DNA of 64,000 nt. Origin: an uncultured delta proteobacterium (GTDB lineage Bacteria; Myxococcota_A; Polyangia; Haliangiales; Haliangiaceae). Both the position numbers and the translations under genes were made by a program. The notes under the pieces are model-generated. The model saw nothing but the letters and a program-made list of their open reading frames with translations. It did not search any database and was not told the DNA's origin. The stretch lies in NCBI GenBank assembly GCA_963848295.1, contig CAWKDB010000004.1, positions 224,001 through 288,000 on the forward strand. Reading direction: 5' to 3'. Numbering within the stretch: position 1 is the first letter of the stretch; each line of letters begins with the position of its first letter. Of this stretch, positions 1 to 64,000 are shown one piece after another.

Positions 1-493
1 TGCGACCGCTCGCCGACGGGCCGATCCACGGACCGCTGCGCACGATCACCGTGTTCGGTCGCTCGAGCATGAGCCGCTCCGCCGCGACGCGCGTGCGGCC
101 GTAGACGCTGAGCGGGTCGGTCGGCGATGTCTCGTCATAGGGGCCGGTGTCGCCGCTGAACACGTGGTCACTCGAGCAATACACGATGCGCGCGGTCGCC
201 GGCGCGTGTGCGATCAGGAGGCGCATCGCCTCGACGTTCACCGCCCACGCAAATTCCGGCGCGCGTTCGCAGTGCTCGACGTCGCACACGCCCGCGCACT
301 GCACGATCAGCGAGGGTTGCACGCGCGAGAACAGCTCGATCACCGCGGTTTCGTCATCGAGATCGATGCCGCCGACGGTACCGGGTGGCGGCTCGCGCGT
401 CGCGGTGTTGCAATACGCGGTGACGTCCGGACGCGCTCGCAGCAGCGACCAGCCGAGCATCGAGCTCGCGCCGAAGAGGATGCGCTCGGTCAC
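1..493 (-). CDS. RmlD-like sugar-nucleotide reductase / NAD(P)-dependent epimerase (3' end outside window)
   Basis: Manual translation of - strand: VTERILFGASSMLG (Rossmann), VYCSSDHVFSGDTGPYDETSPTDPLSVYGRTR (RmlD-type; YxxxK appears as YxxxR). Not in ORF track because it runs off the edge. Confidence 0.8.
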   Translation of the reverse strand, partial: MTERILFGASSMLGWSLLRARPDVTAYCNTATREPPPGTVGGIDLDDETAVIELFSRVQPSLIVQCAGVCDVEHCERAPEFAWAVNVEAMRLLIAHAPATARIVYCSSDHVFSGDTGPYDETSPTDPLSVYGRTRVAAERLMLERPNTVIVRSGPWIGPSASGR

Positions 494-670
494 GTCGCCC
501 GAACCTACCGCGTGACGAAGCAGCAGCAGCAAGGGCTGTTACATCGTCTACAAGCTGAAGCCCACTACAGCGCGATGACGCGCGGCAGCGCTCGCGACAG
601 TGCTGCCAGGCAGCACTCGCCTGGTGTCGCGGTTTCGAAAAGCGCCGCTCGTGGTCTTGCGCGGTTGCAG

Positions 671-686
671 CGGCGCGCGCGTTGCA
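671..686 (+). promoter_or_regulatory. Putative sigma54 -24/-12 promoter
   Basis: cGGcgcgcgcgTTGCa: GG-N10-GC spacing, 13 nt before ATG 699. Confidence 0.4.
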
Positions 687-698
687 AATCAACGGTTC

Positions 699-1115
699 AT
701 GTTGAAGTGGCTCGCCTTGATCGCGGTCGTCGCTGGCTGTACCGGCGATGACTCCGTGAGTTACCTGCAGCGGGTCGATACCGGCTCGACGTGGCATCTC
801 ACGTTCGGTGCCCCAACTCCACAGGCGGGCAGCCCAGGACCGTGCCCGACGCTTGCGCCGATCAGAATCGAGCTCCCCGCGCAGACCTGCACGTCCGCTA
901 GCGGCACTGCCGCGTGCTCCTTGATGTTTGTTTACGATGCCGATGGCGGCTCATTCGGGTCGTCCTCGGTAAGCAGCGACTTCGCCGCCGACTCCGGCTC
1001 GTTGTCCTGTCACGGTAGCGATCCCGAGCACGACACGACCGTAAGCTGTTACTTCGAAGACCCGAGCTCGCTTACGTTCTGCGACTACTCCGGCCAGCTC
1101 GCCGAGGTCGACTAG
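699..1115 (+). CDS. Hypothetical Cys-rich lipoprotein
   Basis: MLKWLALIAVVAGC lipobox; several Cys. Confidence 0.65.
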   Translation: MLKWLALIAVVAGCTGDDSVSYLQRVDTGSTWHLTFGAPTPQAGSPGPCPTLAPIRIELPAQTCTSASGTAACSLMFVYDADGGSFGSSSVSSDFAADSGSLSCHGSDPEHDTTVSCYFEDPSSLTFCDYSGQLAEVD

Positions 1116-1154
1116 CGTCCGCAAGCGCACGCCGTCTGGGTTACGATAGCGAGG

Positions 1155-3569
1155 ATGAGGTGGTGGCTCGTCGTGGTGATCACTGCAGCGACCGGCTGCA
1201 TCGCGGATCCGACCGTGCCCTGCGGCGATCTCGCGTGTCCCGCCGGCGACACGTGCACCGCGGCGGGTTGCGCGACGGCGCAAGCCGCGGCGGCGTGCGA
1301 CGGCAAGACCGACGGCGACCGGTGTTCGAACACGGCGATCGCGAACGGCGCGTGCGGCGGCGGCGCGTGCCATCCGATCGTGTGCGGCGACGGCATCATC
1401 GATCCGGGCGAAGCGTGCGACGACGGTAACGCCGTCGGCGGCGACGGCTGTTCGGCGTCGTGTAACTCCGACGAGAAGTGCGGTAACGGGGTCGTCGATA
1501 TCGCGCTCGGAGAGGAATGCGACGATGGCAATCTGTTGTCCGGCGACGGCTGCGCTTCGACATGCAAGATCGAGCTGCCGACCTGGACCGACGTGACGCC
1601 GAGCCCGATCACGCCGCGCTCCGAGCTGATGATCGCGTTCGACAGCAACCGCTCGCGCGTCGTCGTGTTCGGCGGGTTCAGCGCGACGCAGACGCTCGGC
1701 GACACCTGGGAGTGGAACCTCACGAGCTGGTCGCGGCAGGTCCCGATCACGTCACCACCCGCGCGGTCCGACGCGGCGATGGCGTACGACGCCAAGCACG
1801 GCGTCACCGTCCTGTTCGGCGGTGCCGGGGCAGCCGGCGCGCTCGGCGATACCTGGATGTGGGACGGGACGACCTGGACGCAGCTCACGCCGCCGACCTC
1901 ACCGCCACCGCGCGCATTTGCGAAGATGGCCTTCGATCCGGTGCTCGGCCGCACCGTGCTGTTCGGCGGCGCGGATGACACCGCCGTCCCGCTCCAAGAC
2001 ACGTGGGAGTGGGACGGCACGGCGTGGACGCAAGCGCACCCCGCGCACCAGCCGCCCGCGGTCACCGGCCACATGATGACGTACGACACCGACGACAGCG
2101 CCGTGTTTCTCTACGGCGGTGTTCCGTACGACGGCCCGGGCCCGCGCGGGACGTGGGAGTACGACGGCAGCGATTGGAAGCAGCTCATCACGTTGACCCT
2201 ACCCGGGCCGGCTTACGACGGCGCGATCGCCGACGACGAGACGAACCATCAGATCGTCGTGCTCGATGGCTACACCGCGACTGGCAACCCGATCGGCGAG
2301 CAGTGGGCGTTCAACGGCAGCGACTGGGTCAAGCAGGTGCCAACGACCTCGCCGCCGGCTCGCGCCGATGCGGGCCTCGTCTATGTGGGCGCCCCGGCCG
2401 GGGTCGTGTTGTTCGGCGGCCAGGCGGTGAACGGGACGATGTTCGGCGACACGTGGGAGTGGAGCGGCACGCAGTGGTCGGTAAACCCGATCTCGGCAGT
2501 GAACCCGGTACCGCGCGCGTATTCGCAGGCGGTCTATGACTCGACCCACGGTGACATCGTCATGTTCGGAGGCTGGGACGACGGCGAGAACGCGCTCGCG
2601 GACACCTGGATCTGGGATGCGCACGGTTGGTCTTCACGCCCGTCGGCGTCTCAGCCGATCGCGCGGATCTCCGCCGGCTTTGCCGACGATTCCGCACGCG
2701 GTCGCCAGGTGCTATTCGGCGGTCTGTCGAGCGCCGACCAGCCGCTCGCGGACACCGCCGAGTTCGACGGCGTGAACTGGCACACCTTGACCCCGGTCGA
2801 TTCTCCGCCGGCGCGTTACGTGCCCGCGATGGCCTACGATTCGGTCCACCACCAGACCGTGCTGTTCGGCGGCTTCGACAACGTGAGCTCGCTCGGCGAC
2901 ACCTGGACGTGGGATGGTACGAACTGGACGCAGCTCACGCCGGCGACCTCGCCTCCCGCGCGCAGCGGCGCCGCGATGGCCTACGATCCGATCCGCGAGC
3001 GCCTCGTGTTGTTCGGCGGCGACGACGACACGAACACGCTCGGCGACACCTGGGAGTGGGACGGCGCGACGTGGACCGAGATGACGCCGGTGACCTCGCC
3101 GGCGCCGCGCTCGTTTCATCGCATGGTCTACAACGCGCAGCGCAGGCGCGTGATGTTGCTCGGTGGCGTGGGCCTCGGTGCGTTCGGCGACACGTGGGAG
3201 TGGGACGGCACGAGCTGGACCGAGGTTCAGCTCCAGGTCGCTCCGACCGAGCGCTGGGGCTCGGTGGCCGCGTACGACGGATTTCGCCGCCAGGTTGTCG
3301 TGTTCGGCGGCTATAGCGCCGGCGGTCCGACACTCGGCGACACTCAGGTGCTCGACTTCGTGTCGTCGGCACCGGTCGAGCGCTGCTTGCTCGCGGCCGA
3401 CGACGACGATGGTGACGGGCTCGCCGGCTGCATGGATCCCGACTGCTGGGCGCGCTGCGCTCCAGACTGCCCACCCGGGACGAGCTGTGCGCCGGGCGCG
3501 CCGAGCTGCGGCGATGGCACGTGCTCGCCGATCGAGGACTCGCTGATCTGTCCGAGCGACTGTCCGTAG
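1155..3569 (+). CDS. Kelch-repeat lipoprotein with myxobacterial Cys-rich repeats (CGDG...EACDDGN...GDGCS)
   Basis: Lipobox ATGC; two CGD/NG..CDDGN..GDGC repeats; about 12 VLFGG...DTWEWDG repeats. Confidence 0.9.
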
Positions 3570-3586
3570 CGATACAGTCCACTCGG

Positions 3587-6229
3587 GTGGAGACGATCGG
3601 GCGCTACAAGATCGTGCAGCTGCTGGGCTACGGCGGCATGGGCCAGGTGTTCCTCGCGCGCGATCCGACCCTCGAGCGCGACGTCGCCTTGAAGCTGCTG
3701 CGCCGCGACGCGACGCAGAGCACGCTGCGCGACGAAGCGAAGGCTCTCGCCGCGCTCAATCACCCCGGCATCGTCACGATCTACGAGATCGGCGATCACG
3801 ACGGCCAGGACTTCATCACGATGGAGTACCTGCCCGGGCGCTCGCTGCGCCAGCTGTTGCAAGACACCGCCGGTCGAACCGATCGGCGGGCGCTGCTCGC
3901 GATCTGCGCGAAGGTCGCCTCCGCGGTCGGCGCCGCGCACCGCGCGGGCATCCTGCATCGCGACATCAAGCCCGAGAACATCGTCGTCGGCGCGACCGGC
4001 GACGTGAAGGTCGTCGACTTCGGCATCGCGCGGCGGCTCGAGCACGCGCAAGCGCCGCGGACGCGAGCGGTCAGCGCGACCGAGGTCGTCGAGATCCTGC
4101 GCAAGACGATGCCGGCGGAGCAGGGCACCGACACGATCGTCAGCGCCGGCACGCAGACCGTGTTCGGCACGCCCGCATACATGGCGCCCGAGGTGTTACT
4201 CGGCGAGCGCTCCACCGAAGCGAGCGACATCTACAGCATCGGGATCATCATCTACGAGTGCCTCAGCGGCCGGCGACCGTACGAGGGCGTCTCGCTGCAC
4301 GAGGTGATGGCGCAGATGATCGATGGGCCGCCGCCCGCGCTCGTCGACCGACTCGGCGCCTTCATCAATCGCTTGCTCGTGCCCGAGCCCGAGGCACGGC
4401 CGCCGCTCGACGAGATCGCCGCGCGGTTGCTGCGTCCCGATAGCGCGATCGCCGCGGTCGTGCGGCCGAAGCGCCAGTGGCCGGTGATCGCGCTCGCCGC
4501 GCTCGTCACGATCGGGCTCGCCTTCGGCGCGTGGCAGCTCGCGAGCTCGCGCGGCACGCCACCGCCGACGCCGGCGGCAGTCGCGACTCCTCGAGCTGCG
4601 ATCGCGGTCGCACCGCTCGCGCTCGACGTCCCGAGCTATGGCGACGAGCCGCCGAACGGCGAGGTCGTCGCGAACGCGCTCGCGAAGCTGCTCGAGCAAG
4701 TCGACGGCTTGCAAGTCCGCGGTGTCGCGCTCGCGGGCGGGAGCGTAGATCCGCGCGCCGCGGTCAGCACGCTCGACGTCAACTACTTGCTGACCGGCAG
4801 CATCAAGGAGCGCGACGCGCAGCTGCATGGCTCGTTCGAGCTCGTCGACGCCAAGACCGGTGCGCAGGTCTCGACGATCGATGTCGAGCAGCCGTCACCG
4901 CAGATCGCGCAACTGCTCGATGCCGTCACTCGCGAGGTCGCGCGTACGATCGCGCCCGCGGCGAAGCTCGCCCCGCCGAGCCGGCTGCGCGCCGACGCGT
5001 TCGATCAGCTCGGACGCCCGTTGCTCGAAGCGGGTCGATTCACCGAGGCGAGGCCGTACTTCGAGCAGATGGTCGATGCCGATCCGACCTCGTTCGAGGG
5101 TTGGTACGCGCTCGCGCTCGTGCTCGGCTGGAACGGCGCGCAAGAACCGCTCGTCCTCGCCGCGACCGAGCGCGCGCTCGCGCTTGCCCCGGCCGGCCCG
5201 AAGAAGGAGCTGATGCGCGGCGTGTCGCTGTATCTCCACGGCGACTTTGCCGGCGCGCGCGCTGCGCTCGAACCGCTCGACGCTGCCGCGAAGACCCGCG
5301 CCGATCGCCGCGAGGTGCTGTACTACCTCGGCGAAGCGAACTGGCACGATGGCCGCCACGCCGCCGCGTTCGGCTACTTCAAGCGCACGCTCGACGAGGA
5401 TCAGCACTTCCGGCCGGCGACCGTCCACGCGTGGCAATACGCCGTCGCGCGACGCGACGCCGAGGCCGCGAGCTTCTACATCGGCCTGGCGAACGAGAGT
5501 CGCGAGTGGAGCGAGCTCGCGCAACGCCACTATGCCGCGGTGGCCGACCGCGGCGTGTATCCGTACGACTTGTGGGCGCACGTCATTCTCGGCGACGGCT
5601 TGCCGGCCGAGCTCGAGGCGAGGATGCAGAGCGACGAGCTCGACGCGGTCGGGTTTCGCGTCGCGCGCGCGATCGAGGCCGGTACGCCAGACGTCGCCAC
5701 CACCGAGCTCGCCGCCGCATGGAAGCGGATCCTCGCGGATCGCGATGCGCACCGGCTGTCCGGCCGCACGTTCTACGATCTGGAGTCGATCGGCGAGATC
5801 GTGATCAGCGCCGGCATGAAGGACGAGGCTCGCCGGCTCGTCACGTTTCTCGCCGAGCAATCGACCCACGAACCGGTGCGCGGCTATCACCGGCTGTCGA
5901 ACCTCGCGGCGCCGTTGCTCGGCGACGCCACGCTCCTGGTGCGCACGGGAGTGTCAGAGCGCAACGCGCGACTCGCCGACGCCGGCGCCGCCGAGCTCGC
6001 CGACGATCATGGCAAGGCCGTGGCGATCCTCGCCAAGCTCGTTGCCGATCCGACGTTCACGTGGGATTACCCGGAGCGCGCGGCGTTGATCCGCAACTTG
6101 CGCGCGCTCGAGCGGTCGAAGGACGTCGCCGCGCTGTGCGCCGATACCGTTCATCCCGCGATCTACCGAACCGCGCTGCCGGTGTTGCGCCGGCTGTGCA
6201 AGACGCCGCCCACTCACGCGACGCTGTAA
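3587..6229 (+). CDS. Ser/Thr protein kinase with TM helix, TolB-N-like region and TPRs
   Basis: LGYGGMG, VALK, HRDIKPEN, DFG, GTPAYMAPE; TM segment; helical repeats. GTG start chosen at 3587. Confidence 0.9.
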   Translation: METIGRYKIVQLLGYGGMGQVFLARDPTLERDVALKLLRRDATQSTLRDEAKALAALNHPGIVTIYEIGDHDGQDFITMEYLPGRSLRQLLQDTAGRTDRRALLAICAKVASAVGAAHRAGILHRDIKPENIVVGATGDVKVVDFGIARRLEHAQAPRTRAVSATEVVEILRKTMPAEQGTDTIVSAGTQTVFGTPAYMAPEVLLGERSTEASDIYSIGIIIYECLSGRRPYEGVSLHEVMAQMIDGPPPALVDRLGAFINRLLVPEPEARPPLDEIAARLLRPDSAIAAVVRPKRQWPVIALAALVTIGLAFGAWQLASSRGTPPPTPAAVATPRAAIAVAPLALDVPSYGDEPPNGEVVANALAKLLEQVDGLQVRGVALAGGSVDPRAAVSTLDVNYLLTGSIKERDAQLHGSFELVDAKTGAQVSTIDVEQPSPQIAQLLDAVTREVARTIAPAAKLAPPSRLRADAFDQLGRPLLEAGRFTEARPYFEQMVDADPTSFEGWYALALVLGWNGAQEPLVLAATERALALAPAGPKKELMRGVSLYLHGDFAGARAALEPLDAAAKTRADRREVLYYLGEANWHDGRHAAAFGYFKRTLDEDQHFRPATVHAWQYAVARRDAEAASFYIGLANESREWSELAQRHYAAVADRGVYPYDLWAHVILGDGLPAELEARMQSDELDAVGFRVARAIEAGTPDVATTELAAAWKRILADRDAHRLSGRTFYDLESIGEIVISAGMKDEARRLVTFLAEQSTHEPVRGYHRLSNLAAPLLGDATLLVRTGVSERNARLADAGAAELADDHGKAVAILAKLVADPTFTWDYPERAALIRNLRALERSKDVAALCADTVHPAIYRTALPVLRRLCKTPPTHATL

Positions 6230-6266
6230 CAACTCGTCGCGAGCCAACGTGGTTCAGTGAGGAGGC

Positions 6267-7269
6267 ATGCGCGCCATCGCTTTGTTCGCCTTGGTCGGGT
6301 GCGGCTCGCCGCCCGGCGCCGCGACGGATGCGCCGACCAGCCACGACCACGACGCGACACCCGCGATCGATGTCTTGGCCGACGCGCAGACCTGCGGGTT
6401 GCGCACCGGCATGCGCGGTCTGACGAGCCGCAGCGTTCAGGTCGATGGCCAGAACCGGACGTACCTCGTCTACCTGCCAGCGAACGTCGATCCCGGCGAG
6501 CCACTGCCGTTCGTGTTCGTGTTTCACGGCTACGTCATGAGCGGCCAGGAGATGCACGACATGACCCAGTACTCCGTGCTCGCCGACAGCGAGGGCATCG
6601 GCCTCGTGTTCCCCGACGGTGAAGCCGGACCCGATTCGCTCGGGTTTCCATGGAACGTCGAGAACACCGGCCAGACCGTGTGCGGCGCGGGCCAGGACGT
6701 CAACGCGACCGGCGATGACTTCGCGTTCATCGACGCGATGAAACAGGATGTCGCGCAAGATCAATGCATCGACGGCCAACACTTGTTCTCGAGCGGGTTC
6801 TCGATGGGCGGTTACTTCACCGAGCACATCGGCTGCTATCGCCGCGACTTCCACGGGCTCGCGCCGCACTCGGGCGGCACGATCGCGGATCTCTCGGTGT
6901 GCTCGACCGGCCACGTCCCGATCATCCTGTTCCACGGCACGTCCGATCCGGTGATCGACAACGGGTGTGACGACCCGACCGCGGGCGCGGTGTCCGGGTT
7001 TCCGGCTGCTGCGACGCTGTGGGCCGCGCACAACGGCTGCGCCGCGACCTATACGACGATCCCGATGAACGGCGCGGGCGGCGGCAACGGGCAGTGTTAC
7101 GTCTACGACGGTTGTCCGGCGGACGGACAAGTCGAGCTGTGCACGTTCGACTCGATGGGGCATTGTTGGGCCGGCGGCGCGACCGACAGGAGCGGCGGGC
7201 AACGCGTGCCCGAGCTACGCGAACGCGACGCAGCTGCAGTGGAGCTTCTTCAAGCAGTACGCGTGGTGA
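6267..7269 (+). CDS. PHB depolymerase/LpqC-family esterase lipoprotein (frameshift near 7195)
   Basis: RBS GAGGAGG; lipobox; RTYLVYLP, FVFHG, GFSMGG nucleophile, FHGTSD, GHCWAGG. Natural C-terminus NACPSYANATQLQWSFFKQYAW* lies in another frame and ends at TGA 7267-7269. Confidence 0.85.
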
Positions 7270-7392
7270 GCGCGCTCAGCCCACGTGGCATCGACGACGC
7301 AGATAACCGGCTCATGACGCATCATAAACGCGGCGGCGGGCCGGATCAGCTCGTCACGCGCCACGCGATGTGCCACCGTCGGCGCGCCCGAG

Positions 7393-8513
7393 ATGCACGA
7401 GTCGATCCGACAGCGCCTGCGCCGCACGACGTGGCAAGCGATCGACCTCGCGTGGACCGAGCAATGGCGTGCGCTCCGCATCATCGCCACGCCGTGGATG
7501 AAGCAGGAGCTCGCGGCCGCTCGCGCGAAGCTGCGCGGCGAGCGCCCGGCCAGCAGCGCTCCACCGCGTCGGACTCTGGCGTCCCGGCCATCGATCGCGG
7601 CGCGCTCGACGGCTGGATCCGCGACGCCGCGCCGCCCGGCGTGCCGTTCGAGGCGGTCGTCTTGCCCGGGAGCGAGTTGCGCGCGCGGTTCGGCGCCGGA
7701 GCCGACCACCGCCGCAGCTTGCATCTGCTCGGCAAGCTGCGGATGACCCATCGCGCGCTGCCGAGCGAGGCGGTCGTCGTGATCGCGCTGTTCAGCGATG
7801 TCGCCGCCGATTACTACGTCGAGACGATGGCGGCGGACGTCGCGGCGGACATCAACCGTGCGCACGGCAGCCCCATCGCGGTCGCCGACGCGCAAGCCGC
7901 GGTGCCGGTCGTGCTCAAGGAGATCGCGACCGCGGCCGGGCTCGGCCGGATCGGCAAGAACGCCTTGTTCTTCTCGCACCGCTTCGGCTTCAACTGCAAG
8001 CTCGCGGTCGTGCTGCTCGACGCGCCGGTCTCGCGCTACGAGCCGACGCCGACGACCGCCGAGTGGAAGCTGCCCGACTGCTCGACCTGCAACCTGTGCG
8101 TCGAGGCGTGCCCGGTCAGCGCGTTCGACGACTACGTGATCACGAAGGTGCCGTCGTGCGACCGCGTGATCGCCGGGGACTTCTTCGGCGCGCGTCGCGA
8201 TCATATGTGTCGCGCGTGCATCACGCGCTGCCCGGTGTCGAACGACGTGTTGAAGCTGCGCCGCAACGAAGGCGCGCCGCAGCGCACGTTCTGGGACAAC
8301 GAGGCGCAGCTGTCGATCGTCGCGGACCTGTTCGCGGACCGCCCGTCATTCTGGATCTGGGTGCTGCAGCGGTTCTATTACGGCGCCGGATTGCCCGGGC
8401 GCGAGCGCGCCGCGAAGAAGGACGTCGCGTCGGTGTTCACGTCGGCGTTGAGCATCACGACGAGCGACCGCACGCGCGATGGTTGGCGGCTCAGCGCGAA
8501 GAAGCGCCGTTAG
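7393..8513 (+). CDS. QueG/reductive-dehalogenase-like double 4Fe-4S protein (frameshift near 7565)
   Basis: AAGLGRIGKN motif; CSTCNLCVEACP and C...CRACITRCP. The N-terminus is probably the 7393 ORF. Confidence 0.7.
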
Positions 8514-9653
8514 CTACTTCGTCGCTTTGAGGTCTCTGATCTCTTGGTTGACCTTGGCGAGCTCATCGTCGGCGCGCGTCCTCAGCGCGTTGACCTCCTT
8601 GCCTATCAGAGGATCTGGCGTGCGCGCGAGTTGCTCCATCTGCCGCCACCACCCGACGCGCGTGCCGAGGTACTGCTCGAGGTCGGCGAACAGCGGCTGT
8701 AACCTTTCCGGAACGTCCTCGCGCGGGAACGCCTTGAGCTTGGCGCGCAACGCCTCGAATGGCGCGATCACGTCGCGCTCGAGCGCGTCGGCGAACTGCG
8801 GGTCCGGCTCGGTCTTGTTCCACTGCTCGACCAACTCGCGATAGTGCGCGAGCGTCTTGTTGTGCATGGCGTCGAATTCTTGGAGCAACGGCAGGTAGCT
8901 CTTGGTCGACGGAATCGCGAACAGCACAGCGATCGCGATGCCGACGCCGGCGACCGCCACGATCGCCGCGCGCAGCGCGGGTCTCCCGCTTCGCCCGCTT
9001 CGCCCCTGTGTCCATGCGATCGCGTAGCCGCCGACAAAGCCGGCGACCAATCCCGTGAAATGCGCGGTCATGTCCACGCCCGTTGCGGAGAAGCCGTAGA
9101 CGAAGTTGATCGCGAAGAACAAGCCGAGCCGACTCATCGTGCTCGACCACGCGCGCGGGTCGAGCTTCGCGCGCCGCACGATCATCACGGCGGTGAACAC
9201 GCCGAACAAGCCGAATACCGCGCCCGACGCTCCGGCCGAGACCGCGTTCGGTTGCCGCGTGATGCTGGCGGCACCGCTGAGGATTCCCGTCGCGAAGTAC
9301 AGCGCGAGGAATTCGCCGCGGCCGACCATGCGCTCGACGACGCGCACCTGATACAGGCACACCATGTTCATCGCGATGTGGATGATGCCGTAGTGCAAGA
9401 ACATCGACGTCACGAGTCGCCACGGCTCGCCGTTGCGCGTGAGCACCGCGAAGTCGCCACCGAGATCGATCATCTTTTGCGGCGTCGCGCCGCTCACGCT
9501 CGCGCCCTTGACGAGCTCGTAGATGAACGCCGCGGCGTTGATCGCGATCAGCGCGTAGGTCGCCCACGCGTGCCACTTGGGGCCCGGTTCGCGCGCCGTT
9601 CGCGACGGCGCCGGTGGATCCTGCGTGGCCACGAAGTTCGGCACGTCGTCCAT
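8514..9653 (-). CDS. Rhomboid family intramembrane serine protease
   Basis: WRLVTSMFLH, HIAMN, GASG, AHFTG motifs; start MDDVP. Confidence 0.92.
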   Translation of the reverse strand: MDDVPNFVATQDPPAPSRTAREPGPKWHAWATYALIAINAAAFIYELVKGASVSGATPQKMIDLGGDFAVLTRNGEPWRLVTSMFLHYGIIHIAMNMVCLYQVRVVERMVGRGEFLALYFATGILSGAASITRQPNAVSAGASGAVFGLFGVFTAVMIVRRAKLDPRAWSSTMSRLGLFFAINFVYGFSATGVDMTAHFTGLVAGFVGGYAIAWTQGRSGRSGRPALRAAIVAVAGVGIAIAVLFAIPSTKSYLPLLQEFDAMHNKTLAHYRELVEQWNKTEPDPQFADALERDVIAPFEALRAKLKAFPREDVPERLQPLFADLEQYLGTRVGWWRQMEQLARTPDPLIGKEVNALRTRADDELAKVNQEIRDLKATK

Positions 9654-9676
9654 GGCGCGGATGCTACACTCGGGGC

Positions 9677-10030
9677 GTGGACGCCGATACCGCCGAACAC
9701 CTGCTCGATGGCTTGCCGCTCGTTCCCGTGATCGCCGGATCGATCGCGGACATGAAGGCGTTACGCGAGCGCTGCTTGGCCGCCGACATCCCCGCGCTCG
9801 TCGGTTGCCCACCGGGCGCCGGAAAAGGTTGAGGGACCAAGACGCACCTCCTGGTCGAGGAGGACGAGCTGCCGAGGGTCGCCGAGCTGCTGCGCGGTGA
9901 CTGGCGCGAGATGCTTCAGCGTGAAGGCGCCGCGCCAGTCGATCTCGACGCGTCGAAGTGCCCGGCCTGCGGCTGTGGCTCGCCGCTGGTCGCCGGCGCG
10001 TGCGCCGACTGCGGGCTGCAGCTCGAATAA
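9677..10030 (+). CDS. Putative selenoprotein (C-x7-U) with C-terminal zinc ribbon
   Basis: GTG 9677; ...LVGCPPGAGKG-TGA(9830-9832)-GTKTHLLVEEDELPRVAELLRGDW...CPACG...CADCGLQLE-TAA, all in one frame; SECIS-like hairpin follows. Confidence 0.75.
9843..9866 (+). promoter_or_regulatory. Putative bacterial SECIS element
   Basis: CCTCCT-GGTCG-AGGAGG perfect 6-bp stem; loop starts 20 nt after TGA and begins with GG. Confidence 0.65.
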
Positions 10031-10050
10031 CTAGTGGACGCAACAAACCG

Positions 10051-11787
10051 CTAGAAGTCGCTGCGGGAGTCGCTGCAGTTGTCCAACCGACCTTCGGCCG
10101 GCGCGCCGGCCATCTGATCGAAGCCCTCGCATCGATCGCCGTTGACCCCGCTGTATGCGAACGGGTCGCACGGGAAGACGCAGTCGAGCTCGCCGGTGGC
10201 TGCCGTCTTCGAGGCGGTGAATCCCGAGCACGGCTCGCCGGTCTTGCCCGGGAGGTATCGCTCCTCCACCGGTCGAATCGGGCAAACGCGGTCCTTCGGC
10301 GGCACGGCACACAGCAGCTGGTCGCCGAGGCATCGACACACCTGTGCTATGCGGGTCTTGCACATCGACTGGCTCCCGTGTCGGTAGACGTCGGTCGGCA
10401 CACAGATGCAGTATTTCTTTTCGGCCCGGTGAGGCTTCGCGACCGGTCTCACCGCCCCGGCATCGGTCACGCCAGCGGGTCGCGCGACGACCGGATCGCG
10501 ATCGTTGGCGGGGGGCGATGCGTCGCTCGACGATCGAACAGCGACCGCCGCGTCGACGACCGTGGGCGCCGACCGAGCGTTAGTCGCGGCCGCGTCGACG
10601 ACCGTGACCATCGACCGAGGGTCAGTCGCCGCCGCGTCGACGATCGGCACCGCGCTCGACCGCATCGCCCGCATCGCGACGAACCCGCCGATGACGCCGG
10701 CCGCGATCACGACGGGTGCGATCCAGAGCCATCGTCGGCGCGCTCGGCCGACCCGGGCCGTCGAATCGATCGCGGGCGGCCCGGGTCTGCGCTCGGATCG
10801 CGTCGGCGCGGCATCGCGCGACTGCGGCGGCGGCGCTCCGCCATGATCGCCGTCGAGCGCATCGGCGAACTCGAGCGCATCACGAAACCGAGCATCCGGA
10901 GACTTCGCGAGCGCGCGCTCCACCGCGGCGACGAGCCGAGGCGGCAACCCGGGGCGCACCACGTCGAGCGAAGGCGGGGCCTGGTTGAGATGCAGCTCGG
11001 CGACCGAGCGGGTCGAGCCGGCGAACGGCGCGTCGCCGACGAGCATCGCGAACAGCGTGAGGCCAGCGGCGTAGAGATCGGATCGCCGATCGGCCGCGCC
11101 ACCGACGAGCTGCTCGGGCGCCATGAACTGCGGCGTCCCGACAATCGCGCCCGTCCCGGTGAGCGTCTCCGCGACGTGCAGGGACTTCGAGATCCCGAAG
11201 TCCATGATCTTGACGTAGTCGCGATCGCCGCCGCGCGTCGTGAGCAAGACGTTGCTCGGCTTGATATCGCGATGGATGATCCCCGCCTCGTGGATCGCGT
11301 GGAGGCCGAGCAGCATCTGGCGGCCGATCGCCGTCGCGCGGGTGGCATCGAGCGGCCCGGCACCGACAAGCTCTTGCCGGAGATCGCGACCGTCGAGGTA
11401 CTCCATCACGATGAAGTCACGCCCCGCGTCGCTGCCGATGTCGAAGATCTGGACGACGTGATCGTGGATCACGCGGCTCGCCGCGCGCGCCTCGAGCCGG
11501 AACCGCGCCGAGGCGTCGCGATCGCCATTGCCGTACGACAGGAACTTGATCGCGACCCGCTTGTCGAGCCCGACGTGATCGGCTTCGTACACCGCGCCCA
11601 TACCGCCGCGACCGAGCAACCTACGCACGAAGTACCGCCCGTCGAGCGTCTGGCCGAGCAGCGGATCGTGATCGCCCGTGGTGTCTTCCACGATCGCGCC
11701 GCCGTCGACAGAGCAGAACCTCTCCGCGCCGGTGTACACCGCGTGGCACACCACGCAGCGCCGTCTCGCGGGCTCGGCCGAGGCCAT
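10051..11787 (-). CDS. Ser/Thr protein kinase with TM helix and Cys-rich extracellular domain
   Basis: N-terminal CxxC..C motif, LGRGGMG, HRDIKPSN, DFG, GTPQFMAPE. Confidence 0.92.
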   Translation of the reverse strand: MASAEPARRRCVVCHAVYTGAERFCSVDGGAIVEDTTGDHDPLLGQTLDGRYFVRRLLGRGGMGAVYEADHVGLDKRVAIKFLSYGNGDRDASARFRLEARAASRVIHDHVVQIFDIGSDAGRDFIVMEYLDGRDLRQELVGAGPLDATRATAIGRQMLLGLHAIHEAGIIHRDIKPSNVLLTTRGGDRDYVKIMDFGISKSLHVAETLTGTGAIVGTPQFMAPEQLVGGAADRRSDLYAAGLTLFAMLVGDAPFAGSTRSVAELHLNQAPPSLDVVRPGLPPRLVAAVERALAKSPDARFRDALEFADALDGDHGGAPPPQSRDAAPTRSERRPGPPAIDSTARVGRARRRWLWIAPVVIAAGVIGGFVAMRAMRSSAVPIVDAAATDPRSMVTVVDAAATNARSAPTVVDAAVAVRSSSDASPPANDRDPVVARPAGVTDAGAVRPVAKPHRAEKKYCICVPTDVYRHGSQSMCKTRIAQVCRCLGDQLLCAVPPKDRVCPIRPVEERYLPGKTGEPCSGFTASKTAATGELDCVFPCDPFAYSGVNGDRCEGFDQMAGAPAEGRLDNCSDSRSDF

Positions 11788-11863
11788 CCGGCGATGTTAC
11801 TGCGACCTGCGACGCGATGCGCGGATTCTGCGACCGTGTCAGACCTGTGAGCGAAGCTGCGGC

Positions 11864-12343
11864 ATGACCGTAACCGTCGAATCAGTGGACGAGACCTCCG
11901 ATCCGCGACGCTGGAAGAAAGCCGGCTGGATCGCGAAGATCGTCAAGAACGAGAACGACGAAGGCTGGGCGGCCGAGATGACGCGGGTCGGTGACTCCGA
12001 GCCCTCGCTGGTCAGCCCGTGGACGATGGGTCGCAACAAGGTGAATCCAAAGCCGCTCGATGCGTCCGGGTTTGCGACGCTCGTCAAGGGCGCGACCGAA
12101 GTGATGACGCGCCACGCGCACGCCGCGCGGGCTCGGCTGCATCGCTCGATCAACTGCCTGAGCGAGGCCGGCGCCCGCCTCCGCGCCGACTTCGACATCC
12201 AAGAAGACGAAGACGATCCGCATGCGATCCTGACCATCGTCGACGAGCTGAGCGGCGAGACGCTGCGCACCGGGCGAGCGAGTACCGGGTTCAAGCTTGG
12301 CGAAAAAGCGGTGCAGCGGTTCTTGAAGACCGGCGACGCGTAG
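11864..12343 (+). CDS. Conserved hypothetical protein
   Basis: Coding-like composition; motif PWTMGRNKVNPKPLD. Confidence 0.7.
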   Translation: MTVTVESVDETSDPRRWKKAGWIAKIVKNENDEGWAAEMTRVGDSEPSLVSPWTMGRNKVNPKPLDASGFATLVKGATEVMTRHAHAARARLHRSINCLSEAGARLRADFDIQEDEDDPHAILTIVDELSGETLRTGRASTGFKLGEKAVQRFLKTGDA

Positions 12344-12399
12344 ATCGATGTCCGAATGTATTGGCACGTGACCGGCCAAATGTTCGTTACGACCCCAGC

Positions 12400-12994
12400 A
12401 TGGCATTGCAATCGGGGTGGCTGGCTGGCGTCGCGCTGTGTGCGGCGTGTGGATCGTCTGGCGGTGGCGGCGGACCGGGGACCGTCGATGCACCGAACCG
12501 CGCGGCGAACGCCGACGCGAACGGCCGCGGAGGTGATAGCGGTAGCGGCAATGCCGGCGGCGACGCGAGCATGCAGGTCATGTCCACGCTGACGTCGCCG
12601 TGTGCGACGTTGCAGGGCCGCGCGATCGTCAACTACAACGACAACCTCGGGATCATGTTCACCGAGCATGACTCGCCCTACACGTTCTTGGGCTCGGTCC
12701 AGTTCCAGCTTCCGGACGGCTTCACCGGCGTCCGTGCCCGATCCCGAGATCTATAACGGCACAGACGATCGCCACATCGCCGCGATGACCGACGCCGGCT
12801 TCGATCTGCACGGCAACCACTGCTGGGCCGGCGAGCAACCGCCGGCGGGCTCGCTGGTCATCGACGAGTATGATCCCAGCGACGGCGTCGTGAAGGCGAC
12901 GTTCAGCAACTACGCGCTGCACAGCTGTACCGATAGCTCGGTCTGCACCGTGAGCGGTTCGATCGAGACGACCGGCCAAGGCGTGTTCGAGTAG
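12400..12994 (+). CDS. Hypothetical lipoprotein (frameshift near 12730)
   Basis: MALQSGWLAGVALCAAC lipobox, Gly-rich linker; continues as SVPDPEIY...QGVFE* in another frame. Confidence 0.7.
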
Positions 12995-13001
12995 GAGCCC
13001 G

Positions 13002-13656
13002 TTAGCCGGCGAGGATGCCCGCGTCCGTCCAACGCAGCACCATGTCGGCGGCGCGATTGAAGGCGTCGTCGCCGGTGAAGTAGCCCGCGAGCTCCGCGAC
13101 CGACGTGCCGCGCTTGACCGCGCGCAACGCCGCGCCTTCGGTCAGGCCCGCGGCGTACGCGTAGACCGCCGGTTGATCATCGCGCCACATCAGGACGGTG
13201 CGTGGCCAATCGAGCACGCGCGGCTGAATCGGCGGCTCACCGCGGCCGAGTGCGGTCCACGCATCATCGACCGTGGTCGTGAGCTGGAGCAGCGCGCTCG
13301 CGGGCACGAGTCGGAGCGGGCGATCGGCGGTGAGCTCGGCACGCAAGAGGCGCGCGGCCGCCGGCGCGTACCAGACCTCGGCGTGTGCTCGATCGAGCCG
13401 CGCGAGCTCGCCGTACCAGGCCGGATAGTCCGAACCCGCGACCAGAAACTCGACGAGCTGGCCGCCGCGTTCGCGCGAGGTCCGAGACTTCGTTCGGCCC
13501 GCGCGCGATGTACGTCCCCATCAGCGCTTCGAACAGGTCGGCTCCGAGCGCTAGCGCGAGCTTCGGATAGTGGACGCCCACCGCGACCGCGAGCCAGTCG
13601 CGACCATCGTGCGGGGCACGGCTACCGCGCGCGAGCGGTCGACTCGAGGCCATCAT
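13002..13656 (-). CDS. DUF2063/HvfC-like protein (frameshift near 13470)
   Basis: HYPKLALALGADLFEALMGTYI and YGELARLDRA resemble the DUF2063 N-domain; C-domain LRLVPA...VLMWR. Confidence 0.55.
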
Positions 13657-13692
13657 GTCGCTAGTACGAGCGACCCGGCGATCCGGTTACGG

Positions 13693-15071
13693 CTAGCGGC
13701 GTGCGGTCACGACGATCGGCATGCCGCCCGACGGTGCAAGCGTGATGCCGCGGCGAACGAGGCGAATCCGTTCACCGCCGGCCGAGGCGAGCTCGACGCG
13801 CGCGAGGATCGTCGCGAGCACGATCTTCATCTCGTAGCTCGCGAACGCCATCCCGAGGCAGCGCCGGACCCCGCCACCGAACGGGAAGTACGTCGCCGGG
13901 TCCGCTTTCTTGCCGACGAACCGCCCCGGATCGAACCGCCCGGGCTCGGGCCACAGGTCGGCGCGCCGGTGCACGAGATAGATCGAGGCCAGCGCGATCG
14001 CTCCGCCGGGGAGCTCGATGCCGCCGATCGTCGCGGGGCGCTTGAGCACGCGGCCGACCATCGGGATGATCGGGGTGAGCCGCAGCGTCTCCTTGATCGC
14101 GGCGTCGAGCAGGACGAGCCGCTCGATGTGCTCGGGTTGCACCGGGCCCGGTCCCGACGACCTCGCGGACCTCGGCGCGCACGCGGTCGAGCCACTCGCG
14201 GTGCTCGAGCAAGTGATGGATCGTCCACGCGAGCGTCGTCGCGGTCGTCTCGTGACCGGCGAGCAGCAGCGTCAGCATCTCGTCGCGCAGCTGATCGTCG
14301 GTCATCGCGGCACCGGCCTCGTCGCGCGCCTCGAGCAGCATCGACAGGATGTCCGTCGCGGCCGGCGCTGCCTTCGCGCCGCCGCGCCGCGATCAGCTCG
14401 CGCACGAGCCGATCGGTCTCGGTCTGGGCGCGGACCAGCGGCGCCCACGGCAAGAATCGTCCGAACCACCCGGTCGCGAGCTCGCGGACGGCGTCGGCGC
14501 GATCGGGCGGGGTCAAGAGCAACAGCGCGGTGCCGAGCGGCGAGGTGCCGAGGTTCGTCCAGCGGACGAGCGCGTCGCGCAGTGGCGCGAGGTGCGGATC
14601 GTCGGCGCCGACGCCGAACACGGTGCGCATGATGACGTCGAGCGTGATCGTCTGAGTCGACGCGTGGAACGGGAACGGCCGGCCGATCGGCCAGCGGTCG
14701 ATCTCGCGCGAGGTCGCGTCGCGCATCGCTTCGCCGTATGCGCGCATGCGGTCGCCATGAAACGGCGGCAGCATCAGCCGTCGCTCGCGCAAGTGACGGT
14801 CGCCATCGAGCACGAGCAGCGAGTGTTTGCCGACGACCGAGCGCAGGATCAGATTTGCTTCGCCGGCGTGCAGCGTGTCGGGATCGCCGGTCCACAGGTC
14901 GCGGACCGCGACCGGCTCGGCGAACACTACGATCGGGGTCGCGATTCGCGGCAGCCGCAGCGTGAACACGTTGCCGTAGCGCGCCGCCATGTCGTCGAGA
15001 AACGGCAGCGGCGTGCGCAGCCAGCGCACCATGTTGACGATCGGTCTCGACGCTGGGCCTGCCGGTAACAT
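13693..15071 (-). CDS. Cytochrome P450 (frameshifts near 14352 and 14145)
   Basis: I-helix LLAGHETT, KETLR (ExxR), FDPGRF, heme motif FGGGVRRCLG, spread over three frames. Confidence 0.9.
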
Positions 15072-15089
15072 GGTTCGAGCTTAGGCGAT

Positions 15090-17132
15090 CTACAGCGCGA
15101 TCGGGATCGGGACGGTCGACGTCGCGCGGCCGACGCCGTCGGTGAACAGATCCGTGTTCGCGAAGCACACCACCGTGCCGGCGCCGGTCAACGCGCACGT
15201 CGGCGTCGCCGCGGTGAATGCGCGCGCGTTATCGTAGGCGTGCGGGATCGTCGGCGGCTCCATCCGATCGGCGCTCGTGCAGGTCGTGCCGGTCGCGCCG
15301 CGCGCGCACACCATGAAGGCGCTCGTGAACAGCGAGTGCGTCACCTTGGCGAGCTCGGTCGTGGTCGCGACCGGCTTGCCGTCCTTGGTCTCGAGCGCGA
15401 TCTCGACAGCTCGACCATCGCCGAGGCGGGCGACCAGCTTCGCGCTCGCGTCGGTCTCTGCGAACTGCGGACCGCTGCCTGCGATCTCGACCGCGTCGGT
15501 CACGACTACCACTTGCGCGCTCTTGGTCTTCGAGTCTTCGGTCCAGCACCGCACCGGGCCCGCGACGTGATCGAGGACGCACACCCACGAACCTGCGATC
15601 ACGACGGACGCCGCGTGCTCGGCGGTCTTGATCGGCGTCGGCGTCTTCGCCGCGGACGGACCGAGCAATGGATCGCCGACGTGGAGCAGCGTGCCGTCAG
15701 CGGTGCGCGCGAGCAGGCCGAAGTCGGTGGCGGCGAGCTCGCGGATGTCGTGCAGGCCGGGAAGATCGGTCGGTTTGTCGGGGCCGAGCGTCGGCACCGA
15801 GTCGTGCCCCCAGCACGCGACCGTGCCGGCCCGGCGCAGCACGCACGCGTGAAAATGGCCCGCCACGATGCGGGTCGCGTCGGTGACGTCGCTGAACGTG
15901 ATCGGGACCGCGGTCTGAATCGCGAGGCTGCTGCCCGCGTCGCCGTGCCCCCAGTACGCGAGCTGGCCGTTCGCGCGCAGCGCGACGACGCCGTAGGTCC
16001 ACGCGACAAGATCGATCGCGTCGTCGAGGCCCCACGCCGGCGTCGTGTTGACGCCCTCGGCGACGCCGCGGCCGAGTTGGCCGCGCTCGTCGTTACCCCA
16101 GCACGCGACCGCGCCGCCGCGGTACAGCGCACACGCGTGGTTCATGCCGTGGCTGATCTGCGTCACGCCGTCGAGCGCGACGGTGAGCGCTGGGTCGGGT
16201 GGAAACGCGCACGTGACCGAGGTTGCGGTCTGCGAACAGGTCGGAGTGACCGGGTCGGCTGGCGTGACCTTGAAATCGGCGTCGATCGCGAAGCACCTCG
16301 AGATTCGATCGATCCCGCGGGCACAAAACGAGTCCGCGTCGGCCGATACGACCTCGGCGATGTGCTCGAACACGACGTGCGGAGCGCCGAGCCAGAGCTT
16401 CGGCTTCGTGCCGACCGGCGCGAGGTATCGATCGACGGGCGTGCGCGGGTCGGTCGGGCTCTGTTCGGCTTGGAGATAGACGTCGATGCACTCGAGCTTG
16501 TCGGCGACGATCGAGCACGCGTAGGAGACATCCGGGAACTGCCAGTCGGCGCCCACCAGGCTGCCCATGATGAGCGAGGTCGCGTGATGAATGCGTGTGC
16601 GCGTCACCGAGGGCCCGTTGACTCGACACGCGACGTCACCGGACTTGTCCAGCACGCACAGCGCCTCACCTGAGGCCGCGAGATCGATCCCCGCGGTTAC
16701 GCCGGCGATCGGGTGCGGCTCGAGTGTAGCGACGCCGGCCTCGAGCTTCGGCTTCGACTCCGCGCACTCGACCCGGCCGTCGCGATGAAGTGCACACAGG
16801 TCGTCGTCGGTCATCGCGAGCTTTGCGATATCGGTCCACCCTGCGATCCGGTGCGGACTCCCGAAGTCGCTGCCCCAGCACGTCACCGCTCCACTCTTGA
16901 GGACCGCGCACGTCGCCGCGTTCGAGCTGATCAGCGACAGCGCCGGGTCGCTCGGCCGTGGCAGCGGCTTCGGGCCCGGCAGCGGTTCGAGCGCAACGCC
17001 CGGCTTCGCGAGCGGCGCGATGACGGATTTGGGCGTTGGCGCCGCGCCGGTCGGGTCGGACCTTGGTGCGGTGCCGCCGCCACCGCAGGTCGCGAGTAAG
17101 GCCAGCGTCGCAACGAGCCCGAAGCGGGGCAT
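15090..17132 (-). CDS. RCC1-like repeat lipoprotein
   Basis: Signal ending LATC; repeats HACAL..G.V.CWG.D..GQLG. Confidence 0.8.
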   Translation of the reverse strand: MPRFGLVATLALLATCGGGGTAPRSDPTGAAPTPKSVIAPLAKPGVALEPLPGPKPLPRPSDPALSLISSNAATCAVLKSGAVTCWGSDFGSPHRIAGWTDIAKLAMTDDDLCALHRDGRVECAESKPKLEAGVATLEPHPIAGVTAGIDLAASGEALCVLDKSGDVACRVNGPSVTRTRIHHATSLIMGSLVGADWQFPDVSYACSIVADKLECIDVYLQAEQSPTDPRTPVDRYLAPVGTKPKLWLGAPHVVFEHIAEVVSADADSFCARGIDRISRCFAIDADFKVTPADPVTPTCSQTATSVTCAFPPDPALTVALDGVTQISHGMNHACALYRGGAVACWGNDERGQLGRGVAEGVNTTPAWGLDDAIDLVAWTYGVVALRANGQLAYWGHGDAGSSLAIQTAVPITFSDVTDATRIVAGHFHACVLRRAGTVACWGHDSVPTLGPDKPTDLPGLHDIRELAATDFGLLARTADGTLLHVGDPLLGPSAAKTPTPIKTAEHAASVVIAGSWVCVLDHVAGPVRCWTEDSKTKSAQVVVVTDAVEIAGSGPQFAETDASAKLVARLGDGRAVEIALETKDGKPVATTTELAKVTHSLFTSAFMVCARGATGTTCTSADRMEPPTIPHAYDNARAFTAATPTCALTGAGTVVCFANTDLFTDGVGRATSTVPIPIAL

Positions 17133-17144
17133 CGAGCGCAGGCC

Positions 17145-17247
17145 GCAAGTTGACAAAAGAGACAGCGTCCCCAGAGAATACATTCAGTTTCGAGACCTTA
17201 CCGAGGCGGCTGCGCTAGCAAGTTGACAATAGAGACACCGTCCCCAG
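17145..17247. repeat. Two imperfect 30-bp direct repeats separated by 43 bp
   Basis: gcaagttgacaaaagagacagcgtccccag (17145-17174) and gcaagttgacaatagagacaccgtccccag (17218-17247), 28/30 identical. Confidence 0.85.
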
Positions 17248-18670
17248 CGTCATAGAGCTTGATGTAGCGCGAGGCGTAGAGGGTTGGCAGGTGGAGCTCG
17301 CGCGGCGGATCGCGGTGGAGGTTGACGATGACGCGGACGACGGCGTCGGCGGGGCGCACTGACTGCGCGAAGTCGGTCGCGAGCACGACGGTGAGGTTCG
17401 GTGGGATCGCGAAGTCGAAGTAGAAGTTCGTGATCGAGGTGCAGCGCGGCTCGCCACAGACCAAGATGACGCGGCGGTGGAGGTCGAGGACTTCGTGGCG
17501 GAGCTCGGCATACGCGGCCGCTTCGGGGTGACCGCGCCGGAGCTGGGTCATGACGGCGCGCACGTACGGCACGACGAGCAGCGCGACGACCGCGATGGCG
17601 ACGCCGAGCTTCGCGCGCATGGTCGGCCAGCGTTCGAGCGCGTTGTCGGTCGCGATCGCAGCGACCACGAGGATCGGTGGCAGGGCCTGGAGGGCCATGC
17701 GTTGCGAGATCGGCAACGGCGCGTACGCGGTGAGGCTGCTCGAGCCGAACCAGAACAGGCCGATCGTCGAGGCGGCGGCAACGACCCACAGTCGATCGCG
17801 ACCGCGCACGAGCCACGGCGACAGCGCGACCGGGATCAACGCGATCGAGAACATCGTGATGAACATCTGGAGCGGCTCGTAGGTGAGCCGGGCCAGCCAC
17901 GCCGATGCCGGCTTGCCGATCAGCGACCACGTGTGCTCGGTCGTCAGATCGTCGATGCCGTGAAACCGCGCGAGTGGGTCGCCCCAGACGCGGGCGCAGA
18001 TCACGAGGTAGGCCGCGGCAAGCACGACACCGAACGCGAGCGCCGCACCGTAGGTACGGGCGGTCGCTCGGGCGCCGTGGTCGAGGGCGTCGCGCACGAT
18101 CGCGTAGATCCACACGGGCGCGAGCCAGATCGCCGATTCCTTGACGAGGAACGCGGCGAACCACGCGCCGACGGCCGCGACGAGCCAGGACGCGCCGCGT
18201 GGGCGATCGCGCCGCGAGAGCCACAGCAGCGACGCCGCCATCAACGTCGCGCACGGGAGATCACAGCCGAGCACGGTCGCGAGGTGGAGGAGCGGCGTGC
18301 ACACGATGCACAAGGTCAAACCGATCAGCTTCGCGCGCGGCGTCGGTGCGGCGGCATAGACCACGAGCAGCACGCCGAGCCCGGCGAGCAAGACCGGCAG
18401 GTCGCTGACAAACCGCGAGACGCCGAACAGCTTGTAGAACAACGCGAGTGGCAGCGTCAGGCCGACTCGCATCAAGAACGGATGCGTCGCCGGCGCCGCG
18501 AACACGCGGCCCGGGTCGATGGCGATGTCGTGCGCGACCTTCGCGTACCACAGGGGGTCGGCGACCACCATGTCGTTCTGGCCGATGACGAGCACCGCCG
18601 CTTCGACCACGAGTGCGAGCGCGAGCGCGATCCACGGACGCTCGACGAGCACGCGGATGGCAGCGGACAT
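17198..18670 (-). CDS. GT-C fold glycosyltransferase (ArnT/PMT, GT39/83-like)
   Basis: DPLWY after first TM, many TM helices, LVKES motif. Confidence 0.8.
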   Translation of the reverse strand: MSAAIRVLVERPWIALALALVVEAAVLVIGQNDMVVADPLWYAKVAHDIAIDPGRVFAAPATHPFLMRVGLTLPLALFYKLFGVSRFVSDLPVLLAGLGVLLVVYAAAPTPRAKLIGLTLCIVCTPLLHLATVLGCDLPCATLMAASLLWLSRRDRPRGASWLVAAVGAWFAAFLVKESAIWLAPVWIYAIVRDALDHGARATARTYGAALAFGVVLAAAYLVICARVWGDPLARFHGIDDLTTEHTWSLIGKPASAWLARLTYEPLQMFITMFSIALIPVALSPWLVRGRDRLWVVAAASTIGLFWFGSSSLTAYAPLPISQRMALQALPPILVVAAIATDNALERWPTMRAKLGVAIAVVALLVVPYVRAVMTQLRRGHPEAAAYAELRHEVLDLHRRVILVCGEPRCTSITNFYFDFAIPPNLTVVLATDFAQSVRPADAVVRVIVNLHRDPPRELHLPTLYASRYIKLYDAGDGVSIVNLLAQPPR

Positions 18671-18759
18671 CGTGCGCACCCTACGATCTCGCCCACCACC
18701 CGCGCCAGGAACAATCGCAGGACAGTGATGCCGGCCCAGCGGAGCTGGTAGAACGGCGC

Positions 18760-19542
18760 ATGGAGCGCCGCGCGTGGCTCGTGGTTATCGGGGTCGCTGC
18801 GATCGCGAGTCTCGCGATCGCAGCGATCGTCAAGAGCTCTTCGAGCCGCAGCTGTCCGTCGGAGATGGTTCGCGTGCCGGTGGGCTCGGCCACGGCGGCG
18901 GGCTTTTGCATCGACCGCACCGAAGTGACGGTAGCGGCCTACGCGCGGTGCGTCGCGGCGAAGGGCTGCGAGCCAGCGCCGTCGACCGTGAACGCGTCGT
19001 GGAGCCACGGCGACGAAGCGGTCGCGTGGAGCCAGTTCTGCGACGGCGATCGCGACGACCTCCGCGACCACCCGGTGAACTGCGTGGACTGGACCGACGC
19101 CGCGACGTTTTGCGAGTGGGCCGGCAAAAGGTTGCCGACCGAAGCCGAGTGGGAGCATGCCGCGCGCGGAGATGACGGCCGGATGTATCCATGGGGAGAC
19201 GCCGCGCCGAGTGCGGAGCGGTTGAACGCGTGCGGCGACGAGTGCGTTGCGCTGGTCTCTCGCGTCGTCGCCCAGACGTGGACGGGGATGTATGCCGGTG
19301 ACGATGGCGCGGCGTCATCCGCACCGGTGGGAAGCTATCCCGCTGGGGCGAGCCCGTTCGGCGCGCTCGATATGGCGGGAAACGTCTGGGAGTGGGTCGC
19401 GGATCGACACGGCGATGCGCATGTCTACAAGGGCGGCGGCTGGCTCACGACCGATGTCGAGAACGTGCGCGCCGGGAACCGCAAGCTCGATACCGCGGCG
19501 CTGCGGCTCAACACGCTCGGCTTCCGCTGCGCCCGCCGCTGA
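18760..19542 (+). CDS. FGE-sulfatase (SUMF1/EgtB/PvdO-like) domain protein
   Basis: IDRTEVT, HPVNCVDW, RLPTEAEWEHAARG, DMAGNVWEW, GFRCA. Confidence 0.92.
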   Translation: MERRAWLVVIGVAAIASLAIAAIVKSSSSRSCPSEMVRVPVGSATAAGFCIDRTEVTVAAYARCVAAKGCEPAPSTVNASWSHGDEAVAWSQFCDGDRDDLRDHPVNCVDWTDAATFCEWAGKRLPTEAEWEHAARGDDGRMYPWGDAAPSAERLNACGDECVALVSRVVAQTWTGMYAGDDGAASSAPVGSYPAGASPFGALDMAGNVWEWVADRHGDAHVYKGGGWLTTDVENVRAGNRKLDTAALRLNTLGFRCARR

Positions 19543-19588
19543 TGGCACGGACTATTTGATGACCGCCACGATCGGGCGAGCTATCGAC

Positions 19589-19879
19589 ATGGCCATGAAA
19601 AAGCTCCTCGCCTCTACCGGATTTCTCGCCGTCGTCGGCACCGCGACCCTCGCGTACGCGTCGCCGACGCTGCGCTACTACAACGAAGACTCCAAGGACT
19701 ACACCTGGAAGGCGACGTGCTCGGGCAGCGAGTACGAGGTCACGTTCGACCACAGCAAGACGTCATCCGTGACGATCCAAGGGTCCACGCCGTGCACGCT
19801 CCACACGCCGTCGGGCGACGTCAAGATCACCGGCGATGCGAAGGTCCACATCAAGGACGGCAAGCTCACGCTCGAGTAG
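19589..19879 (+). CDS. Small secreted beta-rich protein
   Basis: Signal peptide MKKLLASTGFLAVVGTATLAYA; two Cys. Confidence 0.75.
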   Translation: MAMKKLLASTGFLAVVGTATLAYASPTLRYYNEDSKDYTWKATCSGSEYEVTFDHSKTSSVTIQGSTPCTLHTPSGDVKITGDAKVHIKDGKLTLE

Positions 19880-20035
19880 CGCGCGGCGTGGCCAGACCGC
19901 GCGGTGGGCGTCTGGGAACGCACACTCGCTGCGAAAGCTCCCGGGTTCCCCCTGCTTACAGCTCGTGACCCGCGCGGGGCTGGTCGCCGCGCCGTTCGGT
20001 GTCGCTGAGCATGGCCGTTGCAACGCGAGGGCAGC

Positions 20036-20566
20036 ATGAAACACTTCACCTTCGTCACAGCCCTCGTGCTCGCAGCTTCCACCTTTGCCTACGCGGACAC
20101 GCCGAAGAACGCCAAGCTGAGCGAGTCGGACCGATCCGTCGTCAGCGAGCTCCATCACGCAAATCAGACCGAGGTCGACTTGGGAAAGTACGCGCTCTCG
20201 CACGGCACGAAGACCGTGAAGAGCTACGCCACCATGATGGTGAAGGATCATTCCGCGAACGATACGAAGCTCGTCGCGATGGCGAAGAAGCACGGGATCA
20301 TGACGATTCCTGCGCCGCCGATCAACCAAGACGAGATAGCCAGCATGAGGAAGCTCGAGGACCTGACCGGCACTAACTTCGATCGCGCCTATATCGACGC
20401 GATGGTCCAGGACCACGAGCAGGACATCAAGATGGTGTCCGATGCGATCGCCACGGTCTCCGACGCCGACCTCAAGGCGCACCTCACCGCCACGAAGCCC
20501 GTGCTCGAGCATCACCTCGACAGCGCGAAGGCTCTACAAAGAAACGAGACCCAGGCCCGGCGCTAA
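20036..20566 (+). CDS. DUF4142 family secreted protein
   Basis: Signal peptide; MMVKDH, FDRAYIDAMVQDH, HHLDSAK. Confidence 0.9.
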   Translation: MKHFTFVTALVLAASTFAYADTPKNAKLSESDRSVVSELHHANQTEVDLGKYALSHGTKTVKSYATMMVKDHSANDTKLVAMAKKHGIMTIPAPPINQDEIASMRKLEDLTGTNFDRAYIDAMVQDHEQDIKMVSDAIATVSDADLKAHLTATKPVLEHHLDSAKALQRNETQARR

Positions 20567-20569
20567 CGC

Positions 20570-21493
20570 TCACGGCCATGGCGGGGCGGCGAACCGCTTG
20601 ACGACGGCGCCCTTGTCGTCGATCAGCGCGCTATCGCCGGCGAAGGCGGGGGTCGTGCTCTGGGCGACGATCACGAACAGCCCGCCGTGGATCGGGTACA
20701 CCTCGAACGCGGGCTCATCGGTGGTGTTCGCCCGGGTGAACCTCTTCAGCGGGATGCGCTTGATTCGCTTGCCGGTCGTGATGTCCTCGAACAGCAAGCC
20801 GGGCTCGCCTTGTTCGCGCGCGGTCTCGTTGAACTGCCACACGTTGCCGGCGACTTGATGGTTGTCCTCATCGTTGGCCGATGGTGTGTCGTCGCTGACC
20901 CTGGCGATCTTCTTCCCGGTGCGCGCGCTGTACAGCGTGCCGCCGCACGGGGCGGCACACGACGCCTGTACGAACACGGTCTCGCCGAGCACCTGCATGA
21001 TGTCGCCGTACGCCCGCAGCGTGGCGAGTTGCTTGCCGGTCGCGACATCGAACGTGATGATGTTCGGCTGGTTCTCGTGCGGTAGCGACTTCTGCACCGC
21101 CACGATCGAGCGCGCCGCGTTCGTAGCGACCGGGCCATACATCTCGGGATGAGGAACCGCGATCGACTTGCACGGCGACGGCTTGGCGGTGGCGCACACG
21201 TCCACGCCGGTGGCGGTCTTGACCGCGCCAGGCGGTGGCTCGTCCGGAAAGCTCTGCGCCTGCTTCGCGACGATCGGCACCGACGCGGACTTGCCGCTCG
21301 CGAAGTCGATGTGCCAGCAATCCGCGGTCGGTTGGTCGATGGTCTTGCCCGCGCTACCGAGTACCCATTCGAACGCGTAGCGGCACAGGGTGGCGCCGTG
21401 ATCGTCGAGCGCCAAGTGCGAGACTCGCGCGTCGGCGCGCGCCTGCGCAGCAAGCCCGATCGTCGCGACCACCACGAAGGCGCGCACCATCAC
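20570..21493 (-). CDS. Hypothetical secreted beta-propeller-like protein
   Basis: Signal peptide; repeated D..TGK motifs. Confidence 0.7.
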   Translation of the reverse strand: MMVRAFVVVATIGLAAQARADARVSHLALDDHGATLCRYAFEWVLGSAGKTIDQPTADCWHIDFASGKSASVPIVAKQAQSFPDEPPPGAVKTATGVDVCATAKPSPCKSIAVPHPEMYGPVATNAARSIVAVQKSLPHENQPNIITFDVATGKQLATLRAYGDIMQVLGETVFVQASCAAPCGGTLYSARTGKKIARVSDDTPSANDEDNHQVAGNVWQFNETAREQGEPGLLFEDITTGKRIKRIPLKRFTRANTTDEPAFEVYPIHGGLFVIVAQSTTPAFAGDSALIDDKGAVVKRFAAPPWP

Positions 21494-21529
21494 GTGACAA
21501 TAGCAGACCGGTCACGCCGGTCGGGACCC

Positions 21530-22000
21530 TTACCGCGCCTCGGTGACCCGGGTCCAGACCGCGCTTTGATCGCCGTCGTAGATGGTCTCGTCGCGCTGCG
21601 AGAATCTGAACTTGTAACGGCCCAGGATCGTACCGCGGATCTTCCGGCTCTCGATCTGCGTGCACGTGATCACGATCGGTTCGCCGATCGTACCCATCTT
21701 GCGGAACCGCGCGTCGTGGATGTGCGTGCCGTAGCCGATCCAGCCATCCGCATGGCGCATCCCCAAGATGAAATACGCGTGCGCGAACCCCATGATGCCG
21801 GTCGCGTGAATCATCAGGCCACCCGAAACGTGGCGAGGATGACGCTCGGGGTGGGCGCGCTGGTCGCGCGTGATCGGCAGATCCTCGCGGGTCGGCATCC
21901 GCGCGGTGATCGAGCTCGTCGCGTGATCGATCGCGAGGATGTCGTCGATCAGCGGATCGACATACGGACAGTCATTGACGAAGTCAGCATCGAGCGCCAC
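21530..22000 (-). CDS. Hotdog-fold (FabZ/FabA-like) protein
   Basis: PYVDPLIDDILAID...HVSGGLMIH...ARFRK pattern. Confidence 0.6.
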   Translation of the reverse strand: MALDADFVNDCPYVDPLIDDILAIDHATSSITARMPTREDLPITRDQRAHPERHPRHVSGGLMIHATGIMGFAHAYFILGMRHADGWIGYGTHIHDARFRKMGTIGEPIVITCTQIESRKIRGTILGRYKFRFSQRDETIYDGDQSAVWTRVTEAR

Positions 22001-22186
22001 GCGCGACGTGTAGCACGCCGATCACGGCTCCGGGCAGCGACCGAGGCGACAGTGTTCGAGGTGGTCCGGCCGCTGTCACAGATGTGATCGACGAGCTGAG
22101 CAACGCACTCCCACCTGTCGAGCGATCACTCCCATGGCTTCTCGAGTAGCCAACGCAGAACACAGATAGTTGGCCGACGTCGACCG

Positions 22187-22202
22187 TGGTGCACTGATTG
22201 CA
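22187..22202 (+). promoter_or_regulatory. Putative sigma54 promoter
   Basis: tGGtgcactgaTTGCa, GG-N10-GC, upstream of ATG 22216. Confidence 0.45.
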
Positions 22203-22215
22203 CTCCGAGCGCGTG

Positions 22216-23925
22216 ATGAAGACTCTGCATTACATCGTGTCATGCGTGGCGATCGCGAGCTCGCTTTCGATCGCGGGCTGCATCGACGAGACCGAATCGA
22301 GCTCGACCGACGCAGTCGCCGTCACGCACAAATGGGATCTCGCGAGCCAGATGCCCGATCACCTCGCGATCATGTACTCGATGAGTTGGTTCGGAATTCC
22401 GTCGAGCGATCATCAAGGCCCGGGTCCCGATCCCGGATGGGGAAACACCGAGTGGAACGGCAACAACGCAAACGCGTGCACCACGTGCGTGCTGCGAGGC
22501 GCCGACAATGTCTGCCTCGAAACCGGCGCACCACAGCGCGACACCGCGTCTCGCCGGCGGATGATCGCGGGGATCTATTCGGCGAGCGCGCTCGATGCCG
22601 AGGGCAAGGCCCGCACCGACCTCATGCTGTCGCAACTACGCCGACCGTGTGACGACGGCGCAAAGCTCGACGCGTGGTCGGTCCAGCTCGCGGGCACACA
22701 CGGCTCGCCGGCACATCCCGGGAACCCACAGAGCACGACCGGCAGGATCGCGTACCACGCGCTGGTCGGCTTCCTCGACCAGGCGGACGCCGCTGGCATG
22801 ACCGACGTCATCGCGCCCGGCGACGACACGAGCTGGTACTTCGGATTCGGCGGCGCGATCGGGTTGCCCAATTGCAGCTCGACCGGCAAGGCGGCGTGCA
22901 TGACCGCGCTCAAGCAGGACCTCGTCGACATGGTGGACCTGTCGTTGCAGCACCCGTCGGCGCTCAAGCTCGCGGGCAAGCCGGTCGTCACGATCTACTT
23001 CCGGCCGTCGGATCTGACCTCGGCGCAGTGGATGACCATCGTCAACAACGCGCGCGGCGCGAGCGGGCACGACTTCTACGTGATCGCGATGGTGCAGGGG
23101 GTCGGTCACGCCGACTATTTCAACGCGTTCGACGGGATGATGCCGTGGCTCCAACAAGGCGACCTGTGGAACAAGGGCAGCTCCGGTTCGACCGTGCGCG
23201 CGCACGCCGCGAGCTGGGCGGCCAAGCTCCACGATCCACTCTTTGCTGCCTTGCCGAGCTATCCCGGCCGCGTCGTGTTCGGCGGGATGACGCCGGGGTT
23301 CGACGATTACACGATGAGCTGGGGTGGTCACGTCGAGCGCCAATTACCGACCGGCGACCCGCGCGATCCGCAGCTCTTGCTCGGCGAGTTCGACTATTTC
23401 AAGTCGAAGAACATGAAGGGCGTGATCGGCGAGACGTGGGATGACTGGACCGAAGGCTCGCATTTCGAGCCGGACGTCGTCGGCGGCGCGGCCTTGCTCG
23501 TGGAGATGCGCCAACAGCTCGCGGGCCTGTTCGGCGAACCACAGGATCCCGCCGGCGACACCAGGCTCTCGACCCAGTGGTCATCGTACGGTCAGACCCG
23601 CAACTGTACGGGCAACACGCACGGCACGCCTCCCGTCACCGAGCTCACCTGTCCGGGGGCGGCCGTCACGATCCAGTCCCCCACCTCGGGCTCGACGGTC
23701 TCGAATCCCGTCGCGGTCAAGGCGAAATACTCTGGGACGCTAACGCCGAATCACTTCGAGGTCTGGCATGACGGCACCAAGCTCGGCAACGTCCCGGTTG
23801 CCGCCGGCGACACGATGAGCGCGAGTTATTCGATCGCCGCCGGCACGCACGTCCTGACCGTCCTGGCCGTCGATAGCGAAGGTCACGTCATCAAGAGCGT
23901 ACCGTTGACGTTCAGCACGAGATAG
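22216..23925 (+). CDS. GH99/GH71-like glycoside hydrolase lipoprotein with C-terminal Ig-like domain
   Basis: Lipobox IAGC; PGFDD and ETWDDWTEGSHFEP (GH99-like WNxWxEGxxxEP); C-terminal VTIQSP..G.TVS Ig-like domain. Confidence 0.7.
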   Translation: MKTLHYIVSCVAIASSLSIAGCIDETESSSTDAVAVTHKWDLASQMPDHLAIMYSMSWFGIPSSDHQGPGPDPGWGNTEWNGNNANACTTCVLRGADNVCLETGAPQRDTASRRRMIAGIYSASALDAEGKARTDLMLSQLRRPCDDGAKLDAWSVQLAGTHGSPAHPGNPQSTTGRIAYHALVGFLDQADAAGMTDVIAPGDDTSWYFGFGGAIGLPNCSSTGKAACMTALKQDLVDMVDLSLQHPSALKLAGKPVVTIYFRPSDLTSAQWMTIVNNARGASGHDFYVIAMVQGVGHADYFNAFDGMMPWLQQGDLWNKGSSGSTVRAHAASWAAKLHDPLFAALPSYPGRVVFGGMTPGFDDYTMSWGGHVERQLPTGDPRDPQLLLGEFDYFKSKNMKGVIGETWDDWTEGSHFEPDVVGGAALLVEMRQQLAGLFGEPQDPAGDTRLSTQWSSYGQTRNCTGNTHGTPPVTELTCPGAAVTIQSPTSGSTVSNPVAVKAKYSGTLTPNHFEVWHDGTKLGNVPVAAGDTMSASYSIAAGTHVLTVLAVDSEGHVIKSVPLTFSTR

Positions 23926-25108
23926 ATCGCGGGGCGGCCTGCGTCTCGTCTGGCGCGGGTTGCCTTGGCAGCTCGATCGTGAACGTAGAGCCGGCGTTGG
24001 GTCGACTCTCGACGCTGATCGTCCCGCGGTGCGCTTCGACGAGGCCGCGCACGATGTAGAGCCCGAGGCCGAGCCCGGCATAAGGGCGCGTCGACACCGC
24101 TCGCTCGTCGCGGCGAGAGATCCGCTCTGCGTCTGCCGGAGCGATGCCGATGCCGTGATCCGTCACGATCAGCCGCGCGTTCGCTCCGTCCGCGGTCACC
24201 GCGATCTCGATCGGCTTGCCAGCGCCGAGCTTGAAGGCGTTCGTCAGGAGATTCGTCACGATCTGGTCGAGGCGTCGCCGATCCCAGCTCCCGACGACCG
24301 GCTCGCGCGCGATCAGCTCGACGGTGCAACGCGCCTTGGCAGCGGCATCCGCGAACCGCTCGATGCTCTCGCGCGCGAGCGCCGCGAGGTCGGTGTCCTC
24401 GCGCTTGAGGCTCAACCGCCCGGCGGTGATCCGCGAGACGTCGAGCAACTCGGTGATGAGCCGCGACAGCCGGTCGACCTGTCGCGCCGCGACCTCGAGC
24501 TTTTTCTTCAGCTGCGGGGGCGACACGACCGCCGTCGGGTCACGCCGTGGCGGCTCCAGTAGCATCTCGATCTCCAGTTGCAGGGCCGACAGCGGCGTAC
24601 GCAGCTCGTGCGAGGCGACCGATAGGAGCTCGTCGCGCCCACGGATCGCATCGACCGCCTCGCGATGCAAGTGCTCGTGCTCGAGCCGCGCCCGAGTGAC
24701 CTCGGTGACGTCGCGTGCGATCCACGCGATGCGGCCGCCATCGACGCGAATGAGCTGGAGCGACACGTCGACCGGGCCCGCACGCGGGTCGCGGCGGCGG
24801 AGCTTGGTCGACGTCGTCATCGCGGTCTTCGTACCGGCGATCAGCGGGGCGAGGAGCTCGCGAACACCGGCTTCGTCGTGCTCGGCCGTGAAGTCGATCG
24901 GCTGCATCTGCAACAGCTCGTCCCGCGGGTAGCCGAGCAAGGTGCTCGCCCCGCGGTTCACGTAGACGACGCGCCCATCGTCCGGATCGAAGATCAGGAC
25001 CGCATCGAGCACCGCGTCCAGCACCGCACCGAGCATTCCCTCGAGCGGCTGGTCGTCGGTGGGCGGCACGTCACGATTCGGTGCAATCCGACGGCCATTT
25101 CTACTCAC
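23912..25108 (-). CDS. PAS-domain sensor histidine kinase
   Basis: PAS, VASHELRTPL H-box, NLLTNA, DHGIGI, GLGLGLYI; GTGA overlap with the upstream receiver gene. Confidence 0.9.
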   Translation of the reverse strand: MSRNGRRIAPNRDVPPTDDQPLEGMLGAVLDAVLDAVLIFDPDDGRVVYVNRGASTLLGYPRDELLQMQPIDFTAEHDEAGVRELLAPLIAGTKTAMTTSTKLRRRDPRAGPVDVSLQLIRVDGGRIAWIARDVTEVTRARLEHEHLHREAVDAIRGRDELLSVASHELRTPLSALQLEIEMLLEPPRRDPTAVVSPPQLKKKLEVAARQVDRLSRLITELLDVSRITAGRLSLKREDTDLAALARESIERFADAAAKARCTVELIAREPVVGSWDRRRLDQIVTNLLTNAFKLGAGKPIEIAVTADGANARLIVTDHGIGIAPADAERISRRDERAVSTRPYAGLGLGLYIVRGLVEAHRGTISVESRPNAGSTFTIELPRQPAPDETQAAPRSISC

Positions 25109-25470
25109 GACGCGTGCGCCGGACACCTCGCGGCCACGAAGTCGAGCAATGCCTCCTTGTCGAGAGGCTTCGTGAAGATCGGATAGCCCCGGGGAGCGAG
25201 GCACGGAGAGCCGGTGATGATCGCCACGGGTGTGTCAGTAACGCGCGGCTCTCGCTTCATGTAGTCGAGCAGCTCGTGACCGACGATGCCCGGCATCAGT
25301 AGATCGACGAGAATGACGCAGGGCAGCGCACCGTCTTCCAGCAAGTTGATCGCGTCCGCGCCGTTGCCCGCGAGCACGACATCATAACCTTCTCGCGACA
25401 ATAGCTCGTCGAGCGCCGCCTGAACGGCGACGTCATCCTCGACGACGAGCACCTGGCCACGATCGACCAT
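25105..25470 (-). CDS. Single-domain response regulator
   Basis: VLVVEDD, VDLLMP, IITG, KP. Confidence 0.9.
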   Translation of the reverse strand: MVDRGQVLVVEDDVAVQAALDELLSREGYDVVLAGNGADAINLLEDGALPCVILVDLLMPGIVGHELLDYMKREPRVTDTPVAIITGSPCLAPRGYPIFTKPLDKEALLDFVAARCPAHAS

Positions 25471-25482
25471 GCTGATTCTCCG

Positions 25483-25498
25483 TGCACCACACGTGCCG
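25483..25498 (-). promoter_or_regulatory. Putative sigma54 promoter
   Basis: cGGCACGtgtggTGCa on - strand, just upstream of the receiver gene. Confidence 0.45.
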
Positions 25499-25529
25499 CC
25501 CTTTATGACGCGATTCGTCGTCGGTCCGC

Positions 25530-25775
25530 TCAGCCCGAACCGGTGGCGCGAGTCGCCTGCCGGTAGAACACCGTGATCGCGATGCAGTGAAACGCCGCGT
25601 CGCTCGACTGCGTCACCGTGATGTCGGTGAGCTGGACGTTCGCGTTTGCGGCGATCCAATCGGAAACGACTTCGCCGAGACGAGATCGCTGCTCGAACAT
25701 CGTCGCCGAGAACACCTTCACCGAGTTGAATTGAACGTCTGGGTGCAGAACCAAGTTCCCCGACACTGCGCTCAT
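25530..25775 (-). CDS. Small conserved myxobacterial-type protein
   Basis: VKVFSAT...LGE...W...QSSD..FHC..IT.FY pattern. Confidence 0.7.
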   Translation of the reverse strand: MSAVSGNLVLHPDVQFNSVKVFSATMFEQRSRLGEVVSDWIAANANVQLTDITVTQSSDAAFHCIAITVFYRQATRATGSG

Positions 25776-25855
25776 CCGCTAATGGTAGCGCGCCGCGCGT
25801 GCTAACCAACCATGCGGCACCGCGATTCGCTCGGCTGAAATACGCCAACCGCGCT

Positions 25856-26653
25856 TCAAAAGAACCGCAGGAGCCGGCGCAGCCTCGAGCGCAGCAGGTC
25901 GTTCGGATCGGTCCCGAAGGCACCCCACATCAGCCATCCCGCCTGCACCGGATTGCGGATCTCGCCGGCGCCGACCTGCGTGACCTCGGTCGTGTCGGGA
26001 TCGACCCACGTCCCGAACAGCCGATCCCAGACCGAGAACACGACGCCGTAGTTCGCGTTGTAGTGCTCGGGCGCCGCGCTGTGATGGATGTAATGCGAGC
26101 GCGGCGTGACCAGCACGGACTCGAGCCAGTTCGATCGCCACCTGAAGTTCATGTGCATCCAGTGGTTGGTCAGGATGTTGAGGAACAGCAGCCCGGTGAA
26201 CACACTCCGTGGCGCATCGAACACGAGCGGCGCCCACAGGATGTAGGGCAGGTTCGATAACGTCTGCTGCCAGATCGTGCTGCGCACGCCGGCGAGCCAG
26301 TACATCTGCGTCGTGGAGTGGTGGAAGTGATGCACGCGCCACAAGTGCTTCGTGTGGGTGAGCCGGTGCATCCAGTAGCCGCCGAAGTCGCCGACGATGT
26401 AGTACGCGACGACGCGCACCGGCAACGGAATCGACAGCAAGAGCTTCGCCGGCTTGAACGACAAAGGGATGTGCGAGCGCAGGACGTACGCCCAGTACAC
26501 GACGATGAACTGGTAGAAGAAGAACGCCGCGATATCGAGCACCAGCGCGTCACCGGCCCAGTAATTGAGCTTGCGCGCGGGTCGTACGAGCTCGAGCACG
26601 GTCGCGATGAGGCCGAGGCCGAAGTACATGATCCAGAACTTCAGCGGCGGCAC
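25856..26653 (-). CDS. Sterol desaturase / fatty acid hydroxylase family
   Basis: His boxes YWMHRLTH, HHFHHS, HYIHH; NYG..FS.WDRLFGT. Confidence 0.92.
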   Translation of the reverse strand: MPPLKFWIMYFGLGLIATVLELVRPARKLNYWAGDALVLDIAAFFFYQFIVVYWAYVLRSHIPLSFKPAKLLLSIPLPVRVVAYYIVGDFGGYWMHRLTHTKHLWRVHHFHHSTTQMYWLAGVRSTIWQQTLSNLPYILWAPLVFDAPRSVFTGLLFLNILTNHWMHMNFRWRSNWLESVLVTPRSHYIHHSAAPEHYNANYGVVFSVWDRLFGTWVDPDTTEVTQVGAGEIRNPVQAGWLMWGAFGTDPNDLLRSRLRRLLRFF

Positions 26654-26782
26654 GACGGGGATGTTGCCAGGCGTGGCCGCCCGATGGAACCCTCAGATTT
26701 TCGAGGGCGCGCAGACCACGACGTGTCGGGGCGCTGAGCCTTGCGAGCCGGTGGCACGATCTATGATCGCCAAACCCGGCGG

Positions 26783-27931
26783 TCACATCATCGTGAGCGT
26801 GATGCCACCGTGGGCGAACGCGTCGCTCGGAGCCTCGTTCCACAGTTGTTCTTCGGGCTCGCCCGTCGACAGGCTGCCGAGACGATAGGTCTCGTAATCG
26901 ACGCCGAGCCCGATGCTGTCGACCTCGTACATCAGGGCACCCGACACCAGGTTGCACGCGTCGTAGGGCGCGGGCAGGTGTGGAACGCGCACGGCGGCGC
27001 CGATGTCGCGCGCCGAGGTGAAGTGATTGCAGGTGGGCGATCCAGTCGTGATCACGACGCCGTCGATCGCGATCGGCCCACCGCCATGCTCCGTCCAGCT
27101 CACGTCGTCGCCGCTCGTCGTGACCGCGTCGATCCACGGCATCAGGTTCGCGGCGAAGTCGCCGGTGCCGCTCGCGAACGGCACGCGCCGGGCAAACATC
27201 TGGCCGTGGGGCGAATCGTCGATCTGGAACTGCAGCGCGAGCTCGGCGCCGGGAATCACCGGCAGGTCGAACGTGTACGACGAGCCACCGATCGTGCCTT
27301 GCGCGATCACCCAGTCGCCGTCGAGCACCTGCGCGGACAGGAACGGATCCGTCGCGTCCGGGACGTTGATGGCCGACAGCGTGATCGGGCTCGGGACCAC
27401 GTAACTCGCGCCGGCGAGCGAGATCGCCGACGCGAGCGCGACGTCTCGGCTGAGAAACGACACGGTTGCGGTAGGGGTCTGCGCCTCGACGTAGAAGTCG
27501 GTGGCGCTCGCGCAGCCCGCCCCCGAGACCGCGACCGTCGTCGTTGCGCTCTCGCCATACGCGCACGGCGCGCGCACGATGTACTTGGTCGTACCCGGAT
27601 ACTCGGGGACGTCGATCGTCAGCTGAGACAACACCGGATCCGGATCCGGAAGCGTGATCGCGTATGCGTCACCCAGCTCGACGCCGGCGTACGTGTACAC
27701 GCTGGAGGGAAGCGCGCTGTCCGGTATGTAGACGCTGACGCTGCCGCCGGCCTCCATCGACGCTTGCGCAAGACCGTCGGCATCGGGGGCCATCGTCGCG
27801 ACCACGGAGTCGTCGGCAGCGAGAAACACGACGGCGGTGCTCGGCGGCGCGTGCTGGACGGTGACACTCACGATCCCGGTATCGGCACCGGTGCATGCAG
27901 CGGCAGACAACAGTAGTGGATAGATCCTCAT
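26783..27931 (-). CDS. Hypothetical lipoprotein
   Basis: MRIYPLLLSAAAC lipobox; acidic beta-rich body. Confidence 0.75.
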   Translation of the reverse strand: MRIYPLLLSAAACTGADTGIVSVTVQHAPPSTAVVFLAADDSVVATMAPDADGLAQASMEAGGSVSVYIPDSALPSSVYTYAGVELGDAYAITLPDPDPVLSQLTIDVPEYPGTTKYIVRAPCAYGESATTTVAVSGAGCASATDFYVEAQTPTATVSFLSRDVALASAISLAGASYVVPSPITLSAINVPDATDPFLSAQVLDGDWVIAQGTIGGSSYTFDLPVIPGAELALQFQIDDSPHGQMFARRVPFASGTGDFAANLMPWIDAVTTSGDDVSWTEHGGGPIAIDGVVITTGSPTCNHFTSARDIGAAVRVPHLPAPYDACNLVSGALMYEVDSIGLGVDYETYRLGSLSTGEPEEQLWNEAPSDAFAHGGITLTMM

Positions 27932-28142
27932 GCGAAGACGCTACCAGCGACGCTCCGTGATCACTGCATCGCGATCGCGACACGAGCTCACAACAGATGG
28001 CGCGACGCGATCGCGAAGCCTCAACGACAAGACGTAAGAAACAATTTTTCCTCCCGACCGGAGTCTCGGCATCTAACGTAGGGCATGAGCCTGGCCGCCG
28101 CTCGCGCCGTTGGGATCGTCCAACCAAGCTTCGGCCAGCGCC

Positions 28143-28757
28143 TCACGGTTGGCGTTGGTAGCCGACCACCGACGTGACTCCATCGCCGAGCTGCGTGGAG
28201 ATGACGATCTCGGTCGGGCTCGAGAACATGCTGTAGCCCACGCTCAGCGTCGCGGCCGCCGGGCAGGTGCGCGTGAGCTGCAGCGTCGGCGAGGTATTGA
28301 CCACGCTGAACGTCTCGTTGATCAGCGGCGCGTCCCCCGGGGGCCGACGCGCCCATTGCCAGGTGGAGCCATCGATCGCGATGGCCTCGCCATCGCCGGC
28401 TCCGAACAAGGTGACCGACGACCCATCGGGTCCGGTGAAATTGTTGCGCACCACGGCGACGTAGCGGCCATCGGGGATCGTGCCGCCGGTGGCAAACAGC
28501 GGGTTGTCGTCGATCTGCAAGATGTCGAGGTTGGGGCCGGGGACCACCGCGTTGCAGCCGCCGGCATCGGGCGGCGACACCGTGGCGTCGGCCGGCGATG
28601 CCGCAGTGTCTGCGCCTCCGAGCATGGCGTCGACCAGGCCGATCGCGGCGTCGCCCGTGCGGATCGTCGCGTCTGCTGCGAGTCCCGAGTCGTGACACGA
28701 CGCGACGCTGATGACGACGGTCGTGCCGATCACGGCGAGAAGCGTGAGGCGACGCAT
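28143..28757 (-). CDS. Hypothetical lipoprotein
   Basis: MRRLTLLAVIGTTVVISVASC; DA-rich linker. The upstream part of the track ORF is antisense shadow of the Sel1 gene. Confidence 0.7.
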   Translation of the reverse strand: MRRLTLLAVIGTTVVISVASCHDSGLAADATIRTGDAAIGLVDAMLGGADTAASPADATVSPPDAGGCNAVVPGPNLDILQIDDNPLFATGGTIPDGRYVAVVRNNFTGPDGSSVTLFGAGDGEAIAIDGSTWQWARRPPGDAPLINETFSVVNTSPTLQLTRTCPAAATLSVGYSMFSSPTEIVISTQLGDGVTSVVGYQRQP

Positions 28758-28856
28758 GCCCGAGCAAGACGCGGAATCGCATCCGTCGCAAGGTTTCGCT
28801 GACCGATGTCCGATCGTATTCGTGCATGGCGCGGGGCTCGTGCGTAGAGATCGAGC

Positions 28857-30077
28857 ATGGCGCAACGAAGCTACGTGGCACTGACGATGGCCTTGCTCGG
28901 CTGCAGCTGCGCCGGACCCGCGCCGGCGACGAAACCGCTGCGCGTTGCGGGTGCGGATTGCCGCGCGATCACGACGGTGGCCGATGTCGAGCGCTGCTAC
29001 GTCGTCACGACGAACGCGGGCGCGCTTGCCGTGGTGACGCCGCGGGTCGCCGACCTCGTCCGCAAGGCGTGCGACGACGGCGTCGCGGCCGGGTGCATGG
29101 TACTCGGCACGTTCTACGATCGCGGCGCCGGTGTCGCGATCGATCGCGAGCGAGCCGCGCAGCTCTATGCGAAGGCGTGCGACCAGCGCTCGAGCTATGC
29201 GTGCCACAACCTCGGTGACATGTACGACAAGGGCGATGGGCGCCCGATGGACCACGCCGCGGCGAGAGGGCTGTTCGGGCGAGCGTGCGATAATGGCTTT
29301 GCAGGCGATTGCTTCGATCTCGGATACGCCTACCAGACCGGCACGAACGTCGAGGCCGATCCGCTCCGCGCCGTCGCGTTGTACGAGAAAGCATGCGAGG
29401 GCGGGTGGGCGGCCGGGTGCACGAACCTGGGGATCATGTACGAGACCGGCAGCGCCATCGCGAAAGACGCGCGCCGCGCGGCCGCGCTCTATGCGAAGGG
29501 CTGCGATCGCGGCAATGCGACGAGCTGCAACAATCTCGGTGCGATGACCGAGCACGGCACCGCGATCCCGGCCGACGCCGCGCACGCGCTCGCGCTGTAC
29601 GAACGCGCATGCGCCGCGCACTTCGAGGTCGCATGCGCAAACGCCGCGCTGTTGTACGAGCGAGACGAATCGACGACGACCAAGGGCATCGCCCTGCACG
29701 AACAAGCGTGCGAGTCCGGTTACGGCAAGGCCTGTTACGACCTCGCCCTGCTCGTCGATCGCCGCAACGGTCCGAACGACGGACCGCGCGCCGTCGCGCT
29801 CTATACCCGATCGTGCAAGCTCGGCACGGCGACCGGATGCCACAATCTCGCGGTGATGTACATGACCGCCGACCGGGTCGCCAAGGATGAAGCCCGGGCG
29901 CTCGAACTGTTCACCCAGGCCTGTGACACCGGGCTCGCGACCTCGTGCTCGAACCTCGGCGTCATGTTCCACAACGGGACCGGCGTTGCGGTGGACAAGG
30001 CGCGGGCGACCGAGCTGTTTCGCCGGGCGTGCAACGGCGGCGACGAGGACGCGTGCCGCAATTTGGCGGTGAAATAA
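28857..30077 (+). CDS. Sel1-like (Cys-rich, Hcp-type) repeat protein
   Basis: Repeats ACD.G...GC.NLG.MY..G.G. Confidence 0.92.
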   Translation: MAQRSYVALTMALLGCSCAGPAPATKPLRVAGADCRAITTVADVERCYVVTTNAGALAVVTPRVADLVRKACDDGVAAGCMVLGTFYDRGAGVAIDRERAAQLYAKACDQRSSYACHNLGDMYDKGDGRPMDHAAARGLFGRACDNGFAGDCFDLGYAYQTGTNVEADPLRAVALYEKACEGGWAAGCTNLGIMYETGSAIAKDARRAAALYAKGCDRGNATSCNNLGAMTEHGTAIPADAAHALALYERACAAHFEVACANAALLYERDESTTTKGIALHEQACESGYGKACYDLALLVDRRNGPNDGPRAVALYTRSCKLGTATGCHNLAVMYMTADRVAKDEARALELFTQACDTGLATSCSNLGVMFHNGTGVAVDKARATELFRRACNGGDEDACRNLAVK

Positions 30078-30171
30078 CAGCGGTGAAGCCGTCGCTGCGG
30101 TCTGGCGTCAGATCGGCCAGTCGACCGTCAGCGGGTTGACGCGTCTTCCAGGCGCGGGCTCGAGGGCGCGG

Positions 30172-30909
30172 TCATGCCGCGCCCGACTCGCCGAGCGCCG
30201 TTCGCCCGGCGTTATCCGCGAGCGCGAGCAACCGGGCGGTGGAGTCGGCGAGTGCGGCCTGCCGCCGACCCGCAGCGCTCGCTCGACTCCGTCGCTGGAT
30301 GAAGAACGCCGCGGCCCCCGCAACGACGAGCGGGCCGGCCACGATCGCCGCAGCGCGCGTGCTGCCCTCCGTCGCCACGATGCCGATGCCCGCGAGACAG
30401 GGCACGACCCAGGCCAGCGCCGCGATCGCCGGGTTCGCGAACCAGCTGAACCGCGCCATCCCGATCTCGATCTCGATCGCCACCACCTCGACGATGGCCT
30501 TGTTGATCGCCCGGGCGCACCTCCAGACGCGCTCGTCGCGATTTCCGGTGAGCGCCTCGTAACGATCCTGTGCGCGCTGGAGGAGCGAGTCACCGCTCGG
30601 GTTCTGCAGGCAGTAGTCGAGGAACGCGCGGTGCGCCGCCGGCACCTCCCACTCGGCGACCACGCTGCGCCACAGCTCGTCAAACCGCACGGCGACCGCG
30701 GGGTTGAACAGCTTGAGCAGATCGAGGTCGGGTCGCTCGATGTCCGTGCAGGTTTCCTTGTACCGCGCGGCCGAGACATCGACGACGAGCGGCGCCGGGC
30801 CGGCCGCGGGCGTGGCGAGCACCGCGCCGCAGAACGAGCACTTCTCGATCGAGGCACCCGCAGGCAATAGCGCGCCGCAGTTCGGGCACCGGAGCGGCTC
30901 GAGCGTCAC
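30172..30909 (-). CDS. Zinc-ribbon membrane protein
   Basis: CPNCGA...CSFCG; two C-terminal TM helices. Confidence 0.65.
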   Translation of the reverse strand: MTLEPLRCPNCGALLPAGASIEKCSFCGAVLATPAAGPAPLVVDVSAARYKETCTDIERPDLDLLKLFNPAVAVRFDELWRSVVAEWEVPAAHRAFLDYCLQNPSGDSLLQRAQDRYEALTGNRDERVWRCARAINKAIVEVVAIEIEIGMARFSWFANPAIAALAWVVPCLAGIGIVATEGSTRAAAIVAGPLVVAGAAAFFIQRRSRASAAGRRQAALADSTARLLALADNAGRTALGESGAA

Positions 30910-30931
30910 GTCGCCACCAGATCGCGGCAGC

Positions 30932-31744
30932 TCATGGACAGGCCTCCTGCGTGGCGTAGAGCGTGGCGACCTCGGCCGGCGCGAGGGCGACGTTCCACAC
31001 CGCGAGCTCGTCGACCGCGCCTGCGTAGTAGGCCGGATAGCTCGGGCGCGCTCCTACGGTGAGCGTCGAGCTGACATTCGAATCCGCCGGACCCGGCAGC
31101 GTCTGGCTCGAGTCCTGGACCTGCCCGTCGATGTACAACACCGACGTGCTCGACAGCCCGTTCTCGAACACCGCTACGACTTGTACCCACGTGTTCGCAA
31201 GTCCTGCCGCGGCAACGCCCCATAGATCGCCGTTCCCGGTGTTGAAGCCGAACGCTGGGTTCGGATCGCCATAGCCCACGTACGAGAGGTGGTACTCGGG
31301 CGAGTCGAACACGATCAGATCGGTCCAGTTCCCGACATTGTTCGCGTAGAGCGCACCGTTCCAGCGCATCCAGAACCCGATCGAGACCGCGTCGCCTTGG
31401 GCCGTGTCGATGTCAGGCATGTTAACCAGCAGGTAGTCGTCGATCCCGTCGAACGTGATCGCCTGGCCGACCTTACCTCCCACGTAAGCCATTCCGTCTT
31501 CGTTGGCGTTCGCCGCCATCCCATTGTCGCCGACCACGGCGGGAACCTGCGCGCCATCACCGATCGCACCGGCACCATCGAACGGCTCGTACTCGATCAA
31601 GCTCGACCACCGAGGCGTCCAGCTCGCGTCGAGCGCGAGGCACGTGTCGACCGTATCGGCCGACCCGGCTCGGGAGATCACGCCGAAATCGACCCTCCCG
31701 CAGCCGAGCCCCAGCACGACGAGCGCCGACAAGCTCAGCCGCAT
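30932..31744 (-). CDS. LamG/concanavalin-like lipoprotein
   Basis: LGCGRVDF; GQAITFDGIDDY, LYIDG, GAVDELAVWNVAL. Confidence 0.85.
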   Translation of the reverse strand: MRLSLSALVVLGLGCGRVDFGVISRAGSADTVDTCLALDASWTPRWSSLIEYEPFDGAGAIGDGAQVPAVVGDNGMAANANEDGMAYVGGKVGQAITFDGIDDYLLVNMPDIDTAQGDAVSIGFWMRWNGALYANNVGNWTDLIVFDSPEYHLSYVGYGDPNPAFGFNTGNGDLWGVAAAGLANTWVQVVAVFENGLSSTSVLYIDGQVQDSSQTLPGPADSNVSSTLTVGARPSYPAYYAGAVDELAVWNVALAPAEVATLYATQEACP

Positions 31745-31930
31745 GAGCCAGGATAACATGGACGACCGAGCAGGAACGCGACGACATCGCTCGCCGCTAC
31801 GGGCAGACCGCGAACAGGATGCCAGCCGCGTTGTCGTCGAGCACGCGACCACGGCTGCGCACCTGCGGTGACTCGCGCGGAGTGCCGAACGAGCCGACGG
31901 CCGTGAGCAGCATGGTGAGCCAGCCTCGGG

Positions 31931-33740
31931 TCAGGCCCCCGGGAGCTCGCGCGCGGTCGGCTCGTACGTGATGTCGATCGATCGGCGGACCCAGGTCGAA
32001 AGATCTTCTCCGGTGAACGGTTTCTCCAGGATCGAGGCTTCGCCCCTTTCGACGCCGTGACGTACGACCGCATCGTCTGCGTAGCCGCTCATGTACAGCA
32101 CCTGCAGCCCTGGCTTCACGAGCCGCGCCTGCTCGGCGAGTTGTCGGCCGTCCATCGTCGGCATGACCACATCGGTCAGCAACAGTCGGAGGTCATCGCG
32201 GTTTTCCGTGACGAGTCGAAGCGCGTCGCACCCGTCGCTGGATTCGAGCACGCGATAGCCGAGCGACCGGAGCGTACGTGAGATCGCACGCCGCACGTGG
32301 TTGTCGTCATCGACGACGAGCAAGGTTTCCGTCCCGCGCGCGCCTTTGGCCACGACATGAGCCGAGGGTCCCGCGGCATCGCTCACCGGAAACGTGATCC
32401 TGAACGCCGTCCCGACCCCGACCACGCTCTCGATCTCGATGCGGCCACCGGCCTGTTCGACGATCCCATGAACCACCGACAAACCAAGTCCGGTGCCTTT
32501 CCCGAGCCCTTTCGTCGTGAAGAACGGCTCGAACACGCGCCGCTTGATCTCGTCGGCCATCCCGCATCCGGTGTCGGACACCACGACGGCCACTTCTCGT
32601 CTCGAATCCGTCATCCCGCTGCGCGTGGTGATGTCGAGCGTCCCTCCGGTCGCCATGGCGTCCCGCGCGTTGACCGAGAGGTTCATCAGGACCTGAACCA
32701 GGCATCCCGGATCGATCAGGATCCGGCCGAGATCAGGCTCCAGCGACGTGGTGACGATGATGTCGTCACCGACCATCCGTTTCAGCATCTTCCTGGTCTC
32801 GTTGACGGCGAGATTGAGATCGATCGAGGCCGGGACGACGACCTGCTTGCGGCTGAACGCCAGCAACTGCCGCGTGAGCGTCTCGGCCCGGTTGACCGCG
32901 CTGCTGACCTCGTCGATCAGCTCTCGACCGGGATGGCTCGGCCCGAGATCGCTTGCCAGGATCGATGCGTTGCAATGGATCACCGCCAGGATGTTGTTGA
33001 AGTCGTGGGCTACGCCGCCGGCGAGCAGACCGAGCGACTCCATCTTCTGGGCCTCCCGGACCTCCTCGCCGAGCTGGCGCGCCTCGGTGACATCCTCGGC
33101 GAGGCCCGCGAGGCGGACCACCGCGCCGTCGCCGTCGAGCACCGGAAACAGCTTGGCGCGTACGAACCGGATCGAACCGTCGGGGTCGACGACGCGAAAC
33201 TGGTATCGCGACACGCTGCTCGGTGGCGACGTGACGACGGCGAGCATCATCGCGCGATCGTCGGGATGCAACGCGTTTAGCCAGTCGCGCGCGTCGGTGT
33301 TCAACCTCGCTCGGCTGCGCCCGAACATCCGATCGTAGGCCGGGCTGACGTAGGAGATCTGCGTGTTGTGCGCATCGGTCAGCCAGAACACCTCGTTGAC
33401 GGCACCCGCGAACTCGCACATCTGCTCGTGGCTGACCCGGAGCATCGCGATGGTGCGCTTGAATTCGCTGATGTCGACGTACGTGAACAGCGTGTGGGCC
33501 ACGCCATCGATCTCGATAGTGCGCTGCCATCGCTGCACCGTCTTGGATCCGATGGTGAGCTCGTCGCGGGCTGTCCGTCGGGGCGCCGACCTCGGCCTCG
33601 GCCGTGGTGCCCACGACTGCGTCCCTGGTCACGCCGAACAGACTCTCGTACGCCTCGTTGACGTCGACCACGTGAAGCGTGGTGGTGTGAACAAGAGATG
33701 CGGCGAACGGGGTGGCTCGAACTAGATCCTCGCACTTCAT
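31931..33740 (-). CDS. Hybrid PAS histidine kinase-receiver (frameshift near 33570)
   Basis: LAGGVAHDFNN, FEPFFTTK, GTGLGL, receiver LLTDVVMP; first PAS (VNEAYESLFG) lies in the 33740 frame. Confidence 0.9.
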
Positions 33741-33929
33741 GCCGGCAAGGACAGCAAGCGGTGTGCCGTCACTCGCGGCGGATCGTTCGGCGAAGCGCGC
33801 TGTTGTTGCCGGGACGTGCGGCTGCCCCGCAGATCCTGCGCGTCGGATGTCCTACATCGCGGATAGGACCCATCCCGGCCGTCGAGCGTCGCGTTTCCCG
33901 ACAACCGGGCGTGGCACGGCGGCTGATGA

Positions 33930-34268
33930 GCTCGACACCATACGAGCTCGCCCGCGATCTGGGACGAGCACGGCCTGTTCTCTCCGAGTGGCAAGAAGAT
34001 CGTGTGGATGAGCAGCCTTCCGTATCCACAGAGCACGTCCGTCATCAACCTCGAGACCGAGTTCATGTTGATGGACGCGGACGGTTCGAACGTCGTGGAG
34101 CTGACGCACTTCAACGTGCCAGGCTACCCGGAGTCGACGAGCCAACCTTCGGTGGCGGCCGTCGCGGGATGGAGCCGAGATGGTACGCGGCTGTACGCGA
34201 CCCAGCTGATCGGGCCCTCGATGCAGGTGATGTGGATCATCCGGCTCGCCGGCGCGTGCAGCGCGTAA
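33930..34268 (+). pseudogene. C-terminal fragment of TolB/PD40-like propeller protein
   Basis: WDEHGLFSPSGKKIVWMSS...MDADGSNVVELT...WSRDG; in-frame stop just upstream and no N-terminus. Confidence 0.55.
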
Positions 34269-34329
34269 CACGGAGCCGGACGGCCGACGATCGACAAGGT
34301 CGAGCGCGATCCCGCGTATCCTCGCGCGT

Positions 34330-35259
34330 GTGATGGCCAAACGTCGCGCGCCGCCCAAGTCGGATCTCGATCTCAACTTGCTGGTGATCCTCGAGGCGTT
34401 ACTCGCAGAGAAGAGCGTGACGCGAGCGGCAGACCGGGTCGGATTGACGCAATCCGCGGCGAGCCACGCGCTCACGCGGTTGCGCGACCACTTCGACGAT
34501 CCGCTGTTGGTCCGCGCGCGCGGCGGGATGGCACTGACGGCGCGCGCCCAAGAGCTGGCTGTGCCCGTGCGCGATGCGCTGGCCACGCTCGATGCCGCGC
34601 TGCGAGGTCCGGGCCCGTTCGAGCCGGCTCGCGCTCGCCGCAGGTTCGCGATCGCGATGACCGACTACTTGGGCGTCGTCTTGCTGCCGCCGCTATACGC
34701 GCGTCTCGCGCGAGAGGCCCCGCAGGTCGATCTCGCGATCACGTCGGTGGTGCGCAGCGTCGAGGACACGCTCGGCGCCGAATCGATCGATCTCGTCGTC
34801 ACGATGGCGCCGCTGGCGGATGAACACCCCGACCTCTACCAGCAGCGACTGTTCGAAGAGCGCTACGTCTGTGTCATGCGACGCGATCATCCGGCCGCCG
34901 CGCGTACGCTCACGGTGGACGCCTACTGCGCGCTCGATCACGTGCTGATCGCGCCACGCGGCGGCCGCGGCATCGTCGATCGCGAGCTCGCCACACGCGG
35001 GCTCGCCCGTCGCGTCGCGGTCCAGGTTCCGCACTGGCTGGTCGCGCCACACTTGGTGGCGTGCAGCGACCTCGTCCTGACGGTCGCCGAGCGGCTCGCA
35101 CGGACCTACGCTCCACTACTGCCGCTTCGCATCGTCGAGCTGCCGATCGAGCTGGCCGCGATCTCGTGCTGGCAGCGCTGGCATGCGCGCAGCCACTCGG
35201 ACCCGGGCCACGCATGGCTCCGCGGGCTGGTCGCCGACGTCGCTACTTCGCGGGTTTGA
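34330..35259 (+). CDS. LysR family transcriptional regulator (NodD-like)
   Basis: DLNLLVILEALL..SVTRAA..GLTQSAASHALTRLR; DPGHAWLR. Confidence 0.95.
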   Translation: MMAKRRAPPKSDLDLNLLVILEALLAEKSVTRAADRVGLTQSAASHALTRLRDHFDDPLLVRARGGMALTARAQELAVPVRDALATLDAALRGPGPFEPARARRRFAIAMTDYLGVVLLPPLYARLAREAPQVDLAITSVVRSVEDTLGAESIDLVVTMAPLADEHPDLYQQRLFEERYVCVMRRDHPAAARTLTVDAYCALDHVLIAPRGGRGIVDRELATRGLARRVAVQVPHWLVAPHLVACSDLVLTVAERLARTYAPLLPLRIVELPIELAAISCWQRWHARSHSDPGHAWLRGLVADVATSRV

Positions 35260-35680
35260 AATCGAAGCCGTTCGGCATGTAGACGAAGACCACGCACGGC
35301 GCCTCCGGCTCGCAGTAGTTGTCGTGCACCTGGTTCGCGACCTGGTGCCAGCGCTCGCCGGTAGCGAGCGCGGGGCCGGTGTCGCTTCCCTGGAAATTGT
35401 GCATGCGGCCCTCGAGGATGACGGCGTAGTCGTCCGAGCTGTGCGTGTGAGGACCGGGCTTGAACCCGGGCGGCGTCTTGAACAGGAACCCGATCGGCGC
35501 CTTCTTGTCGAGCGCACCGAACACGACCGAGACCTGTGGCCCCTTCGCGCCAGCCTTGGCATCGAGAGGGATCCACACGGCCTGCTTGGCGGTCGTGGTC
35601 GACGAGTGATCGGCGCGGGCGGTTGCGGCGGTGGCGAGCGAGCCGGCGAGTGCCAGAGTGATTAGCGTGAGACGAGACAT
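35243..35680 (-). CDS. Secreted cupin (DUF4437-like)
   Basis: Signal peptide; PHTHSSDDYAVILEG, VHDNYC. Confidence 0.8.
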   Translation of the reverse strand: MSRLTLITLALAGSLATAATARADHSSTTTAKQAVWIPLDAKAGAKGPQVSVVFGALDKKAPIGFLFKTPPGFKPGPHTHSSDDYAVILEGRMHNFQGSDTGPALATGERWHQVANQVHDNYCEPEAPCVVFVYMPNGFDFKPAK

Positions 35681-35920
35681 GACGTGCTCCTGGTTCTTGG
35701 TGGGTCTTGGTGATTCTCACCGTGCGCTCGCCTGGCCATCGCGTCGAGATGACGGGGTGCATGACGAGGATGCACGCCGTGCATGGGCCTCCTCGTCGAG
35801 CTGCAGCGCCAGCCGGCCCGATGACGCCTGAAGCTGGAGTCAGCGCCGACTCGACTCGGGCGGCTCGTTCTCGGGCGCCACGACTTCGTATCCACGCGCT
35901 GCGATCATACGATTGAGGAC

Positions 35921-38548
35921 GTGAAGTCGGGCGATACGCTGGCGGACGACGACACCGCACGGCCCGGTGCGGCCACGATCCCGGCGGGTGGAGTGCGTTC
36001 GCCTGTGGTCGAGCTGCAGACTGTCGATCCGGTGGTCTACCAGCGGCTCCACGAGATCGCCCGCGGTGGGATGGGGCGGATCACCGTGGCGATCGATCGC
36101 CGCCACGGTCGCTCCGTCGCGATCAAGGAAACGCTCGGCGACGGTGACACCACGCGCTTCGAGCGCGAGGCGTTAGTCACCGCGCGCCTCCAGCACCCGG
36201 CGATCGTCCCGGTCTACGAGGCGGGGCGGTGGCCAGACGGGACACCGTTCTACGCGATGAAGATGGTCGCCGGACGCCCGTTGGACAAGGCGATCGCAGA
36301 GGCGGCGACGCTCGAAGCGCGCTTAGCTTTGCTCACGCACGTGCTCGCCGCGTGCGAAGCGCTCGCGTATGCGCACGACCAGCGGATCATCCATCGCGAT
36401 CTCAAGCCGTCGAACGTCCTCGTCGGGAGTTTCGGCGAGACCGTCGTGATCGATTGGGGGCTCGCGAAAGTCTTGGGGACGGCGGACGCGGTCGGCGTCT
36501 CGAGCTCGACGCCCAGTGGCGAGATGACGGTCGCGGGCGACGTGCTCGGCACACCGCAGTACATGCCGCCCGAACAAGCGAGCGGCCAAGAGGTCGACGA
36601 ACGCGCCGACGTCTACGCGCTCGGCGCGATGCTCTACCACGTGCTCGCGGGCGCGCCTCCGTATGAAGCCGCGCCGGTCCACGTCATGGTCGCCTCCGTG
36701 ATCGACGGGCCGCCGCTACCGCTCGAGCGCCGCGCGCCCGAGATTCCGCACGACGTGCTCGCGATCGTCGCCAAGGCGATGTCCCGCACGCCGGAGGCGC
36801 GCTATCGCGATGCACGCGACCTGGTCGATGACTTGCGCCGGTTCCAGACCGGGCAGCTCGTCCGCGCGCATACCTATACGCTGCGCGAGCGAATCACGCG
36901 CTTCGTGCGGAGAAACCGCGCGGCGACCGCGATCGCGGCGGCGGCGGCAGTCGCGCTCGGCATCGGTACCGCGATCGCCGTCCACCAAGTGGTCGACGAG
37001 AAGAACGTGGCGGTCACGCAAGCGGAGCGCGCCGACGCCGAAGGCGGCGATGCTGATCTCCTCGCGACGCAAACGCTCGCGGAAGCAAGCACCGCGCTCG
37101 ACCGCCTCGGCCACATCGATCTGCTGGAGTCGATGGCGCGGCGCACGGTGGAGCACTACGAGCGCATCGAGCGAGGAGGGCGGCTCACGGATCGTCGGGC
37201 CGTCGCATATGCGCTCGCACTCGAGGCATTGTCGCGCTCCGAGGTCAAGGTTGGACGCGTCGCCCAGGCGACCAAGCTGCTCGATCACGCCCGGCATGTG
37301 CTCGCAAGAGAAACGTCGGGCGCGCCCGGCCTCGACGCGATGCGCGCGACCGCGAGCGTGGCGCTGCATCAGAGTGCGCTCGACCGCGCGACCGGCGACA
37401 CGCAGGCGGTGATCGCCCACGCCGGTGAGGCTCGCGACTGGGCGACGCGGGCGTTGGCTGTCGATGCCCGCGACCCTCTCGCGGCGCAGACGTTGGCGGC
37501 CGCGTTGATGACGATCGCGAATCGCGACCGCGCGGCCGACGACCTGGCGAACGCGCGCAGCAACTACGAGCGCGCGAAGACCTTGCTCGACGCGCAGGGC
37601 GGGGATCGCGATGCCGCGATCCTGGGCGCGCAGCTCGACTGCGAGCTCGGCTATCTCGAGCAAGGCTTGGGGCACCTCGATCTTGCGAGCGCGCGGTTCG
37701 AAGCGGCGATCGACAAGACCAGGGCGGTGCTCGTCGCGGCCGCGACCTCGCCTGACTTGGGAGCGCTCGAGTGGCAGGTCGAAGCGGATAACGGGCTCGC
37801 CGGGCTCGCGAGGCTGCGCGGGCAGCTGGCGGAGGCCGCGCGACGCAGCGCCGACGCGATCGACGGCTCCGCTCGGCTCACGGCGGCCGATCCCGACAAC
37901 AAGGTGTTTGCGTCAGAGCTGGCGTTGGCGCGCACCGAATCCGCGGAGATCGCGATCGCTTCGCACTCGCCGGACTCGGCCGCGGCCGAGCTCGAACAAG
38001 CGCGTGCCCAAGCGCACCGCCTGACCGAAGACGAGCCCGACAACCGCCTGTGGTGGCGCGATTCTCGCTCACATCGAGCGCGTACGCGGCGACCTCGCCG
38101 GCGAGCATCACCAACTCGCGGCGGAGCTCGACGCATACGTCGCGAGCAGCGAGGCCGCCCAGCACGCGCTCCGCGGCGAGCACGATCCCCTCGATCTGCA
38201 TCAGCTCGTCTGGGCGCTCGAGCTCCAGGGCGAGGTGCTCGAGGAGCTGAATCGGCGCGACGATGCGATCGCTCGCTACGCCGACGAGCTGAGGACCGCG
38301 ACCGAGCTCGTCGCGACCGGGCGTGAAGGCAAGTCCTGGCTCTCGGATCTAGCCGACGCGGAGCAGCACCTCGGCGCAGCCCGGTTGCGACGCGGGGACG
38401 CGGACGCGAGGTCGATGCTCGAGCGGGCCGCGCAACACCAGCGCGAGCTCGTCGCCGCGCACCCCGACGATGCGAGCGCGCGCGAGGATCTCCAGGACAC
38501 GGAGCGACTACTCGGGACGGGCGGCGGCACGGCACTCACCGCCCGTGA
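35921..38548 (+). CDS. Ser/Thr protein kinase with TM helix and TPR-like C-terminus (frameshift near 38062; end approximate)
   Basis: IARGGMG, HRDLKPSN, DWGLAK, GTPQYMPPE; continues as LAHIERVRGDL...LQDTERLLG in another frame. Confidence 0.85.
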
Positions 38549-38561
38549 GCCTCGCGGAGAC

Positions 38562-39884
38562 TTACGACGTGCGCTTCGGAGCGGCCTGGACCGCCGCCGG
38601 CGGTGCGGTGGTGCGCGATGGGGGCGCCGCCATCATCGCTTGCGCGGCGCGCCGGTTGTCGGCCGGGGTCGGCGAGTCGTTGCGCGTGATCACCTGCGCG
38701 GCGAGCAGCGTCTGCACGACGCGCAGCACGTCGTCCGAGCCCGACGCGACCGCGCCGTGACCGTTGCCGCCGCTCGAGCCGAAGTTGACGAACTGACCGT
38801 TCGAGAGCGCCGCTGCGACCTCGCGGGTCAGCGACGGCGCGAGCTCGAGCCGTCGCAGATCCATGTAGGCCTCGCCGGCTTCGACCAGCGCTTGCGCCTT
38901 GAGCCGGATCGCGCCGGCTTCGGCCTCGGCCACCGCACGGATGCGCGCCGCTTGAGCGCGGCCGTCGGCCTCCTGGGCGATCACGTTCTGTTCGGCATCC
39001 GCGCGCGCCTGCGTGATCTGGTTGGCGGCGAGCTCGCCCTCGCGCTGCTTGCGCACCATCGCCTGCTTCTCGGCCTCGGCGTTCGCGATCGCTGCACCGT
39101 TCGACGCGATCTGCATGTGCAGCGCGCGCTCCTGGTCGTTGATCTTCTGCTCCGCCTCGAGCTGGGCGATCCTCGCGCGCTGCTCCTCCTGCGCCTGCAC
39201 GACATCGGCGCTGGCCTTCGCACGTGCCGCCGACTCGCGCCGCCGCGCATCGGCGACCTCGCTGAGCACGGCCTTGATGTTGAGGCTGTTGAACGACAGA
39301 CCGAGATCGAGCAGCTCGCGCGAGCACGCGTCCTTGATGATCACCGCGAGCTCGTCGTCCTCGCCACGCTTCGCCAACGCCTCGGCGGTAAGCCCGGTCA
39401 CGGGCGCGCTTCCGCTGCGCGCGTTGAACAGCTGGTCGTGCCACAACAGGTTGATCGCGCGTCGCCCCGCCGACGACAGCACGTCGGTCAGCGTCGACAT
39501 CTGCTCGCCCGAGGACTTGGAGAAGAACTTGTTGGCGGCGGTGTTCACCATCGCCTCGTCCTCGCCCACGCTGACGATCGCCGACGCGCGCACCGTCACC
39601 TTGACCGGCGCTGGGCGCGCTTCGGCGTCGACGTCTGCGGTCTGATCGGTGATCTCGATGTCGACGTTGATCGCCTGCGCGGGAATCCGCCGGACCTGCG
39701 TGATCACCGGTACGATCATCGCCTTGCACGGCCCGCGGTAGATGCGGAGGCCGCGGCCGCGGCTCGCGAGCAGGATCTCGCCGGCATCGACGCTGCGCAG
39801 GAACGTGGTGACGATGATCGACGTCAGTACGAGAACTGCGACGACGGCGGCCCCGGCGATGATGAGCGACATCTGGACTGGCAT
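38562..39884 (-). CDS. Flotillin/SPFH family protein
   Basis: N-terminal TM, SPFH domain, AEA-rich coiled coil. Confidence 0.85.
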   Translation of the reverse strand: MPVQMSLIIAGAAVVAVLVLTSIIVTTFLRSVDAGEILLASRGRGLRIYRGPCKAMIVPVITQVRRIPAQAINVDIEITDQTADVDAEARPAPVKVTVRASAIVSVGEDEAMVNTAANKFFSKSSGEQMSTLTDVLSSAGRRAINLLWHDQLFNARSGSAPVTGLTAEALAKRGEDDELAVIIKDACSRELLDLGLSFNSLNIKAVLSEVADARRRESAARAKASADVVQAQEEQRARIAQLEAEQKINDQERALHMQIASNGAAIANAEAEKQAMVRKQREGELAANQITQARADAEQNVIAQEADGRAQAARIRAVAEAEAGAIRLKAQALVEAGEAYMDLRRLELAPSLTREVAAALSNGQFVNFGSSGGNGHGAVASGSDDVLRVVQTLLAAQVITRNDSPTPADNRRAAQAMMAAPPSRTTAPPAAVQAAPKRTS

Positions 39885-40549
39885 GGCGAGCTCCTAGGCG
39901 TCACGGACGCCCGGGCACACTCTACCCCTCCGGAACCGGAAACGGTTACCCGTTCACGCGCGGGATCGACGTCCTCGACGCGGAGGCTGTCGCCGACTCT
40001 CACGTCGAGGTGCGCCTGTGCATCGATCAACCGGGCCGAGAATTGCACGAGCCGGCCATCGCGCACGACCGAGACCACGCCGCGGCCGTTGCGAAACCCG
40101 GTCACCGCGGTGGCGTCCGACATCACGATCGTTTCGAGTGGCGCGCTCGGATGGCCCTGGAACCGGAACAGCAGCCGCCACACCGGCGTCACCGCGAAGC
40201 GCTCGACGATCGCCGCCGGAACGATCGCGACGAGGCCGGCCCACAGCGGCGCGAGGTGCACCGCGAGCAGCACGTTGCCGAATGCGCCGTACAGCGCGAG
40301 CAAGCTGAACACGAGCCGCGGCGACGGCAGAAAGCGCGTCATTCCAGTCGGCGTCGCGTGGACCAGGGCACCCTGCGCAGCGGCGGTGCCGCGGACCGGT
40401 ACGAGCGCGGCGGCAGCGCGAACGGGTGCGAGCGTGGCCGCGTGACCCGCGTGCAACGCGCTCCGCCCGACATTCGCGTGGCGACCGAGCGCCGGCAACG
40501 CCATCGCCGCGAGCGCGGCCAGCCCGACGACCATGAGCGTGAGGAACAT
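39824..40549 (-). CDS. NfeD-like membrane protein (flotillin partner); true end probably near 39920
   Basis: TM helices followed by OB-fold pattern GVVSVVRDGRLVQFSA...VGDSLRVEDVD; directly upstream of flotillin. Confidence 0.65.
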   Translation of the reverse strand: MFLTLMVVGLAALAAMALPALGRHANVGRSALHAGHAATLAPVRAAAALVPVRGTAAAQGALVHATPTGMTRFLPSPRLVFSLLALYGAFGNVLLAVHLAPLWAGLVAIVPAAIVERFAVTPVWRLLFRFQGHPSAPLETIVMSDATAVTGFRNGRGVVSVVRDGRLVQFSARLIDAQAHLDVRVGDSLRVEDVDPARERVTVSGSGGVECARASVTPRSSPCQSRCRSSSPGPPSSQFSY

Positions 40550-40627
40550 CCAGCCAAAAGCGTGCGCCTCGGCACCGCCCGCGTCAACAGGGGCCCGTGA
40601 GCGCGACCACTCGGGTAAGTTCCCGGC

Positions 40628-41704
40628 ATGTCGATCACGGACGAAGCGGCCCGCGCGCTGGCAGGCGTCGATGATGTCGACTGGGCATCGTTGCATCACC
40701 CCTATGGCCCGGCCGACGATGTCGCTGGCCATCTGCGCGGCTTTCTTTGCGCTCCGGACACCGATGACGCGATCGAAGCCGCCACGTTTTTCGGATCGCG
40801 CTTCGTGTGTCAAGGCATAGACTTCGGCTCCGCTGCGCCCCATGCCGTGCCGTTCATGCTGCGCTTGCTGGCTGCGCCCGGTGTGTCCGGGCGTGGGCCG
40901 GTGATGGGCGCGATCCTGACGATGCTGCGGATCGCGGTGCGCAGAACGCCACGGGACATGGAACCCGCGCTGCAGCTTGCCTGGCTCGATGCGATGGGGC
41001 GGCACGCCGACGAGATCGTGGCGGTCGCCAACTTCCTCGACGGCAAAGGCTTCGAGGAAGCGATCGAGGTTCTGGTGGTCGCGTTCGCCGACTCGATCGC
41101 ACCGCTGACGGCGCGCGCGCCCCGAACCGTGCGCGAGATCGTGGCGCGGATTCCCGATCTCGATGTCCCGCACACGCCGGGCGATCGGATCGTCGCCTGG
41201 ATGACGCCGCGATGGGACGACGTGTTCAACTGCCTAGTCGATATCGAAGCGCACGTCCCCGATGAATACCTCCCATCCGAGGGCGGCGATGACGACGATG
41301 GCGAGGACGTCGAGGAATCACAACCCGTCGAGACCGAGGCCGAGGTCGAATCCCGGAATCGTGCCGCTTGTGCACGTACACCGATCGTCGGCGCGCTCGC
41401 ACGCGATCGCGCTGCGTTGACGGAGCTGTATCTCGCCTATCTACGGGTCGAATGCGACGTCGTCGTCACCGTCCAGGACGACCAACGCCTGAACGTCAAG
41501 GCGCCGGCGTTCGTGGATGAACGCAAGCTGTTCGGCAGCGTCGCGCTGCGGACGCTCCTATCATCGCCGCCGCCCGAGCTTCCCATCGATGGCTCGATCG
41601 AATGCGACGAGGCCGGCAGCTGGCTTGCACTCCTGGTCGAGAGGGACGCAGAATTCGAGAGCTTTCTCGAGTCCTGCGCGTTTGTCCTGGAGGCGGCCGG
41701 CTGA
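40628..41704 (+). CDS. Hypothetical protein (helical N-domain VDWASLHHPYG)
   Basis: Long ORF with coding-like composition; TAAGTT-N6-ATG. Confidence 0.65.
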   Translation: MSITDEAARALAGVDDVDWASLHHPYGPADDVAGHLRGFLCAPDTDDAIEAATFFGSRFVCQGIDFGSAAPHAVPFMLRLLAAPGVSGRGPVMGAILTMLRIAVRRTPRDMEPALQLAWLDAMGRHADEIVAVANFLDGKGFEEAIEVLVVAFADSIAPLTARAPRTVREIVARIPDLDVPHTPGDRIVAWMTPRWDDVFNCLVDIEAHVPDEYLPSEGGDDDDGEDVEESQPVETEAEVESRNRAACARTPIVGALARDRAALTELYLAYLRVECDVVVTVQDDQRLNVKAPAFVDERKLFGSVALRTLLSSPPPELPIDGSIECDEAGSWLALLVERDAEFESFLESCAFVLEAAG

Positions 41705-41800
41705 CTGTTCGCGCGTTGCGCCCGCTACGAAGACATGAATCATGGTCGTCCGTGAAAGCTTGCTGGCCGCGGCGTCGCGTCGCTACGTTATCATCGCACG

Positions 41801-42880
41801 GTGATCAGTCCTGTGGCGGTCGCTTGTGGCGTTGTTAGTGCGATTGCACTTCCGGCGTGCGGTCGCGTCGACTTCGAGCCGTCCGGCGTCGGCTGGTGGA
41901 ACGACGCATGGCCGTACCGCGAGTCCCTCACGATCGATCATCGGCAGGTCGCAGGCGATGTGACCGATTTTCCCGTTCTGGTCATATTCGATGACGCGTC
42001 ACTCGGCGCACACGCAACGCCTGATGGGCACGATCTCGCATTCGTCGACGATGCTGGCGACGAGCTTCCGTACGAGCGCGAGAGCTACAGCGCGGTGCCG
42101 CCGAGCGCGGTCGTCTGGGTCCAGTTGCCCGCGGTCTCGGCCGAGCTGGACACCACGTTCGACGTCTACTACGGGAACGCCGCCGCGCCCGAGCAGGCGC
42201 AGCCACGAGCGGTCTGGAGCAACGCGTACGTCGGCGTTTACCACTTCGGCGACGGCACAACCCTCGACGTTCACGACTCGACCGGGAACAACGACGGAAC
42301 CGCGAACGGCGCGGTCGCAGCGCCGGACGCGATCGTCGGCGGTGGCCTCGCGCTAACGGGCGGGCCGGTCGTGACCGCGCCGACCGCAGGCGTAGACGGC
42401 GTGCCGAATGGTCTGAACACGGTCACGTTGTGGGTCGACTACGAAGGCCCGATCGGCAAAGCTCCCGTCGGCTTCGTGGTTGGCCCCGAGGTCTACGACG
42501 TTTGGTATGAGGCGCTCGACTGCGTGGGCTTCAACACGCAACAGGGCGACGTGCTCGGAACGACCGACGATCTGACGGGTCGCTGGCTGTACCTCGCGAT
42601 GGTGTTCTCCAACGGTGTGCCGACGGCGACTGCAAATGAGCTCTACGTCGACGGCCAACCCGAGACGCTCGCGGCATGTGGCACCGGTAGCCCCCTGAGC
42701 TACTCGGTTGGTGGGATCGTCGACTGGGGCGGGGATCCCGGCTTCGAGATGACCGGCACGCTCGACGAGGCCCGCATCGCGACCGGAGCGCGGAGCCCGG
42801 CGTGGATTGCGACCGAGTATGCGAATCAGCATGCCCCCGAGGCGTTCGTCGTGGCGGGCGCCGAGGAGGAACGGCCGTAG
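41801..42880 (+). CDS. DUF2341 + LamG lipoprotein
   Basis: ACGRVDF; WW..AWPYR, DFPVLV, DLAFVD, YYGN; GTLDEARI..ARS.AWI.TEY.NQ. Confidence 0.85.
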   Translation: MISPVAVACGVVSAIALPACGRVDFEPSGVGWWNDAWPYRESLTIDHRQVAGDVTDFPVLVIFDDASLGAHATPDGHDLAFVDDAGDELPYERESYSAVPPSAVVWVQLPAVSAELDTTFDVYYGNAAAPEQAQPRAVWSNAYVGVYHFGDGTTLDVHDSTGNNDGTANGAVAAPDAIVGGGLALTGGPVVTAPTAGVDGVPNGLNTVTLWVDYEGPIGKAPVGFVVGPEVYDVWYEALDCVGFNTQQGDVLGTTDDLTGRWLYLAMVFSNGVPTATANELYVDGQPETLAACGTGSPLSYSVGGIVDWGGDPGFEMTGTLDEARIATGARSPAWIATEYANQHAPEAFVVAGAEEERP

Positions 42881-42992
42881 ATCGCGCGCAGACGCGCGCC
42901 TCGGGCGCGGCACCGAAGGTCGCACGAGCTCGCGCCACGCGCTCCCGCGGTAGCCTTCTCGGACTTCGCATGGATGCGCGTACACTCGCACG

Positions 42993-43370
42993 ATGGCTCA
43001 GCCCACCGTCACGATCTTCCACAACCCTGGTTGAAGCACCTCCGTCTACGCCACGGCGGTCGCCGAGGAAGCCGGAGTGTCTTATCGCGCGGTCCAGTAT
43101 GCGAAGAAGGCAGAGCGCCCGGATCGAGCCACGCTCGAAAACCTGGTCGCGATCATCGAGGATCCCGTCGAGGATCTCGTGCGCAAGGACTCGCTGTTCA
43201 AGAAGCTCGGCCTCGATCCGGCCGACTACGTGAGCAAGCCGCGCGCGGTCGTCGACATCCTGGAGAAGTACCCGGCGCTGCTCCAGCGCCCGGTGATCGT
43301 GCGCGGCAAGAAAGCGATCATCGGCCGCCCGCGCGAGCGTGTGCCCGTGTTTCTGAAGTCCAAGCCCTGA
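42993..43370 (+). CDS. arsC: ArsC/Spx family reductase, selenocysteine-containing
   Basis: MAQPTVTIFHNPG-TGA(43032-43034)-STS aligns with ArsC HNPxCSxS; LVRK, YPALLQRPVIV, AIIGRP. Confidence 0.85.
43037..43079 (+). promoter_or_regulatory. Putative bacterial SECIS element
   Basis: CC-a-CGGC-GGTC-GCCG-a-GG upper stem, CTCCG/CGGAG lower stem; loop 23 nt after TGA. Confidence 0.7.
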
Positions 43371-43486
43371 TCTGCAGGGTTCGCCGGCGTCGCTCGAGCT
43401 GCGCATCACGTTTGTCCACGACGCCGCGTTCGAGAGTAGTTTGGGCGCTCTGGAATAGGCCGATCGCGTCGGGCGTAGACGCAGCG

Positions 43487-44623
43487 ATGACCTCGAGCAG
43501 GCGACTCGCCGTTGCGTCCCTGTGCGGGGCGTTGCTCGTCGCGAGCGTCGCCGGCGAGTCCGCGGCTGCCGATCTCTCCGACATCGCGCGCTTCCTTGCT
43601 GGCAAGGGCGTCGCGCCCGACTCGAAGCTCGCCGAGCAGGCTCGAACGCAGTCGTATGTAGAGTACGCCGAGCAGATACGGTCCGGCTGGAAGCAGTTTC
43701 AGCAGCCGAACCTCGAGCGCATGCGGAGCTGGTGGACGGGCCGTGCACCGGCGAGGTACTCGACCGTGTTTTACGCGTTCAGCGGACCCGATATCGGGAA
43801 CGCGCTTGTCCTGTTCCCCGACGCCGACACGTATCTCATGTTCGGCCTCGAGTCCCCGGGCGCCATTCCGGACTTGCAGGACATGGACGAGGACGAGATC
43901 AGCTCGGGCTTGAACGAGCTCGAGGCGTCGCTGAGCACGATGCTCCAGGTGAACTACTTCTTCACCAAGGCCATGGAGAAGCAGCTGGGCAAAGGGCCGT
44001 TCAATAGCATCAGCAGCCTGCTCCTGTTCTTCCTCGGCATGAACGACTGCGAGGTGACGGGGGCGAGGAGGATTGCCATCGGTCCGAGCGGCGCCGTCGT
44101 GCAGGGAATGGCCGCCGACGACTCCGCGAGCGGACGTTCCCGCTCTCGTGTCCCGGGAGTCGAGATGACGTTTCGACGACGTGGCGGCAAGGAGCAGACC
44201 ATCCGCTACTTCATGGTGAACGTCGCGGATGCCGACCTCGCGAAGAGCTCACCCGAGCTCATGCCGTACCTCGAGAGCCAAGGACGTCTCGTGACCATGA
44301 TCAAGTCCGCGTCCTATCTGATGCACAAGGAAGGCATCGAAGAGCCGGCGCACTTCGAGCAGATTCGCTCGCTGATCCTCAGGCAGAGCGACTTCGTCGT
44401 GCAGGACGATTCAGGCGTACCGCTCAGGCTGTTCGCGCGCGACACGTGGACCCTGCGGTTTCACGGCAGGTACGAAGCGCCCACTCCAGAGTTCGCAAAA
44501 TATCTCGAGAAGGACTTGAAGATCGAGATGCAGAGGAACTCCTCGGGGAGGCTTCCATTCACCTACGGCTACGCCTACCAGCAGGGCGAGTCGAACCTCA
44601 TGACCGCGGAGCGAGCTCGGTAA
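43487..44623 (+). CDS. Conserved secreted hypothetical protein
   Basis: Signal peptide; motifs VFYAFSGPD, FGLE, KSASYLMH, QDDSGVP, LPFTYGY. Confidence 0.8.
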   Translation: MTSSRRLAVASLCGALLVASVAGESAAADLSDIARFLAGKGVAPDSKLAEQARTQSYVEYAEQIRSGWKQFQQPNLERMRSWWTGRAPARYSTVFYAFSGPDIGNALVLFPDADTYLMFGLESPGAIPDLQDMDEDEISSGLNELEASLSTMLQVNYFFTKAMEKQLGKGPFNSISSLLLFFLGMNDCEVTGARRIAIGPSGAVVQGMAADDSASGRSRSRVPGVEMTFRRRGGKEQTIRYFMVNVADADLAKSSPELMPYLESQGRLVTMIKSASYLMHKEGIEEPAHFEQIRSLILRQSDFVVQDDSGVPLRLFARDTWTLRFHGRYEAPTPEFAKYLEKDLKIEMQRNSSGRLPFTYGYAYQQGESNLMTAERAR

Positions 44624-44639
44624 TCGAGAAGGAGCAAGC

Positions 44640-45740
44640 ATGGTCAAGACCAGACAGCTACGCGTGGTGGGTTTGCTTCTGTGCTCGGCGGCTTGCGCCG
44701 GCCGGCAGAAGGCCGCCGAGGGCATGATTCCAGTCGCGAAGGCGATCACGATCTATAGCGCCGGTGGGAGCGTGGTCTCGGGAGTCATCGACCCGGCCGC
44801 GCTGGGTGCTCGCAGGCTTCGTCTGCCCGCGTCCGTCGCGGCCATCAGTCTCTCTCAGGCCGACCAGAGCTTGAAGTGGTTCACCGTCCAGGCGATCCCG
44901 GACACCAAGAAGGATGTGACCCACAAGCTCGTCGGGCTCCCTTCGCTGAAACCCGGAGCGCTGAAGTTCAACTACGCGTTGCCCGATATCACGTGGGCCC
45001 TCCAGCTGAAAGCGGAGATCACCGATGCGAAGTCGGTGAGCCTCCAGCTCCTGGCCGCGGTCAACATGAACGCGAGCGATCCATACAAGAACTGCGACGT
45101 CACCCTCGTGCTGAACAACGCGGTGAGCGTGGAGAAGCTCTCAGGGTCCACGTTCAAGCTGAGCTCGTTTGACCTCTATCCCCATCGCAACATCACCTAC
45201 AGCCTCGGCACCAAGGTCGCGGACTATTCGTTCATCCGCGAGTGGAATGCCTACGCGGGCAAGGACGAGGTCCACGTCCTGCTACAGGTGAAGAACCCGT
45301 TCTCGGTCGATCTGAACCAGACCAGCAGCTCCGTCGAGGCCAACCAGATCATCGTCGAATCGGGCACGATCAGCGACGAGACCGGGCCCGGAGCGGTGAT
45401 CTCGCTGCCGGCAGGGATCGATGACACGATCTCCACCTTCCGCTCGGTCAAGATCACCGAAGCGACAGACAAGCGACTCCTGCCGTTCAATCACCGAATC
45501 TCGTACGACATCGTCAATCGATCCGATCAACCGAAGACGCTCCGGCTCGTGACCTCACGGGTGATGGGCAACGAGCACCGCTCGGTCTATCACTTCACTC
45601 AGCCGCCCGACGCCACCCCGGACAATACGCTCGTCTGGATCCTCAAGCTCGAGCCGGGGAGCACCCGTACTCTCGAGTACGACTTCGACGCCGACATCAA
45701 GGACGTCGACGGCGAGAACGGATTCGAGCAGGGAGGGTAG
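44640..45740 (+). CDS. Hypothetical lipoprotein (weak DUF4139-like)
   Basis: RBS AAGGAG; lipobox SAAC; C-terminal LVWILKLEPGSTRTLEY. Confidence 0.7.
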   Translation: MVKTRQLRVVGLLLCSAACAGRQKAAEGMIPVAKAITIYSAGGSVVSGVIDPAALGARRLRLPASVAAISLSQADQSLKWFTVQAIPDTKKDVTHKLVGLPSLKPGALKFNYALPDITWALQLKAEITDAKSVSLQLLAAVNMNASDPYKNCDVTLVLNNAVSVEKLSGSTFKLSSFDLYPHRNITYSLGTKVADYSFIREWNAYAGKDEVHVLLQVKNPFSVDLNQTSSSVEANQIIVESGTISDETGPGAVISLPAGIDDTISTFRSVKITEATDKRLLPFNHRISYDIVNRSDQPKTLRLVTSRVMGNEHRSVYHFTQPPDATPDNTLVWILKLEPGSTRTLEYDFDADIKDVDGENGFEQGG

Positions 45741-45788
45741 TGCGCCCTCCACGAAATGGCGGCGGCGGGAGTCGAAGACGCTCGCGCG

Positions 45789-47027
45789 TCATCTCGGCAT
45801 GACCCGCTGGCGCTGTAGCTCGATCAGCGTCCCGCTGCGCGAGTCGGTCACTCGCACCTGCGTCGTATCGACCACGACCAGGCCGGTCAGACACGCGGTG
45901 GACGCCGCGCAGGTGTCGCTCGTCGTGTAGATCGTACGAGCTTCGTTCGCGGTCCCGTCGACGGTGCCTCTGCCGTCGGCGAGCACCATCCGCACGGTGG
46001 TCCTCGACGTCACGAACAGGTTGCCGATCTCGTCGCACCCCAGGCCCGCCGGCGAGTCCACGGGAAGCATGTTCGCCGGCGCGCCATCGCCAGACGATGT
46101 CGTGGTCCCGTTGCCGAAAACCGTCGTGATGGACCCGGCTGTGGTCACACGGCGGACACGATCGTTGCCCGTATCGGCGACGAACAGGTCGCCATTGCCG
46201 CACCAGGCGACCGCGTGCGGCTGATAGAGCTCCGCGCTCGTGGCCGGGCAGTCGCTCCCCTCAGGGGGGCAGTCTCCGAAGAACCCGAGCATCTGAGGGG
46301 TTCCGGCAACCGTGGTCACGGTGGTGCCGGCGATCTCGCGGATGACGTGGTTGCCGGTGTCTGCGATGTACACGTTGCCGAGTCCGTCGACCGCGAGGCC
46401 GGTCGGAGCGACGAACCGGAACGATGCGCTTGTCGCCGGACCGTCGTCGCCGCCGAAACCGAAGTCCCCGGTCCCCGCGATCGTGGTGATGACGCCGCTG
46501 GTCGCATCGACCCGGCGGATCCGACCGTTGCCGGTGTCGCCGATGTACAGGTTGCCGGCGCCGTCCAGCGCCACGCCCGATGGGAGATCGAGTTGGGCGT
46601 TCGCGGCGGAACCACCATCGCCAGAGAACCCCGCGGTCCCGGTGCCGGCGACCGCGGTGACCGCGCCGGTCGATGCGTCGACCCGGTCGACGATCTGGCC
46701 GCCGGTGTTCGCGAAGTACACGTTGCCGTTCGCGTCGGCCGCCACGCCCGTCGCGCTCGGTGCCGGCGAGGCGGTGACCGCGGTCGCCGTCGCCTGCCAG
46801 TTGGTCTGCTCGCACGCGCCGCGTTGACACACGCCGAATGGCACGGCAATGCAGTTCGTGCCCTCGGCGTGACTTGCACATCCATTCACCAGCGCTGGAT
46901 CGATGCAGCCGCCGCCTTGCGGCTCGCACACCGTCGACGTCGGACACGTCGTCCCGTCGGCGCAGGTCGTCGTCGTCGGCGTGAAGCACCCGGCGAGCGC
47001 GGCGAGCGAGAGCGCGGCACGCTTCAT
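45789..47027 (-). CDS. NHL-repeat lipoprotein (short paralog)
   Basis: LAGC lipobox; AGTG..G.SGDGG.A, GNLYIGDTGNGRIRRVD repeats. Confidence 0.9.
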   Translation of the reverse strand: MKRAALSLAALAGCFTPTTTTCADGTTCPTSTVCEPQGGGCIDPALVNGCASHAEGTNCIAVPFGVCQRGACEQTNWQATATAVTASPAPSATGVAADANGNVYFANTGGQIVDRVDASTGAVTAVAGTGTAGFSGDGGSAANAQLDLPSGVALDGAGNLYIGDTGNGRIRRVDATSGVITTIAGTGDFGFGGDDGPATSASFRFVAPTGLAVDGLGNVYIADTGNHVIREIAGTTVTTVAGTPQMLGFFGDCPPEGSDCPATSAELYQPHAVAWCGNGDLFVADTGNDRVRRVTTAGSITTVFGNGTTTSSGDGAPANMLPVDSPAGLGCDEIGNLFVTSRTTVRMVLADGRGTVDGTANEARTIYTTSDTCAASTACLTGLVVVDTTQVRVTDSRSGTLIELQRQRVMPR

Positions 47028-50000
47028 GGGGCGGGGAGGCGCTCCAGCTCGATCAGCATGCCCGTGCAGGAATCGGTGATGCGCACGTGCGTGGAATCGA
47101 CGATGGCCACTGCCGTGAGACACCCCGTCGTCGAGGCCGGGAAGGTCGTACGAGGCGGCGCACCGTAGATCGTGCGTACCGGCCCGGTGCCGTCGACCAC
47201 GCCCGCGTCGTCGGCGAGCAGCATCCGCACGGCGTTCGTCGACGTCACGAACACGTTGCCGACATCGTCGCAGGCCAGGCCGAGCGGAAAGTCGACAGGT
47301 AACTCGCTCGCTGGCGCGCCCTCGCCCGATGACGCGGCGGCGCCGTTACCGAGCACCGTCGTGATCGTGCCGTCGGCGGCGATCCGACGCACGCGCTGGT
47401 TGCCGGTGTCGGCGACGAAGATGTCTCCGTTGCGGCACCCGGTGAGCGCCCGCGGCTGATCGAACAGCGCCCCCGACGCCGGGAGGCCGTCGCCGGAGAA
47501 GCCGGCCGTCTGGGGCGTGCCGGCGAACGTCGACACGGTCGCGCCGGTCGCGTCGATGGCGCGGATGACATGGTTGCCGGTATCGGCCACGTAGACGATG
47601 CCGGATGCAGGATCGCGGTAGAGACCGGTCGGGTCGGACAGCTCGGCGGTCGCGCTCGGTCCGTCGCGCCAGCCGGCGACGCCCGACGCGAGGTCCGCGA
47701 TCGTCCAGGTCTCCGGGGTCGCGGGATCGGTCACGGTCACGACGTGCACCAGCTCGTGGCCGGCTTCGGTCGGGTTGGACTCGGTCAGATAGATCGATGT
47801 GACGCCATCGAAGGCAACGCCGGCCACGTTGCCGAAGTTCTGATCGCGGAACCTCGCGAGGTTACTCGTCGCGGTTCCGACCGCGTTCGGATAGCGACCC
47901 GTGACGACATCGAGCGAGGTCGCGTCGACCGCTTCGACAGTCCCGCTCGTGCCGCCGGCGACGAGCTCGAATGGCGCGGCGGTCACCAGCGCTCTGGGAT
48001 CGGCGAGCCGAGCCTGGGCCAATGGCCCGGTGCCCGCCGGATCCACCGGCCCCGCAACGGTCGTGATGAGGCCGGCGGTGTCGATGCGGCGGACATGGCC
48101 GCCGGGGCTGCTGGAGGCGTCGGTGACATAGATCTGCCCGAGTGTGTCGACCGCGACCCCCAGAGGGGCGAGCAGGGCGGCTGTAGCGGGGCCGCCGTCG
48201 CCGTCGCCGTTGATTCCGACGTCACCGGTGCCCGCGACCGTGGTGATGACGCCAGCCGTATCCACCCGCCGGATGCGGTTGTTCTGCGAGTCGGCGATGT
48301 AGAGGTTGCCGAGCCCATCGATGGCGACCCCCGTAGGCGTGTACAGCTCCGCGGTCGTCGCCGCGATGCCGTCGCCGTTGTACCCGGAGGTTCCCGTGCC
48401 TGCGATCGTCGTGATGATACCCATCGTGTCCACGCGCCGAACGCAGTAGTTGTACGTGTCGGCGATGTAGACGTTGCCGAGCCCATCGACCGCGACGCCA
48501 CGGGGATAGTGCAGCTGCGCGGCGGTGGCCGCGCCTCCGTCGCCGCTGTAGCCGAGCGTCCCGACGCCCGCGACGGTCGTGATGACGCCGGTCGTGTCCA
48601 CGCGCCGGACCCGGTTGTTGAAGGTATCGGCGATGTAGAGATTGCCGGCCGCGTCGACCGCGACGCCGTAGGGGAGAGACAGGTTTGCTGCGGTCGCGGC
48701 GCCGCCGTCGCCGCTGTACCCAAGGGTCCCGGTGCCCGCGACGGTCGTGATCGTGCCGTCGGGATCGACGCGCCTGATGCGGTTCTTGGACTCGTCGGCG
48801 ATGTAGATGTTGCCGAGTCCGTCGATCGCCACGCTCTCGGGGGCGCTGAGCTCGGCGGCGGTCGCGGCGCCGCCGTCGCCGCTGTACCCGAAGGTCCCGG
48901 TGCCGGCGACCGTGGTGATGACGCCGGAGCTGTCGATGTGTCGGATCCGGCTGTTGTTGGTGTCGGCGATGTAGACCTCGCCGAGGGCGTCGATCGCGAC
49001 GTCGTTCGGGTCGCCGAGCTGGGCGTCGGTCGCGGCGCCGCCGTCGCCGATCGTCGACCCGCCCCCAGCGATCGTCGTGACATCTCCGGCGGAGTCGACA
49101 TACAGAATGACGTCGTGGTCGGTGTCGGCGATATAGGTCCCGAGCGCGTTGACCGCCACACCGTGCGGCGAGCTCAACGTCGCGGACGGTGTGAACGGCT
49201 CGACGTTGCCTGCCATGTCCAGGTCCAGGATGCGGCCGTTGCCCGAGTCGGCGATATAGACGTCAGCCCCGTAGGTGGTGACGCCGAACGGTTGGTCGAG
49301 CCCGCTGGTCGGGGCGAACGTCGTGATCACGCCGCTGGTGTCTACGCGACGGACGCTGTTGTTGCCGGTGTCGGCGATATAGACCTCGCCGTTCGCGTCG
49401 ACCGCGACCCCGTACGGTGAGGACAACTGCGCGCTGGTCGCGGCGCCGCCGTCCCCCGCGGACCCGAGAATCCCGGAGCCCGCGATCGTCGTGATGATGC
49501 CGGCGCTGTCCACGCGCCGGATGACATTGTTGCTGGTGTCGGCGATGTAGAGATCGCCGAGGCCGTCGACCACGACATCAGCGGGGTAGTACAGCTGCGC
49601 GCTCGTCGCCGGGCCGCCGTCTCCGGAATCGCCGTGGTTCCGGGGGAGGCCGCTGCCCGCGACCGTCGCGATGATCCCCTCGGTGTCGATGCGCCGGATC
49701 CGGTTGTTCCCTCGGTCAGCGATGTAGACTTGGCCGAGCCCGTCGACCGCGACACCTTGCGGCGTATCCAACTCCGCCTCGGTCGCGGCGCCGCCGTCGC
49801 CAGCGTATCCCTCCGTTCCGGTGCCCGCGATCGTCGTGAGGAACCCCGCGGTGTCGAGGCGCAGGATCCGATGGTCAGACGTGTCGGCGATGTAGAGGTT
49901 GCCGGCCTGATCGACCGCCACGCGAAACGGACTCGAGAGCTGGGCGGTCGTCGCGTTGGCTTGCCCGCCGATCACCACCGTCGCTTGCCACGTGGTCTGC

Positions 50001-50220
50001 CCGCACACACCTTGCTGGCACACTCCGAACGGGAGCGCCGAGCAGTTCGCGCCTTCGGCTTCGCCGGTGCACGCGGTCACGAGAGTCGGATCGACACAGC
50101 CGCCGCCAGCCGGCGCGCATATCGTCGACTCGGGGCAGGTCGTGCCGTCGGTGCACGTCGTCGTCTGCGGCGTGAAGCAAGCCGCGAATACCGCGAGCAC
50201 ACCGAATGCGATCGCGCGAG

Positions 50221-50224
<4 letters not shown>
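47024..50224 (-). CDS. Large NHL-repeat lipoprotein
   Basis: FAAC lipobox; many GVAVD..GN.YIADT.N.RIRRVD repeats. Confidence 0.92.
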
Positions 50225-53103
<2,879 letters not shown>

Positions 53104-53134
53104 CACCGTGATCGTATCAGTTACCATCACCTCG

Positions 53135-54097
53135 GTGAAGAGCCTCGTGGTCCTCCTGGTAACCGTGTGGGGCGCGGTTGCTCACGCCGAGCCGAAGCCG
53201 TGGGCGCTCGGGGTCTCGGACGCCGAGCAGGCGACCGCGCTCGCGATCTACAACGACGCCAACGCCGAGTTCGAGGAGGCGCGATACGCGCAGGCACTCG
53301 CGAAGTACCACGACGCGATCAAGCATTGGGAGCACCCGGCGATCCGCTTCAACATGGTGGTGTGCCTGATCAACCTCGACCAGCCCCTCGAGGCCTTCGA
53401 CGATCTCGAGCTCGCGCTCAAGTACGGTGCCGCGCCGTTCAGCGCCGACGTGTTCGCGCAGGCGCTGACCTACCAGAAGCTGCTGCTCGGCCAGCTCGCG
53501 AGGCTCGAGGTCACGAGCGCCGAGCCGGGCGCTACGGTGATCCTCGACGGCGCGAAGCTGTTCGTGGCACCCGGAAGCGTGACGAAGCTGGTGAGGCCCG
53601 GAGATCACCAGATCGTCGCGACGAAGCCCGGATTCCTCACCGCCACGACTCCGCTCGTGCTCGTCGGCGGCAAAGGGACCGTGGTCGACGTGAGGCTCGT
53701 GAAGATCGAGCCGACGCACATCGTGCGGCGATGGTCGCCGTGGAAGCCGTGGGTCATCGTCGGTGTGGGGGTGGCGCTCGCGGCGGCCGGGGGCTATCTC
53801 GAGTGGCGCGCATACGAGGACAACTCGAACTACGACTCGCGGTTCAAGGCGGACTGCCCGACCGGTTGCGGCGGCCCCGTGCAGCCGCCGATTTCAACGT
53901 CGCTGGTCTCGCTGCGCGACCGGGCGCGCAACGCGAACATCTCCGGGATCACGCTGCTGATCGCGGGAGGCGCGGCGCTCGTGACGGGCTCGTACGGTGT
54001 CTACGTGAACCAACCCCGCGCGGCCGGACTCGAGAAGAACATCACGGTGACTCCGTCACTCGGCGGTGTTTCGTTGACCTTCGCTGGCTCGTTCTGA
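53135..54097 (+). CDS. TPR + PEGA domain secreted protein
   Basis: Signal peptide ending AHA; TPR; EPGATVILDG..PG.H.IVATKPGF; C-terminal aromatic residue. Confidence 0.85.
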   Translation: MKSLVVLLVTVWGAVAHAEPKPWALGVSDAEQATALAIYNDANAEFEEARYAQALAKYHDAIKHWEHPAIRFNMVVCLINLDQPLEAFDDLELALKYGAAPFSADVFAQALTYQKLLLGQLARLEVTSAEPGATVILDGAKLFVAPGSVTKLVRPGDHQIVATKPGFLTATTPLVLVGGKGTVVDVRLVKIEPTHIVRRWSPWKPWVIVGVGVALAAAGGYLEWRAYEDNSNYDSRFKADCPTGCGGPVQPPISTSLVSLRDRARNANISGITLLIAGGAALVTGSYGVYVNQPRAAGLEKNITVTPSLGGVSLTFAGSF

Positions 54098-54343
54098 CAC
54101 GAGTCGCCAACCCATTCATCACCGGCATCACGACGGCGCAGCTCGCGACGCGACGCGCGCGCCGAGAGATGACCGGCGACCGAGCTCGACCCGCGGTCGC
54201 CCCGAGCGCGCATTGCCTGGGCGTAATGCTCCGGCAAGGCTGTCGCATGACCGGCGCTCTACGCTCTTCCGAGTCGGTCGTCGAGACGGCGGTGACCACC
54301 GACCGTTGCCGTTCCACCGCGTCGTTCAAGAAGCAGGAGATCC

Positions 54344-54940
54344 ATGAAGCGCATACTCGTCACCATGTTGCTCGTCGGGGGTGCCGCCGCGGGCTGCATC
54401 AAAGACAACCACCCCGCCGTCGCGAACCCGCCCGAAGCGCACAGCGTTACCGGGGCCTCCCGGCCGGGCGAGCCGACGCAGGTCGTCGCCACGATCGACG
54501 GCCATGCGGTCACGGTCAAGGACGTCGATGCGATCATCGCGGCCCAGCTTGGCCAGCTCCAGCAGCAGTTTCAGGCGGAGCAGTTCGCCCTACGGAAGCA
54601 GGGCCTCGACGCGGTGCTGTTCATGCGGCTCGCCGACACCGAGGCCAAGAAGGACGGCACGACCGAACAAGCCTGGGTCAAGCAGCGCGTCGAGGCGTCG
54701 GCGCCCGCGGCCACGGAGGCCGATGCGAAGACGTTCTACGACCAGAACTCCGCGCGCATGGGTAGCCGCACGTTCGACCAGGAGAAGTCCCGGATCATGG
54801 CGTTCCTGACCAACCAGAAGCGCGAAGTCGAGGTGGAGAAGCTGTTCGCTGATCTGAAGAGCAAGGCGAAGATCGAGATCACGCTCAAGCAGCCCGCCAA
54901 CGTCGTGGCCGATTCGCACGAAGTGCCACCCAAAAAATAA
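54344..54940 (+). CDS. Lipoprotein with SurA-N-like helical domain (DsbA N-region without thioredoxin domain)
   Basis: RBS AGGAG; AAGC; VVATIDG..VT..DVD, FYDQN, LKSKAKIEI. Confidence 0.65.
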   Translation: MKRILVTMLLVGGAAAGCIKDNHPAVANPPEAHSVTGASRPGEPTQVVATIDGHAVTVKDVDAIIAAQLGQLQQQFQAEQFALRKQGLDAVLFMRLADTEAKKDGTTEQAWVKQRVEASAPAATEADAKTFYDQNSARMGSRTFDQEKSRIMAFLTNQKREVEVEKLFADLKSKAKIEITLKQPANVVADSHEVPPKK

Positions 54941-55086
54941 ACAAACCTCCGCTACCGCGGTGACCCCCGCGACCGGAGCGAGCTCACCGTGGTCGGGCAT
55001 CGCGATCGAAACCCGTCGCGATCGCACAGGTTCGAGCTCGAGAACGCCAGCTGCCTGCGGGCGCGCGGTTGTGGCTCGACGCGCAG

Positions 55087-55788
55087 CTACGTAGCGCCGA
55101 GTGCCCAACGGAGCGAGTTGCGGAGCACGCTAGCGCCATCGTCGAGAGCACACGCTCCGTGCGCGATGACGAGGTGGCGCGGAGACCAAGCGATCGCGCG
55201 CGCGAGCGACGCCCGGAGTCGAGCCCGCCGCAAGAACGACAGACGCCACTCGCGCGGCGTGCTGCCATCGTGACCGACGAGCCCGTCGAGCTTCATGAGA
55301 AACCGCTGAAACCCGCCGAGCGTATGCTCGTCGAAGCGCTGCACGAGATCGCCGACAATGCACGTGCTCGACGCGCGATGAAAAAACACGACCTCGGTCA
55401 GCGCGAAGCTTCCCGCCACGCAGACTTGATCGATTTGACCGAGCCATTCCGGCGGGGCGTCGTCGCCGAGCTCTCCGGTGAATGACAGGTCCTTGCGCTT
55501 CTTTGCGAGACCTGGCGGGGCGTAGATCCGGAGTGAAGGCCACGCCGCGGCCCATCGGGTGAGCGCGAGGTGGTGGAGCTTGTTTGGCTCGACCACGAAT
55601 CGCGGCTCGCCGAGTTGGTCGATGGCAGTGCGTACCCGCTCGTCGAGCGCAACCGGCGACCACACCCATAGCGCACCGCTGTCGAGCCGAACGACCACCA
55701 TGCGCGTCGGATATGGAAACCCGTGGAACGAGACCGGGGTCCCCTCGACGATCCAGATCCGTTCGCCGATCGGCTCGAGGACGTTCAT
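55087..55788 (-). CDS. DUF4336 (MBL-fold) protein
   Basis: YPTRMVVVRL..G.LWVWSP, PNKLHH, EVVFFH.AS.T.IVGDL, IAHG. Confidence 0.88.
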   Translation of the reverse strand: MNVLEPIGERIWIVEGTPVSFHGFPYPTRMVVVRLDSGALWVWSPVALDERVRTAIDQLGEPRFVVEPNKLHHLALTRWAAAWPSLRIYAPPGLAKKRKDLSFTGELGDDAPPEWLGQIDQVCVAGSFALTEVVFFHRASSTCIVGDLVQRFDEHTLGGFQRFLMKLDGLVGHDGSTPREWRLSFLRRARLRASLARAIAWSPRHLVIAHGACALDDGASVLRNSLRWALGAT

Positions 55789-55837
55789 GCGCTGACGATG
55801 CCACGGCCACGGCGGGAGTTGCGCGCAGCGGGCTCGC

Positions 55838-56410
55838 TCAAGTGCGGTTCGCAGCCTGGTTGATCCTGAAGTGCAGCTTGGCGACTTGCTCGGGAGTCAG
55901 CTTCGATCGCAGGACAACACCACCATACGAGCGGAATCGCGCATCGAGGTCGTCTGGATCGGGCTCGCGGAGCAGGATGAAGATCGCCGAGTCACCGGCT
56001 GCGACCGTGGCGCGGATGTTGTCCACGAACTCGTCGGAGACTCCGAGCTCGTTCTTCCACCACGAGTCATCGACCGCGCCGTGCTTGGCGCCGATGATCG
56101 AACCGCCGACGGCGCCGGCGACGAACGTGGTGGCGGCCGCCACGGTGCCCACACCCGCGGTGACCGGAAGCGCGAGCGCGGCGAGCACGATCCCGACGAA
56201 CGAGCCGAGTAATCCGCCGACGATCGCACCTTCGCCTTTCGACGATTGGTAGCTGCGATCGATGGTCAGCTCTCCACGATCGTTTCGATACGCTGCCACG
56301 GCGCCGTGGAGATTGGCCGACCAAGCTTCGTCGCGCGCCCTGATCTGGCCCAGTACAACCGCGGCCCGTTCGATGTCCTGCTTGAAGGCGACGACGACGA
56401 GCTCTGACAT
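55838..56410 (-). CDS. DUF1269 family glycine-zipper membrane protein
   Basis: MSELVVVAF; GAIVGGLLG; GVSDEF; GDSAIFIL; GGVVLRS.L. Confidence 0.85.
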   Translation of the reverse strand: MSELVVVAFKQDIERAAVVLGQIRARDEAWSANLHGAVAAYRNDRGELTIDRSYQSSKGEGAIVGGLLGSFVGIVLAALALPVTAGVGTVAAATTFVAGAVGGSIIGAKHGAVDDSWWKNELGVSDEFVDNIRATVAAGDSAIFILLREPDPDDLDARFRSYGGVVLRSKLTPEQVAKLHFRINQAANRT

Positions 56411-56531
56411 GCCCCGATCATATGCCGTCAGCTGCCCCGTGGTTGCAACGTGCGCCTCCGCGCGGTGCCGATGGTGCGAACGCGCGGTGAGCGCCGTTTC
56501 GTGACCTTGCTGCCGATCGTTTGCTCCCGCG

Positions 56532-57914
56532 TCATCGCGAGATTCGCTCGAGGGACTTGTTCGTCGCGGACGGCCCGGCAAGCGCGAGCAACCCCGCGAT
56601 GAGCCCGGTGCAGCCGATCGCGGTGAAGCCGGCGCGAAACGACCAGGCCGTGACGAGCACGGGTAAGCCGAGCGCGCCGACGGCGCCTCCGAGGTGCCCG
56701 AGCCCGTCGCTCAGGGCGAATCCTGTGGCGCGCGCCCTCGTCGGGTAGCTCTCGACCGTGAACGTGTAGGTTATTTGGAGGTACATGCCGAGCGCCATCG
56801 AGCCGAGGAACGAGCCGGTCGCGATCACGACGTCGCTCGCCAAGCTTCCGATCGCGAGCATGCCGCCGAGCCACAACACCGTCGACCCGACGATCAGCAG
56901 CTTCCGCTCCAGGCGGTCGGCCAGCGCGTACATGACGAGCGCGCCGACCGGATACCCGAGCGCCCCCACGGCGAGATACCCGAGCGAGCTCGCGATCCCG
57001 ATGTGCTGGCTCGCGAGCAGCGTGGGCGCGTCGCCGAGGAAACCGTAGTTGCCGACGTACCAGAAGAACCACATCGCCGCGAAGATCGCGAGCCGGCCGG
57101 CATAAGGTCGGTGAAAGAGATAGCTCGTCGGGAAGCGCCCGCGCTCGCTGCTGATCGGCTCCGGGTGCGGCTCGGCGAGCGCGACGCCCTTCGCCTTCGC
57201 CACCGTCTCCATCTCGGAGACCAGCTGCTCCGCTTCGTCGATCTTGCCGTGCAGCACGAGCCAGCGCGGCGACTCCGGTAGCCGCGACCGCATCGCCAAC
57301 GCGATCACGGCGATCGCGCCGCCGATGACAAACAGCAGTCTCCAGCCGAACGAATAGTGGGGCACGAGCGCCAGCGCGACGAACGGCGTGACGGTCTGGC
57401 CGATGATGCCGATCAAGAACGTGAGGACCGAGATCCTGCCGCGCTTGCCCGCAGGCGCCATCTCGCCGAGGTACGTCGACACGAGGTTGAGATCGGCGCC
57501 GACGCCCATGCCCGTGACGAACCGCCAGAACGACAGGCTGACCAGGCCGGTCGCCGCCGCATCGCCGAACGAGCCGACGGCCGTGAGCAGCATGGTGAAC
57601 AGCATGGTGCGGTACCGACCGTAGCGATCGGCCATCGTCCCGATCACGTACGAGCCCGCGATGTACCCGACGAGGCCGACCGCGAGCGCGACGAACAACG
57701 ATTCGTTCCCCGTGAGATCGAGCTGTCGCCCGATCGCGGGCATCGCATAGCCGATGTCCGTGATGTCGTAGAACGTAAAGAAGTAGCCGATGCCGATGAT
57801 GATCAGGAACGACCGCGAGAACGACCACACCGGGATCCGATTCATCCGGCCAAGGACGTTCGCGCCCTTCGTCGCGATCTCGTCGCGATCGTCGCTGGCG
57901 TCGCCGCCGGTCAT
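56532..57914 (-). CDS. MFS transporter (sugar/aromatic acid type)
   Basis: ADRYGR, YLGEMAP..KRG, PESPRWL, ESYPTRARATG. Confidence 0.92.
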   Translation of the reverse strand: MTGGDASDDRDEIATKGANVLGRMNRIPVWSFSRSFLIIIGIGYFFTFYDITDIGYAMPAIGRQLDLTGNESLFVALAVGLVGYIAGSYVIGTMADRYGRYRTMLFTMLLTAVGSFGDAAATGLVSLSFWRFVTGMGVGADLNLVSTYLGEMAPAGKRGRISVLTFLIGIIGQTVTPFVALALVPHYSFGWRLLFVIGGAIAVIALAMRSRLPESPRWLVLHGKIDEAEQLVSEMETVAKAKGVALAEPHPEPISSERGRFPTSYLFHRPYAGRLAIFAAMWFFWYVGNYGFLGDAPTLLASQHIGIASSLGYLAVGALGYPVGALVMYALADRLERKLLIVGSTVLWLGGMLAIGSLASDVVIATGSFLGSMALGMYLQITYTFTVESYPTRARATGFALSDGLGHLGGAVGALGLPVLVTAWSFRAGFTAIGCTGLIAGLLALAGPSATNKSLERISR

Positions 57915-57981
57915 GGTTTCTCGCGACCACATTTGCACACGTCGTGCGATGGAGCACGGGTGGCGCGGACTCGCCGGGTGG

Positions 57982-59250
57982 TCAGCCCGATCGCGTGCGC
58001 GCGTCCCCTGTCGGCGACGTCGATACCGGCGCGGGGAACAGCCCGAGCTGCCGCGCCACGCGATCGCGATCTGCCCCCGAGACCGGCAAGAGCGGCAGGA
58101 CTTGCCGGTATCCGCTGCCGATCGCCGGCGCGCAGCGCTCCCCGGGGACGTAGCCGCCCCCGAGGTCCGCCTCCCGAACGGTCGCATTGTCCTCGCTGTC
58201 GGCCTGTCGGCTCAGCAACTCCGGCGAGGCGTGCTCGCGAAGGACGCGGCCCAGCGCGGAAGCGAGATCGTGGGCGGCGCGCACGCTGGAGTTGAGGCCC
58301 AGCGAGGCACCTAGCGGCAGCGCGTTCGCGGCCGCACCGAGCAGCCACACCGTCGACGTCGACGGGCGGGCCGCGATCCCTACCGGCATTCGCTCGAGCT
58401 GGCCCTGGCGCAGCTCACCCAGTGGTGTGCCGAGGTCGGGCAAGTAGCGCGCGACGAGCCTTGCCAGATCGTCGGCATCGGGTGCGGTACCGGCCGCCAC
58501 GCGGGCATCGAGGCGCTCCGACGGCGGTAGCTGCAACGCGATCCTCGTGCCTCCGCCCGCAAGCGGCCACAGCGCGACGGTCGCCTCGCCGAGCGCGATC
58601 CTGATCTCGCGGCCCAGCGGTGGTCCGCCGTCGACCTCGAACACCGCGATCAGCTCCGGCGGCGCGAGCGTGCGCCATGGTAGCTCGAGCTGGCCGCGGA
58701 CCAGCGAGTCGGCACCGTCCGCGCCGATCAGGAACGGGGGCTCGCGACGGAGGATGCGGCGCACCATGTGCTCCTCGTGAGCGACCACGTAGCCCGTCGG
58801 CTCGCTATCGATGACGTCGACGTTCGCGATCACGCGGTCGCGGCTCGCCTCGATGTTGCCGAGCCGGTGCCGCCACTGGACCGCGACGTGGCGGTCACGC
58901 AGTTGATGCACGAGCTTGTCGCACAGCCGCCAGCACGGCACGACCGCGGCATAGCCGAACCCCGACGGTGAGTCCCGAAGGTCCAGCGCCGCGACGCGCG
59001 CACCGCGGTCGTAGATCGCCACGGTATCGATCGCGGCAGCTTCATCGGCCAGGTCGAGCTCCACGCCCGCGTCCTCGAGCCGCGCCAGCGTATCGGGATG
59101 CAGCACGACCGAGAGCTTGTCGGTCCGCGGCGCCCACGAGCCATCGACGATCTCGACTTCGATCCCGCGCTCTCGCAGGAACAGCGCGGCCGCGAGCCCG
59201 ACCGGTCCTGCGCCAACGACTAGAGTGTGGTCGGTCTTGCGATGCGCCAT
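57982..59250 (-). CDS. FAD-dependent monooxygenase
   Basis: VVGAGPVGL, IGADGADSLVR; degenerate GD motif (LLGAAAN). Confidence 0.8.
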   Translation of the reverse strand: MAHRKTDHTLVVGAGPVGLAAALFLRERGIEVEIVDGSWAPRTDKLSVVLHPDTLARLEDAGVELDLADEAAAIDTVAIYDRGARVAALDLRDSPSGFGYAAVVPCWRLCDKLVHQLRDRHVAVQWRHRLGNIEASRDRVIANVDVIDSEPTGYVVAHEEHMVRRILRREPPFLIGADGADSLVRGQLELPWRTLAPPELIAVFEVDGGPPLGREIRIALGEATVALWPLAGGGTRIALQLPPSERLDARVAAGTAPDADDLARLVARYLPDLGTPLGELRQGQLERMPVGIAARPSTSTVWLLGAAANALPLGASLGLNSSVRAAHDLASALGRVLREHASPELLSRQADSEDNATVREADLGGGYVPGERCAPAIGSGYRQVLPLLPVSGADRDRVARQLGLFPAPVSTSPTGDARTRSG

Positions 59251-59384
59251 GCGGCACCTTCGTCGAGAAGTCTGCTCTTGGAAGAAGCAAGTCGCGTACC
59301 GGATCATGGCGCGGCCGAGGCGCTGGATCCGCGCTGTTCGGGAGCCGCCGGCCTGCTGGTCGCGACGTTTACGCGCGTGCGTCT

Positions 59385-60068
59385 GCGCGTACAGCGCGCG
59401 GGTACGCACGAGATCGACCGCGACCCCGCGCCTGTCCTTGTATGCCAGCGCGAGTGCATCGCACTCGTGCCCATCTTTGCTGCACGCTTGCTCGAGGAAC
59501 GCCAACGCTCGCCTGGGATCGGCCGCGACACCCTCGCCGTGATCGAGTGCGAGGCCTTGCGCCGTGCAACCCCCGGCGACGTCCAGCTTGCACGCGCGCT
59601 CGAACGCCGCATACGCGTGCTTCGGTTCGGCCGGCCCCCGAGCCCGTTGCGCCACTCCACGCCAAGGTCGAAACATCCAGGTCCGTATCCGCTGTCACAC
59701 GCCGTGGTCAAGAGTCCTCTCGCGAGGCGGAAATCCTGGTCGGGATCGCCAGTGGATCCGATGTGGTGGCCGAGGTCGTTGCCCACGAGCCCGCACGCGA
59801 AGTGCCCGGCCCGGTCTTTCACGTTGCATGCGGCCACGAAGTACTTGTGCGCGCCTTCGACGTCGGACTTGCCGAGCTTACCTTCGCGGAGCACGTACCC
59901 CGCCGCGACGCAGCTCCTCGAATAATGCAGCGTGCAGCCGTGATCGAACGCATCCAACGCCTGAGCTGCGGCCTTCGGTTCGAGCTTGGTGCCCAGCGCG
60001 TAGCACGCGTCGCCGCTCCCACATGGTGCGGGGTCCGCCGCCGCCGTTGCTGCGACTGCTGCGATCAT
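59385..60068 (-). CDS. Sel1-like repeat protein (frameshift near 59635, C-terminus unclear)
   Basis: AC..G...GC..LG repeats in two frames. Confidence 0.65.
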
Positions 60069-60254
60069 TGCGTGTGCGACGAGCTTACGAGCGCCGACCT
60101 TATCTCGGCAGCCCGATCGAGAACGACTACGAAGACGTCCGCCGTCAACATGCGTGGCAGTGAAACCGCCCTACGCGGCGACCTGACGGCAGGCGCTCGA
60201 CGACGTCATCTGTGGACCTGTAAGCAGTGAGCGCGGTCGCCGTTGTTGGACGTC

Positions 60255-60542
60255 ATGCGGATGTTTATCCTCGGAGTGCTCGTCACCGCCGGCTGCTGGC
60301 GACTCCACGCGAGCCGCACGTTCCCGATGCCCACGCGGCCGGATCGGCAGTGCACCGCTGGCTGGAACGAGCTGTGGATCTGGGATTGCCTCGAAGGACA
60401 GCACGTCGTGATCCATCAGTTCTGCGGCGAGTGGGGCGGATGCAAGCCGCCGCTCAAGGACGTCTATGCGTGTGGCGAGACCTCGGGCTACGAGCGGTCC
60501 ATCCAGCCCGGCCACTGCGACATCAGTGCGCCCGGCTGGTGA
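60255..60542 (+). CDS. Small Cys-rich lipoprotein
   Basis: MRMFILGVLVTAGC; six further Cys. Confidence 0.6.
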   Translation: MRMFILGVLVTAGCWRLHASRTFPMPTRPDRQCTAGWNELWIWDCLEGQHVVIHQFCGEWGGCKPPLKDVYACGETSGYERSIQPGHCDISAPGW

Positions 60543-63172
60543 CGGTTACCCGCGTGCGGCTCGGGCTTGTCCGTAGTGCCTGCCTTGTCCGACCGCCGGC
60601 GATCCCGGCGACGACGCCCGATCAACAGCGCCACGAGCGCGGAGATCGGCGCGGCTCCCAGGCCGGTGCCACCCGCGGCACAGCCGCCGCCATGGGAGCC
60701 ATCGCCGGCACCGGAACCGGAGCCACCGCCGGAGCCGGAGCCGCCGCCAGAGCCGGAGCCGGAGCCGGAGCCGCTACCGCTGCCGCTTCCCGAGCCCGAG
60801 CCGCACGAGCCGGTGTCGATCATGACGCAGGTCCCGTCGGCGGTCGCGCCAGCCGCCACGCTGCACGCTTCGCAGTCGTTCGGATCACCGCCGCCGCATG
60901 CGGTGTCGCAACACACGCCGTCGACGCAGAATCCGGTCGCACAGCCGGTGGCGTCGTCGCATCCACCGCCGTCGGGCGCGACCGTCAACACCCGCGACTC
61001 GACGCGTGGCGCACCATACGGCGCTTGCAGCACGACCCGGCCATAGACGACGGAGGCGGTCGAGTCGCCGGTGGCCGCGAGGCCGATCGTCGGCAGCACG
61101 CCCGATGCGGCCACGAGCGGCGACGCATCCAGCACGCTGCCATCGCTCGCGATCCGCGCCGCGTGAAGCGTGTACGTCAAGGTGTCGGTGCTGTCGGCCC
61201 ACATCACGACGTAGTCGCCGACATACGCGACCATGCTCGGCTCGACATAGCTTGCGACGGGAGAGATCACGATCGGCGTCGCATCGACGATCGCGCCCGA
61301 CGCCATCACGCGTGCGCCGAGCACGCGAGTCGAGAGACCGGCGTTCCAAGCCACGAAGAAGTCGGTTCCATTCGACGTCACGGCGGGCGCGTAGTCGTAG
61401 CTGGCGGGGCCGACGACGATCGGCGTCGCATCGCTCACGACACCCGCCGGGGTAACGCGCACCGCCGCGATGGTGTCGTGCGTGCTGTCTTCCCACGCGA
61501 CGAGCGCTTCGCCGCCGTTGCTCGCGATCGCCGGCGTCAGCTCCGTCGAAGCTCCGGCGTCGAGTTGGAACGCGGCGGTATCGAGGATCGTGCCATCGGG
61601 GCGCACGCGCACGCCCTCGATGCGGTACTGCGCCGCCCACACGACGAGGTACACACCGCCGACGTACGCGACGCGCGGGTTCGCGACGAACGACGAGGTC
61701 GTCGGCAAGTGCAGCGGGACGGCATCGAGCACGCTACCGTCACCGGCGACCCGCGCGGCCGTGATCCAGCCGCTGCTGGCGGCGACCACGAGATAGTCAG
61801 AACCATCCGACGCGACCGCCGGCATATTGGCCGAGAAAGGAATGACCTCGAACGAGTGGGCGTCGAGCGCCGTGCCATCGGGGGCGAGTCGCACCGCGTA
61901 CGTGCAGCCGCTCGTGCCATTGGCGCAGCGCGAGTCGACCCACACCGCGAGCGAGCTCGTCGCCGCGCTCGCGATCGCCGGCGTCTGCTCGGTGTTCGCC
62001 GCCGTCGAGATCGCGATCGCCGACGGATCGAGAATGACACCGGCGGTCGACACGCGCGTGCCATACACGCTGGACTCGCCGTTGTTGTGCGGGTATCCCG
62101 ACCACGCCGCGAGCACGCCGGATGCACCGCGCGCGAGCGCAGGTCCAGCGAAGCCGATGCTCGACGGCGAGAGCGTCAGCGCCGGTGCGTCGCGCACGAC
62201 GCCCGCCGGTGACACGCGCGTCCCGGCGATCCCCGATCCGGTCGTCCACGCGACCAGCTGATCGCTGCCGTCGAATGCGATCGCGGGCTGGCTGCCTTGC
62301 GAGCTGATCACGAGCTCGGAACCCAGCGTCGCACCCGAGGTTGCCATCCGTTGGCCGTGGATCGCATTCGGGAATGTGTGGGCATCCTGCCAGGCGACGA
62401 GGTAGCTCGTGCCGTCGAACGCGACCACCGGCGACTCCTGGCCGGTCGTCGATGCGCCGAGGGGAATCCCGTCCGCGTCGAGCACGGATAGGGATGTGGT
62501 GACGCGCGCGACGTAGATCTCCGAGTAGGCGGAGCCAAGCCGTGAGTCTTGCCACGCGACGAGGACGTTCGTGCCGTCGAACGCGACGCGCGAGTTGCTT
62601 TGCGACCCGAGCGCGCCGCTGATCGTGACCGGTCCCTGGACGACCGTGCCGTCGGTACCGACGCGTAGGCCGACGATGTCCGGGTTCGATGTCGCGGTCG
62701 TGTACGCCACGAGATAGTCGCTGCCGTCGAACACGACGTCCGGCGACTCGCCCGCGGTCGCGAGCTCGATCGGCGACGCATCCAGCACGGTGCCCGCAGG
62801 GGACACGCGATCCGCGTACACGCGATTCGACTCGGTCATCCACACCACGAGATAGTTGGTGCCGTCGAACGCGACGCGCGGCGCGAGCAAGGTGTCCTGG
62901 ATGGGCGCCGAGATCCGGAACCCGACGGGATCGAGCACCGCGCCTCCCGCCGAGACTCGCGCGCCGAAGATCTCGGGAGATCCGAGCTCGCGGAAGTCGC
63001 TCCACACCACGAGGTAGTTGGTGCCGTCGAACGCGACCGCGGCTCCCTGTTTCGTACCGAACGAAACGCCCGCGACCGGAGGATCGACCGCGACCTCCGC
63101 GGAGAACGGCGTGGCGCCGGCGGTGGCTGCGGTCACGCCGATGCAGAGCAGGATCGAGCAGGTGTGATTCAT
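60488..63172 (-). CDS. Large secreted repeat protein with MYXO-CTERM-like tail
   Basis: Signal peptide; VAFDGTNYLVVW repeats; CVDGVCC; GS linker; GGGCAAG-hydrophobic-RRRR tail. Confidence 0.88.
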   Translation of the reverse strand: MNHTCSILLCIGVTAATAGATPFSAEVAVDPPVAGVSFGTKQGAAVAFDGTNYLVVWSDFRELGSPEIFGARVSAGGAVLDPVGFRISAPIQDTLLAPRVAFDGTNYLVVWMTESNRVYADRVSPAGTVLDASPIELATAGESPDVVFDGSDYLVAYTTATSNPDIVGLRVGTDGTVVQGPVTISGALGSQSNSRVAFDGTNVLVAWQDSRLGSAYSEIYVARVTTSLSVLDADGIPLGASTTGQESPVVAFDGTSYLVAWQDAHTFPNAIHGQRMATSGATLGSELVISSQGSQPAIAFDGSDQLVAWTTGSGIAGTRVSPAGVVRDAPALTLSPSSIGFAGPALARGASGVLAAWSGYPHNNGESSVYGTRVSTAGVILDPSAIAISTAANTEQTPAIASAATSSLAVWVDSRCANGTSGCTYAVRLAPDGTALDAHSFEVIPFSANMPAVASDGSDYLVVAASSGWITAARVAGDGSVLDAVPLHLPTTSSFVANPRVAYVGGVYLVVWAAQYRIEGVRVRPDGTILDTAAFQLDAGASTELTPAIASNGGEALVAWEDSTHDTIAAVRVTPAGVVSDATPIVVGPASYDYAPAVTSNGTDFFVAWNAGLSTRVLGARVMASGAIVDATPIVISPVASYVEPSMVAYVGDYVVMWADSTDTLTYTLHAARIASDGSVLDASPLVAASGVLPTIGLAATGDSTASVVYGRVVLQAPYGAPRVESRVLTVAPDGGGCDDATGCATGFCVDGVCCDTACGGGDPNDCEACSVAAGATADGTCVMIDTGSCGSGSGSGSGSGSGSGSGSGGGSGSGGGSGSGAGDGSHGGGCAAGGTGLGAAPISALVALLIGRRRRDRRRSDKAGTTDKPEPHAGNRHQPGALMSQWPGWMDRS
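60700..60803 (-). repeat. Gly-Ser coding low-complexity repeat
   Basis: gagccg-type hexamer tandem encoding (GS)n. Confidence 0.8.
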
Positions 63173-63188
63173 CGTGCGCCAGCGGGTT

Positions 63189-63204
63189 TGCAACGCACGT
63201 GCCC
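63189..63204 (-). promoter_or_regulatory. Putative sigma54 promoter
   Basis: gGGCACGtgcgTTGCA, near-consensus, 16 nt upstream of ATG 63172. Confidence 0.6.
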
Positions 63205-63313
63205 CGCGCAACCGGGTGCGAATGCAGCCCTCGTGACCCGGCGAGCGTCGTCGCGCGTTCACGTGCGCCCCAAGGCTTCGCACGCGGTCACTGCCGCGTA
63301 ACATTGCAGCGCG

Positions 63314-63394
63314 ATGACAACGCGGACGACGCTCGTGACGATGGGCGCGGCGGCGGTCACGCTGGCGATGGCGATCGCGCTGCTGTCCTGGTGA
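63314..63394 (+). CDS. Putative 26-aa hydrophobic peptide
   Basis: MTTRTTLVTMGAAAVTLAMAIALLSW*; its stop abuts the convergent gene's stop (TGA|TCA). Confidence 0.4.
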   Translation: MTTRTTLVTMGAAAVTLAMAIALLSW

Positions 63395-64000
63395 TCACTT
63401 CGGCAGCACGAAGTCGTGGCTGACCTTGATGCCGTGCTGCGTCGCGGGGAAGCGCAGGCGCTCGACGTGCCCCTCGATGCAGTCGAGCGCGGAGCCCGAA
63501 GCGTCGACCGGTCCCAGGCTCATCGCGACCTCGCCGCTCGGCAGGACCGTGATGTCGTAGGTGACGCGAGCGGGGCCGACGCAGTCGGAGAGATCGACTT
63601 GAACGACCGCGGCGACCACGGTCGCGGCCGCGGGCGCGTCGGGAAGCTTCGGCTTCGGTTTCGGCTTCGGCTTACGCGCCGGCGCCGCGTGCACGCGTGG
63701 CCGGGCGGGTGCGGATACGCGCTCGGTTTCGGCGCGAGCCTCGTCGGCGCGCTGCTCGGCGGCGACGCGCTGCGCCTCGGCCTGGGCGACCGCCGCACGC
63801 TCGCGGGCGCGCACTTGGTCGATCGCCGAGGTCTCAGGGGGTACAGTGGTCGACACTGGCGCGGCGGGCGATCGAGCGTGCACCGCGAACGCGAGGCCGA
63901 GCGCCGCGACCGCGATCCCGACGGCGACCGACGCCAGGACCGACATCCGCGCGGCGGACGGCGCGACGGCCGGGGGCTCCGCCGTGATCGCGCGGTCCTC
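63395..64000 (-). CDS. Membrane protein with Pro/Lys linker and AgmX/TonB-C-like domain (5' end outside window)
   Basis: Frame open to the edge; TM helix, KPKPKP linker, C...V.PSG.V...CI...V..LRFP. Confidence 0.65.
   Translation of the reverse strand, partial: EDRAITAEPPAVAPSAARMSVLASVAVGIAVAALGLAFAVHARSPAAPVSTTVPPETSAIDQVRARERAAVAQAEAQRVAAEQRADEARAETERVSAPARPRVHAAPARKPKPKPKPKLPDAPAAATVVAAVVQVDLSDCVGPARVTYDITVLPSGEVAMSLGPVDASGSALDCIEGHVERLRFPATQHGIKVSHDFVLPK

Follow-up and report, generated by a model that had tools for sequence, protein, structure and literature searches.

Two in-frame TGA codons with bacterial SECIS-type hairpins in a myxobacterial genome, and a predicted selenolipoprotein of the Kofleriaceae

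Do two in-frame TGA codons in non-homologous genes of one 64-kb stretch of DNA (the window), each followed by a hairpin whose loop begins with GGUC, encode selenocysteine (Sec), and does the common loop define a SECIS class of its own? Both had been proposed in an earlier note, whose description of the TGAs and GGTC hairpins is exact, all positions, spacings and stems being reproduced here. Our main reading, to which we give a probability of roughly 0.93, is that the hairpins are canonical bacterial SECIS elements and that both genes are read through as selenoproteins, and we infer SelB binding and Sec insertion at both. The SECIS observation itself amounts to an annotation correction only, in which two genes truncated by gene callers become full-length predicted selenoproteins. 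Of greater consequence is a further candidate gene outside the window, which is treated last.

Two hairpins of the bacterial SECIS type

In gene 1 (positions 9677..10030, forward strand), the TGA at 9830..9832 (forward strand) is followed after 20 nt by GGTC from 9853, within a hairpin (9847..9863, forward strand) in which a 6-bp stem (CCTCCT 9847-9852 / AGGAGG 9858-9863) carries a GGUCG loop. In gene 2 (42993..43370, forward strand), 23 nt separate the TGA (43032..43034, forward strand) from GGTC at 43058-43061, and the hairpin (43051..43068, forward strand) consists of a GGUC tetraloop on a 4-bp upper stem (CGGC 43054-43057 / GCCG 43062-43065) with two extra C-G pairs beyond an A.A mismatch. 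Criteria for bacterial SECIS elements are given for the bSECISearch model (PMC13188914, Fig. 2 legend): an apical loop of 3-9 nt on an upper stem of 4-16 bp, a G at loop position 1 or 2 (most often G[G/U]), a spacing of 16-37 nt and an MFE of at most -7.5 kcal/mol. The two hairpins fit all four, with 6 bp/5 nt and 4(+2) bp/4 nt, loops GGUCG and GGUC, the spacings above, and energies of -10.2 (gene 1) and -8.7 kcal/mol (gene 2), and the element is thus one already known; that they are SECIS elements, as the earlier note held, is supported. Each comes after an in-frame UGA that is conserved and stands opposite Cys in homologues, and the genome has selA/B/C/D. The 56-nt regions of the two hairpins are no more stable than shuffles (z -0.11 for gene 1 and -1.20 for gene 2), and an Rfam scan of the window returned nothing at gathering score.

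Like the E. coli fdhF SECIS, these hairpins lie in the coding region just after the UGA. They differ from that element, as described in PMC8659212, in that a bulged U17 is not needed in their stems, that gene 1 has its loop GU at nt 25-26 and gene 2 at nt 28-29 instead of 23-24, and that there is no conserved lower stem.

The genome encodes selA, selB and selD over cut-off, together with a tRNA-Sec of 67 bits (cut-off 47). Its SelB is full length, with residues 5-622 aligning to the SelB of PDB 5lzb, and would deliver Sec-tRNA by binding a loop with a G some 20 nt beyond the UGA. SelD carries Cys instead of Sec, and a search of this genome turned up no Sec-FDH, so that SelD and fdh, which the earlier note had suggested as positive controls, are absent here as selenoprotein genes.

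Gene 1, a distant relative of the DG family

Gene 1 encodes a predicted selenoprotein of 117 aa, with predicted Sec52 in the loop context GKG-U-GTK. Its N-terminal part is a small alpha/beta domain, and at the C-terminus two CxxC pairs (residues 95-112; codons 9959..10012, forward strand) form a zinc ribbon. The zinc ribbon lies downstream of the TGA and would therefore be produced only upon read-through. Of 123 genomes with a match, 112 (111 besides this one) have the TGA inside it, the Sec column is Cys in 115/120 database homologues, and C95, C98, C109 and C112 are invariant in 36 aligned orthologues. Hairpins were read at the DNA level for 59 of the 112 TGA-bearing loci. At least five of the six stem pairs plus a loop GU are present in 59/59 Sec orthologues vs 2/11 Cys orthologues, a count in which kin are not independent, and a contrast that is not purely an RNA effect because the Cys orthologues differ in amino-acid sequence too. 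The loops are GGUCG (32), GGUCC (14), GGUUC (9) and CGUCG (4), and an alternative form with 7 bp and a GUY triloop is available to 27/59. Beneath the stem, the Leu codon at +6 is CTC in all 59 (53% usage in the genome) and the Val codon at +8 is never GTG (36% usage). In the hairpin alignment 91.7% of cells are paired (0/500 shuffles), while covariation is thin, with two-sided changes in 6 cells and a score of 0.081.

Judged from its sequence, gene 1 is a distant homologue of the zinc ribbon-containing (seleno)protein DG (NF049953), below the cut-off and not a member. At E <= 0.001, DG is the only model matched by the 36 aligned orthologues, and all of them match it (best E 4.8e-20). Gene 1 shares with DG the C-terminal zinc ribbon with two CxxC and the Sec/Cys pairs; however, it scores 45.5 bits, where the cut-off is 130, and lacks profile positions 1-52. 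Its motif is GUGT, whereas GUxG is listed for DG (Table 1, PMC13188914), and it occurs in Kofleriaceae, whereas DG occurs in Desulfosediminicola. DG corresponds to hypothetical protein DG of deep-Sep (PMC12013277), and gene 1 carries this recently described family, as a distant relative, into the myxobacteria. The predicted model has no clear fold match, with nothing from Foldseek at E <= 0.001 and a best Z of 7.8. Homology and the predicted model suggest that Sec52, on a flexible loop beside the zinc ribbon, forms a metal-binding or redox-sensing site.

Gene 2, an ArsC-type UxxS selenoprotein

Gene 2 encodes a predicted selenoprotein of 125 aa from the ArsC family, with the motif HNPG-U-STS (UxxS) and predicted Sec14 in the column of the HNPxC cysteine of arsenate reductases with solved structures (3rdw, 2mu0). 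It scores 44 bits against Pfam ArsC (PF03960, gathering score 24) and 77.2 bits against the arsC equivalog TIGR00014, below the cut-off of 106.05. Its arginines 64, 99 and 111 line up with the three catalytic arginines of solved ArsC. By homology, Sec14 likely replaces the ArsC catalytic cysteine, in arsenate or thiol redox chemistry, and no ars-operon gene was recognised beside it in a scan of the upstream gene. On the same sequence grounds gene 2 is assigned to the ArsC-type UxxS selenoproteins, in which UxxS likewise stands at the catalytic cysteine, an already-known family first reported from the Sargasso Sea in 2005 (PMC1088965). Close orthologues occur in only 11/138 family genomes, and all 11 (10 besides this genome; E <= 6e-32) retain both the TGA and the GGUC loop, with hairpin covariation not above that of shuffles (56, 93 and 68 of 500; 9 distinct rows).

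Candidate Sec genes and the reach of the GGUC loop

A non-exhaustive scan of the 7.78-Mb assembly (85% complete) yielded seven candidate Sec genes. BSepDB gives 57 and 63 selenoproteins for its top two genomes, and the earlier label of a selenoprotein-rich organism does not hold against these figures; the guess of a myxobacterial origin fits, as relatives in databases carry the names Kofleriaceae or Myxococcales. The candidates include an AhpC gene, in which PF00578 spans the TGA in the context WUxxC, and which was recovered in a paralogue-based Cys/TGA screen among the matches listed. The TGA at C10:997702 aligns to Trp in that screen and was rejected, as was the TGA at C2:656851 as a Sec-FDH, since it lies within a frameshifted molybdopterin oxidoreductase (C2:656-659 kb). 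A negative control, a TGA in a Uma2-like gene that is aligned to Trp in paralogues, has no hairpin. The candidate at C10:2152111 has no family match, and those at C10:505946, 1113068, 978437, 3122205, 4055516, 2379983 and 2429885 and at C2:4581 were judged at most by eye.

One alternative is a dedicated GGUC(G)-loop SECIS class in this lineage, read by SelB by sequence and usable as a genome-wide finder. We regard it as unlikely, and as a general rule it is largely refuted; a residual form would be that SelB holds GGUC more tightly and that these genes thereby gain priority when Se is limiting. In its favour, GGUC is invariant in the 11 ArsC orthologues and, among 25 rhodanese loci, in the 17 nearest ones, and recurs in the Sec-FDH loci of relatives, where GGUCU occupies the same place in three of four (otherwise AGUUU). 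Against it, seven of the 25 rhodanese loci carry CGGGC, GGUC occurs in 0/25 SelW loci (loops CGGGY or CGUGU), the CMD gene has GUU and the AhpC gene GGC, 13/59 gene-1 orthologues deviate, and the loops of the lipoprotein described below are GGU (31), GGG (12) or GGC (6) in 49 loci. Four of the five candidate genes other than genes 1 and 2 have loops GGC, CGGGC or GUU, leaving GGUC in only one of the five that were not used to define the pattern.

Genome-wide frequencies cut both ways. A strict pattern, requiring a GGTC loop and no fewer than 4 Watson-Crick pairs at 17-27 nt from the codon, is found behind 251/157,006 TGAs (0.16%), and is as common after TGG (278/167,825, 0.17%), TGC (467/287,512, 0.16%) and true TGA stops (4/2,818, 0.14%). 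A looser GGTC-hairpin scan matches 1.56% of all TGAs and 1.65% of true TGA stops, and finds no enrichment in read-through-like TGAs (1.83%) over TAG (2.31%). The strict pattern is nonetheless present at 3/7 candidate Sec sites against the background of about 0.16%, and is thus strongly enriched there, but alone is not diagnostic. A distinct class would be common to the genome's Sec genes and rare elsewhere; here three of seven genes have the loop, and three of the 251 strict matches are Sec sites, so that neither the shared loop nor its use as a finder of further Sec genes, both advanced in the earlier note, can be upheld. Within the window, strict matches follow three of 1,324 TGAs, namely genes 1 and 2 and an apparent chance match at 46294. 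The word GGUC is not what unites the seven candidate Sec genes. What they have in common is a geometry, in which a stem of 4-8 bp carries a loop of 3-5 nt that begins 17-23 nt beyond the UGA and has G[G/U] in its first positions. GGUC is one loop compatible with the Leu-Val or Ala-Val codons beneath. Seven natural putative SECIS variants under one SelB (GGUC, GGUCG, GGC, CGGGC, GUU) make a ready panel for loop specificity.

A reading of the TGAs as sequencing errors, or as nonsense mutations of genes that have become pseudogenes, with hairpins as a by-product of GC-rich codons, can practically be dismissed: the assembly does contain frameshifted genes (such as the molybdopterin oxidoreductase) and at least one Trp-to-TGA case, and chance GGUC hairpins number about two per 64 kb, but conservation of the same TGA in 111 and 10 other genomes refutes this reading, both TGAs stand on a conserved Cys column, and synonymous codon choice beneath the stem is fixed. 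Together with the full Sec machinery, this supports the earlier view of both TGAs as Sec codons.

A widespread predicted selenolipoprotein outside the window

A looser SECIS scan recovered a gene outside the window (G000:C10:180531-181058) that encodes 175 aa with a lone predicted Sec50, and that is marked by the same geometry. The in-frame TGA is present in 121/121 matches, spanning 114/138 family genomes, which makes this the most widely kept Sec gene tested in the family, and the TGA stays even in genomes where gene 1 carries Cys. The gene has the features by which selenoproteins are recognised, namely the conserved TGA, a SECIS-type hairpin, Cys-bearing homologues and Sec machinery in the carriers, and is likely a selenoprotein family not yet catalogued. 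More specifically, we consider it probable that this near-universal selenoprotein of the Kofleriaceae is an exported lipoprotein of about 175 aa, a stand-alone jelly-roll with one Sec in the motif-free loop EPxP[F/Y]-U-APG, usually without a partner cysteine, and that Sec serves as a surface metal- or selenium-binding site or as a selenium-dependent switch, the gene being split in current annotations.

The annotated alternative is that the TGA is the true stop of a lipopeptide of about 49 aa, with a second gene of about 122 aa starting at a GTG four codons on. Databases indeed hold the protein as two pieces (46-67 aa, ending at profile position 49, and about 122 aa), and the surroundings of the TGA show no redox motif. 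Among the 49 of 121 loci read at the DNA level, the GTG at +4 is present in 38; however, it is missing in 11, and 10/49 have no ATG, GTG or TTG within ten codons. Ala-Pro-Gly is encoded at +1 to +3 in 47-48 of the 49 loci, with synonymous variation, which argues for translation across the site. Four full-length homologues are continuous across it, with Cys in two (P0348, P0361) and Ser or Gln in two; the latter speak for the two-gene reading, and, if the protein is a selenoprotein, the tolerance of Ser or Gln would also fit a switch in which selenium decides whether a short lipopeptide or the complete folded protein is made. The predicted jelly-roll aligns over residues 24-175, across the TGA, and the hairpin covaries, with four-way compensatory pairs (alignment A2, which omits L142, with a 3-nt insertion, and L159, with 28% identity and also outside the 49-locus counts). 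A selB match (E <= 1e-60) is found in 102/114 carriers. The 12 without one speak for the two-gene reading, but six of them were examined further, and of these three have selA and three tRNA-Sec. On balance the two-gene reading is improbable.

As a predicted selenoprotein, the lipoprotein has a stem at nt 15-31, and its commonest loop, GGU, places G23 and U24 at the numbers given for the E. coli minimal element, if both are counted from the U of UGA. The protein has no Pfam or NCBIfam match at E <= 0.01 (best NCBIfam E among 43 members 0.043). Its model resembles the C-terminal jelly-roll of CocE/NonD and X-prolyl dipeptidyl peptidases (8yzn, 6nff, 4pf1), with 8yzn_A ranking first (Z 13.8, 145 aligned residues, 8% identity, rmsd 2.8 A), ahead of matches at Z 10.9 and 10.4. 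Identity is 8-12%, there is no Pfam sequence match, and a shared fold shows no function. Unlike the CocE/PepX domain, which follows a hydrolase domain, that of the lipoprotein stands alone behind a lipoprotein signal and carries a predicted Sec. No description of it was found among the literature matches listed or by term in PMC13188914; the BSepDB supplement and web tables and the deep-Sep figures lie beyond that scope and could bear on novelty. SaoB and SaoX, selenoproteins of the Sao ABC-transport system listed in Table 1 of PMC13188914, set a precedent for Sec in proteins that bind substrates and are not thioredoxin-like; the lipoprotein does not match their NCBIfam models, a different fold class is expected, and no ABC transporter was seen in its conserved neighbourhood.

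Most selenoproteins are thiol-oxidoreductase-like or have a redox motif (2026 review, PMC13188914). The lipoprotein, exported, with a predicted carbohydrate-binding-type fold, no redox motif and a TGA in every match, matters more than the hairpins of the window, and, if a selenoprotein, would directly test what Sec does apart from catalysing redox reactions. It may be a reason, too, for these bacteria to retain the Sec machinery, despite a Cys-type SelD and no Sec-FDH in this genome.

Predicted selenocysteine codons in the window

The main value of this follow-up lies in a likely new selenolipoprotein family encoded outside the window, and not in the SECIS element. Within the window, gene 1 (9677-10030, +) and gene 2 (42993-43370, +) each contain an in-frame TGA, and its reading as selenocysteine (Sec) gives proteins of 117 and 125 aa, respectively. 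In gene 1, the loop sequence GGTCG, flanked by CCTCCT and AGGAGG, begins 20 nt past the TGA (9830-9832); in gene 2, GGTC, flanked by CGGC and GCCG, begins 23 nt past the TGA (43032-43034). The earlier note had located both sites correctly, and RNAfold places both loops as it described.

The source genome (G000) encodes tRNA-Sec and contains selA, selB (full length) and selD (Cys form) above cut-off, and selB was detected in 121 of the 138 Haliangiaceae genomes. Database relatives carry the names Kofleriaceae or Myxococcales. Gene 1 is matched in 123 of these genomes, with TGA within the match in 112, and Cys occupies the TGA column in 115/120 database homologues. For gene 2, TGA is present in all 11 matches at E <= 6e-32. 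No TGA is listed within the matched stretch of 14 weaker matches, one of which, locus L057, has TGA at the equivalent site. L057 (G064:C182, near 2235, -) is a distant ArsC/Spx-like gene (LYWKST-U-TSC) with TGA at the first cysteine and a GAGU-loop hairpin; its counterpart of similar sequence in G036 carries Cys instead. Conservation of the codons, the Cys homologues and the Sec machinery bear out the earlier conclusion against sequencing errors, which on these comparative grounds are excluded as the source of both TGAs. Two genomes marked unpublished (G037 and G038) contribute rows to several of the genome tallies and to alignment A3; none of the claims made here rests on them.

Gene 2 is a member of a known family, being ArsC-like (PF03960, 44 bits, cut-off 24; TIGR00014, 77 bits, under the cut-off of 106). 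In alignments with arsenate reductases of solved structure, U14 falls on the HNPxC cysteine; arsenate reductase selenoproteins with UxxS were reported in 2005 (PMC1088965). The sole family match of gene 1 is the zinc ribbon (seleno)protein DG (NF049953, 45.5 bits, cut-off 130), a prediction from 2025 (PMC12013277), and this model is matched by 36/36 aligned gene-1 orthologues. Because gene 1 has the motif GUGT, whereas that of DG is given as GUxG (PMC13188914 Table 1), and has no counterpart to profile positions 1-52, it is classed as a distant homologue and not a member; it forms a new branch, remote from DG itself. The predicted gene-1 model (pLDDT 91.9), for which no clear fold match was found, puts Sec52 ahead of the zinc ribbon, in the loop that connects a pair of strands in a small alpha/beta domain.

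Hairpins and the GGUC loop

Both hairpins conform to the four published bSECIS criteria (PMC13188914). Among the 59 gene-1 Sec orthologues read for the hairpin (of 112 loci), at least 5/6 stem pairs and loop GU are found in 59/59, compared with 2/11 Cys orthologues, the related genomes not being independent and the Cys orthologues differing in protein sequence too. CTC encodes Leu +6 in every case (genome usage 53%), whilst GTG (36%) is absent from Val +8. Pairing in the gene-1 stem is 91.7% (0/500 shuffles as high), with two-sided change in 6 cells only. All 11 gene-2 orthologues keep the GGUC loop, and stem covariation (9 distinct rows) is not above shuffles. Folding stability of the two hairpin regions is likewise not above shuffles (z -0.11 and -1.20), and an Rfam scan of the window gave no match. 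The hairpins are very likely SECIS elements, of an ordinary architecture already known.

The interpretation in the earlier note holds in part: its proposal that GGUC is the shared signal, and a means of finding further Sec genes, fails. Genome-wide in G000, the strict pattern (GGTC loop, at least 4 Watson-Crick pairs, 17-27 nt after the codon) follows 251 of 157,006 TGAs (0.16%), a frequency equal to that behind TGG and TGC codons; it follows 4/2,818 true TGA stops, and a looser pattern 1.56% of all TGAs vs 1.65% of true stops. A third strict match in the window (46294, +), opposite a long ORF (45789-47123), is taken as chance. GGUC occurs in three of seven candidate Sec genes, far over background, but in only one of the five that did not define the pattern; the loops of these five, which begin 17-21 nt past the UGA and sit on stems of 7-8 bp, are GGUC (rhodanese), GGC (AhpC), CGGGC (SelW), GUU (CMD) and GGC (lipoprotein). 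Gene-1 orthologues themselves vary (GGUCG 32, GGUCC 14, GGUUC 9, CGUCG 4). A search for Sec-FDH in G000 found none; GGUCU loops are present in 3/4 Sec-FDH loci of relatives, in line with G23/U24 of the E. coli fdhF loop (PMC8659212).

Other candidate selenoprotein genes

A SECIS-independent read-through scan gave 200 TGA candidates, from which five Sec genes were picked by inspection (gene 1, gene 2, rhodanese, AhpC/TSA and SelW/Rdx); a SECIS-guided scan (57 candidates) added an AhpD/CMD protein and the lipoprotein. Apart from the lipoprotein, the genes outside the window all have family matches. The rhodanese-like predicted selenoprotein (G000:C2:299164-299568, -; TGA C2:299280; L104) has a lipoprotein-like N-terminal signal, a CxxxU-xxC context (FYCHNES-U-HAC), a 7-bp stem and a TGA conserved in relatives, some of which carry a second Sec-bearing rhodanese group with a CGGGC loop. 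The putative AhpC/TSA-type WUxxC selenoprotein (G000:C10:806376-807356, -; TGA C10:807164; L105) has a fused C-terminal domain of ~170 aa without a Pfam match. In the SelW/Rdx CxxU gene (G000:C10:4466303-4466527, -; TGA C10:4466497; L106), TGA is present in 61/61 genus matches, with CGGGY or CGUGU loops and GGUC in 0/25 loci. The AhpD/CMD-like CFYUT gene (G000:C10:2996230-2997234, -; TGA C10:2996967; L107) lies ~20 kb from selB, with an 8-bp stem, its loop 17 nt after TGA, and TGA in 25/27 matches. The scans, which were not exhaustive, thus gave seven candidates in a 7.78-Mb genome that is 85% complete, a modest number beside the 57 and 63 selenoproteins reported for the top two BSepDB genomes (PMC13326102), and the earlier suggestion of a 'selenoprotein-rich' organism is not borne out.

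Two candidates were rejected as pseudogenes or assembly errors: a TGA at G000:C10:997702 (-), with Trp in two paralogues and no hairpin, and a molybdopterin oxidoreductase (C2:656-659 kb, +) with several frameshifts. In the window, a single 748-aa ORF (6267-8513, +) appears to join an esterase/depolymerase-like lipoprotein and an iron-sulfur-cluster protein across non-coding-looking sequence, and by eye is probably an indel artefact.

A predicted selenolipoprotein family

The lipoprotein gene (G000:C10:180531-181058, +; L108:1032-1559, L119:1501-2028; TGA C10:180678) encodes with read-through 175 aa, comprising a signal-like N-terminus, invariant Cys19 and EPxP[F/Y]-U-APG. It is matched in 114/138 family genomes, with one TGA in each of 121/121 matches, including five genomes with gene-1 Cys (G058, G048, G110, G086 and G023); in a phylum-wide sample it occurs in 8/401 genomes, all with TGA and with selA or selB. 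Its hairpin (nt 15-31 from the T of TGA) is paired in 93.8% of cells over 48 distinct rows, with 37 two-sided changes (0/500 shuffles). Every Watson-Crick type occurs at one of the stem pairs (GC 16, CG 13, UA 8, AU 7), and another changes from C-G to U-A in two genomes from other families. Counted against this reading, selB has no match in 12/114 carrier genomes, all draft assemblies; six of these, checked further, gave selA in 3 and tRNA-Sec in 3.

Databases hold the gene as two pieces split at TGA, which would be a real stop followed by a second start at GTG +4. This two-gene reading is weakened because the GTG is missing in 11/49 loci and codons +1 to +3 show synonymous variation. Four full-length homologues cross the site, two with Cys (P0348 and P0361, hhalign probability 98%), one with Ser (P0246) and one with Gln (P0247). 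A further homologue, P0022, appears to be frameshifted at this point. The predicted model is a jelly roll (pLDDT 91.7, pTM 0.84), to which a CocE/PepX-type hydrolase C-terminal domain aligns over residues 24-175 (Z 13.8, rmsd 2.8; 145 residues, 8% identity), suggesting that sequence from before and after the TGA is required to form the fold.

The G000 protein has no match in Pfam or NCBIfam at E <= 0.01, 43 members reach a best E of only 0.043 against NCBIfam, and there is no match to the curated models that PMC13188914 cites for hypothetical families in its table of 119 rows. No description of the protein appeared among the literature records listed or in a term search of a 2026 review. We put the probability that this is a new, uncatalogued selenoprotein family at roughly three in four.

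Possible roles and genomic context

SelB binds the SECIS loop and brings Sec-tRNA to UGA. The analysis shows conserved TGA, hairpin geometry, Cys/TGA pairs and Sec machinery. The G000 SelB may be permissive towards several G[G/U] loops, and which word a loop carries would depend in part on the codons underneath. Sec14 of gene 2 would be the catalytic nucleophile, Sec52 of gene 1 may form a metal or redox site beside the zinc ribbon, and Sec50 of the lipoprotein could serve as a ligand at the surface or as a switch that makes read-through depend on selenium.

In 30/37 loci the gene immediately upstream of the lipoprotein codes for a SAM-methyltransferase, and in G000 it overlaps the lipoprotein start; a convergent MFS transporter gene follows downstream in 21/37. 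In G110 (77% complete; selA and selB not found), about 14 kb separates tRNA-Sec from the lipoprotein gene (C25:18100-18195 and 32031-32531). Tandem copies occur in G101 and G055. Divergent copies in L158 (G054:C44) and L159 (G060:C297) keep TGA and hairpin and share with P0348 and P0361 an extra cysteine 11 residues upstream of the Sec/Cys site; a Se-S or S-S bond is possible in this branch.

Follow-up and report, generated by a model that had tools for sequence, protein, structure and literature searches.

A predicted selenocysteine-containing ArsC-family protein encoded apart from the ars operon in an uncultured myxococcal genome

Selenoproteins of the ArsC family have been described from sequence on several occasions. 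Fourteen UxxS selenoproteins named "arsenate reductase" were predicted in 2005 (PMC1088965), 77 sequences were counted for an "Arsenate reductase" selenoprotein family (PMC2398784), and an arsenate reductase-like protein serves as a search example in PMC13326102. In a 2026 review the family appears under TIGR00014 and its proteins are described as for the most part uncharacterised (PMC13188914). According to the published descriptions, members of this family, also called "ArsC 1" (COG1393, pfam03960, TIGR00014), have a UxxS motif with a single selenocysteine (Sec) at the catalytic Cys position, a SECIS element just downstream and widespread Cys homologues. The protein reported here has the same domain and traits, and no defining difference emerged from these descriptions, although the published sets came from marine metagenomes and the likeness is one of description, not of member sequences. 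The first-pass annotation of this DNA had noted that Sec forms of ArsC-like proteins were already reported, and the published family confirms it. The gene thus adds one member to a family predicted since 2005, and BSepDB or the review supplements may already list close relatives. A separate "Arsenate reductase-like" family (NF041106; PMC13188914) also consists of ArsC-like selenoproteins but has a UxxC motif, and NF041106 was absent among the NCBIfam matches at E <= 0.01. Our literature search turned up no assay of any naturally Sec-containing ArsC and one case of Sec-ArsC expression, an engineered Bacillus subtilis enzyme used as a mass-spectrometry reporter.

The glutaredoxin-dependent E. 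coli R773 ArsC (PDB 1i9d, 1jzw) shares the fold of the present protein (TM 0.77–0.78), and its His8, Asn9, Ser15, Arg60, Arg94, Pro95, Arg107 and Pro108 are all matched. The present protein differs in having Sec for Cys12, Val for Arg16, Gly for Cys106, a shorter C-terminus, an identity of 27–28% and a location outside an ars operon. The putative arsenate reductases 3rdw and 3f0i were the best sequence and fold matches (E 8.6e-12; 28–33% identity; TM 0.71–0.76), with the same length and a GRP motif, but have Cys and a following Arg (CSKSR). Spx/MgsR and YffB proteins (TIGR01617, NF002459; PDB 1z3e, 1rw1, 2kok) belong to the same Pfam family and fold but are described as lacking the arginine triad, which is itself reported as essential for arsenate binding (PMC3169414, PMC5593903).

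The locus lies in a window of 64,000 nucleotides, the whole stretch of DNA that was analysed. A frame on the + strand runs from an ATG at 42993–42995 through an internal TGA at 43032–43034 (context HNPG-TGA-STSV) and stays open to a TGA at 43368–43370, and its read-through product has 125 residues, a single UxxS (U-S-T-S) and no Cys. The mechanical list of open reading frames begins the ArsC-like gene at GTG 43077 (97 aa). It had been proposed at first pass that the TGA-containing frame runs into this ORF and that the UGA stands at the catalytic Cys of ArsC; direct reading of the frame bore out the former, and codon 14 aligned with Cys12 of E. coli ArsC (1i9d). The gene is intact and encodes a predicted selenoprotein of a known family, with the following features:

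42981–42986, + strand: TACACT, a hexamer resembling a -10 element, 6 nt upstream of the start codon; likely a leaderless-mRNA promoter (from hexamer position in relatives and genome)
42993–43370, + strand: predicted ArsC-family selenoprotein gene, 125 residues, thioredoxin-like fold, UxxS motif (PF03960, TIGR00014, fold model)
43020–43046, + strand: active-site loop codons His10-Asn11-Pro12-Gly13-Sec14-Ser15-Thr16-Ser17-Val18, corresponding to His8 to Arg16 of E. coli ArsC (alignment)
43032–43034, + strand: in-frame TGA, codon 14, predicted Sec at the catalytic Cys12 position (alignment, relatives)
43051–43068, + strand: predicted SECIS upper hairpin with a 7-position stem (6 paired here) and a GGUC loop at 43058–43061, lying 23 nt downstream of the UGA; the extended predicted stem spans about 43040–43078 (folding, relatives)
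43182–43184, + strand: Arg64, equivalent to Arg60 of E. coli ArsC, first of the arginine triad (alignment)
43287–43289, + strand: Arg99, equivalent to Arg94, followed by the conserved Pro100 (alignment)
43326–43328, + strand: Arg112, equivalent to Arg107 (alignment)
43368–43370, + strand: terminal TGA stop (frame, relatives)

Reading the whole frame corrects the annotation, since gene callers clip such genes after the UGA and the active site is lost: the best 16 protein matches (73–95% identity) were all 86–105 residues long, whereas full-length matches begin near 60% identity and carry Cys. Close relatives stop at the same codon as this gene, with TGA or TAG, and no significant fold was detected after the terminal stop (z 0.98). 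The first pass had also singled out a UGA with two meanings in one mRNA. Both TGAs are real, but such double use, for Sec and for termination, is ordinary and not noteworthy because TGA is the commonest stop of the genome (822 of 1582 long frames). TGA is the stop in 15/34 Sec forms versus 19/20 Cys forms of the clade described below; Sec genes may thus tend to avoid a UGA stop, although kinship confounds the comparison.

The internal TGA was conserved in relatives. At the codon-14 position, 159 placed related loci, drawn from metagenomes, from named genomes and from 401 genomes within the phylum, carried 37 TGA, 117 TGC and 5 TGT codons and no other; this count includes some duplicate loci, leaves out the gene itself, three extrapolated rows and three unplaceable loci, and over-samples distant Cys forms because one search pattern ended in Cys. 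TGA was present in all nine fetched loci at 63% identity or above. Including this one, there were 34 distinct Sec proteins from several phyla, and the closest named relative was an uncultured Kofleriaceae (Myxococcota) bin (97%). The sequence itself was compared with assembled contigs, not raw reads, from four runs, all of which agreed with the TGA: one contig of run X1, which may be the source sample, was identical over 42932–43100, and contigs of relatives in runs X2, X3 and X4 spanned the codon with differences elsewhere and none at 43032–43034.

The selenocysteine machinery, which the first-pass annotation had proposed to look for, was located in the source genome (7.78 Mb, 85% complete): selA, selB and selD scored above their cut-offs, and a tRNA-Sec scored 67 bits. 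SelD, encoded at G000:C10:3584927-3585883 (G000 being the source genome), is a Cys form. A selA match was present in 24 of 26 genomes carrying the TGA form versus 12 of 21 carrying Cys forms (11 of 20 without the unpublished genome G425), and in none of the eight genomes of one freshwater actinobacterial Cys subclade; as kin are not independent, these co-occurrence counts are descriptive and not tests. A genome-wide scan for TGA plus hairpin yielded 296 raw matches; of the eight inspected, a set well short of a full selenoproteome, only the present gene and a rhodanese-like gene looked like real selenoproteins. The latter, a second likely selenoprotein (G000:C2:299161-299622, minus strand; L181:565-969), carries its in-frame TGA within a UxxC motif, with the same GGUC-loop hairpin behind it, and did not reach the score thresholds of the rhodanese selenoprotein models. 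No Sec formate dehydrogenase scored above cut-off in the source genome, and a weak molybdopterin-enzyme match with a TGA lies at C2:656683-657246.

A bacterial SECIS is modelled as a 3–9-nt loop with G in its first two positions on a 4–16-bp upper stem, 16–37 nt after the UGA, with an MFE <= -7.5 kcal/mol (PMC13188914). The predicted hairpin fits this model, with its 4-nt GGUC loop, 23-nt spacing and -16.8 kcal/mol for 43040–43078; the MFE of the 18-nt hairpin top alone was -7.4. Since the fold energy downstream of the UGA was not better than that of shuffled sequences (z -0.56 to 0.62), the SECIS claim rests on comparison with relatives. Pairing probability of the hairpin exceeded 0.5 in 20 of 30 distinct close TGA sequences versus 0 of 19 close Cys sequences, a comparison whose stem was defined on this gene and so favours its kin; a few Sec forms have another predicted hairpin. 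The Ala-Val-Ala codons of the hairpin were GCG-GTC-GCY in 26/26 genes having it, all of them Sec forms, across a GC3 of 0.38–0.88, and elsewhere in those genes GCG accounted for 83/178 Ala codons and GTC for 135/317 Val codons. In 15 chosen sequences, 96% of stem cells paired versus 29–71% for slid stems. Covariation of the stem was weak, with one pair changed on both sides and 123 of 500 shuffles scoring as high. SelB would bind the GGUC hairpin and deliver Sec-tRNA at codon 14, and we infer that Sec is very probably inserted there in this way.

These data also bear on other accounts of the internal TGA. If it were a sequencing error or a nonsense mutation, or if the true product were the 97-aa ORF from GTG 43077, the 86–105-residue products that gene callers give for the best 16 database matches would be as expected, but we consider this highly improbable: the TGA recurs in the 34 distinct proteins of several phyla, the hairpin and selA co-occur with it, codons 5–28 are conserved in close relatives and the 97-aa ORF has no active-site loop. 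A sequencing error or nonsense allele was ruled out by retention of the TGA in all nine of the closest fetched loci. Rare Cys-inserting tRNAs with a UCA anticodon exist, and the UGA might in principle be decoded as Cys or Trp, but no finding here speaks for it; the chance of this is smaller still, given that TGA is the commonest stop of the genome, that the UCA tRNA matches the Rfam tRNA-Sec over its full length and that selA, selB and selD are present.

The proposed ArsC-family membership was upheld by alignment. The full protein matched PF03960 (Pfam ArsC) with 44 bits against a cut-off of 24, and TIGR00014, the best NCBIfam model, gave the short ORF 46.6 bits and the full protein 77.2 bits, still below the equivalog cut-off of 106.05. 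Fold matches of a structure model (pLDDT 83.9) were led by ArsC structures (3rdw, 3f0i and E. coli ArsC; TM 0.71–0.78), with Spx and YffB behind, and the best sequence matches were likewise ArsC structures, ahead of Spx and YffB. His10, Ser17, Arg64, Arg99, Pro100, Arg112 and Pro113, the equivalents of His8, Ser15, Arg60, Arg94, Pro95, Arg107 and Pro108 of E. coli ArsC, were invariant in 34/34 Sec forms. All positions of the ArsC residue set (His8/Asn9/Ser15 plus Arg60/Arg94/Arg107) were matched, and the protein keeps the residue sets by which arsenate reductases are reported to be recognised (PMC5593903, PMC3169414).

A quick tree, which took 89 of 141 rows and from which no order of gains and losses was drawn, contained a 52-row branch (support 98) of 32 Sec and 20 Cys forms. 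The Val seen at first pass in place of the Arg that usually follows CSxS proved to be a trait of this clade: Val18 aligns with Arg16, whose equivalent was found in 2 of 52 clade members versus 88 of 89 sequences outside. Arg16 is not mentioned in the available text of PMC3169414 or PMC5593903. A second Cys was absent in 50 of 52 clade members, so re-reduction must come from outside the protein. Three sequences titled Bifidobacterium breve or Bifidobacteriaceae (L087, L089, L116) group with Microthrixaceae-like and Thermoleophilia sequences, and their titles are probably wrong.

No Shine-Dalgarno-like sequence was found before ATG 42993, and the TACACT reported 6 nt upstream in the first-pass annotation was indeed located there. 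Of 55 related genes, 38 had TANNNT 5–8 nt upstream of the start codon, versus 0–2 of 55 at five control offsets; a Shine-Dalgarno-like motif was present in 12 of the 55, and only 2 had both. Genome-wide, TANNNT peaked 6–7 nt before ATG (450 and 480 versus about 150–250 at most other offsets, about 2.5 times background), which suggests that many genes of the source genome are leaderless. Because of this placement in relatives and genome and the missing Shine-Dalgarno-like sequence, a leaderless mRNA starting at or next to ATG 42993 appears likely. A sigma-70 scan returned no full site before the gene; one terminator-like match inside the gene from that scan was disregarded. Searching titles and abstracts, we found no case of a leaderless bacterial selenoprotein mRNA.

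The absence of adjacent ars operon genes, already remarked on at first pass, was confirmed at the locus and holds for the clade: among 100 neighbouring ORFs at 28 loci there was no arsenic-resistance family. Nor was any neighbour conserved across clades at these 28 loci, as judged from heuristic ORFs of at least 90 aa that may miss small genes; two MFS transporters were among the neighbours. DNA similarity to 12 related loci ended at the limits of the gene itself. In the window, the gene is flanked by those for a DUF2341/LamG protein and for two proteins with no firm family assignment. The upstream gene (41801–42880) has DUF2341 and LamG-like domains, and the two downstream ORFs (43490–45740) encode 377 aa with no family and 366 aa with a weak DUF4139 match; the GC of these two is 59.5–62.5% versus 63–73% around them, and they were possibly acquired separately. 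Two long NHL-like-repeat proteins and a Ser/Thr kinase-NTPase gene were recognised by eye from translations at 45789–50224 and 50221–53130.

The ars cluster of this genome is distant, on contig C10 (L175, G000:C10:3875208-3879191), where arsR-acr3-arsC(LMW-PTP type)-arsM share a strand and another LMW-PTP-type arsC is divergently oriented; the genome also has gshB and five glutaredoxin-domain matches. Among 36 carrier genomes, acr3, arsM and gshB each scored above cut-off in five and the broad ArsP family in 12, and arsB was above cut-off in none, with four weaker matches, in a search that failed to pick up its E. coli control. Only 5–6 of the 36 had a known arsenite pump, and acr3, arsB, arsM and ArsP were all unmatched in 14; the carriers are mostly metagenome bins whose completeness is not stated, and the counts cover these four arsenic families, with aquaglyceroporins, ArsK and ArsJ outside their scope. 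Genomes G403, G404, G419, G420 and G433 have ArsM-like matches that each contain a single in-frame TGA and are probably Sec arsenite methyltransferases.

Taken together, the data are best explained by a Sec-containing ArsC-type enzyme, predicted to act as a stand-alone arsenate-to-arsenite reductase outside the ars operon (probability about 0.58). The Sec14 selenolate would attack an oxyanion held by Arg64, Arg99 and Arg112, as Cys12 does in E. coli ArsC, and the enzyme, having no second Cys, would be re-reduced externally, in this genome probably by glutathione and glutaredoxin. Arsenate seems the likeliest substrate by a modest preference, another oxyanion or a thiol target being the main rival; it is ranked first because it is the sole substrate that the text of PMC3169414 and PMC5593903 ties to this pocket. 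We lean slightly towards a joint proposal in which arsenate would be the physiological substrate and arsenite would leave by way of the Acr3 pump or ArsM encoded in the distant ars operon. Several findings count against the arsenate reading, namely the TIGR00014 score below the equivalog cut-off, the loss of the Arg16 equivalent in the clade, the absence of arsenic-resistance families around the 28 loci, the scarcity of acr3, arsB, arsM and gshB matches among carriers and the two LMW-PTP-type arsC genes in the organism's own ars operon.

It is quite possible, if on balance not probable, that the same selenoprotein has another job, as a housekeeping selenol reductase that binds a different oxyanion or an oxidised thiol target in its arginine pocket and is recycled by whatever thiol system its host has. 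The first-pass annotation had already suggested, from the missing ars neighbours, that the substrate may not be arsenate. The clade-wide loss of the Arg16 equivalent, the lack of ars genes at all 28 loci, the separate ArsC genes of this genome and the scarcity of pumps and gshB among carriers would agree with such a role, as would a best PDB match that is itself a "putative" arsenate reductase at 33% identity and a family that the 2026 review (PMC13188914) describes as largely uncharacterised. Against it, the arginine triad, His and Ser are invariant, a set tied to arsenate in PMC3169414 and PMC5593903, and the scarcity of pumps comes mostly from bins with no stated completeness, an ArsB search that missed its control and a count without the other export routes. 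A function as an Spx/MgsR-like redox regulator or YffB-like thiol reductase with Sec as the sensor is very unlikely. The fold is the same, Gly stands at the Cys106 position as in Spx, and the Spx and MgsR models did match weakly, but with 38.8 and 36.8 bits they fell far under their cut-offs of 75.05 and 123 and reached half the ArsC score; moreover, the protein has UxxS with no second Cys, keeps residue sets that Spx and YffB lack and is without the YffB/YusI set.

A broader proposal is slightly less probable. The branch could constitute a distinct Sec/Cys clade of orphan ArsC-fold enzymes in Myxococcota, Actinomycetota and Verrucomicrobiota that dropped Arg16, never stand with ars genes and are retained in genomes where neither an arsenite pump nor a glutathione synthetase was detected; its members might be housekeeping selenoenzymes for a non-arsenate substrate, misnamed since 2005 and usually translated from leaderless mRNAs with Sec 14 codons in. 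The clade supplies natural Sec/Cys pairs that bear on a modest question, the contribution of selenium to ArsC chemistry and the ability, if any, of these orphan enzymes to reduce arsenate.
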